From Clostridia bacterium (GTDB lineage: Bacteria > Bacillota > Clostridia > Oscillospirales > CAG-382), in NCBI GenBank assembly GCA_017630915.1, contig JAGBUH010000253.1:5196-69195 (forward strand): a stretch of 64,000 nt of DNA. Reading direction: 5' to 3'. Numbering within the stretch: the first letter of the stretch is position 1; every line of letters begins with the position of its first letter. Position numbers and translations under genes: made by a program. This document shows positions 1-64,000 of the stretch, piece after piece. The notes below the pieces were generated by a model, which worked only from the letters and a program-made list of their open reading frames with translations, did not search any database and was not told the origin of the DNA.

Positions 1-533
1 GTCGCTTCGTCCATCGTTCTTGCAAAAGACTTGAAACAACCTTCAATAATATGGTGGGTATTTCTTCCTGCAAGTTTTTGGATATGCAAAGTGAGTTTCG
101 CATTACGAACAAATGCCAAGAAAAATTCACTTACTAGTTCGGTATCGAAATTCCCAACCTTTTTTGCAGGAACGTCCAAATCGAAAGCAAGATGCGGTCT
201 GCCTGAAATATCAACAGCGGTAAGAATTAACGATTCGTCCATAGGTATAGTCTTATCTGCGTAACGCTTAATACCCTTCATATCGCCAAGCGCTTTATTA
301 AAAGCCAAACCAAGACAAATCCCCACATCTTCAACCGTGTGGTGCGCATCGACTTCTAAATCGCCGTTGCACTTAACGACAAGGTCAAACATACCATGCG
401 ATGCAAACAAAGTGAGCATGTGGTCAAAGAAGCCAACACCTGTGTCTATCTCGCTTTTTCCCGAACCGTCAAGGTTCAAGCTAAGATAAATATCGGTTTC
501 TTTTGTTTTTCTGTTAATTTCAGAAGTTCTCAT
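1..533 (-). CDS. hisB: imidazoleglycerol-phosphate dehydratase (N-terminal part; C-terminus runs off the window start)
   Basis: Absent from the ORF track because there is no stop codon in the window. My minus-strand translation from the ATG at 533..531 reads MRTSEINRKTKETDIYLSLNLDGSGKSEIDTGVGFFDHMLTLFASHG...DAHHTVEDVG...GRNTHHIIEGCFKSFARTM, which includes both HH metal motifs of IGPD. There is an ATGA overlap with the hisC stop. Confidence 0.9.
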   Translation of the reverse strand, partial: MRTSEINRKTKETDIYLSLNLDGSGKSEIDTGVGFFDHMLTLFASHGMFDLVVKCNGDLEVDAHHTVEDVGICLGLAFNKALGDMKGIKRYADKTIPMDESLILTAVDISGRPHLAFDLDVPAKKVGNFDTELVSEFFLAFVRNAKLTLHIQKLAGRNTHHIIEGCFKSFARTMDEA

Positions 534-1594
534 TTTATACCTCCGACTATCTCCGCAAGCGCATTTATAACTATTTGCATTTGCTCGGGAGTACCAATAG
601 ATATTCTTAAATATTCATCAATCCGTTCTTTATCAAAACGTCTGATAAGAATTTTTCGTTTTTTTAATTCTTCAAAAATATATTTACCCGAAATAGAATT
701 ATGCTTTGCAAACACAAAATTCGCTTTTGAAGGAATAACGTCAAAACCGAGTTTCACAAGTTCTTCACTAAACTTATCACGTGTTTTGCAAATCTCGTTG
801 ATGCATTCGACATAATAATCATTGTTTTCTAACACCGTTGTTCCGACCGCTTGGGTAAGACTGTTTACGTTGTACGGATTGATAGAAAACTTGACTTTTT
901 CTAAATCAGATGCAATATCCTCAGATGTAATTATATAACCAAGCCTTGCGCCTGCCATGCCGCGCGATTTCGAAAATGTACCGACAATAACCAAGTTGTC
1001 GTATTTCGGTAACAGTTCCACACAACTTTCACCCGAAAAAGCAGTATATGCTTCATCAATAACAACGATATTGTCACGGTTGTTGATAAGTATTTCCTCG
1101 ATTTGATTGTTTGAAAGTCTTTTACCTGTGGGAGCGTTTGGATTAGCGATAAAAATAGTTTTATTAAGGCCGAAATAATCGGCATGATTTATCGCAAAAA
1201 CATCATTTAACGGAATGATTTGTTTGTCTACACAACACAAATCTGCATATACCGAATAAAAACCGTATGTTATATCGGCAAAAGCCGCACCGCAATCTTC
1301 ACCGCAAAAAGTCAAGAAACACAAATACAAAGCATCGTCCGAACCGTTAGTGAAAATCACGTTATTTCCACCGTAACCGAAAACATCTTTAAAACGTTCT
1401 TTTAGTTCTTTACAAGTCAAATCGGAATACAAATTCATATTCTCGACCGCTTTGGATGCGCTTTCAAAAACACATTTCGCAGGCGGATACGGAAATTCAT
1501 TAGTATTAAGTTTAATAAATTCACCCAATTTAGGTTGTTCACCGGGGATATACGCCTTTAAAGACGAAAGACGCTTATCTAAAAAACGGCTCAT
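530..1594 (-). CDS. hisC: histidinol-phosphate aminotransferase
   Basis: 354-aa ORF with the LNTNEFPYPP motif and a class-II aminotransferase layout. It sits between hisD and hisB with overlapping or adjacent stops and starts. Confidence 0.9.
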   Translation of the reverse strand: MSRFLDKRLSSLKAYIPGEQPKLGEFIKLNTNEFPYPPAKCVFESASKAVENMNLYSDLTCKELKERFKDVFGYGGNNVIFTNGSDDALYLCFLTFCGEDCGAAFADITYGFYSVYADLCCVDKQIIPLNDVFAINHADYFGLNKTIFIANPNAPTGKRLSNNQIEEILINNRDNIVVIDEAYTAFSGESCVELLPKYDNLVIVGTFSKSRGMAGARLGYIITSEDIASDLEKVKFSINPYNVNSLTQAVGTTVLENNDYYVECINEICKTRDKFSEELVKLGFDVIPSKANFVFAKHNSISGKYIFEELKKRKILIRRFDKERIDEYLRISIGTPEQMQIVINALAEIVGGIK

Positions 1595-1596
1595 TT

Positions 1597-2865
1597 TTAA
1601 TGCTCCTTACGAACCAAAGCACTTCTTGCGTGAGCGTCAAGACCTTCACGAGATGCAAACATTGCAATCTTGTCAGCATCGTTAAGCATCGCCTCACGCG
1701 GATAATAGGTATATTCAATCGTTTTAATAAAATCATCAACCGAAAGCGCACTCGCAAAACGCGCAGTTCCGCTTGTGGGGAGAACGTGGTTTGTTCCCGA
1801 AAAATAATCGCCTACTGCCTCAGGACAGTTACTTCCGAGGAAAACCGAACCTGCGTTTCTTACCAAAGGTAAAAGTTCGAACGCATCTTTCGTGTTAATT
1901 TCAAGATGTTCAGGTGCCAAACGGTTGGAAATCTCGATAGCTTTTAATATGTTTTCGGTAATAATGATTTTACCGTTATTATCTATCGAAGGACGTGCAA
2001 TATCTTTTCTCGGCAACAATTCAAGTTGACGTTCAAGTTCAACCGCTGTTTCTTCTGCGAGTTTTGACGAATCGGTTATCAAAACAGCCGTAGCATTTTT
2101 GTCATGTTCAGCTTGTGAAAGCATATCAGCCGCGACTATTTCAGGTGCGCAACTATCGTCAGCAATAATCAAAATCTCGCTGGGTCCGGCAATCATGTCA
2201 ATATCAACTATGCCGTAAACCTGTCTTTTTGCTTCGGCAACAAAGGCATTTCCGGGGCCTACAATCTTATCAACTTTCGGAACGGTTTCGGTTCCGTAAG
2301 CAAGTGCCGCAACAGCTTGTGCACCGCCTAAAGAAAACAGACGGTCAACCCCTGCAACGTAAGCCGCAGCAAGAATATCATCACGTATCGAGCCGTCAGC
2401 AGAAGGAGGTGTTGTCATGATTATTTCATCAACACCGGCAATTTTCGCAGGAATACAGTTCATCAAAACCGAGGAAGGATATGCCGCAGTACCGCCCGGA
2501 ACATAAAGCGCAACGCGCTGTAACGGCAAAACCTTTCTACCGATTTTTACACCGTTTTTTCGGTTGATTTCATAACCTTCGCGAGTTTGTGCAGAGTGAT
2601 ATTCGCGTATATTTTCAGCCGCTTCATCAAGAACCGCTTTGAATTCGGCATCGGTGCGGTCATACGCTTCTTTCATCAAATTCGATTCAACTTCAAAATT
2701 AGTCAATTCTACCTTGTCGAATTTCGCGCTATATTCTCGCAAAGCCGCATCGCCGTTTGTTCGCACATTTTCGATAATACCACGAACTATATCCGAAACA
2801 TCAACGGTGCTACTGCTTCTGTCAAATATTTCGTTTTCGTTATAACTTTTTAATATTTTAATCAT
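1597..2865 (-). CDS. hisD: histidinol dehydrogenase
   Basis: 422-aa ORF with the blocks GGAQAVAALAYGTETVPKVDKIVGPGNAFV, SQAEHD and APEHLE typical of HisD. Its start overlaps the hisG stop by 4 nt. Confidence 0.93.
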   Translation of the reverse strand: MIKILKSYNENEIFDRSSSTVDVSDIVRGIIENVRTNGDAALREYSAKFDKVELTNFEVESNLMKEAYDRTDAEFKAVLDEAAENIREYHSAQTREGYEINRKNGVKIGRKVLPLQRVALYVPGGTAAYPSSVLMNCIPAKIAGVDEIIMTTPPSADGSIRDDILAAAYVAGVDRLFSLGGAQAVAALAYGTETVPKVDKIVGPGNAFVAEAKRQVYGIVDIDMIAGPSEILIIADDSCAPEIVAADMLSQAEHDKNATAVLITDSSKLAEETAVELERQLELLPRKDIARPSIDNNGKIIITENILKAIEISNRLAPEHLEINTKDAFELLPLVRNAGSVFLGSNCPEAVGDYFSGTNHVLPTSGTARFASALSVDDFIKTIEYTYYPREAMLNDADKIAMFASREGLDAHARSALVRKEH

Positions 2866-3503
2866 TTTGCGTTCTCCGCAATAAATTTAATTGTTGAGTC
2901 AAGCAATTTATTTATGCTGTCAGATTTAAACTTATATGCCGCTTTATTTGCAACAAGACGAGCGCTTATATCGCAAATCGTTTCAAAAACAACAAGGCCG
3001 TTTTCACGTAAAGTTGCCCCCGTTTCAACAATATCAACAATCACATCGCTCAAATCAAGCAACGGTGCGATTTCTATGGAACCGTTAAGTTTGATAATAT
3101 CAATATCGCGTGACTGCTTTGAATAATAATTCCACGCAATGTTAGAAAATTTAGTTGCAACTCTAATCGTTTTATCGGTGGGAATACGAGTTCCCTTTTT
3201 ACCGGCAACCGCCATTTTACATTTGCCGAAACCAAGGTCGCAAAGTTCATATATATCAGGCGAATATTCAAGCAAAATATCCTTGCCAACCACGCCTATG
3301 TCTGCCGCACCGCGTTCAACATATATTGCAACGTCAGACGGTTTAGCCCAAAAGTATCTAACTTTGTTTTCGGGATTTTCAAAAATCAGTTTTCTGCCGC
3401 CGTCAAGCATTTCGGGACAACCATACCCAATAGATTCCAACAAAGTGTAGACCTTTTCGCCTAATCTTCCTTTGGGAAGTGCTATATTTATGTAATCATT
3501 CAT
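2862..3503 (-). CDS. hisG: ATP phosphoribosyltransferase, short form
   Basis: 213-aa ORF with no C-terminal regulatory domain. The N-terminus MNDYINIALPKGRL and the later DIVETGATLRENGL block are typical. It overlaps the hisZ stop. Confidence 0.9.
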   Translation of the reverse strand: MNDYINIALPKGRLGEKVYTLLESIGYGCPEMLDGGRKLIFENPENKVRYFWAKPSDVAIYVERGAADIGVVGKDILLEYSPDIYELCDLGFGKCKMAVAGKKGTRIPTDKTIRVATKFSNIAWNYYSKQSRDIDIIKLNGSIEIAPLLDLSDVIVDIVETGATLRENGLVVFETICDISARLVANKAAYKFKSDSINKLLDSTIKFIAENAK

Positions 3504-4623
3504 ATTTCAAACTCCCATCGGTACTCATAATTGCTTTCTTTTTGTATTTTAAAGCAAATTCGGGTTCATACGGCAAAGCCAAGCAACGTTCACCCGAAGC
3601 TACAATCTCGCGTTCTGCGGAAAGAACCTGCGAAGGAGAGCAGTCTTCCGAATACAAAAGAAATACATCATAATCATATTCTTTTGCTCGATACTTGAAA
3701 CTATCAAGCAAATCGGTAGAAACAGCAAAGCCTGCCGCGGAAGTTTCAACGCCGAAACGGCGCACAAGTTTATCGTATCGTCCACCCGAAAGAACACTTT
3801 TCGGAACACCGTTAATAAACCCTTGAAATACCAAACCGTTGTAATAGTTCATATCATTTATCACAGAGAAATCAAGGATAAACTTGTTTGAAAGCCCAAA
3901 CGAAGCCAATATATCAGAAAGAGAAACAAGTTCATCAAAACTCGCACGCGAAATATTTCCGCAAACCAACTTTTCGGCATCCTTAATAACCGTTCCAAGT
4001 TCACCGCACACGGTTATTAAACCACAAAGTCGTTCGACAGTATCTTTATCAACACAAAAAGAAGAACAAAGTTCACGCAGTCCATGCAAATTCTTTTCGG
4101 CAATAAGTTTGAGCATACGCTCTCTTTCGATTTCTTCCATCCCTGCCGTATCCAAAATTTCGGACACAAAACCCATGTGAGAAACAGCAATACGATATTT
4201 TTCATCCACTTGCGATAAACTTTCAGCAGCAAGCATCAAAATTTCTGCCAACGCACGAACATCAAGTTCTCCGAAATATTCAAGACCAACTTGTGTAGTC
4301 TCTTTAATATCGCCGGCGTCGGTATCGGCGATATAAACATTTTCGATATAATACAATTTTTCGGGAAGCGACGAAGCACGAATGTTTTTAACAATCGAAA
4401 GCGTTATGTCGGGTTTTAAAGCAAGAAGCCTACCCTTCGGATCAGTAACGGTAATAATATTTCCGTGCCTTAAAAATGATTTATTTTCAAGATAAAGGTC
4501 ATATTTTTCAAATTTACTCATCTTGAATTTTTTATATCCGTACGCCTCGTACATTCTTCTTAAACCAAGAACATATTCCTCATCACCGCATAAACCGGCA
4601 TTATTGAAACTCATCGACATCAC
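3496..4623 (-). CDS. hisZ: ATP phosphoribosyltransferase regulatory subunit (HisRS paralogue)
   Basis: 375-aa class-II aaRS-like ORF directly upstream of a short-form hisG, the arrangement in which HisZ is required. An AGGTG RBS lies 5 nt before the ATG. Confidence 0.85.
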   Translation of the reverse strand: MMSMSFNNAGLCGDEEYVLGLRRMYEAYGYKKFKMSKFEKYDLYLENKSFLRHGNIITVTDPKGRLLALKPDITLSIVKNIRASSLPEKLYYIENVYIADTDAGDIKETTQVGLEYFGELDVRALAEILMLAAESLSQVDEKYRIAVSHMGFVSEILDTAGMEEIERERMLKLIAEKNLHGLRELCSSFCVDKDTVERLCGLITVCGELGTVIKDAEKLVCGNISRASFDELVSLSDILASFGLSNKFILDFSVINDMNYYNGLVFQGFINGVPKSVLSGGRYDKLVRRFGVETSAAGFAVSTDLLDSFKYRAKEYDYDVFLLYSEDCSPSQVLSAEREIVASGERCLALPYEPEFALKYKKKAIMSTDGSLKYE

Positions 4624-4644
4624 CTACATTTTTAATTTAATAAA

Positions 4645-4673
4645 ATTATAGCACTTGTTTTCGCATTAGTCAA
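4645..4673 (-). promoter_or_regulatory. proximal sigma-A type promoter of the his operon (TTGACT-17-TATAAT)
   Basis: On the minus strand, TTGACT is at 4673..4668, the spacer is 17 nt and TATAAT is at 4650..4645. The predicted leader to the hisZ ATG is only about 15 nt. Confidence 0.55.
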
Positions 4674-4767
4674 GTAAATCAATAAAGTTTTTGTTAAAAA
4701 ATATTTCAAAAACAACAAGTTAATTATACAAAAAGCACAAAACATACCAATAAAACATAACTCATGA

Positions 4768-4796
4768 ATTATATACGATTATACATATTTTGTCAA
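4768..4796 (-). promoter_or_regulatory. distal promoter-like element facing hisZ (perfect TTGACA-17-TATAAT)
   Basis: On the minus strand, TTGACA is at 4796..4791, the spacer is 17 nt and TATAAT is at 4773..4768. It would give a leader of about 135 nt. The AT-rich context raises the chance of a false positive. Confidence 0.45.
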
Positions 4797-4818
4797 TGAA
4801 TTTGAATAAGATTATAAT
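4790..4818 (+). promoter_or_regulatory. distal promoter-like element facing the DUF4317 gene (TTGTCA-17-TATAAT)
   Basis: TTGTCA is at 4790..4795, the spacer is 17 nt and TATAAT is at 4813..4818. Its -35 overlaps the -35 of the minus-strand distal promoter, and its -10 lies inside a 16-bp perfect palindrome. Confidence 0.4.
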
Positions 4819-4828
4819 TCGAATTATA
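4813..4828. promoter_or_regulatory. 16-bp perfect palindrome TATAATTCGAATTATA (candidate operator)
   Basis: Checked base by base: 8 of 8 symmetric pairs around the 4820|4821 centre, and the symmetry breaks at 4812/4829. Confidence 0.35.
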
Positions 4829-4863
4829 GTGTAGTAAACAACATCTTAATTTTAAAAACGTTG

Positions 4864-4892
4864 TTGACAGAGATAGAAAAAAGCAGTATGAT
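4864..4892 (+). promoter_or_regulatory. proximal sigma-A type promoter (TTGACA-17-TATGAT)
   Basis: TTGACA is at 4864..4869, the spacer is 17 nt and TATGAT is at 4887..4892. A GGAG RBS at 4913..4916 precedes the ATG at 4926. Confidence 0.55.
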
Positions 4893-4925
4893 AATATTTA
4901 AACTAAAACAATGGAGTAATATATA

Positions 4926-6053
4926 ATGAACGACCGCGAAATTTCAGAAATTCGAAGAAGACTTCGCCCAGAAAGGAATAATATAGGCCGTATACGCGGC
5001 TGTTATGTTAATGATAATCATACGATCATTTCGGAGTTTGACCAAATGCTTGGTCTGATATCAAGCGACGAAGCCGAAGAAATACTTTCTCTTTTAAGAA
5101 AAACACTTTCGGGTTCAATCGGAAGAAATCTGTTAGACATTTCCTTTTCAAATCAACAGGTTCTCGAAGGTGAAGAACATAAACTTTTGTCAACATTACG
5201 TTCTTCCTCTTTAACTGATAATGATGCCGTTAAAACGTTTTTCGAAAAAATCGTTAAATCGGTTGACATTGAAGGTAGTTATTTCATTTTACTTGCTAAC
5301 GATAAATACGATATCATAACCTATGATGCAAACGGCGACAAAAACGATTCACCTGAAATGTTCACCTATATAATCTGCGCGGTTTGTCCCATAAAAGTTG
5401 CAAAGCCGTCTTTGGGTTACAGCCTTTCCGAAGCGAAGTTTAAAAACATAATCCGCGATTCTATCGTGTCCTCCCCCGAGGTTGGGTTTATGTTCCCTGC
5501 TTTTGATTCGAGAACGGCTAATATTTACAGTGCGTTGCTTTACACCAAAGATATTTCCCTTGCACATGAAGAATTTGTCGACACAATGTTCAAATCGGTT
5601 ATCCCGATGCCCGCAAGCGAGCAAACAACAAGCATTGCCGAAATACTTAACGATACAGTTGCCGATGATTGCAGTTTGGAACTCGTTCAGGCAATGCAAG
5701 CGCAACTCATCGAACTTACTGCCGACCACAAAACCAATAAAGAAGATGAACCGCTTACACTTTCTTCAAAGGATATGAGTACCCTGTTGCGCTTTGGCGG
5801 AGTGAAAGAAGATGCAATCGGGGCATTTGCCGAGAAATTCGAAGACGGTTTCGGCGCTTCCGCAGCTATTCATCCCCAAAATATTATCGACATCAAAAAA
5901 TTCGAGGTTAAAACCCCCGAAGTTACGGTAAAGGTCAGCCCCGAATGCAGCGAACTCGTTCAAACGCGAATCATCGACGGCACTAAGTATTTACTTATTC
6001 GCGCAGACGGTGATGTTGAAGTAAACGGAATCAGAATAAATATTAACGAATAA
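4926..6053 (+). CDS. conserved Clostridia protein, DUF4317-like (function unknown)
   Basis: 375-aa ORF with a good RBS. The N-terminal pattern ISEIRRRLRPERNNIGRIRGCYVN and the overall length match my memory of the DUF4317 family. This was not verified by a search. Confidence 0.55.
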   Translation: MNDREISEIRRRLRPERNNIGRIRGCYVNDNHTIISEFDQMLGLISSDEAEEILSLLRKTLSGSIGRNLLDISFSNQQVLEGEEHKLLSTLRSSSLTDNDAVKTFFEKIVKSVDIEGSYFILLANDKYDIITYDANGDKNDSPEMFTYIICAVCPIKVAKPSLGYSLSEAKFKNIIRDSIVSSPEVGFMFPAFDSRTANIYSALLYTKDISLAHEEFVDTMFKSVIPMPASEQTTSIAEILNDTVADDCSLELVQAMQAQLIELTADHKTNKEDEPLTLSSKDMSTLLRFGGVKEDAIGAFAEKFEDGFGASAAIHPQNIIDIKKFEVKTPEVTVKVSPECSELVQTRIIDGTKYLLIRADGDVEVNGIRININE

Positions 6054-6071
6054 AGGTTACGAGGTTTTAAT

Positions 6072-6863
6072 ATGCCGCTGGCAAACTTGTTTAAATTAGG
6101 TGAATATTTATTTGCATCAAGCGGTCGCTTTGAACCCTGCGGTATGTTTACAACTCACCATATTATTGCTTCGTTTATATGTTTAATCGCAGTGATTGCT
6201 TTGATTTATCTACAACGAAAAAAGCATTTCAAACTCAACAAAGATAAGGCTTTTAAGTTCTGTGCTTTTTTGCTAACAATCCTTGAAGTAATCAAAATAT
6301 TGCATAGTTTTATATACGGCGACTATTATTTAGACGCATGGTTTCCGCTTTCCTATTGCGGACTATTCATATTCGCGCTTTGGATGGCAGGATTCGGACA
6401 TGGACGAATCAAACGAATGGGTGAAGTATTTATCGCATACGGTTGCCCTTGCGCAGGGATTGCTTTTCTTATCTTCCCTACCACTTCGTTGATGATTTTC
6501 CCGATTTGGCATTATTTTTCGCTTTACAGTTTGTTTTTTCATTCCTTGATGATTTTTATGGGTCTTTTTACTTTGACGTTTGAAAATCGCTTTAATTTAG
6601 ATTCATTTTTAAACTATGCAGTTTTCGTAATAACGTTTGCTATTCCTGCCGTAATTTTAAATTCCGTGTTTAATAGCAACCTTATGAACCTCCGCGAACC
6701 GTATAATATCCCGATTCGATTTTTGCAAGATATTTATTCTTCGTGTGGAATTTGTTATACCATTTTAGTGGTGTTTGGCTATATGTTAATACCGATAATC
6801 ATGTCGTTTGTTTTTAAAAAAATTAAAACAAAATTCACCCAACTTGACAAAATCAGAAAATGA
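6072..6863 (+). CDS. polytopic membrane protein, YwaF/TIGR02206-like
   Basis: 263-aa ORF with about 7 hydrophobic segments. The motifs TTHHIIASF and FPLSYCGLF resemble the YwaF/TP0381 family. Confidence 0.45.
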   Translation: MPLANLFKLGEYLFASSGRFEPCGMFTTHHIIASFICLIAVIALIYLQRKKHFKLNKDKAFKFCAFLLTILEVIKILHSFIYGDYYLDAWFPLSYCGLFIFALWMAGFGHGRIKRMGEVFIAYGCPCAGIAFLIFPTTSLMIFPIWHYFSLYSLFFHSLMIFMGLFTLTFENRFNLDSFLNYAVFVITFAIPAVILNSVFNSNLMNLREPYNIPIRFLQDIYSSCGICYTILVVFGYMLIPIIMSFVFKKIKTKFTQLDKIRK

Positions 6864-6903
6864 TGATACCCTATAAACAGTCTGTTTTTTTGAGGAGTTT
6901 TTT

Positions 6904-8565
6904 ATGAAAAAATACATTTCTTTTTTTCTCTCGTCAATATTTGTTTTATCGCTTCTCACGATGTCGATTTGCAATGTTTCTGCCGCCACCAATTCGCAAG
7001 GTGTTGAATTTTCGCTCTCCGGCGACCAAACCCATTATATCGTAACAGGTTTCAGCGGAACTTCTACTGCGGTTACAATACCTTCGCAATTCAACGGAAA
7101 ACCCGTCACCAAAATCGGCGAGAGTGCGTTTGAAGATTGTACAACCTTAACAAGCGTTTCTATTCCCGATTCTGTTACCCATATCGGCCCTTATTCTTTT
7201 ACAAACTGCGCCGCAATAAAAAACATCACCATACCCAACTCGGTTATTGAAATCGGTGAATGCGCCTTTTATCTCAGCGGTCTTACCTCCATTTCAATCC
7301 CAGCTTCCGTAACAAAAATTAACGATTCTGCCTTTTTGAGATGTTTTGCAGTTGCAAGCATTACCGTTGCCAACGACAACACTTTATATCACAGCGATGG
7401 TGATTGTTTAATCGAAACGAACTCTAAAACACTTATTTTAGGTTGTAAAAACAGTATAATCCCCTCTAACGGAAGTGTTACCAAAATCGGCAAAACCGCC
7501 TTTTATGAAATCAGCGATATAAAAACAGTTAATATCCCCAACGGCATTACCGAAATCGGCGAAGACGCTTTTTTAAACTGCAAAGGTATTACAAGTGTAA
7601 CTCTCCCGAATTCGCTTAAAACCATTGGCAAAGGCGCGTTTTTCTCCTGCTCGGGTATACAAACCGTTACCTTTGGTAACACCGTTTCAAAAATCGGTGA
7701 TTACGCTTTCCAAGGTTGCACCAACATAACCAATATTACACTTCCCGATTCCGTAACAGACATCGGTTGGGGAACGTTTTACGGTTGTACAAAACTTTTG
7801 AGCGTTAAACTTCCTACCACCTTAGAAGAAATTGATGCAAGCGCATTTGCTAATTGTTCGAATCTTACCACCGTTAACATGCCCGAAAATCTAAAAAAAA
7901 TCGGCGATGATGCATTTTCAAACTGCCCAAAACTCCCCAATGTCACTCTTCCTCAAACTCTCGAAAGCATTGGAGAATACGCATTCAACAACTGTTCTAC
8001 TATTACAGCCATTGAGATCCCCTATACCGTTGAAGAAATAGGCAGATATGCATTTAACAATTGCAACAAACTTGCAGAAATTCGTTGTATGGTCGGCGTT
8101 CAACCCGAAATGTGGGACAACAATTGGCTTAGCGGATGTACAGCAACGGTTACTTGGGGCGATAATTACCAAGCAATTGCAGAATTCAACGCAGTTATAA
8201 ATGCATGTGAATCACTTGACAAAACCGATTATGCCGATGAAGAATGGTCGGCTATTCAAGAGGCGCTTACCAATGCAAAAGCTTATTCCACCAACGGAAA
8301 AACAAGCGACGAAATCAACGCTGAAAAAGCAAAACTCGAAAATGCAATTTTGTCGAATCCCAAACGTTCCGAATTTGGCGATTTAAACGAAGATACGGTC
8401 ATCGATTCGGTTGACTATTTACTTGTCAAACGTGCTTGTTTCGGCACATATACTCTAACCAATATTCAACAAACACGTGCCGATATTGACAGAAGCAATC
8501 AATTAGATTCTACCGACTATTTGCTCTTGAAACGTATCGCATTCGGCACTTTTATCGTTGTTTAG
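6904..8565 (+). CDS. secreted BspA-type leucine-rich-repeat protein with a C-terminal dockerin
   Basis: The signal peptide is MKKYISFFLSSIFVLSLLTMSICNVSA. There are more than 12 repeats of about 23 aa of the form IPxSVTxIGxxAFxxCxxLTSVxLP. The C-terminus carries duplicated Ca-binding segments, DLNEDTVIDSVDYLLVKR and DIDRSNQLDSTDYLLLKR. Confidence 0.85.
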   Translation: MKKYISFFLSSIFVLSLLTMSICNVSAATNSQGVEFSLSGDQTHYIVTGFSGTSTAVTIPSQFNGKPVTKIGESAFEDCTTLTSVSIPDSVTHIGPYSFTNCAAIKNITIPNSVIEIGECAFYLSGLTSISIPASVTKINDSAFLRCFAVASITVANDNTLYHSDGDCLIETNSKTLILGCKNSIIPSNGSVTKIGKTAFYEISDIKTVNIPNGITEIGEDAFLNCKGITSVTLPNSLKTIGKGAFFSCSGIQTVTFGNTVSKIGDYAFQGCTNITNITLPDSVTDIGWGTFYGCTKLLSVKLPTTLEEIDASAFANCSNLTTVNMPENLKKIGDDAFSNCPKLPNVTLPQTLESIGEYAFNNCSTITAIEIPYTVEEIGRYAFNNCNKLAEIRCMVGVQPEMWDNNWLSGCTATVTWGDNYQAIAEFNAVINACESLDKTDYADEEWSAIQEALTNAKAYSTNGKTSDEINAEKAKLENAILSNPKRSEFGDLNEDTVIDSVDYLLVKRACFGTYTLTNIQQTRADIDRSNQLDSTDYLLLKRIAFGTFIVV

Positions 8566-8575
8566 ATTAGATATT

Positions 8576-8604
8576 AAAAATGCTTCCAATTGGGAGCATT
8601 TTTG
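8576..8604 (+). terminator. rho-independent terminator
   Basis: An 8-bp stem (8580..8587 pairs with 8592..8599, one G-U pair) has an AATT loop and is followed by TTTTT. Confidence 0.6.
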
Positions 8605-8686
8605 AATTTTTCTCTTTTTAATCATTTTTAATGTTGAATTTTGGATTTTTTATGAACAAAACGTTGGTTTTTTGTATCCAATACAC

Positions 8687-8715
8687 TTGAAATCAGTTGA
8701 AACTTGTGTTATAGT
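8687..8715 (+). promoter_or_regulatory. candidate promoter of the glycan locus (TTGAAA-17-TATAGT)
   Basis: TTGAAA is at 8687..8692, the spacer is 17 nt and TATAGT is at 8710..8715. It lies in the 174-nt gap after the terminator. Confidence 0.4.
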
Positions 8716-8751
8716 ATATTTAAGTATAATTAAATTCAAATGGTGCTTTGT

Positions 8752-9510
8752 ATGGATCTTGGATTAAAGAACAAAAATGTGTTAATAGTGGGTGCCAGTA
8801 AAGGCATCGGGCGAGGAATTGTAAAAGGTTTTGCCGAAGAAAGTGCGAAAATTGTTGCGATAGCGCGTTCCGAAGAACTTTTAAAAGAAGTCGAAAGCGA
8901 AGCTTTACAATCGGGTGCATCTTCTTTCGCTTATGAAGTAAAGGACATTATGGAATGCGATACCCAAAGTTTCGCTGATGAACTTTTACAAAAATACGGC
9001 GTGTTTGACGTTGTTGTTCATAATGTCGGTGGTTCGCTTATCAGCCGTGACCATTTAGGTGGCGCTGATGATTGGAATTACGCTTTGAAATTCAATGCCG
9101 TTGCTGCTATAGATATGAATAGTCGTCTTATTCCTCCGATGATAGAACGCGGGTATGGCAGAGTTATTCATATTTCATCAATTTCTGCGATTATGCTTCG
9201 AGGCAATCCGTTATATGCTTCTGCCAAAGCGTTTTTAAACGCTTACGTAACAACGGTAGGCAGACAGCTTGCTCCGACGGGTGTTGTTTTGTGTTCGGTT
9301 ATGCCCGGCGCCGTTGCTTTTGAAGGCAGCTATTGGGACAAATCCATCAAAGCAGGTGAACCGAAGGTCGAAGATTTTTTACGCCATCATCAAGCGGTTA
9401 ACCGTTTTGGTACCCCCGAAGAAATTGCAAACGCAGTTTTATTTATGGCAAGCGACAAGTCCTCTTTTATGCAAGCGACCAATATCCCGGTTGACGGCGC
9501 TAATATGTAA
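8752..9510 (+). CDS. short-chain dehydrogenase/reductase (SDR)
   Basis: It has the Rossmann motif VGASKGIGRG and the catalytic YASAK motif. The track ORF starts at 8740, but the ATG at 8752 (MDLGLKNKNVLIVG) has a weak GGTG RBS and the usual SDR N-terminal length. The start is uncertain. Confidence 0.85.
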   Translation: MDLGLKNKNVLIVGASKGIGRGIVKGFAEESAKIVAIARSEELLKEVESEALQSGASSFAYEVKDIMECDTQSFADELLQKYGVFDVVVHNVGGSLISRDHLGGADDWNYALKFNAVAAIDMNSRLIPPMIERGYGRVIHISSISAIMLRGNPLYASAKAFLNAYVTTVGRQLAPTGVVLCSVMPGAVAFEGSYWDKSIKAGEPKVEDFLRHHQAVNRFGTPEEIANAVLFMASDKSSFMQATNIPVDGANM

Positions 9511-9519
9511 AGGTGTTTT

Positions 9520-10179
9520 ATGAAAAGAGTTTTTGATTTTACTGTAAGCCTTTTGGGTTTAATAATTCTTTCCCCTATTTTCCTCATACTTGCCCTTATG
9601 ATCGTTATCGATTCGCGTGGCGGTGTTTTCTTCCGCGGAGTTCGTGTAGGCCAACATGGTAAGGACTTCAAAATCTACAAATTTCGCAGTATGCGCCCCG
9701 ATTGCGAGGGCAAGGGAAAATGGAACGTCGGAAATAACGACGACAGAATCACCCGCGTCGGCCACTTTCTCCGCAATACAAAGTTAGACGAACTTCCTCA
9801 ATTGATAAACGTACTTAAAGGTGATATGAGTCTCGTCGGACCGCGGCCTGAATTGAGAGTGTACATAGATATGTACACCGAACGCGAAATGCCGATTCTC
9901 GATTTAAAACCCGGTGTTACCGATTGGGCTTCGATGACAAACTTCGAACAGTTTAAAGGTTTTACAGAAGCCGCAGACCCCGATGAGTATTATTTAAAAG
10001 CGGTCAGACCACTTAAACTCGAATTACAGCTTTATTATCGATATAATAACAGTTTTATCGGAGACTTGAAATGTCTATTTTGGACTGTTTACAAGGTGAT
10101 TACCAGAACGCAGAAACTCCCTGCCGATGTCCAAGCGATTGTTGATAAAAAACGAGCAGAAATGGAAAACACGGTATAA
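9520..10179 (+). CDS. small monotopic polyprenyl-phosphate sugar-phosphate transferase (PglC/WbaP C-terminal type, Bac_transf)
   Basis: 219 aa with one N-terminal hydrophobic hairpin and the motifs KFRSM, DELPQLINVLKGDMSLVGPRP. Confidence 0.9.
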   Translation: MKRVFDFTVSLLGLIILSPIFLILALMIVIDSRGGVFFRGVRVGQHGKDFKIYKFRSMRPDCEGKGKWNVGNNDDRITRVGHFLRNTKLDELPQLINVLKGDMSLVGPRPELRVYIDMYTEREMPILDLKPGVTDWASMTNFEQFKGFTEAADPDEYYLKAVRPLKLELQLYYRYNNSFIGDLKCLFWTVYKVITRTQKLPADVQAIVDKKRAEMENTV

Positions 10180-10207
10180 ATTACAAAGTGTAAAGGAAAT
10201 AATTCAA

Positions 10208-11347
10208 ATGATAAAAACTCTTTTTAGTGAATTTAATCCAAAGGGTCTCATTAAAAGTGATGACAAGCGTTTTCGATATATAGACGTTTTATATGTCATC
10301 GGCATTTTGCTTGTCGTATGGGGACATTCACACCCCATTGATGAAAGTTGGCATGGTACTTGGTATAGTCACTTGAATGGATTCATATATACGTTTCATA
10401 TGCCGTTGTTCTTTTTCATCGGCGGTTACTTAATGGTTTTTTCGCGTAGCGTCGAAGAACTCGGTTATTTCAAATGGGCATTGGGTAAAATATGCAAATT
10501 CCTAGTACCTTATATCGTACTAACCGCACTTGCATACTATCCAAAATCACTTTTGGGCGATACAAGCGACATTGTTTCTTTGAGTTTTGAATATTTTCTA
10601 ACCACTACGTTTTTAATTCCACGTATAGGTGTATGGGGACATTTTTGGTTCATTCCCACGTTTTTAATACTCGATCTCGCTTGGGGTGCTTGGCGTGCTT
10701 GTGTGAAAAAGTCCAATTTTGTGTATCGTGCAGGGCTTATAATTGGTTTTTTAGTTTCTCTCGCACTTGCAATATTCCCTCTTCTTTCTGATTACTTTGT
10801 TCTTTACGATTTGAGCCAAGTTGCATTGTTCTATGCTAGCGGCATTATCACCGCGCTTCTCAAACCTGTTCTGTGGGACAAGCACTGGAAGAATTGGCTT
10901 TGGATTGTTATCGGTGCATTGGGCACATATTTCTTATATCCTTTTGGAAACGCTGCTTTTAGATACACCCCGATTATTGGCGGAGATATGTTTTACCCGT
11001 ACAGCGATCAACCAATTAAATACATTCCTTTTAATAATTTTATCGTTGGCATGTTCCTTGTTTGGGCATGTTGGAATCTTGGGAAGTCACTTTCTGTTTT
11101 CAAATTCACAAAGTCGTCTAAAATAATCACGCAATATAATTTTACGATTTATCTCTACTCATGGCCTATACAGGCGTTTACAGATGTAATTTTACGTCGT
11201 ATAGGTACAAACTGGTTAATAATCATCGCCATTCTTTTTGCGATTGGTTTTATAGTTCCAGCAGCTATTATTTTCATTTATAAAAAAGCAACTTTCTTGC
11301 ATTGCAAATTCATGGATTATCTTATTGGCATCCAAACCACAAAATGA
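10208..11347 (+). CDS. membrane acyltransferase family 3 (glycan O-acylation)
   Basis: Polytopic protein with the motifs RYIDVLYVIGILLVVWGHSH and FHMPLFFFIGGY. I chose the ATG at 10208 because an AAGGAAAT RBS precedes it. The track start at 10127 overlaps the previous gene. Confidence 0.8.
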   Translation: MIKTLFSEFNPKGLIKSDDKRFRYIDVLYVIGILLVVWGHSHPIDESWHGTWYSHLNGFIYTFHMPLFFFIGGYLMVFSRSVEELGYFKWALGKICKFLVPYIVLTALAYYPKSLLGDTSDIVSLSFEYFLTTTFLIPRIGVWGHFWFIPTFLILDLAWGAWRACVKKSNFVYRAGLIIGFLVSLALAIFPLLSDYFVLYDLSQVALFYASGIITALLKPVLWDKHWKNWLWIVIGALGTYFLYPFGNAAFRYTPIIGGDMFYPYSDQPIKYIPFNNFIVGMFLVWACWNLGKSLSVFKFTKSSKIITQYNFTIYLYSWPIQAFTDVILRRIGTNWLIIIAILFAIGFIVPAAIIFIYKKATFLHCKFMDYLIGIQTTK

Positions 11348-11368
11348 TTCAAATGAGGTTAATACAGT

Positions 11369-12307
11369 ATGGACAGCAAACAATTAGCTTGGCTTATACG
11401 ACGACACGGCATTGAAATGACGCATCTTTCGGGCGGAAGCCATATCGGTGCAATTCTTTCTGTCGCTGATATAATGGCAGTACTGTATTCTGATATTTTA
11501 AAATACGACACCACCAATCCCAAATGGTGTGACCGCGACCGTTTTATTTTAAGTAAAGGACATGCAGGAGGTTCGGTATATGCAGCTCTTGCCGAATCGG
11601 GTTTTTTCGCAGTTGACGAATTGAAAACCCACTACCAAAATGGAAGCAGACTCTCCGGTCACGTTTCTCATCATTTACCGGGCGTTGATTTTTCAACCGG
11701 TTCGTTAGGACATGGCTTATCCGCCGGCGTTGGCATGGCACTTGCCGCAAAAAAAGATAAAAAACAACACGAGGTTTTTGTTGTATTAGGCGACGGCGAA
11801 TGTAACGAAGGTTCTGTTTGGGAAGCGGCGCAAACAGCAACTCATTTTGGACTTGACAACCTCATTGCCATTGTTGACAACAACAAAATGCAAAGCCTTG
11901 ATTATTGCGTAAACACACTTGACGCAGGTTCTCTTTATGATAAATGGTTCGCTTTCGGCTGGAATACATTTGTCGTTAATGGGCACGACCATGATGCGCT
12001 TCGCGATAAAATGAATACCATAAAAAACGGCAAACCCACCGTAATAATTGCCGAAACCATCAAAGGCAAGGGCGTTTCCTTTATGGAAGAAGATATTCTT
12101 TGGCATTACCGTTTTCCGCACGATGGTTGGGAATATGACTGTGCAGTAAACGAACTTCACAAAATAAAACCTGATGGCGTACAAGACATTTATACTCCGA
12201 ACGGAATTATAAATCCTAAACTTCCTGATGCTAATGAAATCAATAAAGATATTCACCATACCATGTCCGAAACATATAAACCCACTTGGAACAAGCAGGA
12301 GGCATAA
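11369..12307 (+). CDS. transketolase, N-terminal (TPP-binding) subunit
   Basis: 312 aa with the motifs GGSHIGAILSVADIMAVLY, SKGHAG and GDGECNEGSVWEA, which together form the diphosphate-binding motif of split transketolases. Confidence 0.88.
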   Translation: MDSKQLAWLIRRHGIEMTHLSGGSHIGAILSVADIMAVLYSDILKYDTTNPKWCDRDRFILSKGHAGGSVYAALAESGFFAVDELKTHYQNGSRLSGHVSHHLPGVDFSTGSLGHGLSAGVGMALAAKKDKKQHEVFVVLGDGECNEGSVWEAAQTATHFGLDNLIAIVDNNKMQSLDYCVNTLDAGSLYDKWFAFGWNTFVVNGHDHDALRDKMNTIKNGKPTVIIAETIKGKGVSFMEEDILWHYRFPHDGWEYDCAVNELHKIKPDGVQDIYTPNGIINPKLPDANEINKDIHHTMSETYKPTWNKQEA

Positions 12308-12309
12308 TA

Positions 12310-13230
12310 ATGAGAGATACATTCGTTAAAACACTCATAGAACTTGCCAAAAGCAATCCGAATATTGAGCTTATAACAGGCGACCTTGGTTTTGGTGTAT
12401 TAAAACCTTTTTGGGAAGCATTGCCTGATCAATTCATTAACGCAGGTATCGCAGAGCAAAACATGACTTCCCTTGCGGCAGGAATGTCGTTAGAAGGCAA
12501 AACCGTTTTCACATATTCTATTGGTAATTTCCCTACACTACGATGTGTTGAACAAATCAGAAACGACTGCGCATATCACAATGCTAACGTTAAAATCGTT
12601 TGCATAGGCGGCGGTTTTGTTTACGGTTCGCTCGGCATGAGCCACCAAGCAACCGAAGATATTGCTATAATGCGTGCGCTCCCCGATGTTGCTGTATTTG
12701 CGCCATGCGATTCTTTTGAAACGGTCGCTGTAACAAAAGCTATCGCCGAATATCACGGTACGTGTTATCTTCGTCTTGGCAGGGGCGGCGAAAAGCCGAT
12801 CCATAACGGACCGCTTAACGATTTTAAAATTGGCAAAGCTATTAAAATATCCGATGGCGAACGCGTTGCTATATTTTCAACTGGCGCTATATGCGATGAA
12901 ATACTTCAAGCACGCGAAGAATTAAAGTCCAATGGAATCAATCCTGCTGTATATACCTTCCCCACCGTCAAGCCACTTGACAAAGATACTATTATCGATG
13001 TGGCAAATAAATACGATGTTATCGTCACTTGCGAAGAACACAATACCATCGGCGGATTTGGAAGCGCAGTAGCCGAGGTTATTTCGGAATTTGATCATAA
13101 AGCACGCTTACTAAAAATCGGAGTTCCTGATTGTTATTCCACTTATGTTGGAAATCAAAAATACCTTCGCGGACAGTTCGGTTTAGACGGAAAAAGTATC
13201 TCAAAAAAGATTTTGGATGCAATAAAATGA
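12310..13230 (+). CDS. transketolase, C-terminal (pyrimidine-binding) subunit
   Basis: The motifs FINAGIAEQNMTSLAAGMS and GMSHQATEDIAIMR are present. The ATG at 12310 is preceded by a GGAGG RBS, and the track start at 12286 overlaps the previous gene. Confidence 0.88.
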   Translation: MRDTFVKTLIELAKSNPNIELITGDLGFGVLKPFWEALPDQFINAGIAEQNMTSLAAGMSLEGKTVFTYSIGNFPTLRCVEQIRNDCAYHNANVKIVCIGGGFVYGSLGMSHQATEDIAIMRALPDVAVFAPCDSFETVAVTKAIAEYHGTCYLRLGRGGEKPIHNGPLNDFKIGKAIKISDGERVAIFSTGAICDEILQAREELKSNGINPAVYTFPTVKPLDKDTIIDVANKYDVIVTCEEHNTIGGFGSAVAEVISEFDHKARLLKIGVPDCYSTYVGNQKYLRGQFGLDGKSISKKILDAIK

Positions 13231-14318
13231 AGATTTTGATTTTAGCAAATCATTTTAATACTTTACGCATTTTCAGGCGAGAATTGATCAAAGCAATTTC
13301 GCAAAACGGTCATGATGTTGTTATTTCTATCCCCAATTGCGACGATGAAAACAAACAAATTTTAGAATCATACGGTAGCCGTGTCGTTTTTACCGATTTT
13401 GAAAGAAGAGGAATGAACCCTCTTAAAGATTTGAAGTTATTACGCGAATACAAACGCTTAATCAAAGAGGAACACCCCGATAAAATTATAGCATACACAA
13501 TAAAATGCAACATTTACGGCGGTTTTGCATGTCAATCTTTAAAAATCCCTCATTATGCGAATGTCACAGGGTTAGGTTCTACTTTTCAAGAACAAAATTT
13601 AACAAGAAAAATCGTTTCTTTTCTTTATAAGTTCTCTCTCAAAAAGTCAAAACGCGTTTTCTTTGAAAACGAGGGCAACAAAAATACGTTGGTGAACGAC
13701 AAAATAATCAAAGTTGATCAAGCCGTTGTTATGCCCGGTGCAGGCGTTAACTTGAAAGAATTTGCACCTGTTGCCTACCCTACCGATAAACAACCTATTC
13801 GTTTCCTTTTCGTTGGGCGAATCATGCGTGAAAAGGGTGTTGACGAATATTTCGAAGCTATTAAAAGAATCAAATCAGAATATCCGTATGCAGCATTTGA
13901 TTTTATTGGTTGGTACGAAGATAATTACGAAGCAGCCGTTAAGCAATTGGAGCAAGAGAACTTAATCAAATTCCACGGTTTCCAATCAGATGTAAAACCG
14001 TTTATAGAACAAGCGCATTGTGTCGTACTGCCATCTTGGCATGAAGGCATGTCAAATACCCTGCTTGAATCAGCCGCCATGTGCAGACCTCTTATCACAA
14101 CCAACATTCACGGTTGTAAAGAGTCTGTAACAGACGGCGAAAACGGTTTATTAACCGAACCGAGAAATAGCGCAAGTTTGTACTCGGCACTCAAACGGTT
14201 TATTCAGATGTCCCAACAAGAAAGAATACAAATGGGGTTAAACGGAAGAAAGCACATGGAAGAATCCTTTGATAAAGACATGGTCGTGGAACTAACTTTA
14301 AAAGAAATTTTCGATTAA
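13227..14318 (+). CDS. glycosyltransferase family 4 (GT-B)
   Basis: The sequence starts MKILILANHF and carries the EX7E-type block EGMSNTLLESAAMCRPLITT. An ATGA overlap with the transketolase stop sets the start at 13227. Confidence 0.85.
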   Translation: MKILILANHFNTLRIFRRELIKAISQNGHDVVISIPNCDDENKQILESYGSRVVFTDFERRGMNPLKDLKLLREYKRLIKEEHPDKIIAYTIKCNIYGGFACQSLKIPHYANVTGLGSTFQEQNLTRKIVSFLYKFSLKKSKRVFFENEGNKNTLVNDKIIKVDQAVVMPGAGVNLKEFAPVAYPTDKQPIRFLFVGRIMREKGVDEYFEAIKRIKSEYPYAAFDFIGWYEDNYEAAVKQLEQENLIKFHGFQSDVKPFIEQAHCVVLPSWHEGMSNTLLESAAMCRPLITTNIHGCKESVTDGENGLLTEPRNSASLYSALKRFIQMSQQERIQMGLNGRKHMEESFDKDMVVELTLKEIFD

Positions 14319-14338
14319 CTATTAAGGAGCATAGAACT

Positions 14339-15445
14339 ATGATAAAACTCATGATACTCTTAGCAGTATCAATGTGCTTGGCGTATTGTTCTCAGCACGG
14401 CATATTGGTAGTTCCGCTCACAAAAAAACGAAAACTCGATATTCCTATCATAATTATTATTATCATGTTAAGTCTGTTAATCGGACTTCGAACGCACTAC
14501 GACGACACTCAAAACTATATTACAATGTTCATGGATTCGCCTACCGTTTCAGAATATCATGATTCTTCGCCAGGCTTTTTTTCAAACCCATTGTTTTATT
14601 ATTTACAGAGTTTTTTTAGACACAACGTAATGGATAATCACCACTTATTCTTTACAGTCGTAGCATTTTTCACTATTTCGTGTATCATCTGGTTTATAGC
14701 TAAATATTCGTCAAATTTCCCATTCAGCATCCTTTTGTTTTTCTGTATCGGCATGGTATTAGTTCCAATGTCTGCAATGAAGCAAGGCTTGGCGATCGCA
14801 GTAAGTTTAATAGGTATTGACCAATTGTTAAAAAAAAGATATATAGTGTATTATCTTTTACTAACTATAGCCATTCTTTTCCACGCATACGCTATAATGT
14901 TGATTGTTTTGCCATTATTTATAGGGCGACCTTGGACAATTTTTACATACGTTATTATTGGTGCCGTAATTATTGTTCTGTTCACTTTTGAATCAACAAT
15001 CACGAGTTTTTTATCCGTCGCTGAAGACGCGGGCAAAAGCTTAAACGAAGAAGTTTTATTGGATTCACAAGGCATAAACGTATTTCGATTAGCTGTTTTT
15101 GCCGTCCCACCCATACTTTCGTTCCTGTTTCTAGAACTCCTAAATCCTTCTTACAATAAAAATCGTCATTTGTTTATGAATATGAGCATACTCAGTTTTT
15201 TAATAATGTGTATGGGGATATTTAGCGCGGCCACTTTATTTGGAAGAAGTGCCGTTTATTTTGAAATAGGTACTATTTTGATTCTGCCTTGGGTAGTTGA
15301 AGAAATGTTCAACAAAGAATCCCGCGGTGCCGCATTTGTCATCGTGGGCAGTTGTTATTTACTCTTTTTTGCATATATGGTCAAAGACTTCTCATATGCA
15401 TATAGGTCTATTGATATTGTAGAATTTGTTAGATCCATAATATAG
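14339..15445 (+). CDS. EpsG-family polytopic membrane protein (Wzy-like polymerase candidate)
   Basis: 368 aa with more than 10 hydrophobic segments. GLRTHYDDTQNYITMF resembles the R..G.D...Y motif of the EpsG family. Confidence 0.6.
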   Translation: MIKLMILLAVSMCLAYCSQHGILVVPLTKKRKLDIPIIIIIIMLSLLIGLRTHYDDTQNYITMFMDSPTVSEYHDSSPGFFSNPLFYYLQSFFRHNVMDNHHLFFTVVAFFTISCIIWFIAKYSSNFPFSILLFFCIGMVLVPMSAMKQGLAIAVSLIGIDQLLKKRYIVYYLLLTIAILFHAYAIMLIVLPLFIGRPWTIFTYVIIGAVIIVLFTFESTITSFLSVAEDAGKSLNEEVLLDSQGINVFRLAVFAVPPILSFLFLELLNPSYNKNRHLFMNMSILSFLIMCMGIFSAATLFGRSAVYFEIGTILILPWVVEEMFNKESRGAAFVIVGSCYLLFFAYMVKDFSYAYRSIDIVEFVRSII

Positions 15446-15463
15446 TTTTTAAAGGCTCTAATT

Positions 15464-16447
15464 ATGAATAATAGCGTAAAAATCAGTGTTATTATACCCG
15501 TATACAATGTAGAAACTTATCTTGATGAATGTTTAAACAGTGTTTTGAATCAGGATTACGATAATATAGAGATTATACTTGTCGATGACGGTTCAACAGA
15601 TAAATCACCTCTAATATGCGATAATTATGCAAATTCACATGATAATGTAATCGTTGTCCATAAAGAAAATGGTGGCACATCAGATGCGAGAAACGTTGGC
15701 ATCAAGTGTTTTTCTGGTGATTATGTTTTGTTTATTGATGGAGATGATTATTTTGACGACACTTCTGCGATCTCGCAACTCGTCAAACGTGTCCAAACCT
15801 CAAATCCCGATATTTTGTGTTTTTATTTCAAAAAATATTATTCCGATACCAACAGAATCGTCGAGCAAAATATAACGAATTCTTCGATGCCAATTTTTTT
15901 GAATACTGTAAATGAACAACTAGATTACTTAATGAGTAATTTCATTTTCACGTCATCACCTTGTACCAAAATGATAAAAAGAGATACCCTTCTCAAAACC
16001 GAACCTTTTAAAGTCGGCGTTTATTCTGAAGATATCGTTTGGTGTCTAAACCTTTTAACAAATGCTCATTCGCTCGACTCGCTTAACATTTCACCATATT
16101 GTTATCGACAAAGGTTGGATTCCGCATCTCACGCAATCAATGACAAGAAATGCATCGATTTATGCAATAATATTCTTTCTTGCTTTGACATAGTAGCTTT
16201 AAATAATGAAATCAAGGATTATTTATTGTTTTATACAGCTTATCAATACGGAACATTCTTTATCGTACAAGCACTAGCAAAAAACGAATGCAAAGAATGT
16301 ATTTCAAAATTAGATGCATTTTCTTGGATTTTGTCTTACCACAATAATAATAAAAAAATATATATACTTAATATTTTATGCAAAATATTCGGTTTTAAAT
16401 TGACCTGTAAATTTATACGATTCTTTTATAAAAATCGGAGAAAATAA
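15464..16447 (+). CDS. glycosyltransferase family 2
   Basis: It has SVIIPVYNVETYLDECLNSVLNQDYDNIEIILVDDGSTD and the DxD motif in FIDGDDYF. Confidence 0.88.
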   Translation: MNNSVKISVIIPVYNVETYLDECLNSVLNQDYDNIEIILVDDGSTDKSPLICDNYANSHDNVIVVHKENGGTSDARNVGIKCFSGDYVLFIDGDDYFDDTSAISQLVKRVQTSNPDILCFYFKKYYSDTNRIVEQNITNSSMPIFLNTVNEQLDYLMSNFIFTSSPCTKMIKRDTLLKTEPFKVGVYSEDIVWCLNLLTNAHSLDSLNISPYCYRQRLDSASHAINDKKCIDLCNNILSCFDIVALNNEIKDYLLFYTAYQYGTFFIVQALAKNECKECISKLDAFSWILSYHNNNKKIYILNILCKIFGFKLTCKFIRFFYKNRRK

Positions 16448-16449
16448 CT

Positions 16450-17337
16450 ATGTTTCCAATCACGGTTTTTACTCCGGCATATAATCGTGCCGACTTACTA
16501 CCGAGATGCTACGAAAGTATGAAGCGTCAAACTTGTAAAAACTTTATATGGATGATAATCGACGATGGTTCAACAGATGGTACCAAAGACCTCGCCACCT
16601 CGTGGGTAAACGAACCAAATGATTTCCAAGTTTTATATTTTTATAAAGCAAACGGTGGGTTACATACAGCATACAACGAAGCGATTTCGCATATCGAAAC
16701 AGATTTATGTGTTTGTATTGATTCCGATGATTTTATGCCCGATGATGCAATAGAAAAAATTTTGAATTTTTGGAGTATTCACGGTTCAGACCAATATGCC
16801 GGAATAGTCGGGTTGGACTTTACGTTAGACGGTAACGTCATTGGTGACAAATTGCCCGACCAAAAATGTATTAACCTTATTGATTTATTGACAGGCAAAT
16901 ATCCCATCGTAAATGGCGACCGTACAAACGTTGTCCGTACAGAACTTTATAAAAAATTCGCGCCTATGAAGGTTTTTCAAGGCGAAAAAAACTTTAATCC
17001 GCATTATATGCATCTTCAAATAAGTCAAAATTACGACTTTTTGGTTTTAAATGAAAATTTAAGATTTGTAGAATATCAAGTTGGTGGAATGACAGATTCA
17101 ATGCTTAAACAGTATTTGAACAGTCCTAATAGTTTTGCCGAAATACGAAAATTATATCTAAGCTTCCCGAATACTTCTTTTAATTTCAAGTTTAAACATT
17201 CCATCCACCTCGTATCAAGTCTTATTTTAGCAAAAAAAATCAGAAAACTATTTTCTTATTCGTCAAAAACTTTTATTTCGCTGTTGGCTATTCCGTTTGG
17301 TTTTTTACTTTCGATTTACATCAAAATTAAAACATAA
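16450..17337 (+). CDS. glycosyltransferase family 2 with a C-terminal membrane segment
   Basis: It has TVFTPAYNRADLL...MIIDDGSTDGT and IDSDDFM, plus a hydrophobic tail FISLLAIPFGFLLSIYI. Confidence 0.85.
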   Translation: MFPITVFTPAYNRADLLPRCYESMKRQTCKNFIWMIIDDGSTDGTKDLATSWVNEPNDFQVLYFYKANGGLHTAYNEAISHIETDLCVCIDSDDFMPDDAIEKILNFWSIHGSDQYAGIVGLDFTLDGNVIGDKLPDQKCINLIDLLTGKYPIVNGDRTNVVRTELYKKFAPMKVFQGEKNFNPHYMHLQISQNYDFLVLNENLRFVEYQVGGMTDSMLKQYLNSPNSFAEIRKLYLSFPNTSFNFKFKHSIHLVSSLILAKKIRKLFSYSSKTFISLLAIPFGFLLSIYIKIKT

Positions 17338-17348
17338 AGAGAATTGAT

Positions 17349-18455
17349 ATGAAGAAAGTACTGTTTATAATACATGATTTATCCGTCGGAGGGGCGGAAA
17401 AAGTTCTCGTAAACCTTGTCAATAATATGGACAAAACCAAGTTTGAGATTACAGTCATGTCCCTATTCGACGTCGGTGTAAACAAACAGTTTTTAAATGA
17501 TGATGTCAAATACATAAGTTGTTTCAAATATCCTATCCCTGGCAACTCACACTATTTGAAGTTACTTTCTCCAAAGCAACTATACAAATGGCTCATAAAA
17601 GACGATTATGATATTGTAGTTTCATATCTTGAAGGACCTACCGCAAGAATAGTTGGCGGTGCGCCCGACGGAATAAAAGTCGTTTCTTGGGTACATTGTA
17701 CAATGCACAATAAACATGAATTAGCCATGTCTTTTCGTAACTTCGCCGAATGTACCAAGTGTTACCAACGTGCAAATGTAATGGTGTTCGTTTCAGAAGG
17801 TGTTCGAGATGCTTTCCAAAAATGGTGTAAAACAGAAAACAATATTATATTGTATAATACCAATGAGTCGGCGTCAATGATTGAAAAATCATTCGAAAGC
17901 ATTGATGGCAACTTTCCTACGACTTCATTCAATTGGTGTTCCGTCGGCAAACTTGCTCAGGTTAAAGGGTTTGATCGAATGTTGAATATTCAAAAACGAT
18001 TGATTGAAGATGGCAAGAATGTTCATTTTCATATACTTGGTGACGGAGACGAATTCGCCAAGTTGAAAAAGCAATGCGAAAACAACAATATAACAGCGCA
18101 TGTTACCTTTTGGGGCTATCAAACAAATCCATATAAATATGTTTCAAAATGCGATTTATATGTTTGCGCCAGTCATGCAGAAGGGTTTTCAACTGCTGCA
18201 ACCGAAGCACTTATTGTAGGAACACCTGTCTGTACTGTTGATGTTTCCGGAATGAAAGAGATGCTTGGTTACAACAATGAATATGGAATAATAACAGAAA
18301 ATGATGATGAAAAATTATATCAAGCTATAAAGCGTTTGATCGAGCAACCAGATTTATTGGAACATTATAAAAAAATGGCTAATGAACGCGGTGGATTTTT
18401 TAGCACCGAACGTACAGTTAAAGCCGTTGAAGATATGTTAATATTGACAAGTTAG
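17349..18455 (+). CDS. glycosyltransferase family 4 (GT-B)
   Basis: It has MKKVLFIIHDLSVGGAEKVL and SHAEGFSTAATEALIVGTPV. Confidence 0.85.
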   Translation: MKKVLFIIHDLSVGGAEKVLVNLVNNMDKTKFEITVMSLFDVGVNKQFLNDDVKYISCFKYPIPGNSHYLKLLSPKQLYKWLIKDDYDIVVSYLEGPTARIVGGAPDGIKVVSWVHCTMHNKHELAMSFRNFAECTKCYQRANVMVFVSEGVRDAFQKWCKTENNIILYNTNESASMIEKSFESIDGNFPTTSFNWCSVGKLAQVKGFDRMLNIQKRLIEDGKNVHFHILGDGDEFAKLKKQCENNNITAHVTFWGYQTNPYKYVSKCDLYVCASHAEGFSTAATEALIVGTPVCTVDVSGMKEMLGYNNEYGIITENDDEKLYQAIKRLIEQPDLLEHYKKMANERGGFFSTERTVKAVEDMLILTS

Positions 18456-18462
18456 GTTTTTT

Positions 18463-19005
18463 ATGAACTTTATTAAAGAAATTATTTATCGCCTCAGAGG
18501 CGAATTCACAACCGAAAAACTAATCAAAATGGGAATGACGGTAGGCAAAAATTTTGCCAGATTAAACGGCGTCATTCTTGATCCATCACATTGTTGGCTA
18601 ATACAAATCGGTGATAATGTAACTATGGCACCACGAGTACATATCCTTTGTCATGATGCCAGTACAAAACAATTTTTGGGTTATACAAAAATTGGCAGAG
18701 TCAATATCGGCAACAATGTTTTTATAGGAGCCGAAACCGTTGTATTGCCCGGCGTTAACATTGGGAATAATGTTATCATAGGAGCGAATAGTACCGTAAC
18801 GCACGATATTCCTGACAACACCGTTGTCGCAGGAAGTCCTACAAAAGTCATCTCTTCAATGGACGACTATCTTACCAAGGAAAAAGAAAACATGTGCAAT
18901 TCCGTCTGCTATGGTGCTGAGTATACGCTTCGAGAAAAAGTTTCCATTGAAAACCGATTGAAACAAAAAGACGAGCTAAATGGAAAGATAGGTTATATAG
19001 TGTGA
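18463..19005 (+). CDS. hexapeptide-repeat (LbH) O-acetyltransferase
   Basis: It carries the tandem hexapeptides IGNNVFIGAETVVLPGVNIGNNVIIGANSTV. Confidence 0.85.
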   Translation: MNFIKEIIYRLRGEFTTEKLIKMGMTVGKNFARLNGVILDPSHCWLIQIGDNVTMAPRVHILCHDASTKQFLGYTKIGRVNIGNNVFIGAETVVLPGVNIGNNVIIGANSTVTHDIPDNTVVAGSPTKVISSMDDYLTKEKENMCNSVCYGAEYTLREKVSIENRLKQKDELNGKIGYIV

Positions 19006-20000
19006 TGAATACCCCTTTGATATCAATTATAGTCCCTGCATATAACATCAAAGATTTTCTACCACGTTGTTTGGATTCTATTATAGCACAGACCTACACA
19101 AATATAGAAATCATTGTCGTTAATGATGGCTCGACAGATGGAACAGCTGAAGTAATAAATGAATATGCCCAAAAATGCAATCTAATCATACCAATTCACC
19201 AAGAAAATGGCGGTGTTTCAAGCGCAAGAATGGCTGGCATCGAAATTGCGCAAGGAGAGTTTATAGCCTTTGTAGACGGGGATGATTATATTGAACCGTG
19301 CATGTATGAGCGTCTATTATCCAATGCAATTAAATACAATGCAGATATTTCTCACTGCGGTTATAAAATGATTTTCCCCGACGGGCACGAAGATTTATAT
19401 TACGGAACAGGGCGTACAGTTGTACAAACACGCGAACAAGGGTTGTTTGACTTGTTAACAGGCGAATTTATAGAACCCGGCTTGTGTAACAAATTATTCA
19501 AAAGCCATTTGATGAACTTCGCCTTATCTGAAATATGGGATAATTCTATTCGTATTAACGAAGATCTCCTTCTTAATTATATTTTATTTTCAAATGCCAA
19601 CGTTTCTATTTTTCACGATATCACGCCATACCATTATATTCTTCGAAAGGGTTCCGCTGCAACTTCAAAAATCCACCGATATAAAATTACTGATCCTATA
19701 AAAGTTTTAAAACTTATTATTAGCGATATAAGCCCACATTCCATATTATATTCGGTGGTTTATACAAGATATATACGGACTCTCATTTCCGTCGCCACGC
19801 AAAAAGATTGGCAAGAAGATGCCGATAATGCTAAAAATAATTTGCGCAGCGAAATCAAAAACAAACACTTAAAAACATTTTGTTCTTCTAAAAAGGTATT
19901 TTTGATGGCCTTATGCGTCGCATATGCGCTTCCTCTTTATAAATTCATTCGTTTCGTGTATGATAAAATCACTGGTGTTTCTAAAAAATATGAATTATAA
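19005..20000 (+). CDS. glycosyltransferase family 2
   Basis: It has SIIVPAYNIKDFLPRCLDSIIAQTYTNIEIIVVNDGSTDGT and FVDGDDYI. The ATG at 19005 overlaps the upstream TGA (TGATG); the track start at 19002 is a GTG. Confidence 0.88.
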   Translation: MNTPLISIIVPAYNIKDFLPRCLDSIIAQTYTNIEIIVVNDGSTDGTAEVINEYAQKCNLIIPIHQENGGVSSARMAGIEIAQGEFIAFVDGDDYIEPCMYERLLSNAIKYNADISHCGYKMIFPDGHEDLYYGTGRTVVQTREQGLFDLLTGEFIEPGLCNKLFKSHLMNFALSEIWDNSIRINEDLLLNYILFSNANVSIFHDITPYHYILRKGSAATSKIHRYKITDPIKVLKLIISDISPHSILYSVVYTRYIRTLISVATQKDWQEDADNAKNNLRSEIKNKHLKTFCSSKKVFLMALCVAYALPLYKFIRFVYDKITGVSKKYEL

Positions 20001-20021
20001 TTTTAATCACAAAGGTAAAAA

Positions 20022-20993
20022 ATGGATTTAATAAGTGTTATAGTACCTATATATAAGGTTGAAAAATATCTTGACGAATGTGTCGAAAGTATTGTAAATC
20101 AAACATACACAAATTTAGAAATTATACTTGTTGATGACGGTTCGCCTGATAACTGCCCTCAAATGTGTGACAAATGGGCAGCCAGGGATTCACGCATTAA
20201 AGTAATTCATAAACAAAACGGTGGTTTATCAGATGCACGTAATGCTGGCATGGCCATGGCGACCGGCGAATATATAGGTTTCGTCGACAGCGATGATTGG
20301 ATTAGTGAAGACATGTATAGCCTATTATTTAAAAACATTAAAGATAAATCCAGCGATATATCCGCTTGCGGAATCTCTTGTTTTTATGATGATAATGATA
20401 CCGATACTTTTATTATGACACCAAGCGACGAATATGTTTTGGATTCAAGCACTGGCATAAAGGCTATCGTCAAAGAAGATATTTTAAAGCAACCGGTATG
20501 GTACAAATTATATAAGAAAGAAATTATTAAAGACATACCGTTTAAAGTCGGCAAATGTCATGAAGATGTTTTTTGGAGTTATCAAGCCATTGGAAACGCT
20601 AAATGTATTTCTATAATTCCTGAACCTTGTTATTATTACAGACAACGCAACGACAGCATTATGGGTTCTAATTTTTCGATGAAACACTTTGATTCTATCG
20701 AAGCAAAAGTTCAACGTGTAGAATATATACAGACACACTTCCCTGAACACACCGACCTCGCAAAATTCTCACTTTGGTTTTCATGTATATACGCAATGCA
20801 AATGGCTTTAATACACTTGGAACCAAAACAAATATCGATGTGCGTTCATATAATAAATAAAACACGAAAAATTTGCTTACCTCTTTCTGAACACAACTTC
20901 TTAAGTTTCAAACAAAGAATATGGTTGTTTTTTTCCAAAATATCATTGCTGCAAACGTGTAAAATTCGCAATCGGTTTAGAATAGGCATTTAA
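20022..20993 (+). CDS. glycosyltransferase family 2 (DDGSPDNCP subfamily)
   Basis: It has SVIVPIYKVEKYLDECVESIVNQTYTNLEIILVDDGSPDNCP, NGGLSDARNAG and FVDSDDWI. Confidence 0.88.
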   Translation: MDLISVIVPIYKVEKYLDECVESIVNQTYTNLEIILVDDGSPDNCPQMCDKWAARDSRIKVIHKQNGGLSDARNAGMAMATGEYIGFVDSDDWISEDMYSLLFKNIKDKSSDISACGISCFYDDNDTDTFIMTPSDEYVLDSSTGIKAIVKEDILKQPVWYKLYKKEIIKDIPFKVGKCHEDVFWSYQAIGNAKCISIIPEPCYYYRQRNDSIMGSNFSMKHFDSIEAKVQRVEYIQTHFPEHTDLAKFSLWFSCIYAMQMALIHLEPKQISMCVHIINKTRKICLPLSEHNFLSFKQRIWLFFSKISLLQTCKIRNRFRIGI

Positions 20994-21040
20994 TTCACAA
21001 GTGAAATTATTAAAGAAAGTAACTGTCACAGAGGTCCAAA

Positions 21041-21595
21041 ATGATCACTTCAAAAAAGGATTTAATCAATTATATTGAATCTGACAATTCGTGGTATAAT
21101 CCCAGTGGCCTTAAAAACATTTTAATCGCCAAATTCACCAATTGTCCCTATTTGAAAATAAAAAAGTATTTGTATCTTTTAAGGTATCAGGAATACTATA
21201 TAAACACTGCAAACGGCAACAAAATCAAAGGATTGCTTGGATTATATTACGAACGAAAAAAAAATAAATTGGGTTCTCTCTTAGGAATTGAAATCGGACC
21301 AAATTGTTTCGGTAAAGGTTTGCAAATTTTTCACGCAGGTTCAATAATAGTCAATTCGTCGGTACAGGCTGGAGAAAATTGCAAATTACACGGCGCGAAT
21401 TGCATCGGAAACAACGGAAAAGACGATAAAACTCCCATTTTAGGCAACGGCGTTGATATTGGATACGGCGCTGTATTGATTGGAGATATCTTTATAGCTG
21501 ATGACGTTGTTATCGGTGCTAATGCGCTCGTTAATCATTCTTTTGATACGCCTTCTTCGATAATCGCAGGCGTTCCGGCAAAAATCATCAAATAA
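21041..21595 (+). CDS. serine-acetyltransferase-like hexapeptide O-acetyltransferase
   Basis: An N-terminal helical region is followed by LbH repeats (GNGVDIGYGAVLIGDIFIADDVVIGANALV). The gene contains an A9 run at 21256..21264. Confidence 0.8.
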   Translation: MITSKKDLINYIESDNSWYNPSGLKNILIAKFTNCPYLKIKKYLYLLRYQEYYINTANGNKIKGLLGLYYERKKNKLGSLLGIEIGPNCFGKGLQIFHAGSIIVNSSVQAGENCKLHGANCIGNNGKDDKTPILGNGVDIGYGAVLIGDIFIADDVVIGANALVNHSFDTPSSIIAGVPAKIIK

Positions 21596-21617
21596 GTCGA
21601 ATTTATTGGTGCATTAA

Positions 21618-22634
21618 ATGAAATTTTCTGTAATACTTCCTGCGTTTAACGCCGAAAATACCATTAGAAAAACTCTTTTAAGTTTAATTGGACAAACACA
21701 TCAAAACTTCGAAGTTATAATTATCGATGACGGCTCTACCGATAATACACGTTTAATTTGCGAAGAATTCACTAGTTCTGATAATCGATTTGTATACATA
21801 TTCCAACCCAATTCTGGCGTTTCTAAAGCGCGAAACAATGGAATTGAACACGCTAACGGAGATTACCTTGCTTTTATAGATAGCGATGATGCCTATCATC
21901 CTGATTATTTGTCCGAATTCGTTCGATTGATTGATGGTAATCCCGAATGCGATAATTTCTGGTGCGAATATAATACAATAATTTCAACTGAAACAACGCA
22001 ATCGTATCTTAACGAACATACTGACAATACAGTACGGTATTCCAATCGCAAACAAATAATGACATTACATTCCAATGTCTTAGACGCTGCGCTTTGGAAT
22101 AAGGTTTTCAAAATTGATATTGTCAAAAACAATCGCATTAAAATGCCAGAACATATTTCATTAGGCGAAGACTTAATTTTCAATTTTAGGTTCTTGGATC
22201 ATACTCGCGATAAAATAGCAATTATAAACAAGCCACTTTATAACTATACCAAATCAGTTGACGGTTCGTTGGACAGCAAGTATCACGATAACCTAAAAGA
22301 GATTTATGATTATATCGATAGCGAATTGTTATTTTACTTGAAAAAATGGGATATTTCGGATGAGCAAATGGTGCTTTTCTATAATAGCGTTTTATTCGCG
22401 CAAGAACGTATCCTAAATAATACCTTTCGCCCACAATCTAAATTGTCATATTTTCAAAAAATCAAATACAACAAATCCATATTAAAGAGTTGCAAATTCA
22501 AAGAAGCGTTACTAAAATCAAATTGCGATATTCACCCTGCGTATAAATTCGCTTATAGAATAGCCTCTTGGCATTTGATCAAATTTCTAAATTATTTCTC
22601 ACGGATCAAAAAAATCTTCAAGGATAAATTATGA
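21618..22634 (+). CDS. glycosyltransferase family 2
   Basis: It has SVILPAFNAENTIRKTLLSLIGQTHQNFEVIIIDDGSTDNT and FIDSDDAY. Confidence 0.88.
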   Translation: MKFSVILPAFNAENTIRKTLLSLIGQTHQNFEVIIIDDGSTDNTRLICEEFTSSDNRFVYIFQPNSGVSKARNNGIEHANGDYLAFIDSDDAYHPDYLSEFVRLIDGNPECDNFWCEYNTIISTETTQSYLNEHTDNTVRYSNRKQIMTLHSNVLDAALWNKVFKIDIVKNNRIKMPEHISLGEDLIFNFRFLDHTRDKIAIINKPLYNYTKSVDGSLDSKYHDNLKEIYDYIDSELLFYLKKWDISDEQMVLFYNSVLFAQERILNNTFRPQSKLSYFQKIKYNKSILKSCKFKEALLKSNCDIHPAYKFAYRIASWHLIKFLNYFSRIKKIFKDKL

Positions 22635-23413
22635 ATCTTTTAAAATCAATACAATCTCGAATCATACAACCGTTTCAGCAGAAACATTTTGAATTAACCA
22701 AATATGGCAAGAACATCAAGTTATACGAAAATAAATTCAAAGGCAAACGTTGCTTTATTGTCGCAAACGGACCGAGTTTGCACCCAAACGACTTAGATTT
22801 ACTTCACGATAGGAACGAAATAACATTTGGAATGAACAGAATATATAAAATGTTCGAGCAAACAAAATGGCGTCCTACATTTTATGTATGCGAAGATGAG
22901 TTAATTATAAAAGAGAAACAAACCGAAATCAACGCAATCCCGACAAAAGAAAAATTCATTCCTATTGAATTAAACTGGTGGCACGGAGTTAACGTCACGG
23001 ATGCGTTATATTTCCATCTCAACTATAAAGACGAGGAACGCTTCCCCTTCAGTTTTTCACCCGATATTGCGCATCAAATCGAATGCAGAGGCACAGTCAC
23101 ATTCACATGTATGCAAATTGCCGCATATATGGGTTTTTCGGAGATTTATTTGCTTGGTGTAGACCATAATTATCAAAAAACGATTGATATTGACGGCAAC
23201 GTAGTGTTTGATCCGAATGCCAAGGATTACTTTTGTGAAGGTTATGACACCGACATAAAAGATATCGCAATTCATGATATGGGTAATAATACTCGCGCTT
23301 ATATGGATGCGAAAAAATATTGTGACGAAACTAATAAATCTAAAATTTTCAACGCAACGCGCGGCGGCAAACTTGAAGTTTTCCAAAGAGTTGATTTTGA
23401 CACATTGTTTTGA
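22631..23413 (+). CDS. DUF115 / MptE-like protein (Maf- and GT42-sialyltransferase-like fold); candidate CMP-sugar-acid transferase
   Basis: 260 aa. KGKRCFIVANGPSLHPNDLDLL...ITFGMNRIY resembles the GNGPSL nucleotide-sugar motif of Cst-type and Maf proteins, and YLLGVDHNY is the second conserved block. The start overlaps the upstream stop in an ATGA. Confidence 0.6.
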   Translation: MNLLKSIQSRIIQPFQQKHFELTKYGKNIKLYENKFKGKRCFIVANGPSLHPNDLDLLHDRNEITFGMNRIYKMFEQTKWRPTFYVCEDELIIKEKQTEINAIPTKEKFIPIELNWWHGVNVTDALYFHLNYKDEERFPFSFSPDIAHQIECRGTVTFTCMQIAAYMGFSEIYLLGVDHNYQKTIDIDGNVVFDPNAKDYFCEGYDTDIKDIAIHDMGNNTRAYMDAKKYCDETNKSKIFNATRGGKLEVFQRVDFDTLF

Positions 23414-23427
23414 AAAGGGGTATCAAA

Positions 23428-24285
23428 ATGGAAGAAAACACAAACAAGCAATATCACACGCACATAACATCAAAACACAAATTGTTTTCTCTTAACCTAA
23501 AAGAAGTTTGGCAATACAAAGACCTTATTGTATTGTTTACTAAAAGGTCCTTTACACTTACATACAAACAAACGGTTCTCGGTCCGGCGTGGATATTTTT
23601 AAACCCGTTAATAAGCGGTTTGATCTATGCTTTTGTGTTCGGCGGAATCGCAGGTATTGGAACCGATGGTGTCCCTGCAATATTGTTTTATTTAACAAGT
23701 AATGCGGTTTGGACGTTCTTTGCAGCGTGTGTGAATAAAAATGCGAGTACTTTTACTTCAAATGCAGGTGTTTTTGGTAAGGTTTACTTTCCTCGTTTAA
23801 CCACACCGATATCCAACGTGCTTTCATCGATAATACAGTTTGGCATACAGATATTATTAGTATTAGGCTTTTTAATTTATTATCTTGCCGTTGGCGAAGT
23901 TTCCCCCAATTGGATAGCCTGGATTTTTATTCCTATTGAAATTGTTCATTTGGGTTTGCTTGGACTTGGTGTTGGCATTATTATTTCTAGTCTTACTACT
24001 AAATATCGCGATTTAACCGTACTTGTAACCTTTGGTGTTCAACTTTGGATGTATATTACACCGATTGTCTACCCTATGTCACAACTCAATATGGGCTTGA
24101 TGAAAACCATTCTTATGATCAACCCTGTTACTGCACCCGTTGAAGCGATTAGATATGCAATTCTCGGTCAGGGAACTATCATGCCTATTTATCTTGTAAT
24201 CTCATGGGTTTTAACCATCGCAGTTACCATGTTCGGAATTATGATCTTTAACAAAGTTGAAAAAACCTTTATGGATACGGTCTGA
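23428..24285 (+). CDS. ABC-2 type polysaccharide/teichoic-acid exporter permease (Wzm/TagG-like)
   Basis: Six hydrophobic segments, and it sits next to a Wzt/TagH-type ATPase. I chose the ATG at 23428 because an AAGGGG RBS precedes it; the track start at 23410 is a TTG overlapping the upstream stop. Confidence 0.85.
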   Translation: MEENTNKQYHTHITSKHKLFSLNLKEVWQYKDLIVLFTKRSFTLTYKQTVLGPAWIFLNPLISGLIYAFVFGGIAGIGTDGVPAILFYLTSNAVWTFFAACVNKNASTFTSNAGVFGKVYFPRLTTPISNVLSSIIQFGIQILLVLGFLIYYLAVGEVSPNWIAWIFIPIEIVHLGLLGLGVGIIISSLTTKYRDLTVLVTFGVQLWMYITPIVYPMSQLNMGLMKTILMINPVTAPVEAIRYAILGQGTIMPIYLVISWVLTIAVTMFGIMIFNKVEKTFMDTV

Positions 24286-24294
24286 GGTGTAGTT

Positions 24295-25614
24295 ATGAGT
24301 GAACAAAGTACTAATCGAGAAATAGCAATAAAGCTTTCCAGTGTCAAAAAACAATACAAACTCGGTCAAATTGGTGGTGGCACGCTAACTGCAGATTTAC
24401 AAAGTTGGTGGGCTCGCAGACGCGGAAAAGAAGATCCCAATACAAAAATTGGTCAAGACCAACGTTTAATCGGACAAACCTTTATGGCATTAAACGGTAT
24501 TGATTTGACCGTTTATAAAGGCGAAGCGTTAGGCATCATAGGCGGAAACGGTGCAGGCAAAAGTACTATGTTAAAACTTTTAAGCCGCGTTACCGCCCCC
24601 ACCGAAGGCGAAATAGATATTTACGGTCGTATCACTTCTATGCTCGAAGTCGGCACAGGTTTCAACGGCGAACTGACCGGCCGAGAAAACGTGTATATGA
24701 ATGGCGCAATTTTAGGCATGACTAAAGCCGAAATTGATGCAAAAATGGAAGATATCATCGAGTTTTCAGAAGTTCGCGAATTTATTGATACTCCCGTAAA
24801 GCGTTATTCTTCGGGCATGTATGTTAAACTCGCATTCTCTATCGCCGCACACCTCGATTCTGAAATAATGATCATGGACGAGGTCTTGGCAGTCGGTGAT
24901 ATGGCATTTCAAAAGAAATGTCTTGATAAAATGCGCGAGGTCGCAAAGAAAGAAGGGCGAACCGTTCTATACGTTTCACATAACATGAACACCATTCGCC
25001 AGCTTTGCGATAGATGTGTTGTTTTAGAACAAGGAAAAGTTGTTTTTGAGGGGAATGTTGAGGAGGCAATAACTATATATTTAAACAAAACCGACGACGA
25101 ATTCTCTTGTTTAAATGATTTATCAAAACGAGATAGACCCAAAAGTTCAACCAACAAAGCTTTTATGCAGCAAATTGCATTTCTTAACAAAACCAAAGCG
25201 GTATGCACAAGAGGCGAGTTCTTAAAGATTAAACTTGATTGGATTGCAAAGGCAAATTTATCTGATGTCAAATTTCGAATGATTGTTCGATATAGAGATG
25301 ACTCTCCTGTTGGACTAGTTCAATCGGAAAGTTTAGGCAATTTTTCCGTTGACGAAACACAAATAACAAATCTTGAATTTGATACCAGTATGCTTGCGGA
25401 AGGAAAATACTTTTTCAGCATCGCGCTATTTCAAAGTGACGAAGTTGGAAATAGTGTCATTTTAGACCACGTTACACGCGCTTGTAGTATAGAAATATTA
25501 AATAATACTGAAGATAAGAAAATATTAAACTGGGAACATCGTTGGTGGGGTTCTATTAGATTTCCCAGCTTGAAAATTCTAAATCAAGGATTTATTAAAG
25601 ATGGAAATCATTAA
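24295..25614 (+). CDS. ABC exporter ATPase (Wzt/TagH-like) with a C-terminal beta-rich extension of about 175 aa
   Basis: Walker A is GGNGAGKST, the signature is YSSGMYVKLAF and Walker B is IMIMDEVLAVGD. Residues from about 265 to 439 extend beyond the nucleotide-binding domain, like the Wzt C-terminal glycan-binding domain. Confidence 0.88.
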   Translation: MSEQSTNREIAIKLSSVKKQYKLGQIGGGTLTADLQSWWARRRGKEDPNTKIGQDQRLIGQTFMALNGIDLTVYKGEALGIIGGNGAGKSTMLKLLSRVTAPTEGEIDIYGRITSMLEVGTGFNGELTGRENVYMNGAILGMTKAEIDAKMEDIIEFSEVREFIDTPVKRYSSGMYVKLAFSIAAHLDSEIMIMDEVLAVGDMAFQKKCLDKMREVAKKEGRTVLYVSHNMNTIRQLCDRCVVLEQGKVVFEGNVEEAITIYLNKTDDEFSCLNDLSKRDRPKSSTNKAFMQQIAFLNKTKAVCTRGEFLKIKLDWIAKANLSDVKFRMIVRYRDDSPVGLVQSESLGNFSVDETQITNLEFDTSMLAEGKYFFSIALFQSDEVGNSVILDHVTRACSIEILNNTEDKKILNWEHRWWGSIRFPSLKILNQGFIKDGNH

Positions 25615-26866
25615 ACTGATTAATATACAAAAAAAAGAACATACTCTTGAATATGAGTTCACTACTACAGAAGGTTTAAGGAAATACTTTTCTGGTAAAC
25701 CTTTTAGAATCGAATATACATTTTCTGTAGAATCCATTCCTAATTCTATAGCGGCAGTTCCTTTTGTGTGTAATGTTTTGCCTATAATATGGTTAACAAA
25801 TTCCGTGTTAGAATTAAATGAATTGGACAAGGCCTTTTATGACAGTATACCACAATTCAAACAAGGATATGTTGAAATGTTTCCAGAATGCAATTTTCTT
25901 GGAATTATTTCAGTTAAGTCTTTAGTTGAATGCGATATCCCTTCTACAGAAAAATCCGCCACCTTCTTTTCTGGCGGTCTTGATGCAGTAAATACATTGG
26001 TAATGCATTTGGATGAGAAGCCCGCGCTCATATCAATTTGGGGGTCTGATATCAAGTACGAAAATGCATCTGGTTGGAAAGTTGTTCATGATGAAATATC
26101 CAAAACTGCAAAATTGTATAATCTTAACGATATCGTAATTAGAAGCACATTTCGCGAATTCGACAATGAATACGAACTAGAAAACACAATAAAAATCAAC
26201 TGGTGGCACGACTTAAAGCATGGAATAGGTTTGTTAGGGCACGCAGCTCCATATGTATATGAACAGGGAATATCAAAATTGTATATTGCATCGTCAAACT
26301 GTCCACTAGATAAAGATATCAAGTGCGCATCTCATCCAACAATTGATAATCATGTTCGTTTTGCTCACACAAAAGTAGTTCATGATGGATATGAATATAG
26401 TCGTCAAGACAAAGCACATAATGTAGTTGAATATTCCAAGAAAAGTGGAGAAAAAGTTTCATTACACGTATGTTGGAAAACGCAAACCGGTAACAATTGT
26501 TGCAAGTGCGAAAAATGTTATCGAACGATGCTCGGTATAATTTCCGAGGGTGCGGATCCGGTGGATTTCGGTTTTTTTGAAGCACCCACTTATATACCTA
26601 ATTGCCGTCAATTTCTTATTGGTAAAAGAAATTTGGAAACAAGTATTGCTAAACGGCATTGGACACATATACATAATGCATTTGTAAATAATTTGAAAGT
26701 AATAAAAAAAACGCCATATTGGAAACATGTCAAATGGATCTATAAAAGTGATTTTTCACACCCTGAAACACTAAACATGCCCCCCAAATCATTACGAGAA
26801 TGGCTATCCCGACAAAAGTTTTATCAAAAACTTCACGACATAAAAATTAACATGAAAAAATCATAA
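25601..26866 (+). CDS. uncharacterised protein with a QueC-like PP-loop and a Cys4 cluster
   Basis: 421 aa. The PP-loop-like motif FFSGGLDAVNT is at aa 122-132. The cysteine cluster VCWKTQTGNNCCKCEKCYRTMLG (aa 290-312) aligns by eye with the QueC Zn motif C[YW]..G..CG.C..C..R..G. The ATG lies 14 nt inside the wzt 3' end. Confidence 0.45.
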   Translation: MEIIKLINIQKKEHTLEYEFTTTEGLRKYFSGKPFRIEYTFSVESIPNSIAAVPFVCNVLPIIWLTNSVLELNELDKAFYDSIPQFKQGYVEMFPECNFLGIISVKSLVECDIPSTEKSATFFSGGLDAVNTLVMHLDEKPALISIWGSDIKYENASGWKVVHDEISKTAKLYNLNDIVIRSTFREFDNEYELENTIKINWWHDLKHGIGLLGHAAPYVYEQGISKLYIASSNCPLDKDIKCASHPTIDNHVRFAHTKVVHDGYEYSRQDKAHNVVEYSKKSGEKVSLHVCWKTQTGNNCCKCEKCYRTMLGIISEGADPVDFGFFEAPTYIPNCRQFLIGKRNLETSIAKRHWTHIHNAFVNNLKVIKKTPYWKHVKWIYKSDFSHPETLNMPPKSLREWLSRQKFYQKLHDIKINMKKS

Positions 26867-26876
26867 AGGCGTATAT

Positions 26877-27968
26877 ATGAGAATGAGTAAAGATTTTTTA
26901 TTGCCGCTCCGAAAGCTTCATGGTTATATCCATGAACAAAAGATGTTTCTCAATGAACAAAGAAAAATCAAAAAAAAGTACACCGCTTTGATTAAATCAA
27001 AATTCGGCCATAACCCCCGATGCGTTTTTTTAGTTTTAACGCCCGAACATGATAACATGGGTGACCACGCCATTGCTTATGCAGAAACTAGAATACTTAA
27101 TTCTGCAAATATTGACTATATTGAAATAAGCGGTCAGGAATTAGAGCTTCTGCAATCATATCGCTTGCTGAATATTATGAATGGAAGACCTATTTTGATA
27201 AACGGCGGCGGTAATCTAGGGTCAATTTGGTTTAACATCGAACAGTTAATACGTGATGTTATTATAAGAAACCCTAAATCTTCCATTGCAATTCTTCCCA
27301 ATACAATTTATTATGAAAATAATGATTTTGGAAAATCCGAATTTCTAAAATCACAGGATATTTATGATCATCATAATAATCTCCTATTATATGCTAGGGA
27401 ACAAGTTTCATACAATATCATGAAATCAGCATATAAAAATGTTAAGTTAATTCCCGATGTTGTATTATCTCTTGACATGTCAGATAACAAAATAGATCGT
27501 GACGGGTGTCTTCTATGTTTGAGACACGATCGTGAAAAAACACTAACTGATATGGATGAAGATATTATTATCCGTCAAGTAGAGAGAATGTTCGGAAACA
27601 ATTATACACGCACCGACACGTGTATTGGTGTTTATATTTCAAAAGATAATCGAGGTGTTGAATTAAGTAAAAAAATTCAACAGTTCAAATCAGCCGAACT
27701 TGTTATAACCGACCGCCTCCACGGTATGATTTTTGCAGCGATAACAGGTACACCTTGTATATTAATCGACAGTAAAAGCCCAAAAATCAAAGGGTGTTAT
27801 GAATGGTTAAAGACTTTAGAGTATATACATTTTGTCAACGATATATCACAAATCAACGACATATATAAATCCATACCAAAACGCGAGTATAACTACAACA
27901 ACGAACATTTGAAACCCTATTTTGACATCCTGATACAAGATATTTCTAATATATTAGAGGGAATTTAA
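26877..27968 (+). CDS. polysaccharide pyruvyltransferase family protein (copy 1)
   Basis: It has LTPEHDNMGDHAIAYAE, ILINGGGNLGSIW and ITDRLHGMIFAAITGTPCILI, which are typical of the WcaK/CsaB/EpsO family. Confidence 0.8.
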   Translation: MRMSKDFLLPLRKLHGYIHEQKMFLNEQRKIKKKYTALIKSKFGHNPRCVFLVLTPEHDNMGDHAIAYAETRILNSANIDYIEISGQELELLQSYRLLNIMNGRPILINGGGNLGSIWFNIEQLIRDVIIRNPKSSIAILPNTIYYENNDFGKSEFLKSQDIYDHHNNLLLYAREQVSYNIMKSAYKNVKLIPDVVLSLDMSDNKIDRDGCLLCLRHDREKTLTDMDEDIIIRQVERMFGNNYTRTDTCIGVYISKDNRGVELSKKIQQFKSAELVITDRLHGMIFAAITGTPCILIDSKSPKIKGCYEWLKTLEYIHFVNDISQINDIYKSIPKREYNYNNEHLKPYFDILIQDISNILEGI

Positions 27969-27971
27969 TTT

Positions 27972-28964
27972 ATGTCTCAAATGAGCATTATCGTCCCTGT
28001 TTATAAAGTCGAACAATACATAAAACGTTGTGTAGACAGTATACTCGGACAAACTTTTACAGATATTGAATTGATTTTGATAGATGACGGAAGTCCTGAC
28101 AACTGTCCTACAATATGCGATGAATATGCACAAACTGACCCACGTGTTCATGTAATTCATCAAAAGAATGGCGGATTATCTGCTGCACGCAACGCAGGTA
28201 TCGATTGGGTATTTGCCAATAGTGACAGCAAATGGATAACCTTTATTGACAGCGACGATTGGGTACATCCGCGATATTTAGAAATATTATACGAAGCATC
28301 TACTAAAAACTCATGCAAAATCAGTATGTGCATTTTAACAAATGTATATGAACAAATCAAAATTTCCGAAATCAATAATTTTAATGTAAAAATTGTTGAT
28401 AGCATTGGCGCGTACAACATTTACGAAGGTAAGTTTTACGCATATTCTTGCGGTAAATTATTTCAAAGAGATTTGTTTAATGATGTTCGTTTCCCTGTTA
28501 GAAAACTTTTCGAAGATTGGTTTACAACTTACAAATTACTTTTCAAAACAGATAATATCGCTATTGTTGATTCGAGTATTTATTATTACTTAATACGTAA
28601 TGATAGCATTTCCAACAAATCATGGTCGCCTGACAAAATGGATGTATTGCAAGCACTCGATAAAAAGATTACGTTTTTCAAAGATAATAACATTCAGCAT
28701 TTATACACACTTTCAAAGCATTGGTCGTTTGTTATGACTTATAATCACTATTACGAATGCAGGAATAGTAATATTAAGAATAAATTTTTTTATATTTTAT
28801 TTTTAAGATTTAGAATGAAAAGACTGCTTTTGTTTTGTCGAAAAGATTTTTCAATAAATATAAAAAATCATCCCGAATATTTCGAATGCGCATATCCTAT
28901 TTTCATGTTTTTTTATTGGTACGTATGTGCTTTAAAAAAACGTTTTTCCAACAATAAGGATTAA
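27972..28964 (+). CDS. glycosyltransferase family 2 (DDGSPDNCP subfamily)
   Basis: It has SIIVPVYKVEQYIKRCVDSILGQTFTDIELILIDDGSPDNCP, NGGLSAARNAG and FIDSDDWV. Confidence 0.88.
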   Translation: MSQMSIIVPVYKVEQYIKRCVDSILGQTFTDIELILIDDGSPDNCPTICDEYAQTDPRVHVIHQKNGGLSAARNAGIDWVFANSDSKWITFIDSDDWVHPRYLEILYEASTKNSCKISMCILTNVYEQIKISEINNFNVKIVDSIGAYNIYEGKFYAYSCGKLFQRDLFNDVRFPVRKLFEDWFTTYKLLFKTDNIAIVDSSIYYYLIRNDSISNKSWSPDKMDVLQALDKKITFFKDNNIQHLYTLSKHWSFVMTYNHYYECRNSNIKNKFFYILFLRFRMKRLLLFCRKDFSINIKNHPEYFECAYPIFMFFYWYVCALKKRFSNNKD

Positions 28965-28974
28965 ATCGTCCAAT

Positions 28975-30183
28975 ATGAAAAAAATATTATTACTCCCCTC
29001 TCTAAACCTTCCTATTCCTGCCATTGGCGGCGGCGCAGTCGAGCAACTCCTAACCTTTCTATTAGAAACAAATGAGCAATACGGAAAGGTAAGATTTGTT
29101 GTAGTATCAAAACTTGACGAAAAAGCTCGTACTATAAAATATAAGCACTCTAAAATATATTATTTTGATACCAATAATGATAGGTCTCCCGAACTCCCCT
29201 TATTTAGAACTGCTTGGACTTTTTATCGATTTTTTTGTAAGGTGTTTTACAATCGGATATCAACTAAAATATTCAAACCCAAACGTTTACCGATGGGTAT
29301 CAACGAGTTTTTTAGTTATTGTGTTGCAAAAAATGAAAAGATTGATATTGTCATCTTGGAAGGTCGATACGAAACACCATACGATTTCTTCAACGATATG
29401 GTAGGTAGCGAGAACTTATACCATCATATTCATGGTGAAAGAACAGAAGATCTTGCCGTTAGAAAGACTATCAACAATTCAATCTCTATCAGCACCTTTG
29501 TAAAAAACAGTTGGGTGATTAACAAAACAATTCCCGGTAAAAATATTGTGTTGCCTAACTGCGCTGATGTTGAGAAATTTGACGTTCAACTTGATACAGA
29601 CGCACGCAATAAAGCACGTTCTGAATTAGGTGTTAGCGCCGACGAATTGCTTATTTTGTATTGCGGAAGAATTATCCCCGAAAAAGGCATAAGAGAATTA
29701 CTTGATGCAATGGAAGAATTACGCGATAAACCCATCAAACTTTTAATGATCGGCAGTTCGGGCTTTTCTTTAAAAACGAAAACTGATTTTGAAACTGAAA
29801 TCGCAAACCAAATCAAGTCAAATCCAGCCATTATACAACTCGGATATATTCCCAATAATGAATTACCTACTTGGTTTTCTTTGTGCGACGTACAGGTGAT
29901 TCCAACAACTTGCCAAGAAGGTGCAGGGATTGTTGCTATTGAAGGTATGTCCGCAGGTTTGCCTTTAATTACAACTATTTCGGGCGGTATGGTCGAATAT
30001 GTAAACGACGAAGTTGCTATTCAATTACCGATTGATGAAAATTTGTCCCAAAATATTGTAAGAGCTGTTTTAAAATTGTACCATTCACCTGAAATGCGCC
30101 GAGAAATGAGTAACGCTGGAAAAGAAAATTCGCACAAATACAGCAAAGAAGATTACTATAAAAATTTCATCCAATTATTTTAA
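28975..30183 (+). CDS. glycosyltransferase family 4 (GT-B)
   Basis: It has the EX7E-type block CQEGAGIVAIEGMSAGLPLITT. Confidence 0.82.
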   Translation: MKKILLLPSLNLPIPAIGGGAVEQLLTFLLETNEQYGKVRFVVVSKLDEKARTIKYKHSKIYYFDTNNDRSPELPLFRTAWTFYRFFCKVFYNRISTKIFKPKRLPMGINEFFSYCVAKNEKIDIVILEGRYETPYDFFNDMVGSENLYHHIHGERTEDLAVRKTINNSISISTFVKNSWVINKTIPGKNIVLPNCADVEKFDVQLDTDARNKARSELGVSADELLILYCGRIIPEKGIRELLDAMEELRDKPIKLLMIGSSGFSLKTKTDFETEIANQIKSNPAIIQLGYIPNNELPTWFSLCDVQVIPTTCQEGAGIVAIEGMSAGLPLITTISGGMVEYVNDEVAIQLPIDENLSQNIVRAVLKLYHSPEMRREMSNAGKENSHKYSKEDYYKNFIQLF

Positions 30184-30241
30184 TTTGTTTTTCTTTTGTG
30201 TTCGATTTATATTAATACTTAGTTATATAGAGGGGATATAT

Positions 30242-31315
30242 ATGTTTAGCAAGATTTTATTGCCACTCAAAAAGATTCATGGTCACTTGTATGAAACAAA
30301 GCTATATTATAAAGAAAAGAATGAATTTTTTCATCAATATATTCGCCCGCTACTTAACAGAATGAATGAAAATCCCACTTCTGTTTTTTTAATCTTAACG
30401 CCAGAACATAACAATTTAGGTGATCACGCAATAGCACTAGCCGAAATAGAATTATTAAACTCGATAGGATTCAAGTATATTGAAATTACAGGTAAACAGC
30501 TTTTCAAGATGAAAAAATTCAAATATTTGAGCATCATGAATGGACGACCTATATTGATTAATGGTGGTGGCAATTTAGGTTCGATTTGGTTTGACATTGA
30601 ACAATTAATACGCGAAGTCATTTCAAAAAATCCAAATTCTTCTATTGCTATTCTCCCTAACACAATTCATTATGAGGATACTCCATTTTTCCAAAAAGAA
30701 AAACATAAAGCGAGTAGAATTTATAAAAAACATAAAAATCTATTCATGTTTGCTAGAGAAGAAATTTCTTATAAAAATATGATGCAGTTACATTCTAATG
30801 TAAAACTAATTCCCGACATGGTTCTATCATTAAAGCGCACCAACAACTTTAAACGAAACGGTTGTTTGCTTTGCTTGCGTAATGATTGCGAAAAAACTTT
30901 AAATGAAAATGATCAAAATTCCATTTTAAAGCAAGTTCAAACGATTTTTACCAATATCAAGCGTACCGATACCTGTCTTGATCACTCCGTTAGTATTGAA
31001 GATAGAACATACTATTTAGATAACAAATTCAATGAGTTTTGTTCTACAGAATTAGTGATAACCGATAGATTACACGGAATGTTGTTTGCAGCAATTTCAA
31101 ACACTCCATGTATCGTCATTAACAGTTTAAGCCCTAAACTTGTTGGATGTTATGAATGGATTCGATGTTTAGATTATATTAAATTTATTGATAACTTAGA
31201 AGATGTAACAAAAGTGTATTATGAAATTAAATCTTCAAAATCAAATTATGAAGATTTAAATTTGAAACCATACTTTAAAATACTTGCCCACGATTTATAT
31301 GAATTTTTCAACTAG
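30242..31315 (+). CDS. polysaccharide pyruvyltransferase family protein (copy 2, paralogue of 26877..27968)
   Basis: It shares the motifs of copy 1: LTPEHNNLGDHAIALAE, ILINGGGNLGSIW and ITDRLHGMLFAAISNTPCIVI. The ATG at 30242 follows a GAGGGG RBS; the track start at 30185 is a TTG. Confidence 0.8.
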   Translation: MFSKILLPLKKIHGHLYETKLYYKEKNEFFHQYIRPLLNRMNENPTSVFLILTPEHNNLGDHAIALAEIELLNSIGFKYIEITGKQLFKMKKFKYLSIMNGRPILINGGGNLGSIWFDIEQLIREVISKNPNSSIAILPNTIHYEDTPFFQKEKHKASRIYKKHKNLFMFAREEISYKNMMQLHSNVKLIPDMVLSLKRTNNFKRNGCLLCLRNDCEKTLNENDQNSILKQVQTIFTNIKRTDTCLDHSVSIEDRTYYLDNKFNEFCSTELVITDRLHGMLFAAISNTPCIVINSLSPKLVGCYEWIRCLDYIKFIDNLEDVTKVYYEIKSSKSNYEDLNLKPYFKILAHDLYEFFN

Positions 31316-31338
31316 CTTTGAGATTTCAAGGAGTTTTT

Positions 31339-32346
31339 ATGCCGAAAATAAGCATCATCGTGCCTATTTATAAAGTAGAGCCATACTTACATAAATGTAT
31401 TGATAGTATTCTGAATCAAACATTTTCCGACTTCGAATTAATTCTTGTAGATGATGGTAGTCCGGATAATTGTCCCCAAATATGCAACGAATATGCAGTG
31501 AAAGACGAACGAATAAAAACCATTCACAGAAGAAACGGCGGTCTTTCTGCAGCACGTAATTCAGGATTAAACATTGCCAAAGGGGATTATATTTGCTTTG
31601 TTGATAGCGACGATTTTATTCATCCTCAATATTGTGAATTGCTGTTAAACGAAATTGAAAAAAGCAACTTTGATTTTTGTGTATGTGACATTACACCTTT
31701 TAAAGATGAGAATACTGTAAATACTTATTTTCCTTACAACAATGTTATTTCGACTCATATTACTTTACATGAATACTTTCAAAACTCAAAAAAAGGTGTA
31801 TGGAACAAAATATACAAGCGAAATGTTTTTGATAATATTAGATTCTTTGATGGTCGTATCCATGAAGATATTATGTTCGCAACAGATTTACTAAATATTA
31901 TTAAAACTCCAATATCAGTAATAGATGCAAAATTATATTTTGCACGATCACGGTCTGATAGTTTATTCACTCTTGAAAAAATACATCCCGACAGAGTTTT
32001 TGCTGGCGAATATATGATAAGCAAAGCATTCAAGCAATGTCCAGAACTGTTTCCCTTTTGCTTAAAATATGCAATTATATATCCTTGGTCTTTTGTAGAC
32101 AAAATTTATGTAAAAAAAGATTTTTCAAATAATAAAAAATTTCTGTGCGACTTACAGAACTTAATACGCAAGTATAAAAAAGACTATAAACATTTAGAAA
32201 CGATCGATAAAATTACTAAACACCGCATGCTATTATTTTCGCGCAGTCGTTTTCTATATAGTTTCAATGCATACGGTAGATTACTACGCGTATATTTATA
32301 TCGTTTATTAAAAAAAGATCCCTATAAAACAGGTCATGGAATATAA
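31339..32346 (+). CDS. glycosyltransferase family 2 (DDGSPDNCP subfamily)
   Basis: It has SIIVPIYKVEPYLHKCIDSILNQTFSDFELILVDDGSPDNCP and FVDSDDFI. The ATG at 31339 follows an AAGGAG RBS. Confidence 0.88.
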   Translation: MPKISIIVPIYKVEPYLHKCIDSILNQTFSDFELILVDDGSPDNCPQICNEYAVKDERIKTIHRRNGGLSAARNSGLNIAKGDYICFVDSDDFIHPQYCELLLNEIEKSNFDFCVCDITPFKDENTVNTYFPYNNVISTHITLHEYFQNSKKGVWNKIYKRNVFDNIRFFDGRIHEDIMFATDLLNIIKTPISVIDAKLYFARSRSDSLFTLEKIHPDRVFAGEYMISKAFKQCPELFPFCLKYAIIYPWSFVDKIYVKKDFSNNKKFLCDLQNLIRKYKKDYKHLETIDKITKHRMLLFSRSRFLYSFNAYGRLLRVYLYRLLKKDPYKTGHGI

Positions 32347-32347
32347 T

Positions 32348-33367
32348 ATGTCGACTAACATCAAACCCAAAATAAGCATAATCGTTCCCGTTTATAATGT
32401 CGAAAAGTACATTCACAAATGTGTTCAAAGTATTTTAGCGCAAACTTTCACAGATTATGAACTGATACTTGTTGACGACGAAAGCCCCGACACCTGCCCT
32501 GCTATATGTGACGAATATGCTACAAAGTATGAGTTTATAAAAGTTGTGCATAAAAAGAACGGCGGTCTTGCTTCCGCAAGAAACGCCGGAATGAAAATTG
32601 CATCGGGTAAATTCATTATGTTTTTCGATAGTGACGACTATGTTAGTAGCGACACTTGTCAACTAATGTACGATGCAATTTCAAAGAATCCAACTGCATG
32701 GGTTCTATCAAATATTCACCGTGTAAACGAAAACGATGAATACGTATCCGGTCTTGATGAAAATCAAGCACTTGAAATATTCAACCAATGCCCCACATAC
32801 TTTGGCGCTTTCAAAATGTCTTTATCTGGTAGCGTTTGTAATAAAATTTACAATATGGATATTATACGCGAGAACAATCTTTGGTTTGACGAAAGTGTAC
32901 GTTTTGGAGAAGATGTTCCTTTTGATTCTCCATATTGCCAACTTTGCTCTGACATTGTATTTTTACCTACGCCTTTGTATTTTTATCGCGTTGTTGATGG
33001 TAGTTTAACACATACTTATCATGCGGATCACCTGGGTGTTTATATTAAGTTGTTTGGAATTCGTTTACCTTTGATTAAAGATGAAGAAATTCCCAAGTTT
33101 TGTGATACATATTTTTATTACTTTACCGACTTGATGAAGAACACCCATGATAAAAGAAATCCGATGTCATTTTTCGAAAAAATGAGATATAATCACAAAA
33201 TGATGAATACAAAAGAGTTTATATTTTGTGCCGAAAATACAACAGGAAATAATGACAGTCCTTTATATATGCGTATTACAAGAATGCATAATTACTATTT
33301 ATTTTGGTTGTTTTTAAAACTGTGCGATATAAAGCAATTATTATTTCGTGACATAGGAGAACAATAA
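32348..33367 (+). CDS. glycosyltransferase family 2
   Basis: It has SIIVPVYNVEKYIHKCVQSILAQTFTDYELILVDDESPDTCP and FFDSDDYV. The start is either 32348 or 32336; neither has a strong RBS. Confidence 0.85.
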   Translation: MSTNIKPKISIIVPVYNVEKYIHKCVQSILAQTFTDYELILVDDESPDTCPAICDEYATKYEFIKVVHKKNGGLASARNAGMKIASGKFIMFFDSDDYVSSDTCQLMYDAISKNPTAWVLSNIHRVNENDEYVSGLDENQALEIFNQCPTYFGAFKMSLSGSVCNKIYNMDIIRENNLWFDESVRFGEDVPFDSPYCQLCSDIVFLPTPLYFYRVVDGSLTHTYHADHLGVYIKLFGIRLPLIKDEEIPKFCDTYFYYFTDLMKNTHDKRNPMSFFEKMRYNHKMMNTKEFIFCAENTTGNNDSPLYMRITRMHNYYLFWLFLKLCDIKQLLFRDIGEQ

Positions 33368-34011
33368 TGAAAACGATTGCTATAATGCCGATAAAATTAA
33401 ATAACGAGCGATTACCCGGAAAGAATACTATGTTATTGGGGGACAAACCGTTATTGCAACATCAGTTAATTGCTGTGCGAGATTCTAATATGGCGGATGA
33501 CATATTTGTTTTTTGCAGTAATGAAGCGGTTTGTGAATATTTACCCGAAGGCGTGAAGTTCTTAAAGCGTTCAGCTGAGCTTGATCTCCCTACTGCAAAT
33601 TTTTCGCAAATCTTTGAAGCGTTTTCGAGCGAAAATCCTGCTGATATTTACGTCTATGTACATGCAACGGCTCCGTTCGTTTCAGTCGAAACGATAAAAG
33701 AGTGCATTTCCGCGGTAGTAAGTGGCGAATATGATTCGGCATTTTGTGCTGTGAAAATCCAAGATTTTCTTTGGAAAGACGGAGAGCCGATGAATTTCGA
33801 TGCGCAAAATATTCCGAGAAGTCAAGACATTGAGCCGATTTTCAGAGAAACATCGGGTGTTTATGTTTTTACAAGTGATGTGTTTAATAAATACCACAGA
33901 CGAATCGGTGTCAATCCCTTTATCAAAGAAGTATCGTTCAAAGAAGCTGTTGACATTAACAATCCCGAAGATTTTCAATTAGCAGAAGTTATGATGAATA
34001 TTAACCTATAA
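33367..34011 (+). CDS. NeuA/KdsB-family cytidylyltransferase (CMP-sugar-acid synthetase type)
   Basis: 214 aa. MKTIAIMPIKLNNERLPGKN is the N-terminal signature of acylneuraminate/Kdo cytidylyltransferases. There is a TAATG overlap with the upstream gene. Confidence 0.8.
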   Translation: MKTIAIMPIKLNNERLPGKNTMLLGDKPLLQHQLIAVRDSNMADDIFVFCSNEAVCEYLPEGVKFLKRSAELDLPTANFSQIFEAFSSENPADIYVYVHATAPFVSVETIKECISAVVSGEYDSAFCAVKIQDFLWKDGEPMNFDAQNIPRSQDIEPIFRETSGVYVFTSDVFNKYHRRIGVNPFIKEVSFKEAVDINNPEDFQLAEVMMNINL

Positions 34012-34021
34012 GGAGTAACTT

Positions 34022-35611
34022 ATGAATTCGGTAAAAGTTTTAGACGTAACATTACGTGACGGCGGTTGCGTTATTGATTTTAATTTCGGACAAGCTTATA
34101 TGGAGCAAATTTTAGGTAATCTTGAAAAATCCGGTGTTGATATCATCGAATTAGGTTATCTTGATGCCAAAAAAGGCACTCCTGAGGGGAGAACTCAATT
34201 TTGTGACGAAAAAGTTGTACGCCAAGGTTTTCTCAAACAGAAGAAACAGGGTACCACCTATGTTGCAATGTTCGACTATGGAAAGTTTGACCCCGATACT
34301 TTGGAGCAATGCGACGGAAACGGCATTGACGGTTTACGTATTGCCTTTCATAAAAAAGACCGTTTGAATATGATTTCAACCGCGAAAAAGGTATTGGAAA
34401 AAGGTTATCAACTGTTTATTCAACCGATGACGATTATGCGTTACAGCGATGAAGAATTGTTGGAACTCATCAACGTTGTTAACACCGAACTTGCAAGAGC
34501 TACTGCCTTTTATGTTGTTGACAGCTTTGGTGAAATGCGTATGAACGACCTTAACCGCGTTGTTCATCTTGTAGACCATAACCTTAACCCTAATATACAA
34601 ATGGGCTTCCATTCCCACAATAATTTGCAGTTATCCTATTCTAACGCCGTTACACTTTTACAATTTTTCTCGTCCCGAAACGTGATAATTGACGCATCTA
34701 TTCTTGGTATGGGCAAAGGTGCAGGTAACCTTAATACAGAGCTTTTCCTTGAACACCTTAATCTTTATTATAACAAGAATTACAAAATAGAACCGCTTCT
34801 CGAAGTTATTGACAAGGTTGTAAACACAATTCGTGCCGAATTCTATTGGGGATATTCGATTGAATATTATCTTTCTTCGGTTAATCACTGTACGCCGAGT
34901 TATGCCGGACACTTTTATAAGAAACACATGTTGCCCGTCGAACAAGTTGCCGAATTGCTTGGCATGATTGCGGAAGAAAAGAAGATATCCTTCGATAAAG
35001 AATATGCCGAACAGTTATATCTTTCCTACAACGCAAGACGTCATGCTAATGACGACCCGACAATTCTTGCCCTTACCGAAAAAATCAAGGGTAAACGTGT
35101 TTTACTTCTCGCCCCGGGCAAACGTTTGACCGAAAAGCAAGAAGAAATCAATGCGCTCATCAACTCCAACGACGTTATTAGTATTTCGCTTAATGCTTTT
35201 GATAAATTTGATACAGATTTTGTTTTAACAACACGTGTCGATGCTTTCAATAATGCATTGCAGCAAAACAAGAAAATTATCGCGACAAGCGGCGTTTGTG
35301 AGTCTTCTTACGAAAATGTCTATTTGATTGACTATGAAAAATGGATTACCATCGAAAATGGAGTAAACGATTCTTCCGGAATAGTTGCCTTGAAACTCAT
35401 GGCAGCTTGTGGTGCTTCTGAAATCATTCTGGCAGGATTTGACGGTTTTTCGGTTGATATTAACAGCAACTATTACGACAAAACCATGCGCCGTCCCGTT
35501 ACCGAAGAGCAAGCAAGACAGCGCAACGAATATTTTAGTACATACGTGCGCAAATTACGCGTAAATACTCCTGTAACATATCTTACAAAATCACTTTACG
35601 AGGAAGAATAA
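34022..35611 (+). CDS. fusion protein: N-terminal DRE-TIM (HMGL-like, DmpG-type) aldolase domain plus C-terminal DUF115/MptE-like domain
   Basis: 529 aa. Residues 1 to about 340 carry VLDVTLRDGG (Asp metal ligand), GFHSHNN (His-x-His ligands) and GMGKGAGNLNTE. Residues from about 345 to 500 carry KGKRVLLLAPGKRL and IILAGFDGF, matching the two blocks of the stand-alone DUF115 protein at 22631. Confidence 0.6.
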   Translation: MNSVKVLDVTLRDGGCVIDFNFGQAYMEQILGNLEKSGVDIIELGYLDAKKGTPEGRTQFCDEKVVRQGFLKQKKQGTTYVAMFDYGKFDPDTLEQCDGNGIDGLRIAFHKKDRLNMISTAKKVLEKGYQLFIQPMTIMRYSDEELLELINVVNTELARATAFYVVDSFGEMRMNDLNRVVHLVDHNLNPNIQMGFHSHNNLQLSYSNAVTLLQFFSSRNVIIDASILGMGKGAGNLNTELFLEHLNLYYNKNYKIEPLLEVIDKVVNTIRAEFYWGYSIEYYLSSVNHCTPSYAGHFYKKHMLPVEQVAELLGMIAEEKKISFDKEYAEQLYLSYNARRHANDDPTILALTEKIKGKRVLLLAPGKRLTEKQEEINALINSNDVISISLNAFDKFDTDFVLTTRVDAFNNALQQNKKIIATSGVCESSYENVYLIDYEKWITIENGVNDSSGIVALKLMAACGASEIILAGFDGFSVDINSNYYDKTMRRPVTEEQARQRNEYFSTYVRKLRVNTPVTYLTKSLYEEE

Positions 35612-36081
35612 TGTCCAAAATAAAGATTCTCGCTATGGATGTTGACGGAACCTTGACTGACGGAAAGATATACGTTGGAGCTCAAGGCGAAGTTATGAAG
35701 GCATTTAACGTAAAAGACGGTTACGGTATTGCTCAACTTCTCCCCAAAATGTCTATAACGCCCGTCATCATTACCGGCCGTAAATCCGAAATTGTTTCCC
35801 GTCGCGCAGAAGAATTGAAAATCAATAACGTTTACCAAGGTGTAAACGACAAGTTAACCAAATTAAGCGAAATTGCTTTTGAATTTGGTGTCACACTTGA
35901 AAACGTCGCATATATCGGTGACGACCTTAATGATATTGAATGCATCGAGCATTGTGGACTTACTGCATGTCCGTCAGATTCCATAAACGAGGTTTTGCGA
36001 ATGGTCGATTATATTTGCCCTTCTTGCGGCGGTGACGGTGCGGTTCGTGAATTTATCGAATATATCTCGGAAATGAACTGA
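35611..36081 (+). CDS. KdsC-family HAD-IIIA sugar-acid-phosphate phosphatase
   Basis: 156 aa with AMDVDGTLTDGKIY, ITGRKSEIV and GDDLNDIE, typical of Kdo-8-P or Kdn/Neu-9-P phosphatases. There is a TAATG overlap with the upstream gene. Confidence 0.8.
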   Translation: MSKIKILAMDVDGTLTDGKIYVGAQGEVMKAFNVKDGYGIAQLLPKMSITPVIITGRKSEIVSRRAEELKINNVYQGVNDKLTKLSEIAFEFGVTLENVAYIGDDLNDIECIEHCGLTACPSDSINEVLRMVDYICPSCGGDGAVREFIEYISEMN

Positions 36082-36085
36082 TAAA

Positions 36086-36640
36086 ATGCTTGAATTTTTT
36101 TACCGATTGCCCTTATCATATGCTGTATTCGGTGTGGTTACGATTATCGTTATTTGGGCTATTGCGCATTATAAATTTGCGTTACGTGGATATGGCAGTG
36201 GAATAGACGCGAAGCAGCATTGGAAAGTTTTCAACTACATTGTTGTAATTTTATCAGTGATACTTATTTTATACGCTACGATATTTTCGCGCAGCGATGA
36301 AATAACGAAACTCATTCTGCAACCGTTCTATTCCTTTAAAATTGCAAAAATCCAAAACGAAATGTACCGATCAATGTTAATGAATATTGTTTTATTTGTT
36401 CCATTCGGGCTATCATTTGCATCTATTTTGTCACAAAGACAAACAGTTTCAACAAGAATTGCCATAACTTCCCTATTGGGACTGCTTTTGAGCGTTCTAA
36501 TTGAGTCTGTACAATATTTTTGCAAATTGGGCGAGGCATGGACCGACGATGTAATTTGCAACACATTAGGGGCTTTTATAGGCTCGTTAACGTTGGTACT
36601 TTGGAAAGTTTATTTTTTAAAAAAACATGATTATACATAA
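36086..36640 (+). CDS. VanZ-like membrane protein
   Basis: 184 aa with 4-5 hydrophobic segments and the motifs NIVLFVPFGLSF and ESVQYF...DDVICNTLGAFIG. Confidence 0.65.
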   Translation: MLEFFYRLPLSYAVFGVVTIIVIWAIAHYKFALRGYGSGIDAKQHWKVFNYIVVILSVILILYATIFSRSDEITKLILQPFYSFKIAKIQNEMYRSMLMNIVLFVPFGLSFASILSQRQTVSTRIAITSLLGLLLSVLIESVQYFCKLGEAWTDDVICNTLGAFIGSLTLVLWKVYFLKKHDYT

Positions 36641-36672
36641 AAAAGAATCCACTTACAAGTGGATTCTTTTTT
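36641..36672. terminator. bidirectional rho-independent terminator between convergent genes
   Basis: A 9-bp GC-containing stem (36644..36652 pairs with 36659..36667) is extendable by A-T pairs, has a TTACAA loop, and has an A-run on the left and a T-run on the right. Confidence 0.8.
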
Positions 36673-36686
36673 ATGTACAGATTTAA

Positions 36687-37580
36687 TTAACCCCAAAGGT
36701 TTTCGGGATATTCACCTGCGTCAATTTTATCATTAAGGAATTTCTCGAAATCGGGTTTGTCAGTACGATAGGTAACACCCATCCATTTAGCCGGCGTATG
36801 AATGACTTTACAATCAAACGCATTAGCTTTTACACCCTCGTCAATAACGTTGGGGATATAGTATTCATCCTTTATCAAATCGGTTTTCGGGTTACGCAAG
36901 AAGTTTGCAAAACCGGTATCGACGTATTGGAAAATATCGGGAGTGAAGCCCCAGAAGTTCATAGAAACGGGAGAATTTTCGTCAATATCAGCCCATTCGC
37001 CGTTTTCGGTTTCGTACTTGGTGACACCGTCTATGCGCATAATTTTCTTTATTTCACGAATGTTTGTAATCATGTCGTTTTCGGTTACACAAACGCCACG
37101 AGCAACGTGACCGTTTTCGGAAAGGGTGTTAGCAAGAGTATAACCGGGCATAGCAAACAACTTCGAATTCACGTCGCTAAGGCATTTAAACATATTTTCA
37201 AATGTTTCTCTACCATAAAAGTCGTCGGCATTAAAAATAATAAACTTATCGTCTACAATATTACGGCAAGCACGAAGTGCATGAGCAGTACCCCAAGGCT
37301 TAACTCTGTCAGCAGGACAAGAAAAACCATCGGGAAGGTCAAGCGAATTTTGGAACGCATATTCAATTTTTACATTACCCTTGATACGCGAACCGATTGT
37401 TTCCTCAAAGGATTCAAGGTTTTCTTCTTTAATAATAAAAACAATTTTATCGAAACCTGCGCGGATACTGTCATATACAGAGTAGTCGATGATGAATTCA
37501 CCATGTCGTCCGACAGGATCGATCTGTTTTAAACCGCCGTAACGGCTTCCGAGACCTGCTGCAAGGATAACTGATGTCAT
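36687..37580 (-). CDS. sugar-phosphate nucleotidyltransferase family protein
   Basis: 297 aa. The N-terminal ILAAGLGSRYGGLKQ matches the G-x-G-t-R nucleotide-binding loop. The specificity is unknown. Confidence 0.7.
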   Translation of the reverse strand: MTSVILAAGLGSRYGGLKQIDPVGRHGEFIIDYSVYDSIRAGFDKIVFIIKEENLESFEETIGSRIKGNVKIEYAFQNSLDLPDGFSCPADRVKPWGTAHALRACRNIVDDKFIIFNADDFYGRETFENMFKCLSDVNSKLFAMPGYTLANTLSENGHVARGVCVTENDMITNIREIKKIMRIDGVTKYETENGEWADIDENSPVSMNFWGFTPDIFQYVDTGFANFLRNPKTDLIKDEYYIPNVIDEGVKANAFDCKVIHTPAKWMGVTYRTDKPDFEKFLNDKIDAGEYPENLWG

Positions 37581-37599
37581 AATAACTCCTTTTTCGGCA

Positions 37600-38820
37600 T
37601 TAGCCGATCATTTCTTTTGTTATTTTTAACGTTTTAACGTTTTCGTCAGATGGGATTTCATACATATATTTGGTCATAATACCTTCGGTAACGGCGCGCA
37701 ATCCTCTTGCACCGCTTTGCAATTTATAGGCCTTTTCGGCAATTGCATCAATGGCATCATCATCAAATATAAGTTCAACACCATCGTACGAAAACAACTT
37801 TTGATATTGTTTAATGAGGGCGTTTTTAGGTTCTTTAAGAATACGAACAAGAGCCTCTTTATCAAGTGGTTCAAGTGTTGCAATAACAGGAATTCTGCCG
37901 ACAAGTTCGGGAATAAGACCGTATTTAACAATGTCTTGTTGTGTTACGTGTTTAAAATCCGAACCTTTTTTGCGTTCTTCCAATGTAGGCGCAGTTGAAT
38001 TATAACCAACCTTTTGGTGTCCCATACGGGTTCCTACTATATCGCGTAAACCATCGAACGCACCGCCGCATATAAAGAGAATGTTCGACGTATCGATTTG
38101 AATAAATTCTTGATTCGGGTGTTTACGTCCGCCTTGAGGAGGAACGTTAGAAACTGTGCCTTCAACTATTTTCAAAAGAGCCTGTTGTACACCTTCGCCC
38201 GAAACGTCACGGGTAATTGAACGGTTTTCGCTCTTGCGCGAGATTTTATCAATCTCGTCGATATAAATAATACCGCGTTCTGCTTTTTTTACATCAAAAT
38301 CCGCCGCTTGAAGCAAGCGAACCAAGATATTTTCAACGTCTTCGCCGACATATCCCGCTTCGGTAAGCGTTGTCGCATCGGCGATAGCAAACGGAACATC
38401 AAGCATTCGCGCAAGGGTTTGTGCAAGTAAGGTTTTACCTACACCCGTAGGACCTAACAGCAAAACATTACACTTGCTAAGTTCAACATCATCGTTTTCA
38501 CGCTTTTCCGAAATTGAATTGATACGTTTGTAATGGTTATATATTGCAACCGAAAGTGTAATTTTTGCATCATCTTGACCGATAACATATTTGTCAAGTT
38601 CTGCCTTGATTTCGGCAGGTTTGGGCAATTTCAAAGGCGCATTTTCGGTTTCTTCAACAACCTCGGCATTAACCACGCTTTCGTTATACTCTTCGGATAT
38701 TTCCAAACAAAGAGTTAAACATTCATCGCAAAAATCAATTCGATTGCCTTGAATAGAAAGGTTGGTTACATGCGAAGAAGGTCTGCCGCAAAAACCGCAT
38801 ATATTTCTTTTATCAGCCAT
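37600..38820 (-). CDS. clpX: ATP-dependent Clp protease ATP-binding subunit ClpX
   Basis: It has the C4 zinc finger CGFCG...CDEC, Walker A GPTGVGKT and full-length ClpX collinearity. Confidence 0.95.
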
Positions 38821-38828
38821 AAAATCGT

Positions 38829-39419
38829 CTATTCTCTTTTCCCTAACACTTTATCAACAAGTCCGTACTCTTTTGCGGTGAACGCATCCATATAATTATT
38901 TCTGTCGGTATCCTTTTCGATATCCGAAACGTCCTTGCCGGTTGCGTTGGCAAGAAGTTCATTTAACATTTTACGGATACGTTCCATTTCAGCCGCTTCG
39001 ATTTCAAGATTTGTTGTTTGGTCTTGAAAATGTCCGTTTATAAGGGGTTGGTGAATCATAATCTTTGAATGAGGAAGCGCGATACGTCTTCCCTTTTCAC
39101 CGCACGCAAGCAAAACCGCAGCCATGCTCGCACACATACCGATGCATATAGTGCTTACAGGACATTTTATATAATTCATCGTGTCATATATCGCCATACC
39201 CGCGCTGATTGAACCGCCGGGCGAATTGATATAAAGCGAAATTTCCTTATCGGGATCCTGACTTTCAAGATACAGCAACTGTGCAACAACAAGCGAAGCG
39301 ACTGTATCATTTATAGGTTCACCGATAAAAACAATCCTGTCGTTAAGCAGACGCGAGAATATATCATAAGAACGTTCTCCTCGTGAAGTCTGCTCGACTA
39401 CCATCGGCACCAAAGACAT
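38829..39419 (-). CDS. clpP: ATP-dependent Clp protease proteolytic subunit
   Basis: 196 aa with [19 protein letters not shown], a catalytic Ser block GMCASMAA and IMIHQP. Confidence 0.95.
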
Positions 39420-39435
39420 AATATCAACCTTTCAA

Positions 39436-40722
39436 TTATTTTGTGGTAATAACAGCGTTTTCTTTAACAAGATCAACCGCTTTGCGAAGAACGATATCTT
39501 CGGAAATGCTGGTTTCGGGAATACTGGATTTAACAGTTTCGATATCTACATTATAGCCTGTTGCAATCTTCTTATATTCAGCTTCGATATCCTTTTTAAG
39601 AGCCTTGATCTTTTCGGTCTTAACAATCTTGGAAAGTGCAAGTCTTGTCTTAACCTGTTTTTCGGCATCTGCTTTGAAGTTTTCGCGAAGTTGTTCCATT
39701 GTCATTCCGGTATATTGGAAATACATTTCAAGATTACCGCCCTGAGATTGCAAACGGTATTCATAATCGCGAATGTAACCGTCGATTTCCTGTTCGATCA
39801 TACATGCAGGAATTTCAACTACGGTATTTGCCAAAAGCGCGTCAACAAGTGCAGTTTCGAGTTTGTTTTCAGCAGACTTTTCTTTGCGTTCGGTCAATTT
39901 TGCCTTAACGTCAGCCTTGTATTCATCAACAGTATTGAATTCAGAAACATCCTTAACGAATTCGTCATCAAGTTCGGGAAGTTCCTTAACTTTAAGTTCA
40001 TGAAGTTTGATTTTGAATACAACTTCTTTACCTGCAAGATTTTCAGCGCCGTAATCTTCGGGGAAGGTTACGTTAATATCAAATTCTTCGCCAACGCTCT
40101 TGCCGATAATCTGTTCTTCGAAACCGGGAATGAAACTACCGCTGCCTAAACCGAGGGGGTACTTTTCACCCTTTCCGCCTTCGAATGCTACACCGTCAAG
40201 AAAACCTTCAAAGTCGATAACCGCTTGGTCACCATCTTTTGCAGGACGGTCTTCGACAGACAACATACGAGAATTACGTTCGCGTGTTGCGTCGATGTCC
40301 TTCATGATATCTTCGTCGGTTACTTCAACCGATTCTTTTTCAACTTCAAGTCCCATATAGGAAGAAATTTCAACTTCGGGTTTAGTCCAAACTGCAGCCT
40401 TTAATTTAACACCCTTATCGTCGATGGAAACAACGTCAAGTTCAGGACGGCTTACAACATCGAGTTTGGTAGAAGCAAGTGCTGCTTCGTATGCTTCGGG
40501 AAGAAGATTGTCAAGAGCTTCATCGTAAAATACGGTTGCGCCGTAAAGTTTTTCGATAATGTGCTTGGGCGCTTTGCCTTTACGGAAACCGGGTACATTC
40601 ATTTTTGCAACGTTCTTACGGTAAACCTTATTGATTTCCGCATCAAACGATTCCTTATCAATAAGGAATTCAAACTCATACTTATTCTTTTCAATTTCTT
40701 TCGCTTTGATAGATGCCATCAT
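39436..40722 (-). CDS. tig: trigger factor
   Basis: 428 aa with the ribosome-binding loop GFRKGKAP, a central FKBP-like region, and the tig-clpP-clpX gene order. Confidence 0.93.
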   Translation of the reverse strand: MMASIKAKEIEKNKYEFEFLIDKESFDAEINKVYRKNVAKMNVPGFRKGKAPKHIIEKLYGATVFYDEALDNLLPEAYEAALASTKLDVVSRPELDVVSIDDKGVKLKAAVWTKPEVEISSYMGLEVEKESVEVTDEDIMKDIDATRERNSRMLSVEDRPAKDGDQAVIDFEGFLDGVAFEGGKGEKYPLGLGSGSFIPGFEEQIIGKSVGEEFDINVTFPEDYGAENLAGKEVVFKIKLHELKVKELPELDDEFVKDVSEFNTVDEYKADVKAKLTERKEKSAENKLETALVDALLANTVVEIPACMIEQEIDGYIRDYEYRLQSQGGNLEMYFQYTGMTMEQLRENFKADAEKQVKTRLALSKIVKTEKIKALKKDIEAEYKKIATGYNVDIETVKSSIPETSISEDIVLRKAVDLVKENAVITTK

Positions 40723-40758
40723 GGATCCTCCAAAATAAACATATTATTACACCTATTC

Positions 40759-40786
40759 ATTGTAGCAAAAAATCCCTAAAAGTCAA
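40759..40786 (-). promoter_or_regulatory. tig promoter (TTGACT-16-TACAAT with a TGn extension)
   Basis: On the minus strand, TTGACT is at 40786..40781, the spacer is 16 nt ending in TGC, and TACAAT is at 40764..40759. Confidence 0.5.
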
Positions 40787-40855
40787 GTATTTTTAAGGAT
40801 TTCTATTGTTTTTTGACTCTTTTGTAACGATTTTTGAAATAATACTGTTTTAAGG

Positions 40856-40884
40856 TTGATTTTTTATGCTATATTGTATATAAT
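40856..40884 (+). promoter_or_regulatory. sortase gene promoter (TTGATT-17-TATAAT)
   Basis: TTGATT is at 40856..40861, the spacer is 17 nt and TATAAT is at 40879..40884. A GGGAGG RBS at 40895..40900 follows. Confidence 0.5.
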
Positions 40885-40907
40885 AGTTGACGAAGGGAGG
40901 AAATATA

Positions 40908-41876
40908 ATGAACTTAAATAATAACAATGCGTTTGAAGAATCTGTTTCTTCTTTTTCGCACCAAAACATTAAAGGTAATCCCGATGCCGAAAAACGTGCT
41001 ATGATTCCTTCACTCATCGCCCGAAGCGTTTTAATTGCCATTTGCATCGGACTTTTCGGATATGCTATTTTTATGATAGCATCAAGCGCAATAGAAACAA
41101 ATGCCGCAAACGATTTTTACGACAGTATACGCGCCGAAGCAAACGCATCTGTCGTAAAACCTTCTCCCTCTTTACGCGAACCTGCTTCCCTCCTCACGAT
41201 GAAGGATAGCCTTAACGCAGACGGAGAAGCCAAAAACTACGTTTTAGGCGATGATAATGGACAATATCCACAACAAAGAAGTGCGATGTACCGCAACTTT
41301 CTCAACAATGCTGCTAAGTATCCGGATATGTACGGTTGGATATATGTAAATCATACTAAAATCGATTACCCGATTATGAAAGGTCCTTACTCGAATTATT
41401 ATATGGACCGCGACATAAACGGAAATCCTTCTGTTAACGGCAGTATCACAGCTGATTCTTCGCTTTCCGACGTATACTCAGAAAACCCAAACACCGTTAT
41501 TTACGGACACTGTATGAAGAACGGAATGATGTTCAGAACACTCAAAACTTTCATGGAAAGTGCCAACAGAAACACCTTGGCAAAGGATATGAGCATTGAA
41601 GTTTATACAAAAGAAGGTTTATATATTTATAAGGTATTAAGCGGTTACCGTAAAGATGACAACGCTTACGCTCAAACCGAATTTGAAGATACCGAAGAAT
41701 ATAAAGCATTTCTCGATTTAGCAGTTTCAAGGAATGAACTTCGAGTTTCGGCTAATTATTCAGCGGATTCAAAAATCGTTACTCTCATCACCTGTGCCAA
41801 TGTAACAATGAACGAAGACGAACGTTATGTGCTTCACGGTGTTTTAAGTGCGTTTATCCCTGCAAATCAACTTTAA
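40908..41876 (+). CDS. srtB: class B sortase
   Basis: It has an N-terminal TM segment, the motifs GWIYVNHTKIDYPIMKG and VIYGHCMKNGMMF, and the catalytic TLITC. The ATG at 40908 follows the RBS; the track start at 40887 is a TTG. Confidence 0.8.
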   Translation: MNLNNNNAFEESVSSFSHQNIKGNPDAEKRAMIPSLIARSVLIAICIGLFGYAIFMIASSAIETNAANDFYDSIRAEANASVVKPSPSLREPASLLTMKDSLNADGEAKNYVLGDDNGQYPQQRSAMYRNFLNNAAKYPDMYGWIYVNHTKIDYPIMKGPYSNYYMDRDINGNPSVNGSITADSSLSDVYSENPNTVIYGHCMKNGMMFRTLKTFMESANRNTLAKDMSIEVYTKEGLYIYKVLSGYRKDDNAYAQTEFEDTEEYKAFLDLAVSRNELRVSANYSADSKIVTLITCANVTMNEDERYVLHGVLSAFIPANQL

Positions 41877-41883
41877 TCAACGC

Positions 41884-41921
41884 AAAAGAACGTATGCCTC
41901 AACAAGCATACGTTCTTTTTT
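41884..41921. terminator. bidirectional rho-independent terminator
   Basis: An 11-bp stem (41887..41897 pairs with 41906..41916) has an 8-nt loop, with AAAA on the left and TTTTT on the right. Confidence 0.8.
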
Positions 41922-41936
41922 CATTCGGCAAAAAAC

Positions 41937-43175
41937 TCAATGGTTATTTGCCTGTAATTCAAAATATTCTTCCAATCCGCATACGTTAAATGCCGATACA
42001 TAGGTACGTGCATATCGTTCATCGCCAATTGATTTATAGAACGCATAAAACGGATAAACCAATTTGTTTTCGGGATTTTCAACATATTCTATACCGACTT
42101 TATCGTAATTCGAAAAATCGACATCGGATTGATTCTCCATACACCATTTACAGCTATGTCCTCCAAAAACATATCCTTGGTTTAACAAAGCCTCAGCTTC
42201 TTCAAGAGAAATTGTTTTATACGAACCGATTTCTTTCATTTTCGAAGATGAACCATAATAAAACAGCGCATTCAACGAAATATACTCGTCGGGATTAACT
42301 CGCGAACCAATAGATAATGAAATATGAGATTCCCCAAATAGCATCGGTCGCCCGTCAACATAAAAATCTTTTTTTATTTCATCATCGTAAATATAAACAT
42401 CATATTCATCGGTTGAAGTTCTTTTGTTGACAATAATATCACTGTATTCAATTCCGAATTTTCTTTGCAAATACGGCAATATTTCTAAAACCGAATTATA
42501 TACTTCCTGATAGGTGCAGTTTTTATTAAGGTATATCGTTTTCCCGTCAATATATATTGAATCCTTTAAAGTTCCTCCCATTTCCATTTCGTAATAATCA
42601 AAATTGACATTTTGGCTTTCAAAAGCCGACAACTGTTCTCCGTTAGGAAGCAAACCAAGCATAATGTTGTCAAGCGATTCAAACGTTAAAACTTGATATG
42701 CATTTGTGGATGCATCCATGCGTTTAGGAAAAAAGGTTGCTATTTCCGTAGCCGTAAAATCCCCGTTATCGTTATTGTTTATCGGTGGAATTTCTATGCT
42801 TTCGTCATTCAATGTGTTTCCCGAAATATCCGAATTTTCAATATCGGAGGATTCGATTACAGGTTCACTTATATCGCTGCTATCGTTTATGTCATCAACA
42901 GAAAATGAAGTAGTAGAATCCTGTTCGCTGTTATTGTTTAAACTTTCAAGATTACCGATATCGGTGCTGTAACCACCTATTGGTCCTTCGGGTCTGTTGA
43001 CGAAATGCGAAAGCGTAAACACCGTACATATCAACAAAACAAGGCATGCCGCAACCAACACGACACGTTTTACAACGCCAACATGACGTTTTTGTGGTAT
43101 ATGATTAGGCGCAAGTGCTTCGATATATTCGTTTGAAACAGAAGAAAGCGATGTGAATATTTGAATACCTTTCAT
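41937..43175 (-). CDS. single-pass membrane protein downstream of the ECF sigma gene (anti-sigma/sensor candidate)
   Basis: 412 aa. A short cytoplasmic N-terminus is followed by one TM (VVLVAACLVLLICTVFTL), an acidic Ser/Asn/Asp-rich linker, and an extracytoplasmic domain of about 270 aa that I do not recognise. An AAGGAG RBS precedes the start. Confidence 0.4.
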   Translation of the reverse strand: MKGIQIFTSLSSVSNEYIEALAPNHIPQKRHVGVVKRVVLVAACLVLLICTVFTLSHFVNRPEGPIGGYSTDIGNLESLNNNSEQDSTTSFSVDDINDSSDISEPVIESSDIENSDISGNTLNDESIEIPPINNNDNGDFTATEIATFFPKRMDASTNAYQVLTFESLDNIMLGLLPNGEQLSAFESQNVNFDYYEMEMGGTLKDSIYIDGKTIYLNKNCTYQEVYNSVLEILPYLQRKFGIEYSDIIVNKRTSTDEYDVYIYDDEIKKDFYVDGRPMLFGESHISLSIGSRVNPDEYISLNALFYYGSSSKMKEIGSYKTISLEEAEALLNQGYVFGGHSCKWCMENQSDVDFSNYDKVGIEYVENPENKLVYPFYAFYKSIGDERYARTYVSAFNVCGLEEYFELQANNH

Positions 43176-43715
43176 TTATAAACTCCTTTCTAATAAGATA
43201 TTTTTTCAGCCGTTTGCGTATACGCATCAAGCGCATTTTCACGCTTGCTTCGCTTATGCCGAGAAGACGTGCGGTATCAAAACCGAATTCGCTTCATAGT
43301 ACCTAAGCAGGAATAATTGTCGGTTAAACGCATCTTCTTCGGCAAGGAAACCGTTAATTGCATCTGCAAGCGCGTCGTTAGACACTTCAACGGATGGTGA
43401 CGCAATACAATTCTCTAATTCCTCAAAAACGGCTGTCATTCCAACACGTTTTTCGGCAGAAAGATATTTGTATCTATCAATCGCAATATTACGTGTTATG
43501 ACCGAAAGATAGGCAAACAAACTATCGGGATGTTTCGGCGGAACCGTATTCCAAAGACGCAAAAGCGCATCATTAAAACACTCTTCCGCATCGGATTCGT
43601 TACCGAGTATGTTGCAAGCGATACGAATACATGACTGTGAGTATTTTTGTTGCACTTCTGTCAAAGCAGTTTCCGAGCGCTCATATAACAAACTGATTAT
43701 TTCATTATCGTTCAC
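43105..43715 (-). pseudogene. ECF-type sigma-70 factor interrupted by a 1-nt frameshift before region 4
   Basis: The GTG start at 43715 follows a GGAGGG RBS. The ORF track frame ends at 43254 (...RYYEANSVLIPHVFSA*). Shifting one base near 43278 gives SVL-DTARLLGISEASVKMRLMRIRKRLKKYL, a canonical region-4 HTH, and that frame runs to a stop at 43105..43107. Confidence 0.65.
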
Positions 43716-43785
43716 AAGTAATCCCTCCTTTTTTGCCTTTCACCTATTAAGACGATTTTTTTTGTAAAAAGTAACGCTTAATTTG

Positions 43786-43812
43786 AAAGAGGCTGTATAA
43801 AACAGCCTCTTA
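43786..43812 (-). terminator. rho-independent terminator after glycerate kinase
   Basis: A 9-bp stem (43788..43796 pairs with 43802..43810) has a 5-nt loop. On the minus strand it is followed by TTTC. Confidence 0.6.
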
Positions 43813-43815
43813 TAC

Positions 43816-44919
43816 TTAAAAACGAGATATAATTTCCTTTGTTTTTTCTATCAGTAATTCATAAGCGTGTTCGATACAATAATCAACGCTATGATTTTCG
43901 GATACGAGCGAATAACATTCATCGGCACCTATATCGTAAAGTGCTTCATAACCGTTTGAAAGTCCGCCCGACAAAACTATTGATTTAACGCCCGATTCAT
44001 TTGCAGATTTAACAACAACGCTAACTAATTTACCAAATGCGGTTTGGTAATCGGAGTTACCCTCGCCTGTTATCAGCAAATCGGAGCAAGACAATGCTTT
44101 TTTAAATCCGTCGGAATTAACAAGCAACGACGCACCACTTACATAAGTACCGCCAAGGACAGAAAGCACAGCCGCACCGACGCCCCCCGCCGCGCCCGAA
44201 CCCGCAATATCAGGATCTATTCCGAGTGCAGATGCGAAAGAAAATGTCCATGCATCAAGTAATGCAACTTCTTCCTCACTCGCTCCTTTTTGTCGTGAAA
44301 AGACTTCTGCTGCACCGTTTTTTCCGCAAAGGGGATTTTTAACGTCACAAGCGGCAGTGAATTTAACACCCGCAAGGTCTATCATTTGGCTCTTATCAAC
44401 ACTTTTAACGAAATCCAAGGACGTTGGGCGAGGTATTAAATCATACCCATCTTCATCTAAAAATCGCATGCCCATTGCTGAAAGCATACCTATTCCGCAA
44501 TCGTTTGTTGCAGAACCGCCAAGACCTATAATTATATTCGTTGCGCCAAGTTTAACTGCCTCACAAATAAGTTCACCCGTCCCGTATGTGTTAGCAACCA
44601 AAATGTTGCGTTCTTCTTTTGGAACAAGGGGCAACCCCGAAGCAGAGGCAAGTTCGATAAACGCCGTTTGAGTTTCTTTATTAAAGACAAATTCAGCAAA
44701 ACCACGATTTCCGAGAGGAAACGTAACTTCCCTTTTTATTAAATCGCCGCCGTAAATATTCCTCATACAATCGCAAAACCCCTCACCACCGTCGGACGAG
44801 GGGAATTGCACAACATCAATACTATCTGAAACTTTTAAAATGCCCTCGGTTATCGCCGCGCAAACTTCTTTCGAAGTTAGGCAGCCTTTATATGAATCGG
44901 GGGCGAGCATCACGCGCAT
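43816..44919 (-). CDS. glxK: glycerate kinase
   Basis: It has MRVMLAPDSYKGCLTS and full-length GlxK/GarK collinearity. The start at 44919 forms a TAATG overlap with the upstream stop, and the track start at 44964 lies inside the upstream gene. Confidence 0.85.
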   Translation of the reverse strand: MRVMLAPDSYKGCLTSKEVCAAITEGILKVSDSIDVVQFPSSDGGEGFCDCMRNIYGGDLIKREVTFPLGNRGFAEFVFNKETQTAFIELASASGLPLVPKEERNILVANTYGTGELICEAVKLGATNIIIGLGGSATNDCGIGMLSAMGMRFLDEDGYDLIPRPTSLDFVKSVDKSQMIDLAGVKFTAACDVKNPLCGKNGAAEVFSRQKGASEEEVALLDAWTFSFASALGIDPDIAGSGAAGGVGAAVLSVLGGTYVSGASLLVNSDGFKKALSCSDLLITGEGNSDYQTAFGKLVSVVVKSANESGVKSIVLSGGLSNGYEALYDIGADECYSLVSENHSVDYCIEHAYELLIEKTKEIISRF

Positions 44920-45887
44920 TAAGCCCAGAACATCCCCTTGGGCGCAGGATCTTTCATGATGCATTGTTTAAGGAAATCAACCGCTTTTTCGAGCCCTTCT
45001 TTTGATGTCATAAGGCTGTCTTCATGTTCAATAGAGAGAATATCGTCATAACCGACAAGACGCAAATTGCTGATCATGTCGCGCCAATATTGCATGTCGT
45101 TGCCATAGCCAACCGCACGGAATATCCAAGAACGGTTAATTTCATCACCATCATGCTTGGTATCAAGCACGCCGTTGACAGCGGTATTGAGAGAGTCAAT
45201 CTTGGTATCTTTTGCATGGAAATGATATATTGCATTGCCGAGTTTACGGATTGCGGCAACAGGCTCAATTCCCTGCCAAATCAAATGCGACGGGTCAAAG
45301 TTTGCACCGATTATATCACCGACTGCTTCGCGAAGACGGAGCAACGTTTCGGGATTATATACGCAAAAACCGGGATGCATTTCAAAACAAATCTTTTCGA
45401 TACCGTGTTCTGCACAGAACTTTGCTTCTTCTTTCCAATAAGGTATCAAAACATCGTTCCATTGATATTCCAATACCGCAAGATAATCTTCGGGCCAAGG
45501 GCATGTTACCCAGTTGGGATATTTGGAATTTTCGGAATCTCCGGGACAACCCGAAAAACCGATAATCTTTTTGATGCCTAACTTTTCAGCCAAAAGAACG
45601 GCATTACGCCAATCGGTTCTAAATTTATTGGCAATATCTTTATCGGGATGAACAGGGTTTCCGTGACATCCGAATGCGTTTATTTTTAAACCGTATTTTT
45701 CAAACGTAGCCTTAAACTCATCGAGTTTTTTATCGTCGTTAAGAAGTTCCTCGGGGTTACAATGCGCTTTTCCGGGATAACCGCCTGCGCCGACTTCAAG
45801 TTCTTCAATGCCGATGGATTTAAGGTAAGCGAGAGCCTCATCAAGCGGTTTATCACCGAGCAAAACGGTTATTACGCCTAATTTCAT
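44919..45887 (-). CDS. xylose-isomerase-like TIM-barrel protein (sugar phosphate isomerase/epimerase family)
   Basis: 322 aa with a metal-site pattern (E in CFEMHPG, D in NFDPSH, H in HFHAKD, E in SIEHED) typical of the AP_endonuc_2 family. Confidence 0.75.
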   Translation of the reverse strand: MKLGVITVLLGDKPLDEALAYLKSIGIEELEVGAGGYPGKAHCNPEELLNDDKKLDEFKATFEKYGLKINAFGCHGNPVHPDKDIANKFRTDWRNAVLLAEKLGIKKIIGFSGCPGDSENSKYPNWVTCPWPEDYLAVLEYQWNDVLIPYWKEEAKFCAEHGIEKICFEMHPGFCVYNPETLLRLREAVGDIIGANFDPSHLIWQGIEPVAAIRKLGNAIYHFHAKDTKIDSLNTAVNGVLDTKHDGDEINRSWIFRAVGYGNDMQYWRDMISNLRLVGYDDILSIEHEDSLMTSKEGLEKAVDFLKQCIMKDPAPKGMFWA

Positions 45888-45899
45888 TTATGTTACCTC

Positions 45900-46988
45900 T
45901 TATTTGTTGAAGTAGTAGGGTTCACCGGTCTTAGCAGAGGTGTAGATACCTTCAAGAATACAGCTTACAACATAAGCCTGTTCGGGAGTTACAACCGGAT
46001 CTTTATCTTCGCGAATCGCTTTTAACCAAAGTCTTGCTTCACGTGCAGCAGGATCTTCGTTTGCCGCACCGTCATAGAATGCAACACCGCCTGCTTTAAG
46101 GTCGGGCTTCAAAACGTATTGTCTGCCGTTACGGATACCGTTAATACGAACGCCGTCAAGCATATCTGCGCCGCCTTCGGTACCGCAAAGTGTGGTAATC
46201 GCTTCACGAGGATCGAGCATATTAAGCGCCCAACTCGATTCAAGAACGATAGTAGCACCGTTTTCCATTACGATAAAGCCGAATGCGGAATCTTCAACGG
46301 TAAACTCACCGGGTTTCCAGTCGCCCCAAGCATTACCAGTGGGGAATTTTTCACCAAGTTTGTGATATGTAGTACCTACACAGTACTTAGGTTTATAGTT
46401 ATCCATACACCACAAAGTAAGGTCAAGCGCGTGAGTACCGATATCGATAAGAGGACCGCCGCCTTGTTCATATTCATTCATGAACACGCCCCAAGTGGGA
46501 ACAGCACGTCTTCTGAGAGCGGTCGCTTTCGCATAGTAAATATCACCGAAAGAGCCTTGTTCTGCTTCTGCTTTAATATAAAGCGAGTCGGAACGGTGAC
46601 GGCTTTGATAACCGATAGTTAATTTCTTGCCTGTACGTTTTGCCGCGTCAACCATTTTCTTTGCTTCTTCTGCATTGATTGCCATGGGCTTTTCACACAT
46701 AACATGTTTGCCTGCTTCCAATGCGTCAACAGTAATAAAACTGTGAGAACGGTTGGGAGTAAGAACGTGAACGATGTCAACGGTCTTGTCAGCAAGAACT
46801 TCTTTATAATCGGTAGTTACTTTTGCATCGGAAGTACCGTATTCCTTCGCCGCTTTTTCCGCTCTTTCTTTGATGATGTCGCAAAACCAAACCATTTCGG
46901 CATCAGCTTGTGCCTTCAATGCAGGAAGGTGTTTACCAACTGCAATACCGCCGCATCCGATAATACCAATTCTGAATTTTTCTGCCAT
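45900..46988 (-). CDS. Gfo/Idh/MocA family NAD(P)-dependent oxidoreductase
   Basis: It has the Rossmann motif FRIGIIGCGGIA and the motif CEKP. The ATG at 46988 follows AAAGGAAAA; the track start at 47006 is a TTG. Confidence 0.85.
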   Translation of the reverse strand: MAEKFRIGIIGCGGIAVGKHLPALKAQADAEMVWFCDIIKERAEKAAKEYGTSDAKVTTDYKEVLADKTVDIVHVLTPNRSHSFITVDALEAGKHVMCEKPMAINAEEAKKMVDAAKRTGKKLTIGYQSRHRSDSLYIKAEAEQGSFGDIYYAKATALRRRAVPTWGVFMNEYEQGGGPLIDIGTHALDLTLWCMDNYKPKYCVGTTYHKLGEKFPTGNAWGDWKPGEFTVEDSAFGFIVMENGATIVLESSWALNMLDPREAITTLCGTEGGADMLDGVRINGIRNGRQYVLKPDLKAGGVAFYDGAANEDPAAREARLWLKAIREDKDPVVTPEQAYVVSCILEGIYTSAKTGEPYYFNK

Positions 46989-47030
46989 TTTTCCTTTACT
47001 CGCCAATATACAGGCGATTCCTCCATTTAA

Positions 47031-47363
47031 TCATTCTCTGTAATATGTATAATATGCCATTACTGTACGTTCTTTACCTTGAACCTTATCGAATCCCGTG
47101 AGTGTCGCGCCGTCGAGGGACATAAATTCCCAAGCCAAGAGTTCGTCAGCTTTACAGACAAACAGCGTCTTCCCTCCGCTTACGACCGAAAAGTCGCCTT
47201 CATAAAGGCTCAACACACCGCCTTTTCCGATGACGTAATCACCCTTTTCCGGATCGCGTTCAAGCACATATTTTAAAGACCTGCCATCAAGTTTTTGACA
47301 CATATAAAGCCTAAATTCAGGGCTGTTCGTGTCCTTTGGCGGTTTCTTTTTAAACCAAAGCAT
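47031..47363 (-). CDS. hypothetical soluble 110-aa protein
   Basis: The ORF is tightly packed between the GtrB-like and oxidoreductase genes. It has no TM segment and no motif I recognise. Confidence 0.4.
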   Translation of the reverse strand: MLWFKKKPPKDTNSPEFRLYMCQKLDGRSLKYVLERDPEKGDYVIGKGGVLSLYEGDFSVVSGGKTLFVCKADELLAWEFMSLDGATLTGFDKVQGKERTVMAYYTYYRE

Positions 47364-47380
47364 TAGTCAATTTTATCCTT

Positions 47381-48313
47381 TTAGGTTTCGGCGACGATAT
47401 AATTAGGTCTGCCTTTTGTTTCCATATAAGTTTTGGCAAGATACTGACCAAGTACGCCGATACACAAGAGTTGCAAGCCACCGATAAAAAGCATCACACA
47501 AACCAAAGATGCCCAACCGCTGATCGAAGAAGATGTATCTATAATCTTACGAATAATGATTGCCAATGTACCGATTATTGACAAGAAGAACATTGCAATG
47601 CCGCTAAGCGAACTGATTGCAAGCGGTGCGGTCGAAAAAGCGACGATACATTCAAGCGAGTAACGAAACAATCCCCAGAACGACCACTTTGTTTTACCTG
47701 CAACACGTTCGATATTTTCGAAGGTTATCCATTCGGTTTTAAAACCAACCCATTCAAAAATACCTTTCGTAAAGCGGTTGTATTCGGAAAGCGAAAGAAC
47801 CGCGTCGAGCATTTTTCTCGACATCAAACGATAGTCACGGGCTGCGGGAACAAGTTCGACGTCGGAAATCTTATTAACTATACCGTAAAAGCAGTTAGCA
47901 AAGAAACTTCTAATAGGCGGTTCACCCTTACGGTCACCGCGTCTTGTTGCAACAGAATCGCATTTCTTTTCTTTAAGCAATTCCATCATTTTAGGCAACA
48001 ACGAAGGCGGATCTTGTAAGTCGGCATCCATAATCACGGCATAATCGCCATTGGCAGAACGCAAACCTGCAAGCATGCCTGCTTCTTTACCGAAATTACG
48101 CGAGAATGAAACATAACGTGTACGTGCATCAACTTGTGCGCGTGCACGAAGAATATTAAGCGTCGCATCTTTTGAACCATCATTGACATAAATTGCCTCG
48201 AAATTATAATCGGGCATTGATGCAATTACCTTATCGAGTTCGTCAAAGAAAAACGGAAGAGCCTCCGCTTCGTTATAACAGGGTACAATCACACTAATAA
48301 GCTCTTTATTCAT
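47381..48313 (-). CDS. polyprenyl-phosphate hexose synthase type GT2 (GtrB/CsbB/DPM1-like)
   Basis: It has ISVIVPCYNEAEAL, SRNFGKEAG and DADLQDPP, two C-terminal TM segments, and GQYLAKTYMETKGRPNYIV. The start at 48313 (MNKELISV) is preferred over the track start at 48385. Confidence 0.85.
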   Translation of the reverse strand: MNKELISVIVPCYNEAEALPFFFDELDKVIASMPDYNFEAIYVNDGSKDATLNILRARAQVDARTRYVSFSRNFGKEAGMLAGLRSANGDYAVIMDADLQDPPSLLPKMMELLKEKKCDSVATRRGDRKGEPPIRSFFANCFYGIVNKISDVELVPAARDYRLMSRKMLDAVLSLSEYNRFTKGIFEWVGFKTEWITFENIERVAGKTKWSFWGLFRYSLECIVAFSTAPLAISSLSGIAMFFLSIIGTLAIIIRKIIDTSSSISGWASLVCVMLFIGGLQLLCIGVLGQYLAKTYMETKGRPNYIVAET

Positions 48314-48367
48314 ATTTGCCGTCAAAACGCCTCTTCTTTCCTTGAATTTTATCATATTTGTACTATC

Positions 48368-48396
48368 AATATAACATATATACATATAATTGTCAA
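48368..48396 (-). promoter_or_regulatory. promoter of the GtrB-like gene (TTGACA-17-TATATT)
   Basis: On the minus strand, TTGACA is at 48396..48391, the spacer is 17 nt and TATATT is at 48373..48368. Confidence 0.45.
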
Positions 48397-48423
48397 TAAC
48401 TGTTATCTTTTTTAGCAGTATTG

Positions 48424-48452
48424 TTGACTAAAAAAATTAGTTATGTTAGAAT
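48424..48452 (+). promoter_or_regulatory. murQ promoter (TTGACT-17-TAGAAT)
   Basis: TTGACT is at 48424..48429, the spacer is 17 nt and TAGAAT is at 48447..48452. A GGAGG RBS precedes the ATG at 48496. Confidence 0.5.
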
Positions 48453-48495
48453 GTATAAACAAACATAAAGATACTCAAAGACGCGGAGGATAAAA

Positions 48496-49326
48496 ATGTC
48501 CGATTTTTCTAAACTCACAACCGAAGGTTTTAACGAAAAAACCTCACATATTGATAAATTAGATTCGCTTGAAATCGCAAAAACAATTAACGAAGAAGAC
48601 AAAAAGGTTGCATTCGCAGTTGAACAAGCGCTGCCTCAAATCGCAAAAGGTATCGATGCCATGGCAGATTCGCTAAAATGCGGCGGTCACATATATTATT
48701 GCGGTGCAGGCACTTCGGGAAGATTAGGCGTATTAGACGCTTCCGAATGTTTGCCGACGTTTGGAGTTAGCGAGGAAACCATTGTCGGTCTTATGGCAGG
48801 CGGTTACGAAGCACTTTATTCCTCACGCGAGTTCGCAGAAGACGATTTTGAAAGCATTGTTAAGGAACTAAAACTGCGAAAATTCAATATGAAAGATGTG
48901 TTGGTAGCAATAAGCGCAAGCGGAAGTGCAAACTGTGTTAAAGGTGCGATAAAGTACGCAAAAGAATGTGGAGCGTACACAATTTGTATTTCCTGTAATC
49001 CCAACAGCGAACTTGTACCCATGGTTGACATTCCGATTATCGCAGAAGTAGGCCCCGAGGTTATTAACGGCAGCACACGTATGAAAGCCGGTACGGCGCA
49101 AAAAATGATTTTAAATATGCTGTCCACCGGTGCAATGATTAGATTCGGCAGAGTGAGAGGCAACTATATGGCTTATATGGTGCCCTCAAACAGAAAGTTG
49201 GTTGACCGCGCAATACGCATAATTTGCGCTAAAACAGGTTGCGACAAAGAACGTGCCGCGTATGAATTGGCAAAATCCAATAACTGTATAGCCGATGCGA
49301 TTGATGCTATTGAAGGCGTAAATTAA
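48496..49326 (+). CDS. murQ: N-acetylmuramic acid 6-phosphate etherase
   Basis: 276 aa with a SIS domain, GAGTSGRLGVLDASECLPTFG and STRMKAGTAQK. Confidence 0.9.
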   Translation: MSDFSKLTTEGFNEKTSHIDKLDSLEIAKTINEEDKKVAFAVEQALPQIAKGIDAMADSLKCGGHIYYCGAGTSGRLGVLDASECLPTFGVSEETIVGLMAGGYEALYSSREFAEDDFESIVKELKLRKFNMKDVLVAISASGSANCVKGAIKYAKECGAYTICISCNPNSELVPMVDIPIIAEVGPEVINGSTRMKAGTAQKMILNMLSTGAMIRFGRVRGNYMAYMVPSNRKLVDRAIRIICAKTGCDKERAAYELAKSNNCIADAIDAIEGVN

Positions 49327-49337
49327 ATAAATACAGC

Positions 49338-49378
49338 AAAAAAATGCTTCCGCATATTTCTATGCGGAAGCATTTTTC
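49338..49378. terminator. bidirectional rho-independent terminator
   Basis: A 14-bp perfect stem (49343..49356 pairs with 49361..49374) has a TTTC loop, with an A-run on the left and a T-run on the right. Confidence 0.85.
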
Positions 49379-49530
49379 TATTCTTCTGATTCGTTATTTT
49401 TATTTTGCTCGTATTCCTCATTAAGACGTTTTCTTCGTGCATTCAACCAAAAATACACAGGAAGTCCGAGAATACCAATAGTCATAATTATAACAAAAAT
49501 AACTTGAAATACAGTTTCAATAATATTCAT
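49378..49530 (-). CDS. 50-aa single-TM small protein (not in the ORF track)
   Basis: My translation is MNIIETVFQVIFVIIMTIGILGLPVYFWLNARRKRLNEEYEQNKNNESEE. A GGAG RBS lies 8 nt upstream. It sits 48 nt downstream of mscS on the same strand and ends at the terminator. Confidence 0.4.
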   Translation of the reverse strand: MNIIETVFQVIFVIIMTIGILGLPVYFWLNARRKRLNEEYEQNKNNESEE

Positions 49531-49578
49531 TACTTTTAATACTCCGTGGCAATACGAATATTAGCGCATTAGTAGTTA

Positions 49579-50385
49579 TTACTTATTGTTGATTCGCACA
49601 TTCAATTGAGGATACGGTATTTCAATATTGGCATTTTTAAACGCATTACGTACACCCTTAACAAGTTCTTCGCGTACTGTCCAATAATCGCCGCTTTCAC
49701 ACCAAACACGAAGTGCATATTTAATCCCATTATCTCCGCAGTCAAGCATAACAGCCGCAATTTCGGGCTCTTTTAATGCCTTTTCACAAGAGTTTGCAAC
49801 GTTGAGCATTGTTGCTTTTACCGTATCGGTATCACTATCATAATCAGCGGTGAATTCAACGTCGACACGACGGATTTTTTCGGCAGAAAAATTTGTAATA
49901 ACCGAGTTTGTAAGTCCACCATTCGGAACTGTAACAACCTTATTGTCAACAGTAACCACTACGGTATAAAATACCGATATCTCGCGCACCGTACCCGAAG
50001 CGCCTTGGGCTTCAATATAATCGCCGGATCTAAACGGACGGAATAACAAAATCATCAAACCGCCAACCAAGTTAGAAAGTGCGCCTTGCACCGCAAGACC
50101 AACGGCAACACCCGCCGACGCGATAAGCGCAATAACCGAACTCATCGGTACACCAAGTATAGCAACTACCGAAACCACAACAACAATTTTCAATGCTATT
50201 GAAATGAAACTTGCTACGAAGCCTGCAACAGATGCATCGATATTTTTAAACAATTTCCCATTCTTAACACGTTTCGAAATAACATTCACAACTTTAAATC
50301 CGATGAACAACACAAGTGCTGCCAAAACAAGATTTTTTGCAAGTGGTACAACAAGCGCAGAAAGTTCTTTAAGAATTTGTTCCAT
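49579..50385 (-). CDS. small-conductance mechanosensitive channel (MscS family)
   Basis: Three TM segments are followed by LFRPFRSGDYIEAQGASGTVREISVFYT and DNKVVTVPNG. The ATG at 50385 follows a GGAGG RBS. Confidence 0.88.
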   Translation of the reverse strand: MEQILKELSALVVPLAKNLVLAALVLFIGFKVVNVISKRVKNGKLFKNIDASVAGFVASFISIALKIVVVVSVVAILGVPMSSVIALIASAGVAVGLAVQGALSNLVGGLMILLFRPFRSGDYIEAQGASGTVREISVFYTVVVTVDNKVVTVPNGGLTNSVITNFSAEKIRRVDVEFTADYDSDTDTVKATMLNVANSCEKALKEPEIAAVMLDCGDNGIKYALRVWCESGDYWTVREELVKGVRNAFKNANIEIPYPQLNVRINNK

Positions 50386-50496
50386 AATTTTCCTCCAAAA
50401 CAATAATCTTTATCATTTATAATAGTCATTTGCCGCCTTAATGTCAACAGATATTAAAAAATACACGTATTATACTCGGAAAATGTCGGCTTTATA

Positions 50497-50524
50497 TTGA
50501 CTTTTTCGAGCAATTTGTTATACT
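50497..50524 (+). promoter_or_regulatory. soj/parA promoter (TTGACT-16-TATACT with a TGn extension)
   Basis: TTGACT is at 50497..50502, the spacer is 16 nt ending in TGT, and TATACT is at 50519..50524. Confidence 0.45.
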
Positions 50525-50566
50525 ATATTATAATTATAAACACTATTTAAGTAACAAGAGACAGAT

Positions 50567-51349
50567 ATGGGCAATTATAAAATCATTTGCTTCGCCAACC
50601 AAAAAGGCGGAGTAGGAAAAACAACAAGCGCGCTTAATATAGCCGCATGTATAGCACGAAGTGGAAAACGTGTTTTATTTATAGATTCAGACCCTCAGGG
50701 CAACGCAACAAGTGGTTTGGGTATCGTAAAAAGAACTATCACGCATAGCGTGTATGACCTTCTTATCGGAAGGGCAAATTGGGAAACCACCGCGATTAAC
50801 ACCAACGTACGCGGTTTATCCCTAATCCCTTCAAGCATCAATCTTGTCGGTGCGGAACTTGAACTCGTCGACGAAGCCGACAGAGAGTATAGATTGCGAA
50901 ACGCATTACGAGGCGCGGAAGCGAGGTTTGATTACATCATAATCGACTGTCCGCCTTCGCTTGGACTTATTACCATAAATTCGCTAACTGCTGCCAAATA
51001 CGTTGTCATTCCCGTTCTTTGTGAATATTATTCGCTCGAAGGGCTTTCGCAACTTACCACAACCATAAAACATATCAAACGCCTGTATAACCCCAACATT
51101 GAACTTTTAGGCGTCTTGGTCAATATGTTTGACGGCAGACTAAATTTATCAATCGCGGTTTTGGAAGAAATCAAACGGCACTTTGCCGGTAAGCTATTCA
51201 GAACCCCGATTCCGAGAAGCGTAAAAATCAGCGAAGCACCAAGTCACGGTATGCCTATTACCGATTATGACAGAAACGGAAAAGGTGCTGCCGCATATTC
51301 GGCAGTTGCGCTTGAACTTATGAAAAGATGCGAATCAGGAGGTAACTAA
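50567..51349 (+). CDS. soj: chromosome partitioning ATPase ParA/Soj
   Basis: It has the deviant Walker A NQKGGVGKTT and full ParA collinearity. There is an ATG/stop overlap with parB. Confidence 0.92.
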   Translation: MGNYKIICFANQKGGVGKTTSALNIAACIARSGKRVLFIDSDPQGNATSGLGIVKRTITHSVYDLLIGRANWETTAINTNVRGLSLIPSSINLVGAELELVDEADREYRLRNALRGAEARFDYIIIDCPPSLGLITINSLTAAKYVVIPVLCEYYSLEGLSQLTTTIKHIKRLYNPNIELLGVLVNMFDGRLNLSIAVLEEIKRHFAGKLFRTPIPRSVKISEAPSHGMPITDYDRNGKGAAAYSAVALELMKRCESGGN

Positions 51350-52248
51350 TGGCTAAAAAAGGGCTCGGCAGAGGGCTTGGTGCCTTGCTTGCCGATAATG
51401 CAATAGAAAATGAAGAAATAGAAGCAAGCGGTGTTACCGTCTTGAAAATATCCGACGTTGAACCAAACCGAGCGCAAGCAAGAAAGAAATTCGACGAAAA
51501 TGCGCTTTTGGAACTTGCCGATTCAATTGGGCGACACGGAATACTGCAACCGATAGCGGTACGTAAAAAGAGCAACGGTTATTACGAAATAATCGCGGGC
51601 GAACGTAGATGGCGTGCATCAAAAATAGCAGGATTGAGCGAAATACCTGCTATTATACATGATGCAGACGACAAAATAGCAAGCGAACTTTCGCTTATCG
51701 AAAACCTACAACGTGAAAACCTAAATGCAGCCGAAGAAGCACGCGGTTACCGCGACCTTATGGAACGTTTTGGGCTAACTCAGGAAGAAGCGGCAGAACG
51801 TGTAGGTAAATCGCGAACCGCCGTTGCAAATATATTGAGAATATTAAAGTTGCCTAACAGCATTTTGGATTTAGTTGAAGACGGCGCACTTTCATACGGT
51901 CATGCAAGAGCATTGATTCCCCTCACTCAAATATGCGACGAAGAAGAACTTTTAAAGCATGCCGAATATATAATCAAAAATGCTTTGTCGGTAAGGCAGA
52001 CCGAACAGTATATTAAATTTGTTTCCGAGGGAAGAAATAAAAATAAAGATGATGAACGCTTAACAGTGAGCAAGGCTTACTATAAAAAGCTCGAAAGCGA
52101 CATGAGCGATATTTTGGGCAGAAAAGCGAACATCAAGCAAGGTTCTGACGGTAACGGCAAATTGACATTGTCATTTTCAAGTACCGACGACCTTGAAGAA
52201 CTAATCAAACAAATCTGCGGTGACGGATTTTTTAATAACGAACAATAA
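51349..52248 (+). CDS. spo0J: chromosome partitioning protein ParB/Spo0J
   Basis: It has GLGRGLGALL, GERRWRA and IENLQRENL, plus an HTH. Confidence 0.92.
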   Translation: MAKKGLGRGLGALLADNAIENEEIEASGVTVLKISDVEPNRAQARKKFDENALLELADSIGRHGILQPIAVRKKSNGYYEIIAGERRWRASKIAGLSEIPAIIHDADDKIASELSLIENLQRENLNAAEEARGYRDLMERFGLTQEEAAERVGKSRTAVANILRILKLPNSILDLVEDGALSYGHARALIPLTQICDEEELLKHAEYIIKNALSVRQTEQYIKFVSEGRNKNKDDERLTVSKAYYKKLESDMSDILGRKANIKQGSDGNGKLTLSFSSTDDLEELIKQICGDGFFNNEQ

Positions 52249-52267
52249 ACGAATGGAGTAATATAAA

Positions 52268-53545
52268 ATGATCGATATTAAATTTTTACGTGAAAATCCC
52301 GATGTTGTAAAGGAAAACATTAAAAAGAAATTCCAAGACGACAAATTGCCTCTCGTTGACGAGGTAATCGCTCTTGATAAACGCAACCGCGAAATCAAGT
52401 CCGAAGTTGAAGCATTGCGTGCAAACCGTAATAAAGCATCCAAGCAAATCGGTGCTTTAATGGCGCAAGGCAAACGCGACGAAGCAGAAGAAATCAAAAA
52501 AGCAGTTGCTGCTGACGGCGGTAAAATCGACGAACTCACAGCAGAAGAAAAAGAAGTCGGCGAAAAACTTAATACCATTATGATGCGTATTCCCAACATT
52601 ATCGACCCGTCTGTTCCTATTGGTAAAAACGATGAAGAAAATGTTGAAGTTGAACGCTTCGGTGAACCCTTGGTGCCCGATTTTGATATTCCCTACCATG
52701 CAGAAATTCTTGAAAAACTTAACGGTCTTGACCTTGACAGCGCAAGAAAGGTTGCCGGTAACGGTTTTTACTACCTTACAGGCGATATAGCGCAACTCCA
52801 TTCCGCAGTTATTGCTTATGCGCGCGACTTTATGATTCAACGCGGTTTTGAATACTGTATTCCTCCTTTCATGATTCGCAGTAACGTTGTTACCGGCGTT
52901 ATGAGTTTCGCCGAAATGGAAGCGATGATGTACAAAATCGAAGGCGAAGACCTTTACCTTATCGGTACAAGCGAACACTCGATGATAGGCAGATATATCG
53001 ACACAATTATCCCCGAAAATCAACTTCCCAAAACACTTACCAGTTACTCTCCTTGCTTCCGTAAAGAAAAGGGTGCGCACGGTATAGAAGAACGCGGCAT
53101 TTACCGTATTCACCAATTTGAAAAGCAGGAAATGATTGTTATTTGTAAACCCGAAGACAGTATGATGTGGTTCGACAAACTTTGGCAAAATACCGTTGAT
53201 TTGTTCAGAACACTTGACATCCCTGTTCGTACACTTGAATGTTGTTCGGGTGACTTGGCAGACCTTAAAGTCAAGTCTGTTGACGTTGAGGCTTGGTCGC
53301 CCAGACAGAAGAAATACTTTGAAGTCGGTTCTTGCTCGAACCTCGGAGATGCACAGGCAAGAAGACTTAAAATCCGCGTAGACGGAAGCGACGGCAAATA
53401 TCTTGCTCATACTCTTAACAATACCGTTGTTGCACCGCCCAGAATGCTTATTGCATTGATTGAAAACAATCTTAACGAGGACGGAAGCGTTAATATCCCC
53501 GAAGCATTAAGACCTTATATGCTCGGCAAAACCATCATTAAATAG
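52268..53545 (+). CDS. serS: seryl-tRNA synthetase
   Basis: 425 aa starting MIDIKFLRENPDVV, with an N-terminal coiled-coil arm and class II motifs (FRKEKGAHG, GSCSNLGDAQARRL). Confidence 0.95.
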   Translation: MIDIKFLRENPDVVKENIKKKFQDDKLPLVDEVIALDKRNREIKSEVEALRANRNKASKQIGALMAQGKRDEAEEIKKAVAADGGKIDELTAEEKEVGEKLNTIMMRIPNIIDPSVPIGKNDEENVEVERFGEPLVPDFDIPYHAEILEKLNGLDLDSARKVAGNGFYYLTGDIAQLHSAVIAYARDFMIQRGFEYCIPPFMIRSNVVTGVMSFAEMEAMMYKIEGEDLYLIGTSEHSMIGRYIDTIIPENQLPKTLTSYSPCFRKEKGAHGIEERGIYRIHQFEKQEMIVICKPEDSMMWFDKLWQNTVDLFRTLDIPVRTLECCSGDLADLKVKSVDVEAWSPRQKKYFEVGSCSNLGDAQARRLKIRVDGSDGKYLAHTLNNTVVAPPRMLIALIENNLNEDGSVNIPEALRPYMLGKTIIK

Positions 53546-53552
53546 GTGATTT

Positions 53553-53990
53553 ATGGATATTGGCTCTCTCATTTGGATGTTTATGATCGGCGCGGCAATC
53601 GCGATGGTCATAATGTATTACAATGCGCGTTTTTTAGGAAGATTGGTACGCAAATTGATTCAAATCGATGCCACTTCTCCCGAAAGTGCGATGCCTTTAA
53701 GCGAACTCGGACTTAAAATAACTCCTGCATTAAAACACTCACTTCGTCCGGGGACAAGTTTTTCGGAAACGGTTTTAAAAACAGAAGACGACCGATACTA
53801 TATTGCGCCCGACAAACTGTCGATGGCAAAAGCCAAATACAGAGGAAAAGATACAACTATTGTTTTTGTACTGTTGTGCATTTTGGCACTTGTCGTTGTT
53901 GCTTTTGCATTTTCCAAAATACTTCCTGACCTTTTAAGTAAGGTCGGCGGAGATTTTTCGCGTATGTTTGACGGAGGTAATGCTTTATGA
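53553..53990 (+). CDS. hypothetical membrane protein (2 TM)
   Basis: 145 aa with hydrophobic segments at both ends. Its stop overlaps the downstream MORN gene start in an ATGA. Confidence 0.45.
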   Translation: MDIGSLIWMFMIGAAIAMVIMYYNARFLGRLVRKLIQIDATSPESAMPLSELGLKITPALKHSLRPGTSFSETVLKTEDDRYYIAPDKLSMAKAKYRGKDTTIVFVLLCILALVVVAFAFSKILPDLLSKVGGDFSRMFDGGNAL

Positions 53991-54844
53991 ACAGTAACAG
54001 AAAAGCAAACCCGATCCTTATTATTCTTATCGCAGCTATTATTTTAGTTATAATTACCGTCGCTATCGTTCTCTTTTTCGGTGGTAGATTTACAACTCTT
54101 GATAACGGTGCAAAGTTCTTGGGTAAATCCGAAAACGGTCAACCCGTTTCGGGCACAATCAAATACCAAAACGGCACCGAAGCGTTGCTCGACTATTATA
54201 ACAGGACAATCACATATTCTAACGGTGATATTTACACAGGTGAAATAGTCGACGGTTGCAGACACGGTCACGGTGTTATGGCATTTTCTGCGACAGGTGA
54301 TATTTACGAAGGTTATTTCCAAAAAGATGAAATCACCGGTACCGGTATTTTTAAATACTCCAACGGCGATATATATGAAGGAAGTTTCCTAAATTCATTA
54401 AAACACGGCGCAGGTAAATTCACCTACGCTAACGGTAACAGTTACGAAGGCAACTACGCTAACGACGTGAGAAATGGAAAAGGCGTGTTTAAATGGTCTT
54501 CGGGTGCTTCTTATGAAGGTGAATTTGCCGACGATTTAAAAAACGGTTACGGTATCATGATTTACGAAAGCGGTGACCGTTATGAAGGTTATTTTAAAGA
54601 CGATATGTGTAACGGCGAAAGAGGGTTATATATCTGGTCTAACGGCGAAAGATATAACGGCACTTTCCGCAACAATAAGATGGATACACGTACAGTCGAT
54701 AGCGAAGGCAACTTTATACGAGACGAAAAAGGCGAATATGTTCACGGAGATATGTCAATTTACACCTTTACTACCGGCAGGACATATAGCGGCTATTTCA
54801 TAGAAGGCCAAGCAGTTGGCGTAAATAATTTATTGGAGGAATAA
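53987..54844 (+). CDS. membrane-anchored MORN-repeat protein
   Basis: An N-terminal TM (ILIILIAAIILVIITVAIVLFF) is followed by about 8 tandem repeats of Y.G.....G..G.G......G..YEG.F. Confidence 0.75.
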   Translation: MNSNRKANPILIILIAAIILVIITVAIVLFFGGRFTTLDNGAKFLGKSENGQPVSGTIKYQNGTEALLDYYNRTITYSNGDIYTGEIVDGCRHGHGVMAFSATGDIYEGYFQKDEITGTGIFKYSNGDIYEGSFLNSLKHGAGKFTYANGNSYEGNYANDVRNGKGVFKWSSGASYEGEFADDLKNGYGIMIYESGDRYEGYFKDDMCNGERGLYIWSNGERYNGTFRNNKMDTRTVDSEGNFIRDEKGEYVHGDMSIYTFTTGRTYSGYFIEGQAVGVNNLLEE

Positions 54845-54846
54845 TT

Positions 54847-55698
54847 ATGGCAAACTTTGTTTTTTCTGCATTTGCAGATGAAATCGATTCTAATTTTGAC
54901 AAACAAATCGAGGGCTTAAAAGCATTAAACATCGGTTACATTGAACTTCGCGGTGTTGATGGAAAGAGTTTTATCGAACTTACCGACGAAGAAGTTTTGG
55001 TTGTTAAAAACAAACTCGAAAGCAACAATATCAAAATCTCTGCGCTCGGTACTCCTATCGGTAAAATCAATGTTGACGGCGATTTTGAAGCGCACAAGAA
55101 ACTGCTCACTCGCATTATGGACATCGGCGATATGCTCGGTTGCAAGGTTCTTAGAATGTTCAGTTTTTACCCCGCAGACGGTATGTGCGACTGTGAATTC
55201 AAGAAAATCGCGTTCAAATACGTAGGCGAATTACTTGACATGGCTGACGCACGTGGCTTTATTCTCTGTCACGAGAATGAAAAAGATATCTTCGGTTGTT
55301 CTCCCGAACGCGAACTCGAACTCATGCAATATTTCGGTGGCAGGTTGAAAGCCGTTTTAGACCCCGGAAACTTTGCTTTCTGTTTCGAAGATGCATCGAA
55401 GGGTTATCCTCTTTTGAAGGATTATATCCACTATTTCCATATCAAAGATGCTGACGAAAGCGGTGCTATCGTGCCTCCCGGCAAAGGTGTTGCTTGTCTT
55501 GAAGAAACTCTTAAAGCAATCAACAACGACAGAGACGGCGACGTTATCATCACTATGGAACCCCATTTGATGAACTTCACCGGTTTGTCAAGCCTTTCTA
55601 AACTCGACGACATTCACCACGTATATTCTTTCGAAACACCGTTCGAAGCATTTAAGGTTGCTACCGAAGCGGTTAGAGATATGGTTAGCAAGTTTTGA
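54847..55698 (+). CDS. xylose-isomerase-like TIM-barrel protein (sugar phosphate isomerase/epimerase family)
   Basis: 283 aa with an AP_endonuc_2-type pattern (CHENEKD, HIKDA, TMEPH). Confidence 0.7.
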   Translation: MANFVFSAFADEIDSNFDKQIEGLKALNIGYIELRGVDGKSFIELTDEEVLVVKNKLESNNIKISALGTPIGKINVDGDFEAHKKLLTRIMDIGDMLGCKVLRMFSFYPADGMCDCEFKKIAFKYVGELLDMADARGFILCHENEKDIFGCSPERELELMQYFGGRLKAVLDPGNFAFCFEDASKGYPLLKDYIHYFHIKDADESGAIVPPGKGVACLEETLKAINNDRDGDVIITMEPHLMNFTGLSSLSKLDDIHHVYSFETPFEAFKVATEAVRDMVSKF

Positions 55699-57287
55699 AA
55701 AAACATTTAGTATTATTCGGCGCGGCATTTGACCGCGCCGTAATAAATAAACGAACTTCTCGTCTGTTATCACTATTATTAGGCGTTTTAGCTTCTCTTC
55801 CATACTTTTTTGAGAATTTGTTTGTTTTAACTTTTTTGTCTTTGGTATTTCAATTTTATATTGCAATCAAGCAAAAAAGTGAACACAATAGAGTTTTCAA
55901 ACCGTTCTTCTATTATTTTTTAGGATTTTATTTTCCCCTTTATCTTTTTCTTTCGGAAATATACCCTTACGAACGTTTTGGATTTACCAAACCCCAAGCG
56001 GTGCTTGTGCTTATATGCTCATGTGTCGCAATTCCGCTTTTGCACGCAGTAGTGGAATCGGCTTTAATGCTTATATCTCGCGTATCGTGTGGAAAAGGTT
56101 GGGACATTATATGTTACGCTTCGATTTGGGTAATAGGCGAATGGATTCTCACGTTAGGTACTCTTGCATTTCCTTGGGGCTCAACAGCCGTTTCTATGAC
56201 GGGTTTTCTACCCTATATACAAACCGCTTCCCTATTCGGTAAATACTTTATAACATTTATTACAGCCGCAGGTTGCTATGCATTTGCCCTTGCGATATCT
56301 GAACGTAGAAGCGTATTCGCCATTATCGGGGGCGCCGTTATGGGAATTAACTTGATTTGCGGTCTTGTGTTATGGTATATCCCCATCACAAAATCCGAGC
56401 CTATTACGGTTTCGGCGATACAAGGCAATATACTATCTAATGAAAAATGGCAAAGTGGCAATGCAGATTTAATATTTAACCGTTATATAAATATGACGGA
56501 AGATGCGGCTAAAAAGGGTGCCAATATTATAGTTTTACCCGAAAGTGCGATACCTCAATACTTCACGCCAAACGGTAAAATTCACGAAGCGTTAACGGAT
56601 ATAACGCATACATACGATGTCACGGTCGTATGCGGTGTTCATTACTACGATAAGACGCGTCAATCCAACTACAATTCCGTCATTGCAGTTTACCCCGACG
56701 GAACTTTGTCAGAACACTATGACAAACGTCACCTTGTCCCTTTTGGGGAGTTTATTCCATTCGTTGATACTATCGGGAAACTTGTTCCGTTCGTTGCCGA
56801 GTTCAGCAATAGTTCAAGCACATTGACAGAAGGTACTGAACCGATTGTTCTTGATACCGAATACGGCAAAATTGCCCCATTAGTTTGTTTTGATTCCATT
56901 TTCCCGCCATTCGCACGTGAAGGTGTCGATAACGGTGCAGAAATGATTGCTATTGTAACAAACGACAGTTGGTTCAACGACAGCGCAGGAATTTATACCC
57001 ATTTAAGACACGCGCAACTACGCGCTATCGAAAACAGACGCTATGTTCTTCGTGCCGCTAACACAGGTGTTTCGGCTATTATTGATGAACGCGGTCAAAT
57101 CACAAACAAAACCGAACCACTTACTATTGACACTGCGACAGACATTGTACACGCAATAGAAAGAGTTTCTTTATACACAAAAATCGGCGATATTTTTATT
57201 TATATATCGTTCATCATCATATCATTTTTTTCTGTATGCTATATAAGGAGAATAAAAAATGGAAAAAATACAACTTCATCAAAATGA
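55695..57287 (+). CDS. lnt: apolipoprotein N-acyltransferase homologue
   Basis: 530 aa. About 8 N-terminal TM segments are followed by a CN-hydrolase domain with triad-context motifs IVLPESA, YDKRHLVPFGEFIPF and LVCFDSIFP, and a final C-terminal TM. The TTG start overlaps the upstream TGA. Confidence 0.8.
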   Translation: MKKHLVLFGAAFDRAVINKRTSRLLSLLLGVLASLPYFFENLFVLTFLSLVFQFYIAIKQKSEHNRVFKPFFYYFLGFYFPLYLFLSEIYPYERFGFTKPQAVLVLICSCVAIPLLHAVVESALMLISRVSCGKGWDIICYASIWVIGEWILTLGTLAFPWGSTAVSMTGFLPYIQTASLFGKYFITFITAAGCYAFALAISERRSVFAIIGGAVMGINLICGLVLWYIPITKSEPITVSAIQGNILSNEKWQSGNADLIFNRYINMTEDAAKKGANIIVLPESAIPQYFTPNGKIHEALTDITHTYDVTVVCGVHYYDKTRQSNYNSVIAVYPDGTLSEHYDKRHLVPFGEFIPFVDTIGKLVPFVAEFSNSSSTLTEGTEPIVLDTEYGKIAPLVCFDSIFPPFAREGVDNGAEMIAIVTNDSWFNDSAGIYTHLRHAQLRAIENRRYVLRAANTGVSAIIDERGQITNKTEPLTIDTATDIVHAIERVSLYTKIGDIFIYISFIIISFFSVCYIRRIKNGKNTTSSK

Positions 57288-58119
57288 AATTTATGACGGC
57301 GCTACAACTGTTATACTTGAACTTATGACACACCAAGTTTCGCCTGAGATTACAAAAGGTAAACGTCCTGCTATGATTGTTTTCCCTGGCGGCGGATACA
57401 AATACACCTCCGACAGAGAAGCCGAACCCATTGCAAGCGCATATTTCGCAGAAGGATATAACTGCTTCATTCTCCGTTATATTACAGGTGACAAAGCCAA
57501 GGTTGCGAATCCGCTTTACGATGCTGCCGCTGCTATTGCACACGTACGTATGAATTCCGAACAATATTGTATAGACCCCGACAAAATAGCAGTTGTAGGC
57601 TTTTCGGCAGGCGGTCACCTTGCAGGTTTTATCGCAACACAATGGCACAGAAAAGAAGTAAGCGAAAAGCTCGGCATTGACAACGAACTCTGCAAACCCA
57701 ATGCAGCGTTGTTGGGCTATCCTGTTATTACCCAAAATGTTCCTTCACATGTTGTTTCGTTTAACAACCTTTTAGGCGAAGAAAGAAGCGAAGAATTGAA
57801 CCACATGGGCAACCTTGATGAAAATGTTGACGAGCGAACCTGTCCCTGCTTCATTTGGCATACTGCCAAGGACACTTCCGTACCTGTTGCCAACTCGCTT
57901 GCGTTTGCGCGTGCGCTTACCGACAAGGGTATCAACTGTGAACTTCACATCTTCCCTATGGGCGATCATGGTTTATCGCGCGCTACGGCAGAAACTGCAC
58001 CAGACTGGGCATCGCGTGCATATAATATTCCTTATGTTGCACGTTGGACAAAGTGGTCGTTCCTTTGGTTAGAACAAGTCTTTTACGACGGATTTTATAA
58101 ATTTAATTTTGATAGATAA
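57259..58119 (+). CDS. alpha/beta-hydrolase esterase
   Basis: It has the oxyanion region VFPGGGY and the nucleophile elbow GFSAGGH. An AGGAG RBS precedes the start, and the 5' end overlaps lnt by 29 nt. Confidence 0.8.
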   Translation: MEKIQLHQNEIYDGATTVILELMTHQVSPEITKGKRPAMIVFPGGGYKYTSDREAEPIASAYFAEGYNCFILRYITGDKAKVANPLYDAAAAIAHVRMNSEQYCIDPDKIAVVGFSAGGHLAGFIATQWHRKEVSEKLGIDNELCKPNAALLGYPVITQNVPSHVVSFNNLLGEERSEELNHMGNLDENVDERTCPCFIWHTAKDTSVPVANSLAFARALTDKGINCELHIFPMGDHGLSRATAETAPDWASRAYNIPYVARWTKWSFLWLEQVFYDGFYKFNFDR

Positions 58120-58145
58120 AGCACTTCATCACTTCATCAGAACAC

Positions 58146-58176
58146 AAAAACGCGGTAAATTTTACCGCGTTTTTTA
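58146..58176 (+). terminator. rho-independent terminator
   Basis: The stem is CGCGGT / ACCGCG (58151..58156 pairs with 58064+100 region 58164..58169), flanked by an A-run and a T-run. Confidence 0.8.
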
Positions 58177-58232
58177 TTCTTATACATATTATAGTATTTT
58201 TTTGAAATAATACTTAACAAGGAGTGTTTTAT

Positions 58233-58319
58233 ATGTTTATATTTTTATTGGGTCTTTTAACAGGTGGAGTTCTCGGAGTATTTTTCATGTGTCTTATGCA
58301 GGTTGGTCGAGAACAATAA
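58233..58319 (+). CDS. 28-aa hydrophobic micro-protein, DUF3789-like
   Basis: My translation is MFIFLLGLLTGGVLGVFFMCLMQVGREQ. An AAGGAG RBS lies 8 nt upstream and a strong terminator follows. The pattern G..GV..MC..Q recalls the DUF3789 small proteins of Firmicutes mobile elements; this is from memory and unverified. Confidence 0.4.
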   Translation: MFIFLLGLLTGGVLGVFFMCLMQVGREQ

Positions 58320-58352
58320 AAGCAGATGTCTTCATTAAGACATCTGCTTTTT
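58318..58352. terminator. bidirectional rho-independent terminator (micro-ORF and groEL)
   Basis: A 12-bp perfect stem (58321..58332 pairs with 58337..58348) has a CATT loop, with A residues on the left and TTTTT on the right. Confidence 0.85.
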
Positions 58353-58364
58353 GTTAGATTTTCA

Positions 58365-60011
<1,647 letters not shown>

Positions 60012-60024
60012 TTACCTCCGAATA

Positions 60025-60327
<303 letters not shown>

Positions 60328-60354
60328 TTACTTATCATATAAACAACTTTGACA

Positions 60355-60383
60355 ATTATATACCATATATTTCAAAATTGCAA
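60355..60383 (-). promoter_or_regulatory. groES promoter (TTGCAA-17-TATAAT)
   Basis: On the minus strand, TTGCAA is at 60383..60378, the spacer is 17 nt and TATAAT is at 60360..60355. A GGAGG RBS precedes the groES ATG. Confidence 0.55.
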
Positions 60384-60391
60384 TATCTTAT

Positions 60392-61519
60392 TTACTTTTT
60401 ACGCGGTTTGAAAAACTGATAAAGATTACATTTTATCATTCCGTTATAAAGAACGCGTTTTTTATCGCTTCTGCGACCGAAATGACGTTCAAACATTTCA
60501 TCCGATGTAATAATATACATCTGCCATGACGGTATATTCGCTTCGAAGCATTTACCGAGTGACTTGTAAAGCGCTCTTGCTTCTTCCAAATCACCCAATC
60601 TTTCACCATAGGGCGGATTTGTTACAATCGTACCGCGTGCATCGGGGATAGGCGATTTAAAATCGCGCGCATCGGAAACCGAAAAATCAATACAATGTAA
60701 CACGCCTGCTTTTCTTGCGTTTTCTTTTGCTAATTTTATTGCTTCTTCATCAATATCCGAAGCGAAAATCTTTGTTATAGGTTCGCATATCGCGTTTTTC
60801 GCCTTTTCCCTTTCATCAATCCACACGTTTTTATCGATAAAAGGAAACGATTCGGAAATAAACGAACGTTTTAAACCGGGAGCGATATTGCAGGCAAGCA
60901 TAGCCGCTTCGATAGCGATTGTTCCACTTCCGCAAAGAGGATCACAGATGATAACATTATCGCGCATACGCGAAAGTTTAACCATTGAGCAAGCGAGGGT
61001 TTCACGCAAGGGCGCAGCAAGCGATTGAGCACGGTACCCACGTTTATGAAGTGCGACACCCGAGGTATCAATCATCAATGTAACAACATCATTAAGAAGA
61101 AAGAATTCTATTTGATATTTGACACCTGTTTCGGGAAAAATACGCATTTTGTATTTTTCCGATAAAGATGTTACGATTGCTTTTTTTATGATTTTTTGGC
61201 AATCAGGAATCGAAAAGAGTTTACTTCTTATAGAGTGTCCTTTGACAGGAAACATATCTTCCCTGCCGATATAATCACTCCAAGCAAGTGCTTTCGTGCC
61301 TTCGAACAAGTCATTAAATGTATATGCTTTAAATGAACCAACCTTGATAAAAACTCTTTCAGCGGTTCGAAGATGCAAATTGCATCTTGCAATCCCCTCT
61401 TTTGGAGCTTCGAACGTAACTCTACCGTCGATTGTTTCGATTCGTTTATAGCCTAATGAATCAATCTCCTCGCCAAGCAAACCTTCAAGTCCGAAAAGAC
61501 AGGTGGCAACTAATTCCAT
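60392..61519 (-). CDS. THUMP-domain class I SAM-dependent RNA methyltransferase (RlmL/YpsC-like)
   Basis: An N-terminal ferredoxin-like/THUMP region is followed by the SAM motif DPLCGSGTI and the catalytic NPPYGERL. Confidence 0.82.
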   Translation of the reverse strand: MELVATCLFGLEGLLGEEIDSLGYKRIETIDGRVTFEAPKEGIARCNLHLRTAERVFIKVGSFKAYTFNDLFEGTKALAWSDYIGREDMFPVKGHSIRSKLFSIPDCQKIIKKAIVTSLSEKYKMRIFPETGVKYQIEFFLLNDVVTLMIDTSGVALHKRGYRAQSLAAPLRETLACSMVKLSRMRDNVIICDPLCGSGTIAIEAAMLACNIAPGLKRSFISESFPFIDKNVWIDEREKAKNAICEPITKIFASDIDEEAIKLAKENARKAGVLHCIDFSVSDARDFKSPIPDARGTIVTNPPYGERLGDLEEARALYKSLGKCFEANIPSWQMYIITSDEMFERHFGRRSDKKRVLYNGMIKCNLYQFFKPRKK

Positions 61520-61531
61520 TATATTCTCCGA

Positions 61532-63403
61532 TTATTTTTTCTTCTTTTTAATTATTGCAACAACAGCAACAGTTAAAACAACAACTACACCGATAACACT
61601 CCAAACGAGCCAAGAATTGTTTCCTTTTTCAACAATCGTTACCGAAGTTTCGACATTAGTGTCATCGGCATCACCAATTGATGCGTCAGCCGACGTATCG
61701 TTTTGAATTTCATCGGTATTACTATCAGTAACAGAATCGTCATTACTTTCGTTGTTATCATTATTGTCGACAACTGCTTTTGTAACGCCCACCATTGCTT
61801 CGCCACAAAAGACAAAGTTAGCATTTGAATTGATAAACGAATACTTAACATAACGCGCCGTTGTCGGTGCAGTAACGATATGAATATATGAGATGACATC
61901 TACATATTGCAACGAAGGTTGAGCGAGTTTGCGGAAATTTTCGCCATCCTCAGAAACGTATATTGTTACGTCATCCGCAGGGTCATCAATGCCATACTTT
62001 TCAATATGACTGAACTGAGCCAAGAAATGGGTTAAATCGTTTCTTACTTCACCTAAATCGATAGTAATGCTCATTCTACCGTCAGAATCTTTCAAAGTTT
62101 TATGAAAGCCGTGCCATTCGGTACCAAGTTCGGAGTTGGCTATAACACCGTCGGTAAGTTCTTTTCCATCGATTTGTTGGTATTCTGCTCCGGAACCATC
62201 GGCATAAGCTTGGGTTGCAGTATAACTCTTTCCAATAGATACCCATTCGACGTTTTCGGGCAACTTAAAGGTATCGCTGCGATATGCCGCAATATCATCT
62301 TTTGTAAGTGTTCCCTTTGCATATTTATAGGTCAAATCATAAACTGCGCGAGCATATTTTTCGGTCGTATAATATCCTCTTTGATAAATTCCCGGCTTAC
62401 CGTCTTGATAATACATCTTGATTGAATTCATAGCACCCGACTGCATACAGCCCTCTAAATAATCAAGATAACGGTTGAAAAATTCACCATTGGAAATTCC
62501 GCGGCCGTCGATTTCTATTTCTACGCCCATTCCATATTGATTGCAAAGTTGGTTGCAAATCTGCACTCTATCCTTCTCTGCCTGGGTTTGCCAATACATA
62601 TTGGGTTGCATACAAACGGCATCAAATCCAAGTTCTTTCCAAATATCAAATCCGTTTGCTTTAAACCAAGGAATCCAAATAAACTTCAATCCCAATGAGT
62701 GAAGATAATCGGATGCATATTTGAACAGCACCTTATCCTCAGAGGTTTCTTTGTTGCCATATAAATATTCTTCAAGCCAATAAAAACCGACAAGTTCAAG
62801 GTTATCGTAACCTCTTTCGTTATATAAACGAAGTTGTTCGTCAATCATCCACTTGATTGCATATTTGCGGTCTTCAAGTCTGGATAAATTGAGTTGTTTG
62901 CCACCCAAATTACCAAAGTTTGCACCGGCATTAGCGGCAGGATACAAAATAGTAAAGAACACGCCGGCCTTCTTATCGGGCGCATTAAGTGCATTCTTTG
63001 CCTTTCCGAATGCTTCATTCAGAGCATCAACGTTGGTTCCCTTATTAAAGGTATCTTCAACATAAGCGATCCAGTCCAATGCCTTGGTGGGGTTTGCAGT
63101 ATCATAATGAAGCCTCGCGCCTGTAACACCATTGGCAACACAAGGCAAGAAAAGATAACTGTCAAAAAAGAAATCAACCATATTGTTATTTGCATCGTGG
63201 TAGGCAACATACGGCATCAAGTCGGTAACGGTTTGACGGCCGTTATCGTTTCGTGACGGGTTCCAAGTATACGTTAAACAAAGGTTTTCATAACCGCCCA
63301 TATCAGCTTTGTCGGGAAAATCAGCTAATGCGGTAAGATTGAAACTCATAAATACCGATAACAACATTGTTGCCATGAGAATAAACGCTAAAACTCTCTT
63401 CAT
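61532..63403 (-). CDS. surface protein: signal peptide, DUF4855-like TIM-barrel-type domain, discoidin/F5-8-type-C-like domain, acidic stalk and C-terminal TM anchor
   Basis: 623 aa. The signal peptide is MKRVLAFILMATMLLSVFMSFNLTALA. The central region resembles DUF4855 (from memory, unverified). A beta-rich domain of about 150 aa follows, then a D/N/S/T-rich stretch, then WLVWSVIGVVVVLTVAVVAIIKKKKK. Confidence 0.4.
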   Translation of the reverse strand: MKRVLAFILMATMLLSVFMSFNLTALADFPDKADMGGYENLCLTYTWNPSRNDNGRQTVTDLMPYVAYHDANNNMVDFFFDSYLFLPCVANGVTGARLHYDTANPTKALDWIAYVEDTFNKGTNVDALNEAFGKAKNALNAPDKKAGVFFTILYPAANAGANFGNLGGKQLNLSRLEDRKYAIKWMIDEQLRLYNERGYDNLELVGFYWLEEYLYGNKETSEDKVLFKYASDYLHSLGLKFIWIPWFKANGFDIWKELGFDAVCMQPNMYWQTQAEKDRVQICNQLCNQYGMGVEIEIDGRGISNGEFFNRYLDYLEGCMQSGAMNSIKMYYQDGKPGIYQRGYYTTEKYARAVYDLTYKYAKGTLTKDDIAAYRSDTFKLPENVEWVSIGKSYTATQAYADGSGAEYQQIDGKELTDGVIANSELGTEWHGFHKTLKDSDGRMSITIDLGEVRNDLTHFLAQFSHIEKYGIDDPADDVTIYVSEDGENFRKLAQPSLQYVDVISYIHIVTAPTTARYVKYSFINSNANFVFCGEAMVGVTKAVVDNNDNNESNDDSVTDSNTDEIQNDTSADASIGDADDTNVETSVTIVEKGNNSWLVWSVIGVVVVLTVAVVAIIKKKKK

Positions 63404-63433
63404 GAATTCTTCCCTCCATCAAATTTAGAATAT

Positions 63434-64000
63434 TTAAGAAAAAAGCAATTTTTCGGCATACCCTGTTACAATGCCGAGTGTTGCCGAGCCAAGAATTAGA
63501 TAAATCGGGTTGACCTTTTTAAAAGCAAGAACAACCACTATACCAAAGATAACAACGGAACTAAAAAATTGAAAACCAAAAGCGGATAGAGATATTCCTA
63601 TCGGGAAAAACACGCCATAGCCCAGTGTAATAATTGCAGATGCAATAAGTCCTATTACAACAGGGCGAAGTCCCGTAAGACAGTTTTTTACAATAAAGCT
63701 GTTTTTATATTTTGCGTAAAATCGTGCAACAAGCATGATTATCACAAAAGACGGTAAAACAACACCGAGAGTGGCGCAAACCGCGCCAAACAAGCCGCCG
63801 GTTTGAACTCCGATATACGTCGCCATATTGATAGCAACTGGGCCGGGGGTGGATTCCGCCACCGCGATGAAGTTAAGCAGTTGCTCCTCGCCCATCCAAT
63901 CGTTCGCAAGAACTTCATACTGAATAAGCGGAAGCATCGCGTATCCTCCACCAAAAGTGAAAGCACCAATCTTCAAAAAGGTAAGAAAGAGTTTTAGATA
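63434..64000 (-). CDS. chrA: chromate transporter family protein (N-terminus at or just beyond the window end)
   Basis: It has FLKIGAFTFGGGYAMLPLIQ and AESTPGPVAINMATYIG. The reading frame stays open upstream of the first ATG as far as position 64000. Confidence 0.8.
   Translation of the reverse strand, partial: YLKLFLTFLKIGAFTFGGGYAMLPLIQYEVLANDWMGEEQLLNFIAVAESTPGPVAINMATYIGVQTGGLFGAVCATLGVVLPSFVIIMLVARFYAKYKNSFIVKNCLTGLRPVVIGLIASAIITLGYGVFFPIGISLSAFGFQFFSSVVIFGIVVVLAFKKVNPIYLILGSATLGIVTGYAEKLLFS

Follow-up and report, generated by a model that had tools for sequence, protein, structure and literature searches.

Several described systems resemble the locus reported here. The Wzx/Wzy pathway (B. 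subtilis eps with EpsG; Acinetobacter K loci with a PF14897 Wzy) combines an Und-P-priming phosphoglycosyl transferase, many single-domain GT2/GT4 enzymes and a polytopic PF14897 protein with conserved Arg/Asp/His; PF14897 members in Acinetobacter K loci have been assigned as Wzy polymerases via capsule structures (PMC10715181, PMC9241936). ABC-dependent O-polysaccharide loci (E. coli O8/O9a, K. pneumoniae O12, Aquifex WzmWzt; PMC9445017, PMC11231755) encode a Wzm ABC-2 permease and a Wzt whose Wzt_C domain varies with the glycan-specific genes while its ATPase domain is conserved; these loci lack a Wzy-family protein and usually use a WecA-type start. Dual-chain rhamnose-rich loci (L. lactis cwps, E. 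faecalis epa; PMC9574508) place an ABC exporter and a polytopic polymerase-like protein in one Gram-positive locus with conserved and variable parts, and have a Wzx-type flippase for the second chain, a rhamnan backbone (rml, Rgp genes) and GT-C/LCP chain joining. The polycistronic slg clusters of the Firmicutes Geobacillus stearothermophilus NRS 2004/3a and Paenibacillus alvei (PMC2943079) hold a WbaP-type phosphoglycosyl transferase, adaptor and repeat transferases, Wzm-Wzt and one polytopic polymerase/ligase-superfamily protein acting after export (WsaB/WsfB, with Wzy_C and an S-layer protein target). ABC transporters of the PglK/Wzk kind can also take the place of Wzx: an E. coli wzx mutant regained its O16 antigen with H. 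pylori Wzk, i.e., an ABC-type flippase fed a Wzy pathway (PMC2841628).

Our locus lies in a window (i.e., the whole stretch of DNA analysed) of 64 kb. It shares the listed features of Wzx/Wzy loci, and its sister loci L010, L013 and L020 carry a matching Wzx; unlike those systems, it lacks Wzx and a chain-length regulator, and Wzm-Wzt stands in the Wzx position. It also shares the Wzm and Wzt_C-bearing Wzt of ABC-dependent O-polysaccharide loci and their pattern of Wzt variation, but its family conserves a PglC-type initiator and EpsG, and we recognised no ruler-domain terminator enzyme. The flippase, rhamnan genes and chain-joining enzymes of cwps/epa are likewise missing from the window. The slg clusters match it in overall composition, with post-export action of the polytopic protein predicted in our case; here, however, this protein belongs to the EpsG family, and neither a TPR partner nor an S-layer target is apparent. 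PglK/Wzk consist of one MsbA-like polypeptide, in contrast to the two-component ABC-2 transporter Wzm-Wzt, and their substitution for Wzx was engineered, not a natural alternation at one locus. This difference in ABC type, like the lack of a chain-length regulator, sits less easily with a Wzm-Wzt that feeds a polymerase.

The ORF list of the window shows 29 tightly packed consecutive plus-strand ORFs at 8740-36640 (about 28 kb), and gene content was called with Pfam/NCBIfam profiles. The unit and its boundary elements are as follows.

8574-8605, plus strand: terminator-like hairpin (14-pair stem, then T run) closing the preceding LRR/dockerin gene and delimiting the unit on its 5' side
8687-8715, plus: putative promoter-like site TTGAAA-17-TG-TATAGT (consensus match only, 10/12; 17-nt spacer with TG)
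8740-9510, plus: g1, SDR oxidoreductase, conserved 5' module (adh_short_C2, 129 bits; 83-92% identity in L001/L002/L010)
9520-10179, plus: g2, small PglC-like phosphoglycosyl transferase (Bac_transf, 197 bits; 84-95% identity in relatives)
10208-11347 (longest ORF from 10127), plus: g3, AT3 membrane O-acyltransferase (Acyl_transf_3, 102 bits)
11369-12307, plus: g4, transketolase-like N-terminal (TPP) subunit (Transketolase_N, 153 bits)
12310-13230 (longest ORF from 12286), plus: g5, transketolase-like C-terminal subunit (Pfam)
13227-14318, plus: g6, GT4 (Glyco_trans_4_2 type), conserved EpsG partner (Pfam)
14339-15445, plus: g7, EpsG/Wzy-family polytopic protein (PF14897, 145 bits)
15464-22634, plus: variable region 1, g8-g15 (Pfam/NCBIfam)
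15464-16447, plus: g8, GT2
16450-17337, plus: g9, GT2
17349-18455, plus: g10, GT4
18463-19005, plus: g11, LbH acetyltransferase (clear)
19002-20000, plus: g12, GT2
20022-20993, plus: g13, GT2
21041-21595, plus: g14, LbH-like acetyltransferase (weak; NCBIfam EpsC/WcaB-like)
21618-22634, plus: g15, GT2
22631-23413, plus: g16, DUF115/MptE-like (PF01973, 55.8 bits; weak WaaZ match)
23428-24285 (longest ORF from 23410), plus: g17, Wzm ABC-2 permease (Pfam; 71-87% identity in other class-A loci, defined below)
24295-25146, plus: g18, Wzt N-terminal extension and nucleotide-binding domain (ABC_tran)
25147-25614, plus: g18, Wzt C-terminal carbohydrate-binding-type domain, hypervariable (Wzt_C, 35.5 bits; cut-off 30.4)
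25601-26866, plus: g19, orphan, 421 aa (PP-loop-like SGGLDA motif and CCKCEKC cluster)
26877-33367, plus: variable region 2, g20-g25 (Pfam)
26877-27968, plus: g20, pyruvyltransferase
27972-28964, plus: g21, GT2
28975-30183, plus: g22, GT4
30185-31315, plus: g23, pyruvyltransferase
31318-32346, plus: g24, GT2
32336-33367, plus: g25, GT2
33367-34011, plus: g26, KdsB/PseF-like cytidylyltransferase, CMP-ulosonic acid synthetase (Pfam/NCBIfam; 77-83% identity in L013-L016)
34022-35611, plus: g27, HMGL-like (DmpG-type pyruvate aldolase) with extra C-terminal half (Pfam/NCBIfam; PDB 3dxi, 1nvm)
35611-36081, plus: g28, KdsC-family sugar-acid phosphate phosphatase (TIGR01670, 163 bits; cut-off 107)
36086-36640, plus: g29, VanZ-like membrane protein, final gene of the unit (Pfam; equivalent position in L013)
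36633-36678, no strand: bidirectional terminator-like palindrome common to the unit and a convergent NTP-transferase gene (perfect 20-bp stem)

An earlier note on this DNA had described 29 plus-strand genes running from a promoter-like element to a strong terminator, with ATGA and TAATG overlaps and no gap above about 60 nt, and this layout holds. The widest gap in the unit is 47 nt (20993 to 21041); ATGA-type overlaps join g5/g6 and g15/g16 (GTGA at g11/g12), and TAATG overlaps join g25/g26 and g27/g28. Longest-ORF starts of three genes run 22-100 nt into the upstream gene, and in-frame downstream starts clear all three (g3 at 10208 and g5 at 12310, each preceded by an SD-like sequence, and g6 at 13227 with its ATGA overlap); with these starts g5 and g6 have the lengths found in relatives. 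The stem at 36633-36678 has a dG of -26.2 kcal/mol (z -8.8) with A/T runs flanking both sides. Promoter-like matches in general are no commoner than in shuffles, so the case for 8687-8715 is its position, after the hairpin at 8574-8605, and not its score.

The profiles give one small Bac_transf (PglC-like), eight GT2, three GT4, an AT3, two LbH acetyltransferases, two pyruvyltransferases, Wzm, Wzt with Wzt_C, and EpsG. All gene classes named in the earlier note were recovered apart from its pair of DUF115 domains, the second of which is a faint match only; its list had omitted the SDR, the split transketolase, the KdsB-like/aldolase/KdsC module, VanZ and the orphan g19. The sole initiating enzyme within the window is g2, which has a single N-terminal hydrophobic helix. 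Among Pfam-scanned ORFs of at least 100 aa in the 64-kb window we found no MOP/Wzx, CpsC/D/Wzz or LCP, as the note had reported, and no GT-C linker was found there. A tblastn search of the window with a sister-locus Wzx as query returned no remnant, and no class-A locus has a Wzx match. The note had also raised the possibility of a Wzx just outside the window; none was found within the 64 kb. ABC-exporter and Wzy-type hallmarks are found together without Wzx, and the note was right that this gene content calls for a non-textbook pathway. A Wzx could sit elsewhere in the genome, beyond the 64 kb in view: Ruminococcus sp. JE7B6 holds two paralogs of the sister-locus Wzx family.

The locus family is fixed at one chromosomal site in Ruminococcus/Oscillospirales. 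The left flank (his operon-DUF4317-TMEM164) is common to the window, L001/L014, L002/L013 and L010, and on the right VanZ is followed by NTP-transferase-ClpX-ClpP-Tig, as in L013 (83-85% identity). We define as class A the loci with Wzm-Wzt beside DUF115, and as class W those with Wzx beside DUF115. Class A comprises five loci (the window, L014, L015, L016-18 and L019), with Wzm-Wzt and 3-7 extra transferases, and class W three (L010, L013 and L020), in which Wzx adjoins DUF115; among these eight independent loci, the only ones assigned, Wzx and Wzm-Wzt never occur together. The slot filled in the window by Wzm-Wzt and variable region 2 holds Wzx and one pyruvyltransferase in L013, and Wzx and a second DUF115 in L010, where a truncated DUF115 relic marks the cassette border. 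In variable region 1, the gene order of the window matches that of Wzx-type L010 (50-81% identity; L010 has no g3 counterpart), and the composition of this region differs in L002, L015, L016 and L019. The export module thus appears to be a swappable cassette, with two textbook-separate assembly routes apparently interchangeable at the locus. The alternation is more in keeping with a replaced exporter than with the addition of a second pathway. One site carries either Wzx or Wzm-Wzt, never both, and EpsG is kept either way, which weakens the assumption that EpsG requires Wzx as a partner.

EpsG (about 10-11 TM helices; AF2 model pLDDT 90) is found in both classes, in every locus with that region in view, and the GT4-EpsG pair is retained in distant L003, L008 and L015 too. 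All 10 invariant polar/aromatic residues (R51, D56, T57, Y60, Q149, H182, W199, N247, R250 and R303) are retained, including in the approximately 22%-identical EpsG of L015. Its similarity is independent of exporter class, with identities of 60% between the window (A) and L010 (W), 59% between the window and L001 (A) and 62% between L001 and L010. Few proteins of the locus evolve faster than EpsG, which diverges in parallel with the neighbouring transferases of variable region 1. Wzy polymerases likewise diverge fast in step with variable transferases. A fold search gave weak GT-C-type matches only (ALG6, PglB; prob 0.8, TM 0.36-0.43, E 0.25-0.4), with no solved O-antigen ligase among the 50 fold matches listed, and no sequence relative was found in the PDB; the chemistry of EpsG is thus predicted from its family membership.

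Wzt is a mosaic: its nucleotide-binding domain is 85-92% identical among class-A loci, and its C-terminal domain only 18-37% identical between loci, except for the window and L019 (71%), which also have g19 and a pyruvyltransferase in common. The C-terminal domain co-varies with the downstream gene block; together with the L019 exception, this indicates that the exporter specificity domain belongs to the 3' block.

Our leading reading, held tentatively and at somewhat less than even chances, is that Wzm-Wzt fills the role taken by Wzx in the sister loci, after which EpsG would work on the lipid-linked glycan once it is outside the membrane, most probably polymerising it. One operon, in its class A version, would specify a complex surface or cell-wall heteroglycan bearing O-acetyl and pyruvyl groups and a Kdo-like sugar; the host is an uncultured Ruminococcus-like Clostridium from gut or rumen. 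The PglC-like g2 would prime undecaprenyl phosphate, the g6 GT4 and the g8-g15 transferases would assemble an oligosaccharide decorated by the acetyltransferases, and a CMP-activated Kdo-like sugar, produced by g26-g28, would be attached by the DUF115 enzyme g16. The products of g19-g25 would lengthen and pyruvylate the non-reducing end, which the variable C-terminal domain of Wzt would read as Wzm-Wzt carries the Und-PP-linked glycan across the membrane. On the outer face, EpsG would transfer the Und-PP-linked glycan to an acceptor glycan, and joining of exported blocks (polymerase) is distinctly favoured over en-bloc ligation to another acceptor; final wall attachment would depend on genes located elsewhere, for example one for an LCP enzyme. 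We infer these steps, their order and the absence of a Wzx elsewhere that serves the locus. In a non-exhaustive search, we know of no Wzm-Wzt transporter shown to feed Wzy.

The earlier note had proposed either two glycans or a non-polymerase EpsG. Its two-glycan part is partially supported, since the two regions vary independently, each with a specificity protein of its own (EpsG for the 5' transferases, the C-terminal domain of Wzt for those on the 3' side). On this account, a variable region 1 unit flipped by a Wzx elsewhere would be EpsG-polymerised, an independent variable region 2 polymer would be synthesised in the cytoplasm for export by Wzm-Wzt, and linkage of the two products may follow outside the membrane, in the manner of lactococcal/enterococcal dual-chain cell-wall polysaccharides. 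An ABC exporter, Wzx and Wzy-like/GT-C enzymes are established in the L. lactis and E. faecalis loci (PMC9574508), and genomes of our group can hold more than one Wzx of the sister-locus family, as in JE7B6. Variable region 2 has no initiating transferase, which also fits, and must thus rely on a primer from another gene. We nevertheless consider two glycans unlikely: a merely added ABC pathway should leave the in-locus Wzx, which is absent in all five class-A loci, and Wzm-Wzt occupies the exact class-W Wzx position. Loss of the cognate Wzx with EpsG and the unit-building transferases kept would strand Und-PP intermediates unless another exporter stepped in, and the 64-kb window has no Wzx, GT-C linker or LCP. 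That EpsG is instead a functionless remnant of a former Wzx/Wzy pathway after a recent exporter exchange is close to refuted, and we give it a very small chance. Recombination scars do exist in the locus family (the relic in L010), but EpsG is intact and full-length with all invariant residues in five class-A loci whose hosts span GC 0.36-0.51, and its intactness at only 22-59% identity implies long maintenance under selection.

The non-polymerase part of the proposal is possible and not favoured, given the PF14897 match and the divergence in step with the transferases. A WaaL/WsaB-like en-bloc ligase, passing a finished Und-PP-linked glycan (short in Wzx-type loci, long in Wzm-Wzt-type loci) to a glycolipid, another wall polymer or a protein, would be indifferent to the donor's membrane-crossing route; this would account for the presence of EpsG alongside both exporter types. 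The S-layer clusters of G. stearothermophilus and P. alvei offer a Firmicute precedent (WbaP-type initiator, Wzm-Wzt and the polytopic O-oligosaccharyltransferase WsaB/WsfB; PMC2943079), the locus has no chain-length regulator, and the approximately 9-11 transferases of each class-W locus are many for a repeat unit. EpsG, however, matches PF14897 and gives no Wzy_C match at E values of up to 5, it lacks extracytoplasmic and TPR domains and evolves as expected for a reader of a variable structure, and no acceptor candidate was identified; we regard a ligase as quite unlikely. Its best, weak structural neighbours (ALG6, PglB) would suit a GT-C-like extracytoplasmic glycosyltransferase adding a side-chain sugar to the exported glycan from a polyprenol-monophosphate-sugar donor (three-component glycosylation). 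At 47381-48385, 10 kb downstream of the locus, is a GtrB-type GT2 carrying two TM helices at its C terminus, and three-component systems decorate ABC-exported polymers in Gram-positives (PMC9574508). Those fold matches are not significant, whereas the PF14897 match is strong and specific; the GtrB-like gene is outside the locus, its small neighbour is soluble and no GtrA-type flippase was found, leaving this role improbable.

Variable region 2 has the lowest GC of the window (0.30). Should it make a long capped polymer, block polymerisation would be mechanistically awkward and a ligase simpler. The 3' block of L016 includes a Stealth hexose-1-phosphate transferase, which would fit cytoplasmic polymer synthesis by this block. 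The orphan g19, without a match in Pfam or the PDB, has a homolog in L019 (68% identity), and a pyruvyltransferase comes next in both loci. It is unrelated to g16, and the only other trace of a second DUF115 domain is a faint match in g27 (E 0.027), within the C-terminal half of this aldolase. Judged by homology and neighbourhood, g16 (67-78% identity in L013-L016 and L019) is a probable Kdo-type (ulosonic acid) transferase and the left anchor of the exporter cassette. In group 2 capsules, KpsS/KpsC make a poly-Kdo linker. As in Kdo-linked ABC-dependent glycans (group 2 capsule; Kdo-capped Klebsiella O antigens, PMC11231755), a conserved CMP-ulosonic-acid module and transferase adjoin the ABC exporter while the polymer-specific transferases vary; unlike there, the transferase is DUF115/MptE-like, not GT99/GT107, an HMGL-like aldolase serves as sugar-acid synthase in place of KdsA, and the module occurs with Wzx too. 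In L020, the DUF115 gene adjoins canonical CMP-Kdo genes, and by comparison g27 sits in the KdsA/KdsD slot.

The glycan locus consists, as an earlier note made from the sequence had described, of 29 plus-strand ORFs in succession (8740 to 36640; g1 to g29, 5' to 3'). The junctions are as tight as reported there, with a widest gap of 47 nt and overlaps of the ATGA type (GTGA at g11/g12) and of the TAATG type. In three genes the longest-ORF start overlaps the upstream gene, and in-frame downstream starts abolish these overlaps: the alternative starts of g3 (10208) and g5 (12310) are preceded by SD-like sequences, that of g6 (13227) results in an ATGA overlap, and the starts chosen for g5 and g6 yield protein lengths as in relatives. 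The promoter-like site was found where it had been placed (8687-8715; TTGAAA, 17 nt with TG, TATAGT), downstream of the hairpin closing the preceding LRR/dockerin gene. Likewise, the bidirectional terminator proposed for the 3' end corresponds to a 20-bp palindrome without mismatch (36633-36678, dG -26 kcal/mol, z = -8.8), flanked on each side by A/T runs and common to the locus end and the convergent NTP-transferase gene. Within the locus, consensus promoter and terminator matches occur no more often than in shuffled sequence and fall inside genes, and are thus uninformative on operon structure. A single transcription unit of 29 genes is plausible; no antitermination element or other regulatory RNA for a 28-kb operon matched Rfam at gathering thresholds. 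The LRR/dockerin gene encodes a BspA-type LRR protein with a C-terminal dockerin (6904-8565, between TMEM164 and the glycan locus), an insertion seen in the window only and absent at that position in three related loci (L001, L002 and L010).

Gene content was assigned using Pfam and NCBIfam.

Genes of the glycan locus, 5' to 3', all on the plus strand
g1-g6, 5' module: SDR (8740-9510); small PglC-like Bac_transf protein; AT3; split transketolase, N and C parts (g4 and g5, 11369-13230); GT4 (Glyco_trans_4_2 type)
g7: EpsG (PF14897, 145 bits)
g8-g15, first transferase block (variable region 1): GT2; GT2; GT4; LbH acetyltransferase; GT2; GT2; second, weak LbH acetyltransferase; GT2
g16-g19, export region: DUF115/MptE-like protein; Wzm; Wzt with Wzt_C domain (24295-25614); orphan 421-aa protein (25601-26866)
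g20-g25, second transferase block (variable region 2): pyruvyltransferase; GT2; GT4; pyruvyltransferase; GT2; GT2
g26-g29, 3' module: KdsB/PseF-like cytidylyltransferase, 529-aa HMGL-like aldolase and KdsC-family phosphatase (33367-36081); VanZ

The tallies of the earlier note (8 GT2, 3 GT4 and the others) stand, except for its second DUF115 domain: PF01973 is clear in g16 alone (55.8 bits against a gathering score of 34.6), and the only other trace is a 14.7-bit match to the C-terminal half of the aldolase g27. The orphan g19 was ruled out as a second DUF115 protein, being without BLASTP similarity to g16 and without a Pfam or PDB match. The reported lack of MOP/Wzx, CpsC/D/Wzz and LCP proteins was reproduced: none was detected in the window ORFs of 100 aa or longer that were scanned with Pfam. 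The flanks of the locus carry the his operon, DUF4317, TMEM164, the dockerin protein, ClpXP, trigger factor, sortase, ParAB and GroEL, which assign the window to a Ruminococcus-like Clostridium.

Routes of bacterial surface glycan assembly are classed as Wzx/Wzy-, ABC-transporter- or synthase-dependent; which of them a locus follows, and hence what kind of polymer it makes, is routinely predicted from its genes. The locus resembles the Wzx/Wzy pathway in its initiating phosphoglycosyl transferase g2 (Bac_transf 197 bits, TIGR03025 C-terminal catalytic region) and in the polytopic Wzy-family protein g7, a predicted polymerase. It differs in that the scanned window ORFs contain no Polysacc_synt/MOP match, whereas Wzx occupies the equivalent position in the related loci L010, L013 and L020, and in that Wzz and CpsC/CpsD are absent from the window and from the related loci viewed. 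With the ABC-dependent pathway it shares a Wzm ABC-2 permease (g17, ABC2_membrane 63.7 bits) and a Wzt ATPase (g18, ABC_tran 73 bits, TagH/Wzt-like in NCBIfam) whose C-terminal recognition domain (Wzt_C, 35.5 bits, cut-off 30.4) varies with the glycan genes. That pathway needs no Wzy-type protein, whereas each locus with Wzm-Wzt beside the DUF115 gene (class A) in which the region is in view has an EpsG that is intact and conserved. Unlike dual-chain Rha-CWPS loci (cwps/epa type), the window has no rml genes, and RgpF on g25 is sub-threshold (19.3 bits against a cut-off of 25); the Wzx-type flippase and the GT-C or LCP second-chain attachment of these systems (PMC9574508) have no counterpart in the window. 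The S-layer slg cluster has a polytopic O-oligosaccharyltransferase with Wzy_C, whereas g7 matches EpsG only, with Wzy_C unmatched at E values as high as 5. Within the window, no gene for an S-layer or SLH protein came to notice.

Pattern scans yielded only four related loci on genome contigs and two on metagenome contigs, and the gene contexts compared here come from 12 exact-protein look-ups; the related genomes are annotated as uncultured Ruminococcus or Eubacteriales MAGs. Gene neighbourhoods place the whole locus at one chromosomal site, with the his operon, DUF4317 and TMEM164 to its left and VanZ, then NTP-transferase, ClpX, ClpP and Tig to its right. Among loci, identity is 64-95% in the 5' module (SDR, initiating transferase, transketolase pair, GT4), 62-83% in the 3' module (cytidylyltransferase, aldolase, phosphatase) and 67-78% in the mid-locus DUF115 gene (L013-L016 and L019). 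The SDR and the split transketolase-like pair beside the initiating transferase are 70-92% identical across the family; one possibility is a role in sugar precursors, by TPP-dependent two-carbon transfer followed by reduction.

What follows the DUF115 gene divides these loci into two classes. In class W (L010, L013 and L020, the last from Ruminococcus sp. JE7B6) a 512-515-aa Polysacc_synt/Wzx flippase follows directly; in class A (the window, L014, L015, L019 and, from human-gut metagenomes, L016-18) Wzm-Wzt follows, then 3-7 more transferase genes. None of the eight independent loci on which this classification is based carries both exporters, and tblastn with the L010 Wzx revealed no Wzx remnant or pseudogene in the window. 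Relative to L013, the exchanged segment is about 10 kb in the window (23410-33367) versus 2.7 kb (Wzx and one pyruvyltransferase). Immediately upstream of Wzx, L010 has what is left of a window-type DUF115 gene, a 142-aa relic with an internal deletion (L010:17227-17655; identity 64% in the N-terminal part and 48% in the C-terminal part), and a second, full-length, divergent (45%) DUF115 gene lies downstream of Wzx. The relic looks like a recombination scar of cassette exchange at the cassette border. GC content dips to 0.30-0.34 in variable region 2 (26000-33000), against 0.36 for the whole locus and 0.41 in the flanks, in keeping with horizontal exchange of this cassette. Five segments can be distinguished in the locus: the conserved 5' module; variable region 1 with EpsG; the conserved DUF115-Wzm-Wzt, up to the Wzt ATPase domain; variable region 2 with the Wzt C-terminal domain; and the conserved CMP-sugar module. 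The L016 lineage is highly prevalent in the human gut, its DUF115 protein occurring in 66 blocks of the collection. Its variable region 1 (L016:1221-5212) has a set of phosphocholine-decoration genes (choline kinase, LicC-like, BCCT and LicD), and a Stealth hexose-1-phosphate transferase (L016:13004-14128) opens its variable region 2, which suggests a teichoic-acid-like phosphoglycan as product.

Compared with L014, L015, L016 and L019, wzt is a mosaic gene. Its ATPase domain is 85-92% identical among class-A loci and its C-terminal domain only 18-37%, which places a recombination breakpoint inside wzt near residue 280. The exception is the pair of the window and L019, with C-terminal domains 71% identical; these two also have in common g19 (68%) and the pyruvyltransferase after it (59%). 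Because the likeness of the C-terminal domain tracks the common 3' genes, the specificity domain of the exporter belongs to the 3' variable block. The orphan g19 (L019:12989-14281 in the relative) lies directly after wzt, has no relatives in NCBIfam any more than in Pfam or PDB, contains a PP-loop-like FFSGGLDAVNT motif and a CCKCEKC cluster, and travels with the pyruvyltransferase and one particular type of Wzt C-terminal domain.

EpsG (g7; cut-off 30 bits, about 10-11 TM helices) belongs to a tight family of about 50 proteins of ~368 aa with 34-100% identity. Ten residues are invariant (R51, D56, T57, Y60, Q149, H182, W199, N247, R250 and R303) and would lie, by the positive-inside rule, at the outer face of the membrane. 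The protein is found in both classes wherever that region is in view, and its similarity is independent of exporter class: identity is 60% between the window (A) and L010 (W), 59% between the window and L001 (A), and 62% between L001 and L010. The first transferase block of the window is also collinear with that of class-W L010 (50-81% identity). EpsG ranks with the most rapidly evolving proteins of the locus (22-62% identity), with a divergence about equal to that of the adjacent variable transferases, a pattern typical of Wzy. Its identity of 46-60% (22-33% with distant loci) is below that of its 5' neighbours (64-95%) and of the DUF115, Wzm and CMP-sugar genes (62-87%); this lower conservation led us to reject EpsG as a part of the conserved 5' module that is not specific for the repeat unit. 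Even the L015 protein, ~22% identical, retains all invariant residues, and we consider it highly improbable that EpsG is a dead relic.

Given the alternation of Wzx and Wzm-Wzt at the same site and the retention of EpsG, replacement of the exporter is the simplest reading. In the window, Wzm-Wzt would export the Und-PP-linked glycan made by the locus, and EpsG would act outside on the exported product with the same chemistry as in its class-W sisters, transferring an Und-PP-linked glycan to an acceptor glycan. For EpsG itself we tentatively favour the role of polymerase, on the basis of its PF14897 membership, its co-variation with variable region 1 and its orthology to the EpsG of Wzx-type loci; Acinetobacter members of PF14897 have been assigned as Wzy from capsule structures (PMC10715181, PMC9241936). 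A natural hybrid 'ABC/Wzy' route, in which the ABC-2 exporter Wzm-Wzt feeds a Wzy-family polymerase and either exporter, with its matched transferase block, is an interchangeable cassette, is advanced here as possible, somewhat short of probable. An ABC-type flippase has been seen experimentally to feed a Wzy pathway, a wzx mutant of E. coli having regained O16 antigen through Wzk (PMC2841628), although Wzk is of a different ABC type from Wzm-Wzt.

The main rival is that two separate glycans are made, with Wzx encoded elsewhere in the genome. The two variable regions of the locus speak for it, as do the logic of lactococcal and enterococcal dual-chain polysaccharides (PMC9574508) and the two Wzx paralogs of JE7B6; since an in-locus Wzx is consistently missing from class-A loci, we regard it as rather unlikely. 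A ligase role for EpsG would explain its indifference to exporter type more simply than polymerization does, and Firmicute precedent exists in S-layer glycan clusters that join a WbaP-type initiator, Wzm-Wzt and WsaB (PMC2943079); set against the family membership and co-variation that favour a polymerase, it appears unlikely. A GT-C-like side-chain transferase is the less probable still of the roles on the outer face, and we give it little weight. If Wzm-Wzt does serve EpsG, exporter-polymerase coupling would be looser than assumed, and the annotation rules 'Wzy implies Wzx' and 'Wzm/Wzt implies no Wzy' would not hold in an important group of gut anaerobes. The hybrid route, if true, would breach the textbook split between Wzy- and ABC-dependent pathways in Oscillospirales, including abundant human-gut lineages, and natural paired loci (e.g., the window and L010 or L013) would be at hand for probing what sets the export route.

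An uncharacterised pathway to a Kdo-like sugar, with an HMGL-type aldolase instead of KdsA/KdsD, is also suggested by the locus. Downstream of DUF115-Wzx, Ruminococcus sp. JE7B6 has the genes of the canonical CMP-Kdo pathway in the order KdsB, KdsA, KdsD, KdsC (L020:11536-14504). The corresponding slot of the window and of most of its relatives holds a KdsB-like protein, the HMGL-like aldolase and KdsC; the KdsC-type phosphatase (g28, TIGR01670 163 bits, cut-off 107) and KdsB-type cytidylyltransferase of CMP-Kdo biosynthesis are found, but KdsA (DAHP_synth_1) and the isomerase KdsD are absent from the locus. Because g26 (CTP_transf_3, 75.9 bits) is under all equivalog cut-offs (PseF 58.8 against 205.7), its membership holds at family level only. 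Among solved structures the aldolase is closest to the putative aldolase 3dxi and to the pyruvate aldolases DmpG/BphI, and g27 has an extra, unannotated C-terminal half of ~250 aa. This DRE-TIM aldolase looks like a non-orthologous replacement of Kdo-8-P synthase and the isomerase, and may make a Kdo-like 3-deoxy-ulosonic acid. The DUF115 protein, with a weak WaaZ match consistent with such a function, would be a Kdo-type transferase, which points to DUF115 enzymes as transferases of Kdo-like sugars in Gram-positive wall glycans. We also considered that a Kdo-like sugar added by DUF115 is a terminal cap, or export signal, read by the Wzt C-terminal domain; this idea is weakened by the hypervariability of that domain, which goes with the 3' block and not with the conserved module.

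Each component family is already known, as are mixed ABC and Wzy-like loci in Gram-positive cocci; no description of this locus type was found in the literature searched. Three features are new relative to that literature: Wzx and Wzm-Wzt alternate naturally and recurrently at a single orthologous locus in which a Wzy-family protein is retained; wzt is a mosaic linked to an exchangeable block of transferase genes; and Gram-positive wall-glycan loci carry a Kdo-like module of DUF115 and HMGL aldolase. The family is conserved in Ruminococcus and elsewhere in Oscillospirales, with one lineage very prevalent in the human gut; across the family the exporter type flips while the Wzy-family protein stays. 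Such wall glycans are likely to be phage-receptor and host-interaction determinants.

Three features of the window outside the locus were also observed.

47031-47363 and 47381-48385, minus strand: a soluble 110-aa protein with no family match, not a GtrA-type flippase, and beside it a GT2 with two C-terminal transmembrane helices of the GtrB/polyprenol-phosphate-sugar synthase type, ~10 kb outside the locus
55695-57287: an apolipoprotein N-acyltransferase-like protein (LNT_N and CN_hydrolase), unusual in Firmicutes
41937-43715, minus strand: an ECF-type sigma factor (Sigma70_r2), then a 412-aa single-pass membrane protein without family match, probably its anti-sigma factor

A pair similar to the last, of a sigma factor and an unknown protein, adjoins the his operon in L001.

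Follow-up and report, generated by a model that had tools for sequence, protein, structure and literature searches.

A split transketolase with altered active-site residues in a conserved gene cassette at the head of surface-glycan loci

The window analyzed here, 64,000 nucleotides from a Clostridia bacterium, contains a glycan locus whose head is formed by five genes on the plus strand: a short-chain dehydrogenase/reductase (SDR), a priming phosphoglycosyl transferase (PGT), a membrane acyltransferase (AT3), and a transketolase (TK) divided into two subunits (TKN and TKC). Open reading frames and Pfam matches place all five at the coordinates assigned to them in a preliminary description of the sequence. 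The features are as follows.

8574-8605, plus strand: intrinsic-terminator-like hairpin, a stem of 14 pairs and then a T run (mean of 0.1 in shuffles)
8687-8715, plus strand: promoter-like site, TTGAAA-17-TATAGT with an upstream TG, 10/12 matches, a consensus match only
8752-9510, plus strand: SDR, adh_short_C2 (Pfam E 2.6e-37), 252 aa
9520-10179, plus strand: PGT, Bac_transf (Pfam 3.4e-58), 219 aa
10127-11347 (open reading frame; likelier start at about 10208), plus strand: AT3 acyltransferase, Acyl_transf_3 (Pfam 5.1e-29)
11369-12307, plus strand: TKN, diphosphate-binding subunit, Transketolase_N (Pfam 1.3e-44), 312 aa
12310-13230, plus strand: TKC, pyrimidine-binding and C-terminal subunit, Transket_pyr (1.3e-26) and Transketolase_C (2.4e-26), 306 aa
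13227-14318, plus strand: glycosyltransferase GT4, Glyco_trans_4_2 and Glycos_transf_1 (Pfam)

The terminator-like hairpin ends an upstream LRR/dockerin gene and marks the upstream limit of the locus. It and the promoter-like site lie just upstream of the SDR, and this gene is the first of the operon; the promoter scan of the same region returned one site, against a mean of 2.2 in shuffles. The mechanical reading frame of the SDR begins at 8740, and a start at 8752 is plausible because orthologues are 252 to 253 aa long. For AT3, the first ATG (10127) gives a 53-nt overlap with the PGT gene, and a start near 10208 is more likely. The reading frame called for TKC opens at a TTG (12286); the ATG at 12310 has AGGAGG 8 nt before it, leaving a gap of 2 nt after TKN and giving TKC its own ribosome-binding site. 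The ATGA overlap described between TKC and GT4 is present at 13227-13230 and couples GT4, probably the second transferase of the pathway, translationally to TKC.

The PGT is of the small monotopic type, with a DE dyad and a PRP motif (motif definition from PMC10186338), and matches PglC (1e-29) and WbaP (3e-25); judged by its sequence, it is a priming enzyme acting on undecaprenyl phosphate. It was rejected as a PGT of the diNAcBac type, as the GLLLP motif is absent. The SDR is a classical short-chain enzyme in which the YxxxK catalytic motif reads YASAK, and a Lys in its glycine motif (GASKGIG) together with an Arg after strand 2 (AIARS) predict NADP(H) as cofactor. The TK is encoded by two adjacent genes, one for the PP domain and the other for the Pyr and C-terminal domains. 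Its translations contain the cofactor motifs reported earlier (GDGECNEGSVWEA in TKN and AEQNMTSLAAG in TKC). A further conserved feature of TKN is its C-terminal extension of about 45 aa (RFPHxGWEY...YTPxG), which ordinary split TKs of about 275 aa do not have.

TK orthologues at 62 to 83% identity occur in Clostridia and Bacteroidales, i.e., in two phyla, and their clade is discrete: identity is 64% for one full-length representative and at most 53% for the remaining split TKs. TKC follows TKN in all 46 loci. Context was counted in 44 species-level genomes with enough upstream DNA, and PGT and a reductase were found within 4.5 kb upstream of the TK in 40 of the 44. The same cassette was seen in three independently retrieved contexts. 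AT3 is an optional element, inserted in 7 of 44 related loci between the PGT/reductase pair and the TK, and GT4 comes after the TK in 17 of 38. We regard SDR, PGT, TKN, and TKC, with optional AT3 and usually GT4, as a conserved "initiation module" of surface-glycan loci. One metagenome-assembled genome holds two copies of the TK pair (L021 and L025). In a close relative (L008), the order TK-GT4-EpsG is kept but both SDR and PGT are missing, and two Ruminococcus contigs carry an orphan TK pair outside any glycan locus. We found no literature on a cassette of PGT, reductase, and altered TK.

The reductase of the module is variable in type. Among the 44 loci, an SDR occurs in seven, a nonhomologous aldo-keto reductase (AKR) in 34, and both in one; SDR-type and AKR-type loci are intermingled on the TK tree. 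Since the two are nonorthologous replacements of each other and the types are mixed on that tree, it is carbonyl reduction as such that the module appears to require. With an SDR or AKR in 40 of 44 loci, the family has the counterpart of the branch ketoreductase of thiamine diphosphate (ThDP)-dependent sugar-branching systems. PGT and reductase types covary, an A-type PGT going with SDR and a B-type PGT with AKR. Where the contig allows a check, SDR orthologues (at least 66% identity) always lie within the arrangement SDR-PGT-[AT3]-TKN-TKC, and none was seen without a TK. More distant SDR homologues, at 35 to 42% identity, adjoin split TKs in clusters without PGT; these clusters hold a sugar C-methyltransferase, an epimerase/dehydratase, a TylF O-methyltransferase, a radical SAM protein, and GT2, and one (L078) additionally has an AviB-type E1 alpha/beta pair. 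By this distribution we judge the coupling of SDR and TK to be old, and we propose that the SDR is the ketoreductase partner of the TK.

Active-site residues were scored in 41 orthologue pairs, using Escherichia coli TK numbering, and their roles are taken from PMC11387542 and PMC7661550. The ThDP and metal set is intact (GDGECNEGSVWEA...VDNN and AEQN), with Asp155, Asn185, and Glu411, the Glu that activates the cofactor, invariant, as are the donor-binding histidines His26, His66, His100, His261 (assigned by hand to the invariant LWHY), and His473, and also Arg358 and Arg520. The changes are equally uniform: TKN reads GSLGHG and not GSLGQG, and in 41 of 41 pairs His461 is replaced by Gly and Glu468-Asp469 by Ser-Leu (GEDGxxH to GSLGMSH). 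The canonical phosphate-binding set (Arg358, Ser385, His461, and Arg520) is therefore incomplete, with both arginines kept and His461 replaced; for Ser385 the alignment is ambiguous (Thr in TGDLGFGV), and the loop after this position is the hydrophobic GFGV. [quoted passage not shown] Full-length relatives with His118 lack the Asp, and those with Gln118 retain it. The distant SDR-linked TKs likewise are without His461 and Glu468-Asp469. The residues lost from this TK are those that read a sugar-phosphate acceptor. Because His100, a position occupied by Phe in DXS (PMC7661550), is kept, a hydroxylated two-carbon donor of the TK type is expected, not pyruvate.

Three other assignments within the ThDP enzymes were rejected: a dxs-type enzyme (His100 is invariant, and TKC scores 160.8 bits on the dxs model, cutoff 466, versus 183.1 on a TK model), a YerE-like lyase of the decarboxylase superfamily (just a weak partial TPP_enzyme_C match, 4.3e-5), and an AviB1/AviB2-type E1_dh (PF00676) alpha subunit (8.2e-9 versus 1.3e-44 for Transketolase_N).

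Several relatives link the TK to enzymes that make or modify keto sugars. In 8 of 44 loci the module begins with a PglF/CapD-like UDP-GlcNAc 4,6-dehydratase, and in L057 a PglF-like dehydratase stands immediately 5' of TKN. In the compact locus L002, the only sugar-modifying enzymes are the PglF-like protein, the SDR, and the TK. Two proteins (P0133 and P0135) are fusions of a sugar C-methyltransferase with TKN, and a third (P0207) joins a 4,6-dehydratase/UXS-like domain to TKN, as a singleton that is possibly a gene-calling artifact. In the other 36 of the 44 loci, no dehydratase was found within the fetched 10 kb.

The cassette is widespread in gut and rumen bacteria and uncharacterized, and it most likely makes an unusual two-carbon-branched or two-carbon-extended sugar. 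Our preferred reading, which we hold tentatively and at slightly less than even confidence, is that a ketol two-carbon unit from a ketose phosphate is added to a keto or aldehydo nucleotide sugar, that the new ketone is reduced, and that the product feeds the priming sugar. TKN and TKC would assemble into a ThDP enzyme that makes the dihydroxyethyl-ThDP (glycolaldehyde) carbanion, presumably from a ketose phosphate such as xylulose 5-phosphate or fructose 6-phosphate. The rebuilt acceptor pocket would then direct attack on the carbonyl of an activated sugar in place of an aldose phosphate; a UDP/NDP-4-keto-6-deoxy-hexose(NAc), or some keto or aldehydo nucleotide sugar related to it, is the likeliest acceptor. 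The product would bear a hydroxyacetyl branch or extension, and the NADPH-type reductase, probably acting after the TK (the SDR here, an AKR mostly elsewhere), would turn the side-chain ketone into a 1,2-dihydroxyethyl group. Either the PGT or the following GT4 may use the modified nucleotide sugar at the start of assembly. A more doubtful extension of this proposal is that the cassette makes an undescribed C-branched sugar, with which the capsules of many Clostridia and Bacteroidales of gut and rumen would begin at their reducing end. A candidate for this sugar is 4-C-(1,2-dihydroxyethyl)-6-deoxy-HexNAc, which could arise from UDP-4-keto-6-deoxy-HexNAc by hydroxyacetyl transfer and ketoreduction. 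For none of the organisms that carry the cassette is a glycan structure known to us, nor, to our knowledge, is there in vitro proof of any TK branching a sugar.

Some features count against the preferred reading. The conserved core lacks an enzyme that makes the acceptor carbonyl and, with no dehydratase within the fetched 10 kb in 36 of 44 loci, the gene responsible must be assumed to lie elsewhere in the genome. The TK pairs of L008 and of the Ruminococcus contigs stand without the usual partners. Both reductases look like small-molecule NADPH carbonyl reductases, unlike the extended SDRs that usually act on nucleotide sugars: the SDR resembles FabG and sorbose reductase, the AKR resembles IolS, YhdN, and methylglyoxal reductase, and L-glyceraldehyde-3-phosphate reductase is also among the ketose or small-carbonyl reductases to which the two are similar. 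The retained Arg358 and Arg520 would be equally compatible with a phosphorylated small acceptor. These last two features also count in favor of a dedicated supply of precursors, in which the TK would make an unusual ketose phosphate from central metabolites, e.g., from an acceptor aldehyde without a 2-hydroxyl, and the reductase would convert it to an alditol or rare sugar phosphate for the glycan. TK action followed by ketoreduction would be simple chemistry, and both arginines are invariant. We nevertheless consider this rather unlikely: His461 is lost, the relatives of the TK stand among nucleotide-sugar tailoring enzymes, and all-against-all clustering recovered no nucleotidyltransferase, kinase, or phosphotransferase conserved with the module, so that the module genes could not activate or transfer a sugar-phosphate product.

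Less probable again is that the cassette comprises two separate units, with reductase and PGT making and transferring an ordinary reduced 6-deoxy-HexNAc (QuiNAc or FucNAc, by the logic of WreV/WreQ/WreU). The TK pair would then do something unrelated for a sugar or substituent added later, such as decoration with a glycolyl or hydroxyacetyl group by Rif15-like C-O chemistry, used with GT4. The TK-GT4-EpsG arrangement of L008, the tracking of reductase type by PGT type, and the PglF-like/SDR/PGT order in L002, which mimics dehydratase/reductase/PGT pathways, are consistent with such a division, and Rif15 shows that TKs can make C-O bonds (PMC6002545). However, the distant SDR homologues adjoin split TKs in loci without any PGT, and SDR orthologues are never met without the TK. 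The 4-ketoreductases known for UDP-6-deoxy-HexNAc are extended SDRs. Chemistry of the Rif15 type, moreover, needs a redox-active quinone acceptor.

The preliminary description had offered two roles for the TK, namely, to build a branched nucleotide sugar for subsequent reduction by the SDR, which agrees best with the evidence, and to provide an aldehyde or ketose acceptor for the downstream pyruvate aldolase. The second role, in which this HMGL-type aldolase would give a CMP-activated ulosonic acid, is not supported as a general rule, and we consider it improbable. Both modules do occur in one locus here and, independently, in L142 (aldolase 61% identical), in L064 a homologue of the aldolase lies just upstream of the SDR, and the lengths of contigs point to co-occurrence in two close relatives; an occasional link is thus possible, as here and in L142. 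Yet none of 31 TK loci has the aldolase within about 10 kb downstream, a flank that is shorter than the 22 kb separating the modules here. The TK locus L002 ends without an aldolase, and Lacrimispora (L141) has the aldolase cassette with no TK within 10 kb upstream. The constant partners of the TK are PGT and reductase, not the aldolase, whose own conserved partners are an MptE/Maf-like transferase, a CMP-transferase, and a KdsC-type phosphatase.

That the pair is a housekeeping split TK lying in a glycan locus by chance is very improbable, even though its cofactor and donor residues are all intact, its closest solved structure is a genuine split TK, that of Carboxydothermus hydrogenoformans (E 2e-63 and 3e-58), and the 64-kb window contains no second tkt, because the clade is set apart by a gap in identity (64%, then at most 53%), its members are shared between Bacteroidales and Clostridia, the context is kept in 40 of 44 species, one genome has two copies, and His461 and the essential Asp469 are replaced in every pair scored. 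The earlier suggestion that this TK is dedicated to the glycan locus is therefore upheld.

The C. hydrogenoformans TK (PDB 6YAK/6YAJ; PMC7661550), the best PDB match, has the same two-gene layout as the window TK and shares its ThDP and metal motifs as well as every donor histidine. It differs in reading GSLGQG, His461, and GEDGASH where the window TK has GSLGHG, Gly461, and GSLGMSH, in having the loop SKSTKT in place of GFGV, in lacking the C-terminal extension of TKN, and in belonging to central metabolism rather than to a glycan locus. The chemistry proposed here resembles that of YerE/YerF (yersiniose) and AviB1/AviB2 (alpha-KADH2), in which a ThDP enzyme adds a two-carbon unit to the carbonyl of a nucleotide keto sugar and ketoreduction of the branch often comes next; YerE, moreover, works in O-antigen biosynthesis. 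The enzymes themselves belong to other ThDP superfamilies than the window TK, YerE having the decarboxylase fold (TPP_enzyme_N/M/C in one chain of about 560 to 640 aa) and AviB being an E1_dh. They take their two-carbon unit from pyruvate, which yields an acetyl or hydroxyethyl branch, whereas His100, His26, and His261 of the window TK predict a hydroxylated glycolaldehyde unit. PtxB5/6 of phosphonothrixin biosynthesis, an actinobacterial split TK homologue, reportedly forms a C-C bond to a ketone to give a tertiary alcohol, and is said to act on a phosphonate substrate in partnership with another ThDP enzyme, which derives the two-carbon unit from pyruvate. By description, it shares with the window TK the split TK family and the ketone acceptor that we propose here.

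Rif15a/Rif15b of rifamycin biosynthesis, also a split TK, takes its two-carbon unit from Xu5P, F6P, or S7P and attacks a ketone (PMC6002545). By description, the two systems have in common two adjacent or overlapping genes, a specialized pathway, and, as proposed for the window TK, ketose phosphate donors and a ketone acceptor; the acceptor of Rif15 is a naphthoquinone and the outcome, after rearrangement, is a C-O ester, whereas the window TK would serve glycan assembly with a reductase partner. The chemistry that we propose has also been put forward for miharamycin and amipurimycin biosynthesis, in which split TKs would attach a hydroxyacetyl branch to a keto sugar (PMC12247030). According to that review, there are 13 further Streptomyces candidates, and all known ones are from Streptomycetes. 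By description, these systems combine split genes, ThDP-dependent transfer of a hydroxyacetyl unit onto a keto sugar, and an oxidoreductase partner, as we infer here. Their clusters are those of nucleoside antibiotics in actinomycetes, and in vitro they are unproven, whereas the window family occurs beside a PGT in the polysaccharide loci of Clostridia and Bacteroidales from gut and rumen. Should the cassette make the C-branched reducing-end sugar considered above, the enzyme would become the first demonstrated case of nucleotide-sugar branching by a transketolase, and would also be a natural ketone-accepting TK outside actinomycete antibiotic pathways.

We conclude that the split transketolase (TK) of this locus is very probably a dedicated, non-canonical enzyme that acts with a reductase in glycan synthesis. 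As stated in the preliminary description, genes for a reductase, a priming transferase, an acyltransferase, and the two TK subunits stand in that order at the head of the operon, and the ATGA overlap with the first GT4 gene and the intact cofactor motifs of both TK halves are real in the sequence. All six genes gave strong Pfam matches:

8752-9510, + strand, classical short-chain dehydrogenase/reductase (SDR)
9520-10179, + strand, small Bac_transf phosphoglycosyl transferase (PGT)
ORF 10127-11347 (start likely near 10208), + strand, AT3 acyltransferase
11369-12307, + strand, transketolase N subunit (TKN)
12310-13230, + strand, transketolase C subunit (TKC)
13227-14318, + strand, GT4

TKC has an AGGAGG ribosome-binding site to itself. 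Just 5' of the SDR gene are a terminator-like hairpin and a promoter-like site; this gene therefore heads a long glycan operon. The remainder of the locus encodes EpsG, numerous GT2 and GT4 proteins, an MptE-like protein, Wzm/Wzt, and two pyruvyl transferases (26877-27968 and 30185-31315), with a CTP_transf_3/HMGL-like aldolase/KdsC-like phosphatase set at 33.4-36.1 kb. The 64-kb window contains neither a second tkt nor a PglF-like dehydratase. EpsG, a Wzy-like polymerase (14339-15445), occurs together with a Wzm/Wzt ABC exporter (23410-25614) that includes a Wzt_C domain, and no Wzx flippase was seen in the window locus; a close relative, L001, instead carries Polysacc_synt (Wzx). The window locus may combine two assembly routes or represent two fused loci. 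The ORF directly after Wzt (25601-26866, 421 aa) has no Pfam or NCBIfam match. The gene immediately 5' of the glycan locus (6904-8565) encodes a leucine-rich-repeat protein of the BspA type that carries a type I dockerin, which suggests a cellulosome-bearing host that degrades fiber in the rumen or gut.

The TK belongs to a large and discrete family. A search of 5.8 billion proteins with the window TKN recovered no fewer than 120 clusters, with identities of 68-100%; P0001, from a "Clostridia bacterium" metagenome-assembled genome, is the 100% match. Almost all are 308-338 aa in length, compared to ~275 aa for ordinary split N subunits. In a library clustered at 50% identity, the family has one full-length representative (P0121; 64%, 428 bits), and the next matches reach at most 288 bits and 53% identity. 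This placement supports the earlier proposal that the TK serves the glycan locus and not housekeeping metabolism. A scan of one genome per species yielded 52 TK loci at 56-83% identity, in Clostridia (Lachnospiraceae, Oscillospiraceae, Acutalibacteraceae, and Ruminococcaceae) and in Bacteroidales (the cultured Bacteroides stercorirosoris DSM 26884, locus L045, plus Muribaculaceae and Salinivirgaceae). One metagenome-assembled genome (JAIKVY01, isolate RUI414) has two modules, on separate contigs (L021 and L025), each with an aldo-keto reductase (AKR) in the order PGT-AKR-TKN-TKC. A housekeeping TK was rejected as very unlikely given the clade structure, genomic context, cross-phylum spread, and active-site changes.

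The neighborhood of the TK is strongly conserved. In all three contexts retrieved through a protein-to-contig index, the reductase, Bac_transf, TKN, TKC, and GT4 genes precede otherwise differing glycan genes. Among the 52 genome loci, TKN is followed by TKC in 46 of 46, and a PGT and a reductase occur within 4.5 kb upstream in 40 of the 44 loci with at least 2.5 kb of upstream sequence. Seven loci have an SDR and 34 an unrelated AKR, with both present in 1; the genes come in one of two orders, SDR-PGT(A type)-[AT3]-TKN-TKC or PGT(B type)-AKR-[AT3]-TKN-TKC. AT3 is inserted in 7 loci, GT4 follows the TK in 17 of 38, and a PglF/CapD-like UDP-GlcNAc 4,6-dehydratase stands at the module head in 8. 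SDR and AKR loci are intermixed on the TK tree; therefore, the module seems to require a carbonyl reductase as such, of whichever type. Both versions occur in tandem in L048 and L069, where PGT-AKR is directly followed by SDR-PGT-TKN-TKC. Exceptions are the close relative L008 (9078-10939; TKN 79% identical), in which TKN directly follows TMEM164 without an SDR or PGT, and an orphan TK pair on two Ruminococcus contigs (L039 5808-7726), which lies outside any glycan locus with genes for SpoIIE, a PAP2 phosphatase, and a D-Ala-D-Ala carboxypeptidase as neighbors. The deltaproteobacterial locus L057 also departs from the usual layout. We did not find the cassette in the literature searched on transketolases and bacterial surface polysaccharides. 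The PGT lacks the GLLLP and diNAcBac signature, and published motifs gave no positive assignment of its substrate.

The active site, which lies between subunits of an alpha2-beta2 assembly, was compared in an alignment of 41 orthologous TKN and TKC pairs with Escherichia coli TktA (whose numbering is used) and the split TK of Carboxydothermus hydrogenoformans. Invariant in all 41 pairs are the metal residues Asp155 and Asn185, Glu411 for cofactor activation, the donor residues His26, His66, His100, His261, and His473, and the phosphate residues Arg358 and Arg520. Equally uniform (41/41) are replacements of Gln118 by His, His461 by Gly, and Glu468-Asp469 by Ser-Leu (GEDGxxH to GSLGMSH), a GFGV in place of the polar loop after position 385, and a conserved ~45-aa extension on TKN. 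Known TKs bind phosphate through Arg358, Ser385, His461, and Arg520 and recognize sugar hydroxyls through His26, His100, His261, Asp469, and His473, with Asp469 required for stereoselection and efficient catalysis (PMC11387542); when this residue is replaced, non-hydroxylated and aromatic acceptors can enter the site (PMC5073344). Position 100 is Phe in DXS (PMC7661550) and His here, so that a DXS-like pyruvate donor was rejected as unlikely.

These changes extend beyond the PGT-linked enzymes. Glu468-Asp469 and His461 are missing from the distant SDR-linked TKs as well, and full-length relatives that have His or Met at 118 have lost the Asp, whereas those with Gln118 retain it. His118 occurs in 133 of 186 sequences surveyed (nearest representatives, the 41 orthologues, and reference sequences). 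The shared losses and the frequency of His118 indicate a broad non-canonical TK class, of which the PGT-linked family is, judging from sequence, one tight subfamily.

The SDR leads to the same partnership. In a metagenome scan with the SDR as query, all orthologues at 66% identity or more lie within SDR-PGT-[AT3]-TKN-TKC where the contig is long enough. Homologues at 35-42% identity (L078, L079, and L082-L086) adjoin split TKs without a PGT, in clusters with radical SAM/SPASM proteins, TylF and FkbM methyltransferases, a nucleotide-sugar-type C-methyltransferase, an epimerase/dehydratase, a GT2, and an ABC transporter. By sequence comparison, then, the SDR-TK pairing predates the PGT link. The environmental locus L078 (1-12750) encodes, beside the SDR and split TK, an E1 alpha/beta pair of the AviB type known for sugar branching, a radical SAM/SPASM protein, TylF, an epimerase/dehydratase, a sugar C-methyltransferase, a GT2, and a YfhO-like protein; one sugar-tailoring cluster therefore carries two ThDP C2-transfer systems. 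Some of the nearest non-orthologous TKN relatives are fused to sugar C-methyltransferases (P0133 and P0135), FkbM methyltransferases, and a GNAT. P0207 fuses TKN to a dTDP-glucose-4,6-dehydratase/UXS-like domain in a Wzx/Wzy glycan locus (L143 10001-18723), followed by TKC and a GT2; because this fusion was seen once, it is weak Rosetta stone evidence. Nearby are UbiA, DprE1-like, and SDR (DprE2-like) genes, a set typical of lipid-linked D-arabinofuranose synthesis.

For the reaction itself, we tentatively propose C2 transfer to a keto or aldehydo nucleotide sugar, followed by reduction. The TK would form dihydroxyethyl-ThDP from a ketose phosphate and deliver the unit to a carbonyl other than an aldose phosphate, and the resulting alpha-hydroxy ketone would be reduced by an NADPH-type reductase. 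A Lys in the glycine motif and an Arg after strand 2 mark NADPH preference in the SDR classification, and both are present in this SDR, which is thus predicted to use NADPH; AKRs are typically NADPH reductases. The SDR-TK, fusion, and dehydratase contexts point to a keto nucleotide sugar as the acceptor. UDP-4-keto-6-deoxy-HexNAc is the simplest candidate in loci with a PglF-like gene, such as L002 and the deltaproteobacterial L057, where the TK pair is directly downstream of DegT and the dehydratase. No source of the acceptor carbonyl is visible in most TK loci; the SDR and AKR resemble small-molecule enzymes, and the retained Arg358 and Arg520 would fit a small phosphorylated acceptor equally well. 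Some loci have UGDH and epimerase genes downstream (after GT4 in L004 13009-15308 and eight similar loci), but these are TviB/TviC-like (UDP-GlcNAc 6-dehydrogenase and UDP-GlcNAcA 4-epimerase, giving UDP-GalNAcA) and therefore belong to a second sugar, probably GalNAcA, which rules them out as the acceptor source. An alditol phosphate/CDP-alditol route was rejected, as all-against-all clustering of 54 loci found no nucleotidyltransferase or other sugar-synthesis gene conserved with the module.

The preliminary description also suggested that the TK product could be the acceptor for the downstream pyruvate aldolase, a link that found no general support. The aldolase is absent within ~10 kb downstream of the TK in 31 of 31 loci, although a test with 10-kb flanks would miss a spacing of 22 kb such as separates the two modules in the window; the complete short TK locus L002 lacks it, and L141 has the aldolase cassette without a TK within 10 kb upstream. 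Cassette and TK share one locus in the window and L142. The HMGL-like aldolase family is itself large and well conserved (58-93% identity over 120 clusters), and its constant partners indicate a self-contained module. Its four genes encode an MptE/Maf-like (PF01973) protein (22631-23413) and a CTP_transf_3 cytidylyltransferase, the 529-aa HMGL-like (DRE-TIM) aldolase, and a KdsC-type phosphatase (33367-36081), and recur in L140, L141, and L142. Together they suggest a route to a CMP-activated 3-deoxy-2-ulosonic acid with a pyruvate aldolase, not KdsA or NeuB, as synthase. Next to the cassette in Lacrimispora algidixylanolytica (L141 15121-20325) are genes for a 644-aa YerE-like ThDP enzyme (TPP_enzyme_N/M/C), a Zn-ADH, an epimerase/dehydratase, and a sugar C-methyltransferase. 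They are candidates for a branched-sugar pathway in this cultured relative of Clostridium.

If the proposed chemistry is true, it would be a new route to branched or chain-extended sugars in commensal surface glycans, run by a large, conserved, unannotated family that comprises no fewer than 120 protein clusters (68% identity and above) and is carried by Clostridia and Bacteroidales of the gut and rumen, in more than 50 species-level genomes. The first sugar of many capsule types would become known, with bearing on host recognition, phage receptors, and glycan annotation, and biocatalysis would gain a natural transketolase for ketones or non-hydroxylated carbonyls. The database name "transketolase" would then wrongly draw the family into pentose-phosphate pathway reconstructions of metagenome-assembled genomes.

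By fold and architecture, the window TK is a split-gene transketolase, distinct from DXS, YerE-like, and E1-like enzymes, but it lacks two defining substrate-site features of canonical TKs. According to a 2025 review, a natural TK accepting ketones or non-hydroxylated carbonyls has yet to be characterized. In miharamycin and amipurimycin biosynthesis, split TKs have been proposed, without proof so far, to add a hydroxyacetyl branch to a keto sugar, and 13 further candidates are all from Streptomycetes (PMC12247030). In predicted function, the window TK is closest to such natural-product split TKs acting on ketones, among which Rif15a/b, a proven split TK, takes Xu5P, F6P, or S7P as the donor and attacks a ketone (PMC6002545).

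Follow-up and report, generated by a model that had tools for sequence, protein, structure and literature searches.

The stand-alone MptE-like/DUF115 protein of 260 aa encoded at 22631..23413 (+ strand) in a gut-type Clostridia bacterium is probably a minimal glycosyltransferase (GT) of the Maf/GT42 fold, which would take the CMP-3-deoxy-2-ulosonic acid made by a nearby cassette and add it to a lipid-linked glycan intermediate at the cytoplasmic face. It falls in a populous branch of the family to which the flagellin-glycosylating Maf enzymes belong. All coordinates refer to the window, i.e. the whole 64,000-nucleotide stretch of DNA analysed (GCA_017630915.1 JAGBUH010000253.1:5196-69195). The assignment draws on Pfam family membership, on an AlphaFold (AF2) model and the Foldseek ranking of its neighbours, on the register of its motifs, and on a linkage, seen in both directions, to three kinds of CMP-ulosonate pathway.

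Gene and family

An earlier note on this DNA had described a 260-aa ORF carrying three motifs and overlapping the preceding GT2 gene in an ATGA. Both are read directly in the sequence: CFIVANGPSLHPNDLDLL, FGMNRIY and LLGVDHNY are present in the ORF 22631..23413 (+), and its ATG (22631-22633) shares an ATGA with the TGA (22632-22634) of the GT2 gene. An AAGGA lies 6-11 nt 5' of this ATG. The other junction had been read as an overlap of the DUF115 stop with the TTG/RBS region of the permease gene. The stop (TGA, 23411-23413) does touch the permease RBS, but translation of the permease probably does not begin at TTG 23410. Read from ATG 23428, with GGGG at 23417-23420 in front, the permease Wzm has 285 aa; in homologous loci Wzm has 283 and 285 aa and begins 10-12 nt past the DUF115 stop. 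With ATG 23428 as the likely Wzm start, the DUF115 stop abuts the permease RBS without overlapping its start.

The gene is genuine, a chance ORF being ruled out. Compared over its whole length with Pfam, the product matches PF01973 (MptE-like/DUF115) with 55.8 bits (gathering cut-off 34.6; E 6e-15), and its residues 22-183 match all but the ends of the model (positions 10-170 of 171); it is a stand-alone DUF115 protein, as had been proposed. A word-indexed search gave 7,861 matches, the best 120 of which are all about 260 aa long and 65-78% identical to the DUF115 protein, and in an exhaustive search the matches fell into 6,489 clusters at 50% identity, of which 847 lie below 1e-30.

Polysaccharide locus and predicted donor cassette

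The locus contains a phosphoglycosyl transferase (Bac_transf), about 12 GTs (GT2/GT4), acetyl and two pyruvyl transferases, and an exporter. Neither flagellin or flagellar genes nor pterin or folate genes are found in the gene context of the DUF115 gene. An anti-phage defence reading was rejected, PADLOC giving no matches. The ATGA-coupled GT2 glycosyltransferase (21618..22634, +; PF00535, 134 bits) may build the acceptor residue; its homologs (33-44%) lie directly 5' of DUF115 in loci L005, L009, L010, L012 and L015, and farther upstream in L011, L017 and L025. Before it, a WcaB/EpsC-like hexapeptide O-acetyltransferase (21041..21595, +; NCBIfam EpsC/WcaB-like matches below the cut-offs) may acetylate the ulosonic acid or its acceptor. 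This gene accompanies the DUF115 gene in related loci: it is 50-68% identical in L001, L002/5, L006, L011, L014, L015, the Kdo-type L020 and L028, and lies directly 5' of DUF115 in L014, L020 and L028.

The donor cassette starts with a predicted CMP-ulosonic acid synthetase of the CTP_transf_3 family (33367..34011, +; 214 aa; PF02348, 75.9 bits). Its best NCBIfam model is PseF (58.8 bits, below the cut-off) and its best PDB matches are NeuA enzymes; from these comparisons it is predicted to be NeuA/PseF-like rather than KdsB-like and would make the donor substrate. It is followed by a two-domain aldolase (34022..35611, +; 529 aa; PF00682), the N-terminal part of which is predicted to be a TIM-barrel class II pyruvate aldolase of DmpG type, serving as ulosonate-phosphate synthase. 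The 4-hydroxy-2-oxovalerate aldolase models reach 95-105 bits with it, below their cut-off, and its PDB neighbours are 3dxi and 1nvm by sequence and 4lrt, 1nvm and 3dxi by Foldseek (E about 1e-15). By eye, the C-terminal domain (about 190 aa) reads VLLIAPGK ... SISLN ... DSSG..ALKL..CGA.EILLAGFDGF. For this half as a possible second DUF115/CstII-like domain, hhalign gives a probability of only 19-21%, over the first motif; a PDB profile search with it found no match, and the whole-chain Foldseek result is dominated by the TIM barrel. The third gene encodes a HAD phosphatase of the KdsC/YrbI family (35611..36081, +; 156 aa; TIGR01670, 163.1 bits for a cut-off of 106.95), predicted to dephosphorylate the ulosonate phosphate ahead of CMP activation. 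The KDN-9-P phosphatase model gives 144.6 bits, below its cut-off of 180, and the PDB matches are KdsC and Kdn-9-P phosphatases (E about 1e-31 to 1e-33). The cassette, described in the earlier note as making a CMP-activated sugar acid, has no NeuB- or KdsA-type synthase, a DmpG-type aldolase being present instead.

Conservation of the neighbourhood

Gene neighbourhood is the strongest evidence that the DUF115 protein is the sugar-acid transferase. In every Clostridia locus whose downstream flank exceeds 2 kb (25/25), a CTP_transf_3 gene occurs at most 8.3 kb downstream of the DUF115 gene; the two genes are directly adjacent in L009, L010, L012, L014, L016, L017, L031 and L086. Close relatives have the same cassette as the window (NeuA/PseF-like cytidylyltransferase, DmpG-type aldolase, KdsC-type phosphatase), with cytidylyltransferase orthologs (58-83% identity) downstream of DUF115 in all loci of the group that we call A. 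A different pathway accompanies homologs of 41-52% identity: in nine loci KdsB-KdsA-KdsD lies directly downstream, and KdsC comes next in seven of these nine, namely those whose downstream region permitted detection. GT30, GT99 and GT107 are absent among the recurrent families of six such Kds-type loci scanned. Homologs at 31-39% identity are found in NeuB-type clusters. In 50 more distant loci, where the available flanks are at most 10 kb, a CTP_transf_3 homolog was found in 28, NeuB being present in 10 of them; that no more than 28/50 of these most distant relatives show the cytidylyltransferase within the available flanks counts against our explanation.

The linkage also holds in reverse: searching from the aldolase, we found an MptE-like gene in 3/3 loci. 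The polysaccharide context of the DUF115 gene is kept in all related loci inspected. Together, the 25/25 and 3/3 counts make the claim that this protein is the transferase for the CMP-sugar acid of the 33.4..36.1 kb cassette well supported. A further point against it is that four GT4 genes in the locus could in principle use the CMP-sugar; GT4 includes some sialyltransferases.

Relation to export

The earlier note had gone further, reading the adjacency to wzm/wzt as a sign of a cap that licenses ABC export. Under such a scheme a single ulosonic acid at the non-reducing end would stop polymerisation, and the carbohydrate-binding domain (CBD) of Wzt would read this cap and license export. There are precedents: terminal beta-Kdo (WbbB; Klebsiella O12, Raoultella) stops chain growth and promotes export (PMC12887879), and modified termini are recognised by Wzt CBDs (PMC9445017). 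Several features of the locus fit. In this locus, as in L001, L005, L006, L011 and L013, wzm directly follows the DUF115 gene. The Wzm ABC-2 permease (23428..24285, +; PF01061, 63.8 bits) is followed by a Wzt ATPase (24295..25614, +; PF00005) with a C-terminal Wzt_C domain above the Pfam cut-off (PF14524, 35.5 bits for 30.4). No Wzx occurs between 8740 and 36640, which leaves Wzm/Wzt as the sole exporter type of the locus.

Comparative data nevertheless point elsewhere. Homologs of 57-78% identity, with the same cassette, stand beside Wzx in L003/L004, L017, L018, L025 and L086, as does the L031 homolog (45% identity); because of these Wzx flippases, an export-licensing cap is unneeded in the pathways of those homologs. 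Of the 83 distinct related loci that we examined, no more than 5 have Wzm/Wzt. Among loci with DUF115 enzymes 60-74% identical, the Wzt NBD (the ATPase domain) is 86-94% identical, whereas the C-terminal domain is 24-30% identical or undetectable. Since the CBD diverges where the NBD and the DUF115 enzyme are conserved, it appears to track something variable rather than the conserved sugar acid. The two pyruvyl transferases of the locus would also be alternative sources of a terminal epitope. On this analysis the export-licensing cap is unlikely, and the claim drawn from adjacency finds no support, given homologs beside Wzx and a Wzt CBD that diverges while enzyme and cassette are conserved. 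A cap role is possible for this particular locus. The DUF115 enzyme is not specific to ABC-type export, and adjacency to wzm/wzt should be taken with caution as a sign of an export-licensing cap. As to the position of the ulosonic acid in the glycan, it may form a side branch or the terminus and be attached late, just ahead of export.

Structural and motif comparison

The AF2 model of the DUF115 protein is confident (pLDDT 86.8, pTM 0.88). Its first Foldseek neighbour is Maf 5mu5 (E 2e-7), followed by the GT42 sialyltransferase CstII (1ro8_A, E 1.8e-5, TMq 0.46), a P. multocida sialyltransferase (E 3.4e-3) and the MptE HPPK of M. jannaschii (8SD5, E 4.4e-3, TMq 0.38, 159 aligned columns); GT29 sialyltransferases come after the latter. 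Against our explanation, the TM-scores (0.46-0.55) are of moderate size and the MptE kinase too appears among these structural neighbours. The earlier note had proposed a comparison with GT42, GT52 and Maf proteins. In this comparison Maf and CstII rank top; GT52 (Lst-type) has no Pfam match and no structure among the top 50 Foldseek matches, and the GT42 Pfam model has no match at E <= 1.

Profile similarity to solved GTs is weak, which weighs against our explanation. The PDB sequence search gives only a marginal Maf match (E 1 for the single sequence, 0.13 for the family profile), so the sequence by itself does not place the protein in any family of known structure. With CstII, hhalign gives a probability of 35% (E 4e-4) over the C-terminal half only, and because this match is weak we used Foldseek and shuffle-calibrated pairwise alignment. 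The latter, calibrated with 300 shuffles and a CstII sequence identical to 1RO7_A, is colinear, with z = 9.4 in semi-global mode (free end gaps) and z = 7.9 in local mode. ANGPSL45-50 pairs with CstII GNGPSL8-13, N69 pairs with the sialic-acid-contacting N31, and the NGPSL, M-N-R-I-Y and EIYLLGVD motifs are all in register. This bears out the likeness to GT42 (GNGPSL ... hydrophobic-N-R/Q-hydrophobic-Y) that the earlier note had named. Of the phosphate-binding tyrosines of CstII, Y156 aligns with Y181 and Y162 with V192. The catalytic His188 aligns with N219 and CstII H184 with H215, so that the equivalent of His188 is ambiguous; H179 is an alternative candidate for the base. With Maf, FIVGSGPSI aligns with residues 42-50 and GFRELYLFGVD with residues 168-178; D178 aligns, in phmmer and hmmsearch alignments, with Maf D415, which is essential (bioRxiv 10.1101/2020.06.03.131540).

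The conserved motifs of the DUF115 protein are R40-C-F-I-V-A-N-G-P-S-L50, F66-x-M-N-R-I-Y72, T155-V-T157, G168-F-S-E-I-Y-L-L-G-V-D178-H179 and N241-A-T-R-G-G246. Residue conservation was followed in 76 homologs forming three groups (A, B and C). N46-G-P-S-L50, N69, R70, T155-V-T157, G176, D178 and H179 are kept in all three; for D178 the level is >=90% in both A and B and >=85% in C, and H179 is near-universal among the 76 homologs. A strict comparison of group A with group B, at >=90%, found no specificity residues. On looser inspection, E88, D89, Y200, D206, D208, H215, T221 and R244 are common to A and B and absent from C.

The same data bear on whether the protein could be a small-molecule kinase or pyrophosphokinase of MptE type, which would use ATP to phosphorylate the sugar-acid precursor or another metabolite and would transfer no sugar. 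The family takes its Pfam name from the archaeal 6-hydroxymethylpterin diphosphokinase, the M. jannaschii HPPK is the fourth Foldseek match, and the phosphatase of the pathway implies that a phosphorylated intermediate exists. MptE (8SD5) shares with the DUF115 protein the family name and a Rossmann-like nucleotide-binding core. Maf and CstII, however, rank higher, with E-values 3-4 orders of magnitude better, so the protein does not fall with the pterin pyrophosphokinases, a placement that the earlier note had allowed for. It differs from MptE in its GT42-type sugar-binding motifs and in its Maf catalytic Asp, and the motif register includes the sialic-acid-contacting Asn31 of CstII (= N69) and this Asp; a folate/pterin gene context is absent. 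In group B the KdsD-KdsA-KdsC-KdsB set is complete, so that an extra kinase would be unneeded and a Kdo transferase needed, and known Kdo-transferase families do not recur in the group B loci scanned. Moreover, in P0123, a domain fusion, two MptE-like domains are joined to two GT2 domains. We regard a kinase function as very improbable.

Known ulosonic acid transferases

The glycosyltransferase reading can be compared with several known systems. Maf proteins (Magnetospirillum magneticum Maf, 5MU5; C. botulinum CbMaf; G. kaustophilus GkMaf) share with the DUF115 protein PF01973, the x-G-P-S nucleotide loop, the G-F-x-E-L/I-Y-L-x-G-V-D strand and a link to a donor pathway for a CMP-ulosonic acid. 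The two are only about 15% identical when aligned by structure, and the sequence match is limited to residues 250-416 of the 666 in the Maf chain. From CMP donors, Maf enzymes transfer both Neu5Ac and Kdo (bioRxiv 10.1101/2020.06.03.131540; PMC11339370). CbMaf accepts both CMP-Kdo and CMP-Neu5Ac. They are however about 630-670 aa long, with flagellin-binding flanking domains that the 260-aa protein does not have, and they belong to flagellar glycosylation islands with Ser/Thr as acceptor, whereas the DUF115 gene belongs to a polysaccharide operon and its acceptor would be a lipid-linked glycan. A Maf-type protein O-glycosyltransferase, passing the ulosonic acid to Ser/Thr of flagellin, S-layer protein or pilin, is hardly credible: Maf is indeed the best structural and sequence neighbour, but the protein has only 260 aa and lacks the N-terminal and C-terminal domains found in Maf on either side of the PF01973 core, and its operon is a polysaccharide one with no flagellin or flagellar genes, the polysaccharide context being kept in the relatives inspected.

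CstII and CstI of C. jejuni (1RO7/1RO8, 2P2V) are closer in size (259-291 aa versus 260) and have the same single-domain modified GT-A fold, with colinear GNGPSL, hydrophobic-N-Q/R-hydrophobic-Y and R-x-T...G-x-x-E-I-Y-L-x-G-x-D-x-Y motifs. They use a glycan acceptor and a CMP-activated ulosonic acid donor, as is predicted for the DUF115 protein. Unlike that of CstII, the donor here would not be Neu5Ac, since the locus has no NeuB/NeuC pathway; the hosts differ also, CstII coming from a Campylobacter making LOS and the DUF115 protein from a Gram-positive-type Clostridia bacterium.

WaaZ (GT73), the Kdo III transferase of the E. coli K-12/R2 LPS core, is glycan-directed and of comparable length (283 aa). 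The WaaZ model TIGR04437 gives 20.2 bits for a cut-off of 200 (E 3e-4), with a weak local T-x-x-F...Q-I-A...G-x-D block. Against E. coli K-12 WaaZ, the hhalign probability is 21% (E 1e-3) and the best shuffle is not exceeded by the pairwise alignment (z about 4), in which the S-G-P-T, V-N-G and G-L-D motifs are in colinear order; the L085 homolog has a faint match to PF27901 (WaaZ_KDO_III). Kinship with WaaZ is suggestive but unproven. Lastly, WbbB (GT99), KpsC-KpsS (GT107) and KrkA (GT140) likewise transfer a CMP-ulosonic acid during polysaccharide assembly, but have an unrelated fold and are retaining, with a covalent Asp adduct (WbbB paper, PMC12887879). No sequence or structural match was found between these enzymes and the DUF115 protein. 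In some Chloroflexota relatives the DUF115 gene is found together with a KpsS/C-like gene, which implies that the two differ in role.

Proposed reaction

As regards donor, acceptor, stereochemistry and what individual residues do, we infer the following. The DmpG-type aldolase would join pyruvate and a sugar phosphate into an ulosonate phosphate, the KdsC-type phosphatase would remove the phosphate, and the NeuA/PseF-like cytidylyltransferase would convert the product into the CMP-sugar, the sugar being presumably a Kdo/sialic-acid-like ulosonic acid. In the DUF115 enzyme, CMP would be held as in CstII and Maf, by the R-C-F-I-V-A-N-G-P-S-L loop and the T155-V-T157 / G168...G176-V-D178 strand-loop, with N69 and R70 touching the sugar acid. 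D178 (= Maf Asp415), together with H179, may provide the catalytic base. Transfer is probably inverting and would yield an alpha-linked residue.

Implications

Sialic acids, Kdo, and pseudaminic and legionaminic acids dominate the way in which bacterial surfaces are read by immune systems, lectins and phages. To our knowledge, almost nothing has been established on the occurrence of ulosonic sugars in gut Clostridia or on the enzymes that install them. Our literature searches for DUF115/PF01973/MptE-like proteins in polysaccharide synthesis found nothing specific, nor did those for a route combining aldolase, cytidylyltransferase and KdsC in the searchable literature.

We put forward, tentatively and short of an even chance, that the DUF115 gene and the cassette form an undescribed self-contained module, widespread among gut/rumen Clostridia, with a PEP-independent route to the ulosonate and with Kdo transferases in its sister clades. 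If so, a DmpG-type class II pyruvate aldolase would replace the PEP-dependent KdsA/NeuB synthases, and this PEP-independent aldolase route to a sugar acid is the most novel aspect of the system. The product would be a CMP-activated 3-deoxy-2-ulosonic acid, Kdo/Kdn-like or a new isomer. The Maf/GT42-like enzyme would found a new family of glycan-directed GTs acting on cell-surface polysaccharide, and its sister clades would supply the Kdo transferases that are missing in Gram-positive-type bacteria with complete KdsABCD operons. The family, tied to three kinds of CMP-sugar pathway (aldolase, KdsA and NeuB), may also serve glyco-engineering with CMP-sugar acids as a compact scaffold of 260 aa, and a testable function would be given to over 7,800 sequences that bear no annotation beyond 'MptE-like protein'.

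Structure of the locus and of the DUF115 gene

One operon-like array spans 8740-36640 on the + strand, with clpX, clpP and tig on the opposite strand downstream of it. Its 5' end encodes an SDR and a small phosphoglycosyl transferase (Bac_transf; 8740..10179), an acyltransferase, a split transketolase (N and pyrimidine/C subunits, 11369..13230, +), a GT4, an EpsG-family (Wzy-like) membrane protein (14339..15445, +), two GT2, a GT4, a hexapeptide acetyltransferase and two GT2. These are followed by a WcaB/EpsC-like hexapeptide acetyltransferase (21041..21595, +), a GT2 (21618), the DUF115 gene (22631), Wzm, Wzt with a Wzt_C domain (24295..25614), a 421-aa protein, a pyruvyl transferase, a GT2, a GT4, a second pyruvyl transferase and two GT2. 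The 3' end comprises a CTP_transf_3 gene (33367), an HMGL-like 529-aa protein (34022), a HAD phosphatase (35611) and, immediately 3' of the latter, a VanZ-family membrane protein (36086..36640, +). VanZ also follows the phosphatase in the related loci L003 and L031, and is close to the locus in L085.

The 260-aa DUF115 (MptE-like) ORF described in the earlier note, with the peptides quoted there, is indeed present at 22631..23413 (+), and its start overlaps the stop of the upstream GT2 in an ATGA (22631-22634). Reading the sequence, an AAGGA precedes the ATG; right after the TGA (23411-23413) come a GGGG Shine-Dalgarno at 23417-23420 and an ATG at 23428. This ATG, and not the TTG at 23410 listed earlier, is probably the permease start; it yields a 285-aa Wzm, as in homologous loci. 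The protein matches Pfam PF01973 (MptE-like/DUF115) with 55.8 bits (cut-off 34.6). A word-indexed search gave 7,861 matches, the best 120 of which are all about 260 aa long with 65-78% identity, and an exhaustive one across 1.84 billion cluster representatives gave 6,489, 847 of them below 1e-30. Named carriers are gut and rumen Clostridia, e.g. Dysosmobacter, Butyricicoccus, Lachnospiraceae and "Eubacteriales" MAGs. The ORF is on these grounds a genuine gene.

In many relatives found by the exhaustive search, the DUF115 domain is part of a giant multidomain protein (1,000-2,400 aa) that matches in 2-4 stretches; another class, of about 430 aa, is extended at the N terminus by about 200 aa. 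One multidomain relative (P0123, 1,170 aa) fuses two MptE-like and two GT2 domains. The giant proteins resemble polymerases that would build ulosonic-acid-containing polymers with a single polypeptide.

The transketolase pair, also present in L002 and L086, together with the SDR and the small Bac_transf, suggests the synthesis of a further, unusual sugar with a branch or a modified chain. The 421-aa ORF (25601..26866, +) shares 14 nt with the 3' end of wzt and had zero matches in Pfam, NCBIfam, PDB and PADLOC. By eye, its SGGLDA motif is like that of PP-loop ATP-pyrophosphatases, and a Cys cluster near its C terminus (CWKTQTGNNCCKCEKCYRT) recalls QueC-type Zn sites; its product may adenylate or amidate a carboxylate of the glycan. 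Upstream of the array, a leucine-rich-repeat protein of the BspA type that ends in a type I dockerin (6904..8565, +) points to a cellulosome-bearing Clostridia host.

The sugar-acid cassette

The three genes at 33367-36081 encode a cytidylyltransferase, an aldolase and a phosphatase. The cytidylyltransferase is nearest to PseF/NeuA-type enzymes, KdsB being further off. The phosphatase is a bona fide member of the KdsC/YrbI family (163 bits, cut-off 107), with an almost equally high score on the Kdn-9-P phosphatase model. KdsA and NeuB were ruled out as the synthase: its sequence is that of a DmpG-type (4-hydroxy-2-oxovalerate aldolase-like) class II pyruvate aldolase, and its confident structural model (pLDDT 84.5) matches 4lrt/1nvm/3dxi in Foldseek (E about 1e-15). 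The cassette product would be a CMP-activated 3-deoxy-2-ulosonic acid, since the cassette logic parallels that of KdsA, KdsC and KdsB, but the condensation would be PEP-independent. We found no description of such an aldolase-based route to a CMP-ulosonate in the literature searched.

The aldolase (34022..35611) bears an additional C-terminal domain of about 190 aa (residues about 340-529), which is missing from the short forms (about 340 aa; L017, L018). Its motifs (GKRVLLLAPGK ... SISLN ... DSSG..ALKL..ACGA.EIILAGFDGF) recall the DUF115/CstII motif pair, with an hhalign probability of only 19-21%; the domain could be a second nucleotide-binding domain of this superfamily fused to the aldolase. 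The PDB description of 3DXI mentions the "N-terminal domain" of a Bacteroides homolog, and the two-domain aldolase therefore exists in Bacteroides too.

Linkage to CMP-ulosonate pathways

Comparative genomics provides the decisive evidence for a transferase role. Eighty loci were taken from a collection of one genome per species, three more were obtained by exact-protein look-ups and three via the aldolase; each was scored with tblastn and Pfam. Homologs fall into three groups according to the donor pathway. Group A comprises homologs of mostly 57-78% identity, together with L023, L031 and L046 at 35-49%. Its loci have, downstream of DUF115, the window-type cytidylyltransferase, a DmpG-type aldolase in its long (about 528 aa) or short (about 340 aa) form and, wherever the downstream region permitted detection, KdsC. 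The cytidylyltransferase is immediately 3' of DUF115 in L009, L010, L012, L014, L016, L017, L031 and L086. In the nine loci of group B (41-52% identity), DUF115 directly precedes KdsB, KdsA (DAHP_synth_1) and KdsD (SIS + CBS), with KdsC next in the seven whose downstream region permitted detection; KdsA, KdsB and KdsD were found in all six loci scanned. These four enzymes form the canonical CMP-Kdo pathway. The Kdo transferase families GT30, GT99 and GT107 showed no recurrence in the six group B loci scanned.

Group C, with 31-39% identity and members from Chloroflexota, Bacteroidota and other phyla, is associated with nonulosonic-acid-type clusters: the flanks available for 50 loci contain a CTP_transf_3 homolog in 28, with a NeuB homolog detected in 10 of them. 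The cluster scanned in Pelolinea sp. (Chloroflexota; L044, 1548..13171) contains, with the DUF115 homolog, NeuB, two CTP_transf_3 genes, one of them fused to a HAD phosphatase, a KpsS/KpsC-like Capsule_synth protein, an SDR, a 2-hydroxyacid dehydrogenase, a radical-SAM/SPASM enzyme and a PMT_2 (GT-C) protein, and appears to encode an elaborate nonulosonic acid pathway.

The downstream flank exceeds 2 kb in 25 Clostridia loci, and every one of these has a CTP_transf_3 gene within 8.3 kb; the five Clostridia loci without it are truncated contigs. Conversely, all three loci found through the aldolase (Lacrimispora, Diplocloster and a metagenome contig) have an MptE-like gene at most 5.4 kb upstream. 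A CMP-ulosonate transferase is the best explanation, because the clades track three CMP-ulosonate pathways and the protein is the sole recurrent candidate in complete CMP-Kdo operons.

The WcaB/EpsC-like acetyltransferase co-travels with the DUF115 gene (50-68% identity across 9 related loci, including the Kdo-type L020 and L028) and directly precedes it in L014, L020 and L028; this enzyme could be the one that O-acetylates the ulosonic acid.

Export

From the position next to wzm/wzt, the earlier note also proposed that the DUF115 protein adds a terminal or capping residue licensing export. This has real precedent in WbbB, where one terminal beta-Kdo stops elongation and potentiates export (PMC12887879), and in the reading of modified termini by Wzt carbohydrate-binding domains (PMC9445017). 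The window Wzt has such a domain (Wzt_C), and Wzm/Wzt are the sole exporter of the locus, no Wzx gene being found in the 8740-36640 array. However, Wzm/Wzt accompany the DUF115 gene only in L001, L002/5, L006, L011 and L013. Wzx is directly downstream of DUF115 in L003/4, L018 and L046 and directly upstream in L017, L025 and L031, L086 likewise uses Wzx, and a 78%-identical enzyme (L003) operates in a Wzx pathway. The gene thus tends to adjoin whichever exporter the locus uses.

Compared with L001, L005, L011 and L013, the ATPase domain of Wzt is 86-94% identical, whereas the C-terminal domain shows 24-30% identity between Wzm/Wzt loci and is undetectable in L011; the same loci retain 60-74% identity in their DUF115 enzymes and 60-83% in their cassettes. 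This domain therefore tracks something besides the conserved sugar acid alone, and the two pyruvyl transferases could provide alternative terminal epitopes. A conserved NBD with a variable C-terminal module is the pattern of the serotype-specific Wzt of E. coli O8/O9a, which the Clostridia Wzt shares. Taken together, these observations speak against export licensing as a general role, and make it improbable at the window locus. In a weaker form of the proposal, the sugar acid may be the final residue added before export, by any exporter type.

The EpsG-family protein occurs alongside Wzm/Wzt without Wzx here and in L001 and L002, which may reflect assembly in two parts or by a mixed scheme, or a role of this protein other than polymerase.

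Fold and motifs

AlphaFold, given 30 homologs, modelled the DUF115 protein with good confidence (pLDDT 86.8, pTM 0.88). Foldseek against the PDB ranked Maf first (5MU5, E 2e-7, TMq 0.55), then CstII of GT42 (1RO8, 1.8e-5, 0.46), a Pasteurella sialyltransferase (9C08, 3.4e-3, 0.42) and the M. jannaschii MptE pterin kinase (8SD5, 4.4e-3, 0.38), with GT29 sialyltransferases below. This ranking does not place the protein with the pterin pyrophosphokinases, the placement that the earlier note named as refuting its reading. The GT42 likeness pointed out in the earlier note (GNGPSL, CNQFYF) is borne out by a colinear alignment with CstII (sequence identical to 1RO7_A; z = 9.4 semi-global and 7.9 local, against 300 shuffles): ANGPSL45-50 aligns with GNGPSL8-13, N69 (M-N-R-I-Y) with Asn31 (C-N-Q-F-Y) and Y181 with Tyr156. 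A gapless reading by eye at offset 24 matches R153/T155...G176-V-D178 to R129/T131...G152-I-D154. Profile methods were weaker than pairwise alignment (hhalign probability only 35%), and the GT42 Pfam model had no match in the protein. Sequence and model together indicate a protein GT42/Maf-like in its working, yet outside GT42. A kinship with WaaZ (GT73) was hinted at, at a statistically inconclusive level.

When aligned to Maf with HMMER, FIVANGPSL falls on FIVGSGPSI and GFSEIYLLGVD on GFRELYLFGVD, which places D178 on Asp415, which is essential in Maf (bioRxiv 10.1101/2020.06.03.131540); Maf enzymes transfer both Neu5Ac and Kdo (bioRxiv 10.1101/2020.06.03.131540; PMC11339370). Across 76 homologs from the three pathway groups, N46-G-P-S-L50, N69, R70, T155-V-T157, G168, G176, D178, H179 and T243-x-G245 are conserved. 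An MptE-like kinase role is unlikely: Maf and CstII outrank MptE, the sugar-contact motifs and the Maf catalytic Asp are present, relatives are fused to GT2 domains, and group B pathways require a transferase, not a kinase. Maf-type protein glycosylation is also unlikely, as the flanking Maf domains are absent and the gene is always within polysaccharide operons.

Predicted function

The DUF115 protein is thus quite likely the transferase for the CMP-sugar acid of the cassette, as first proposed from the sequence, with the cytidylyltransferase linkage, the reverse search and the Foldseek ranking in agreement. In fold and chemistry it belongs to a known kind, the Maf/GT42-like CMP-ulosonate transferases. 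New, or absent from the literature searched, are its minimal stand-alone architecture, its glycan-directed context in Clostridia, the clades tracking the Kdo, NeuB and aldolase pathways, and the pairing with a pyruvate-aldolase-based donor pathway.
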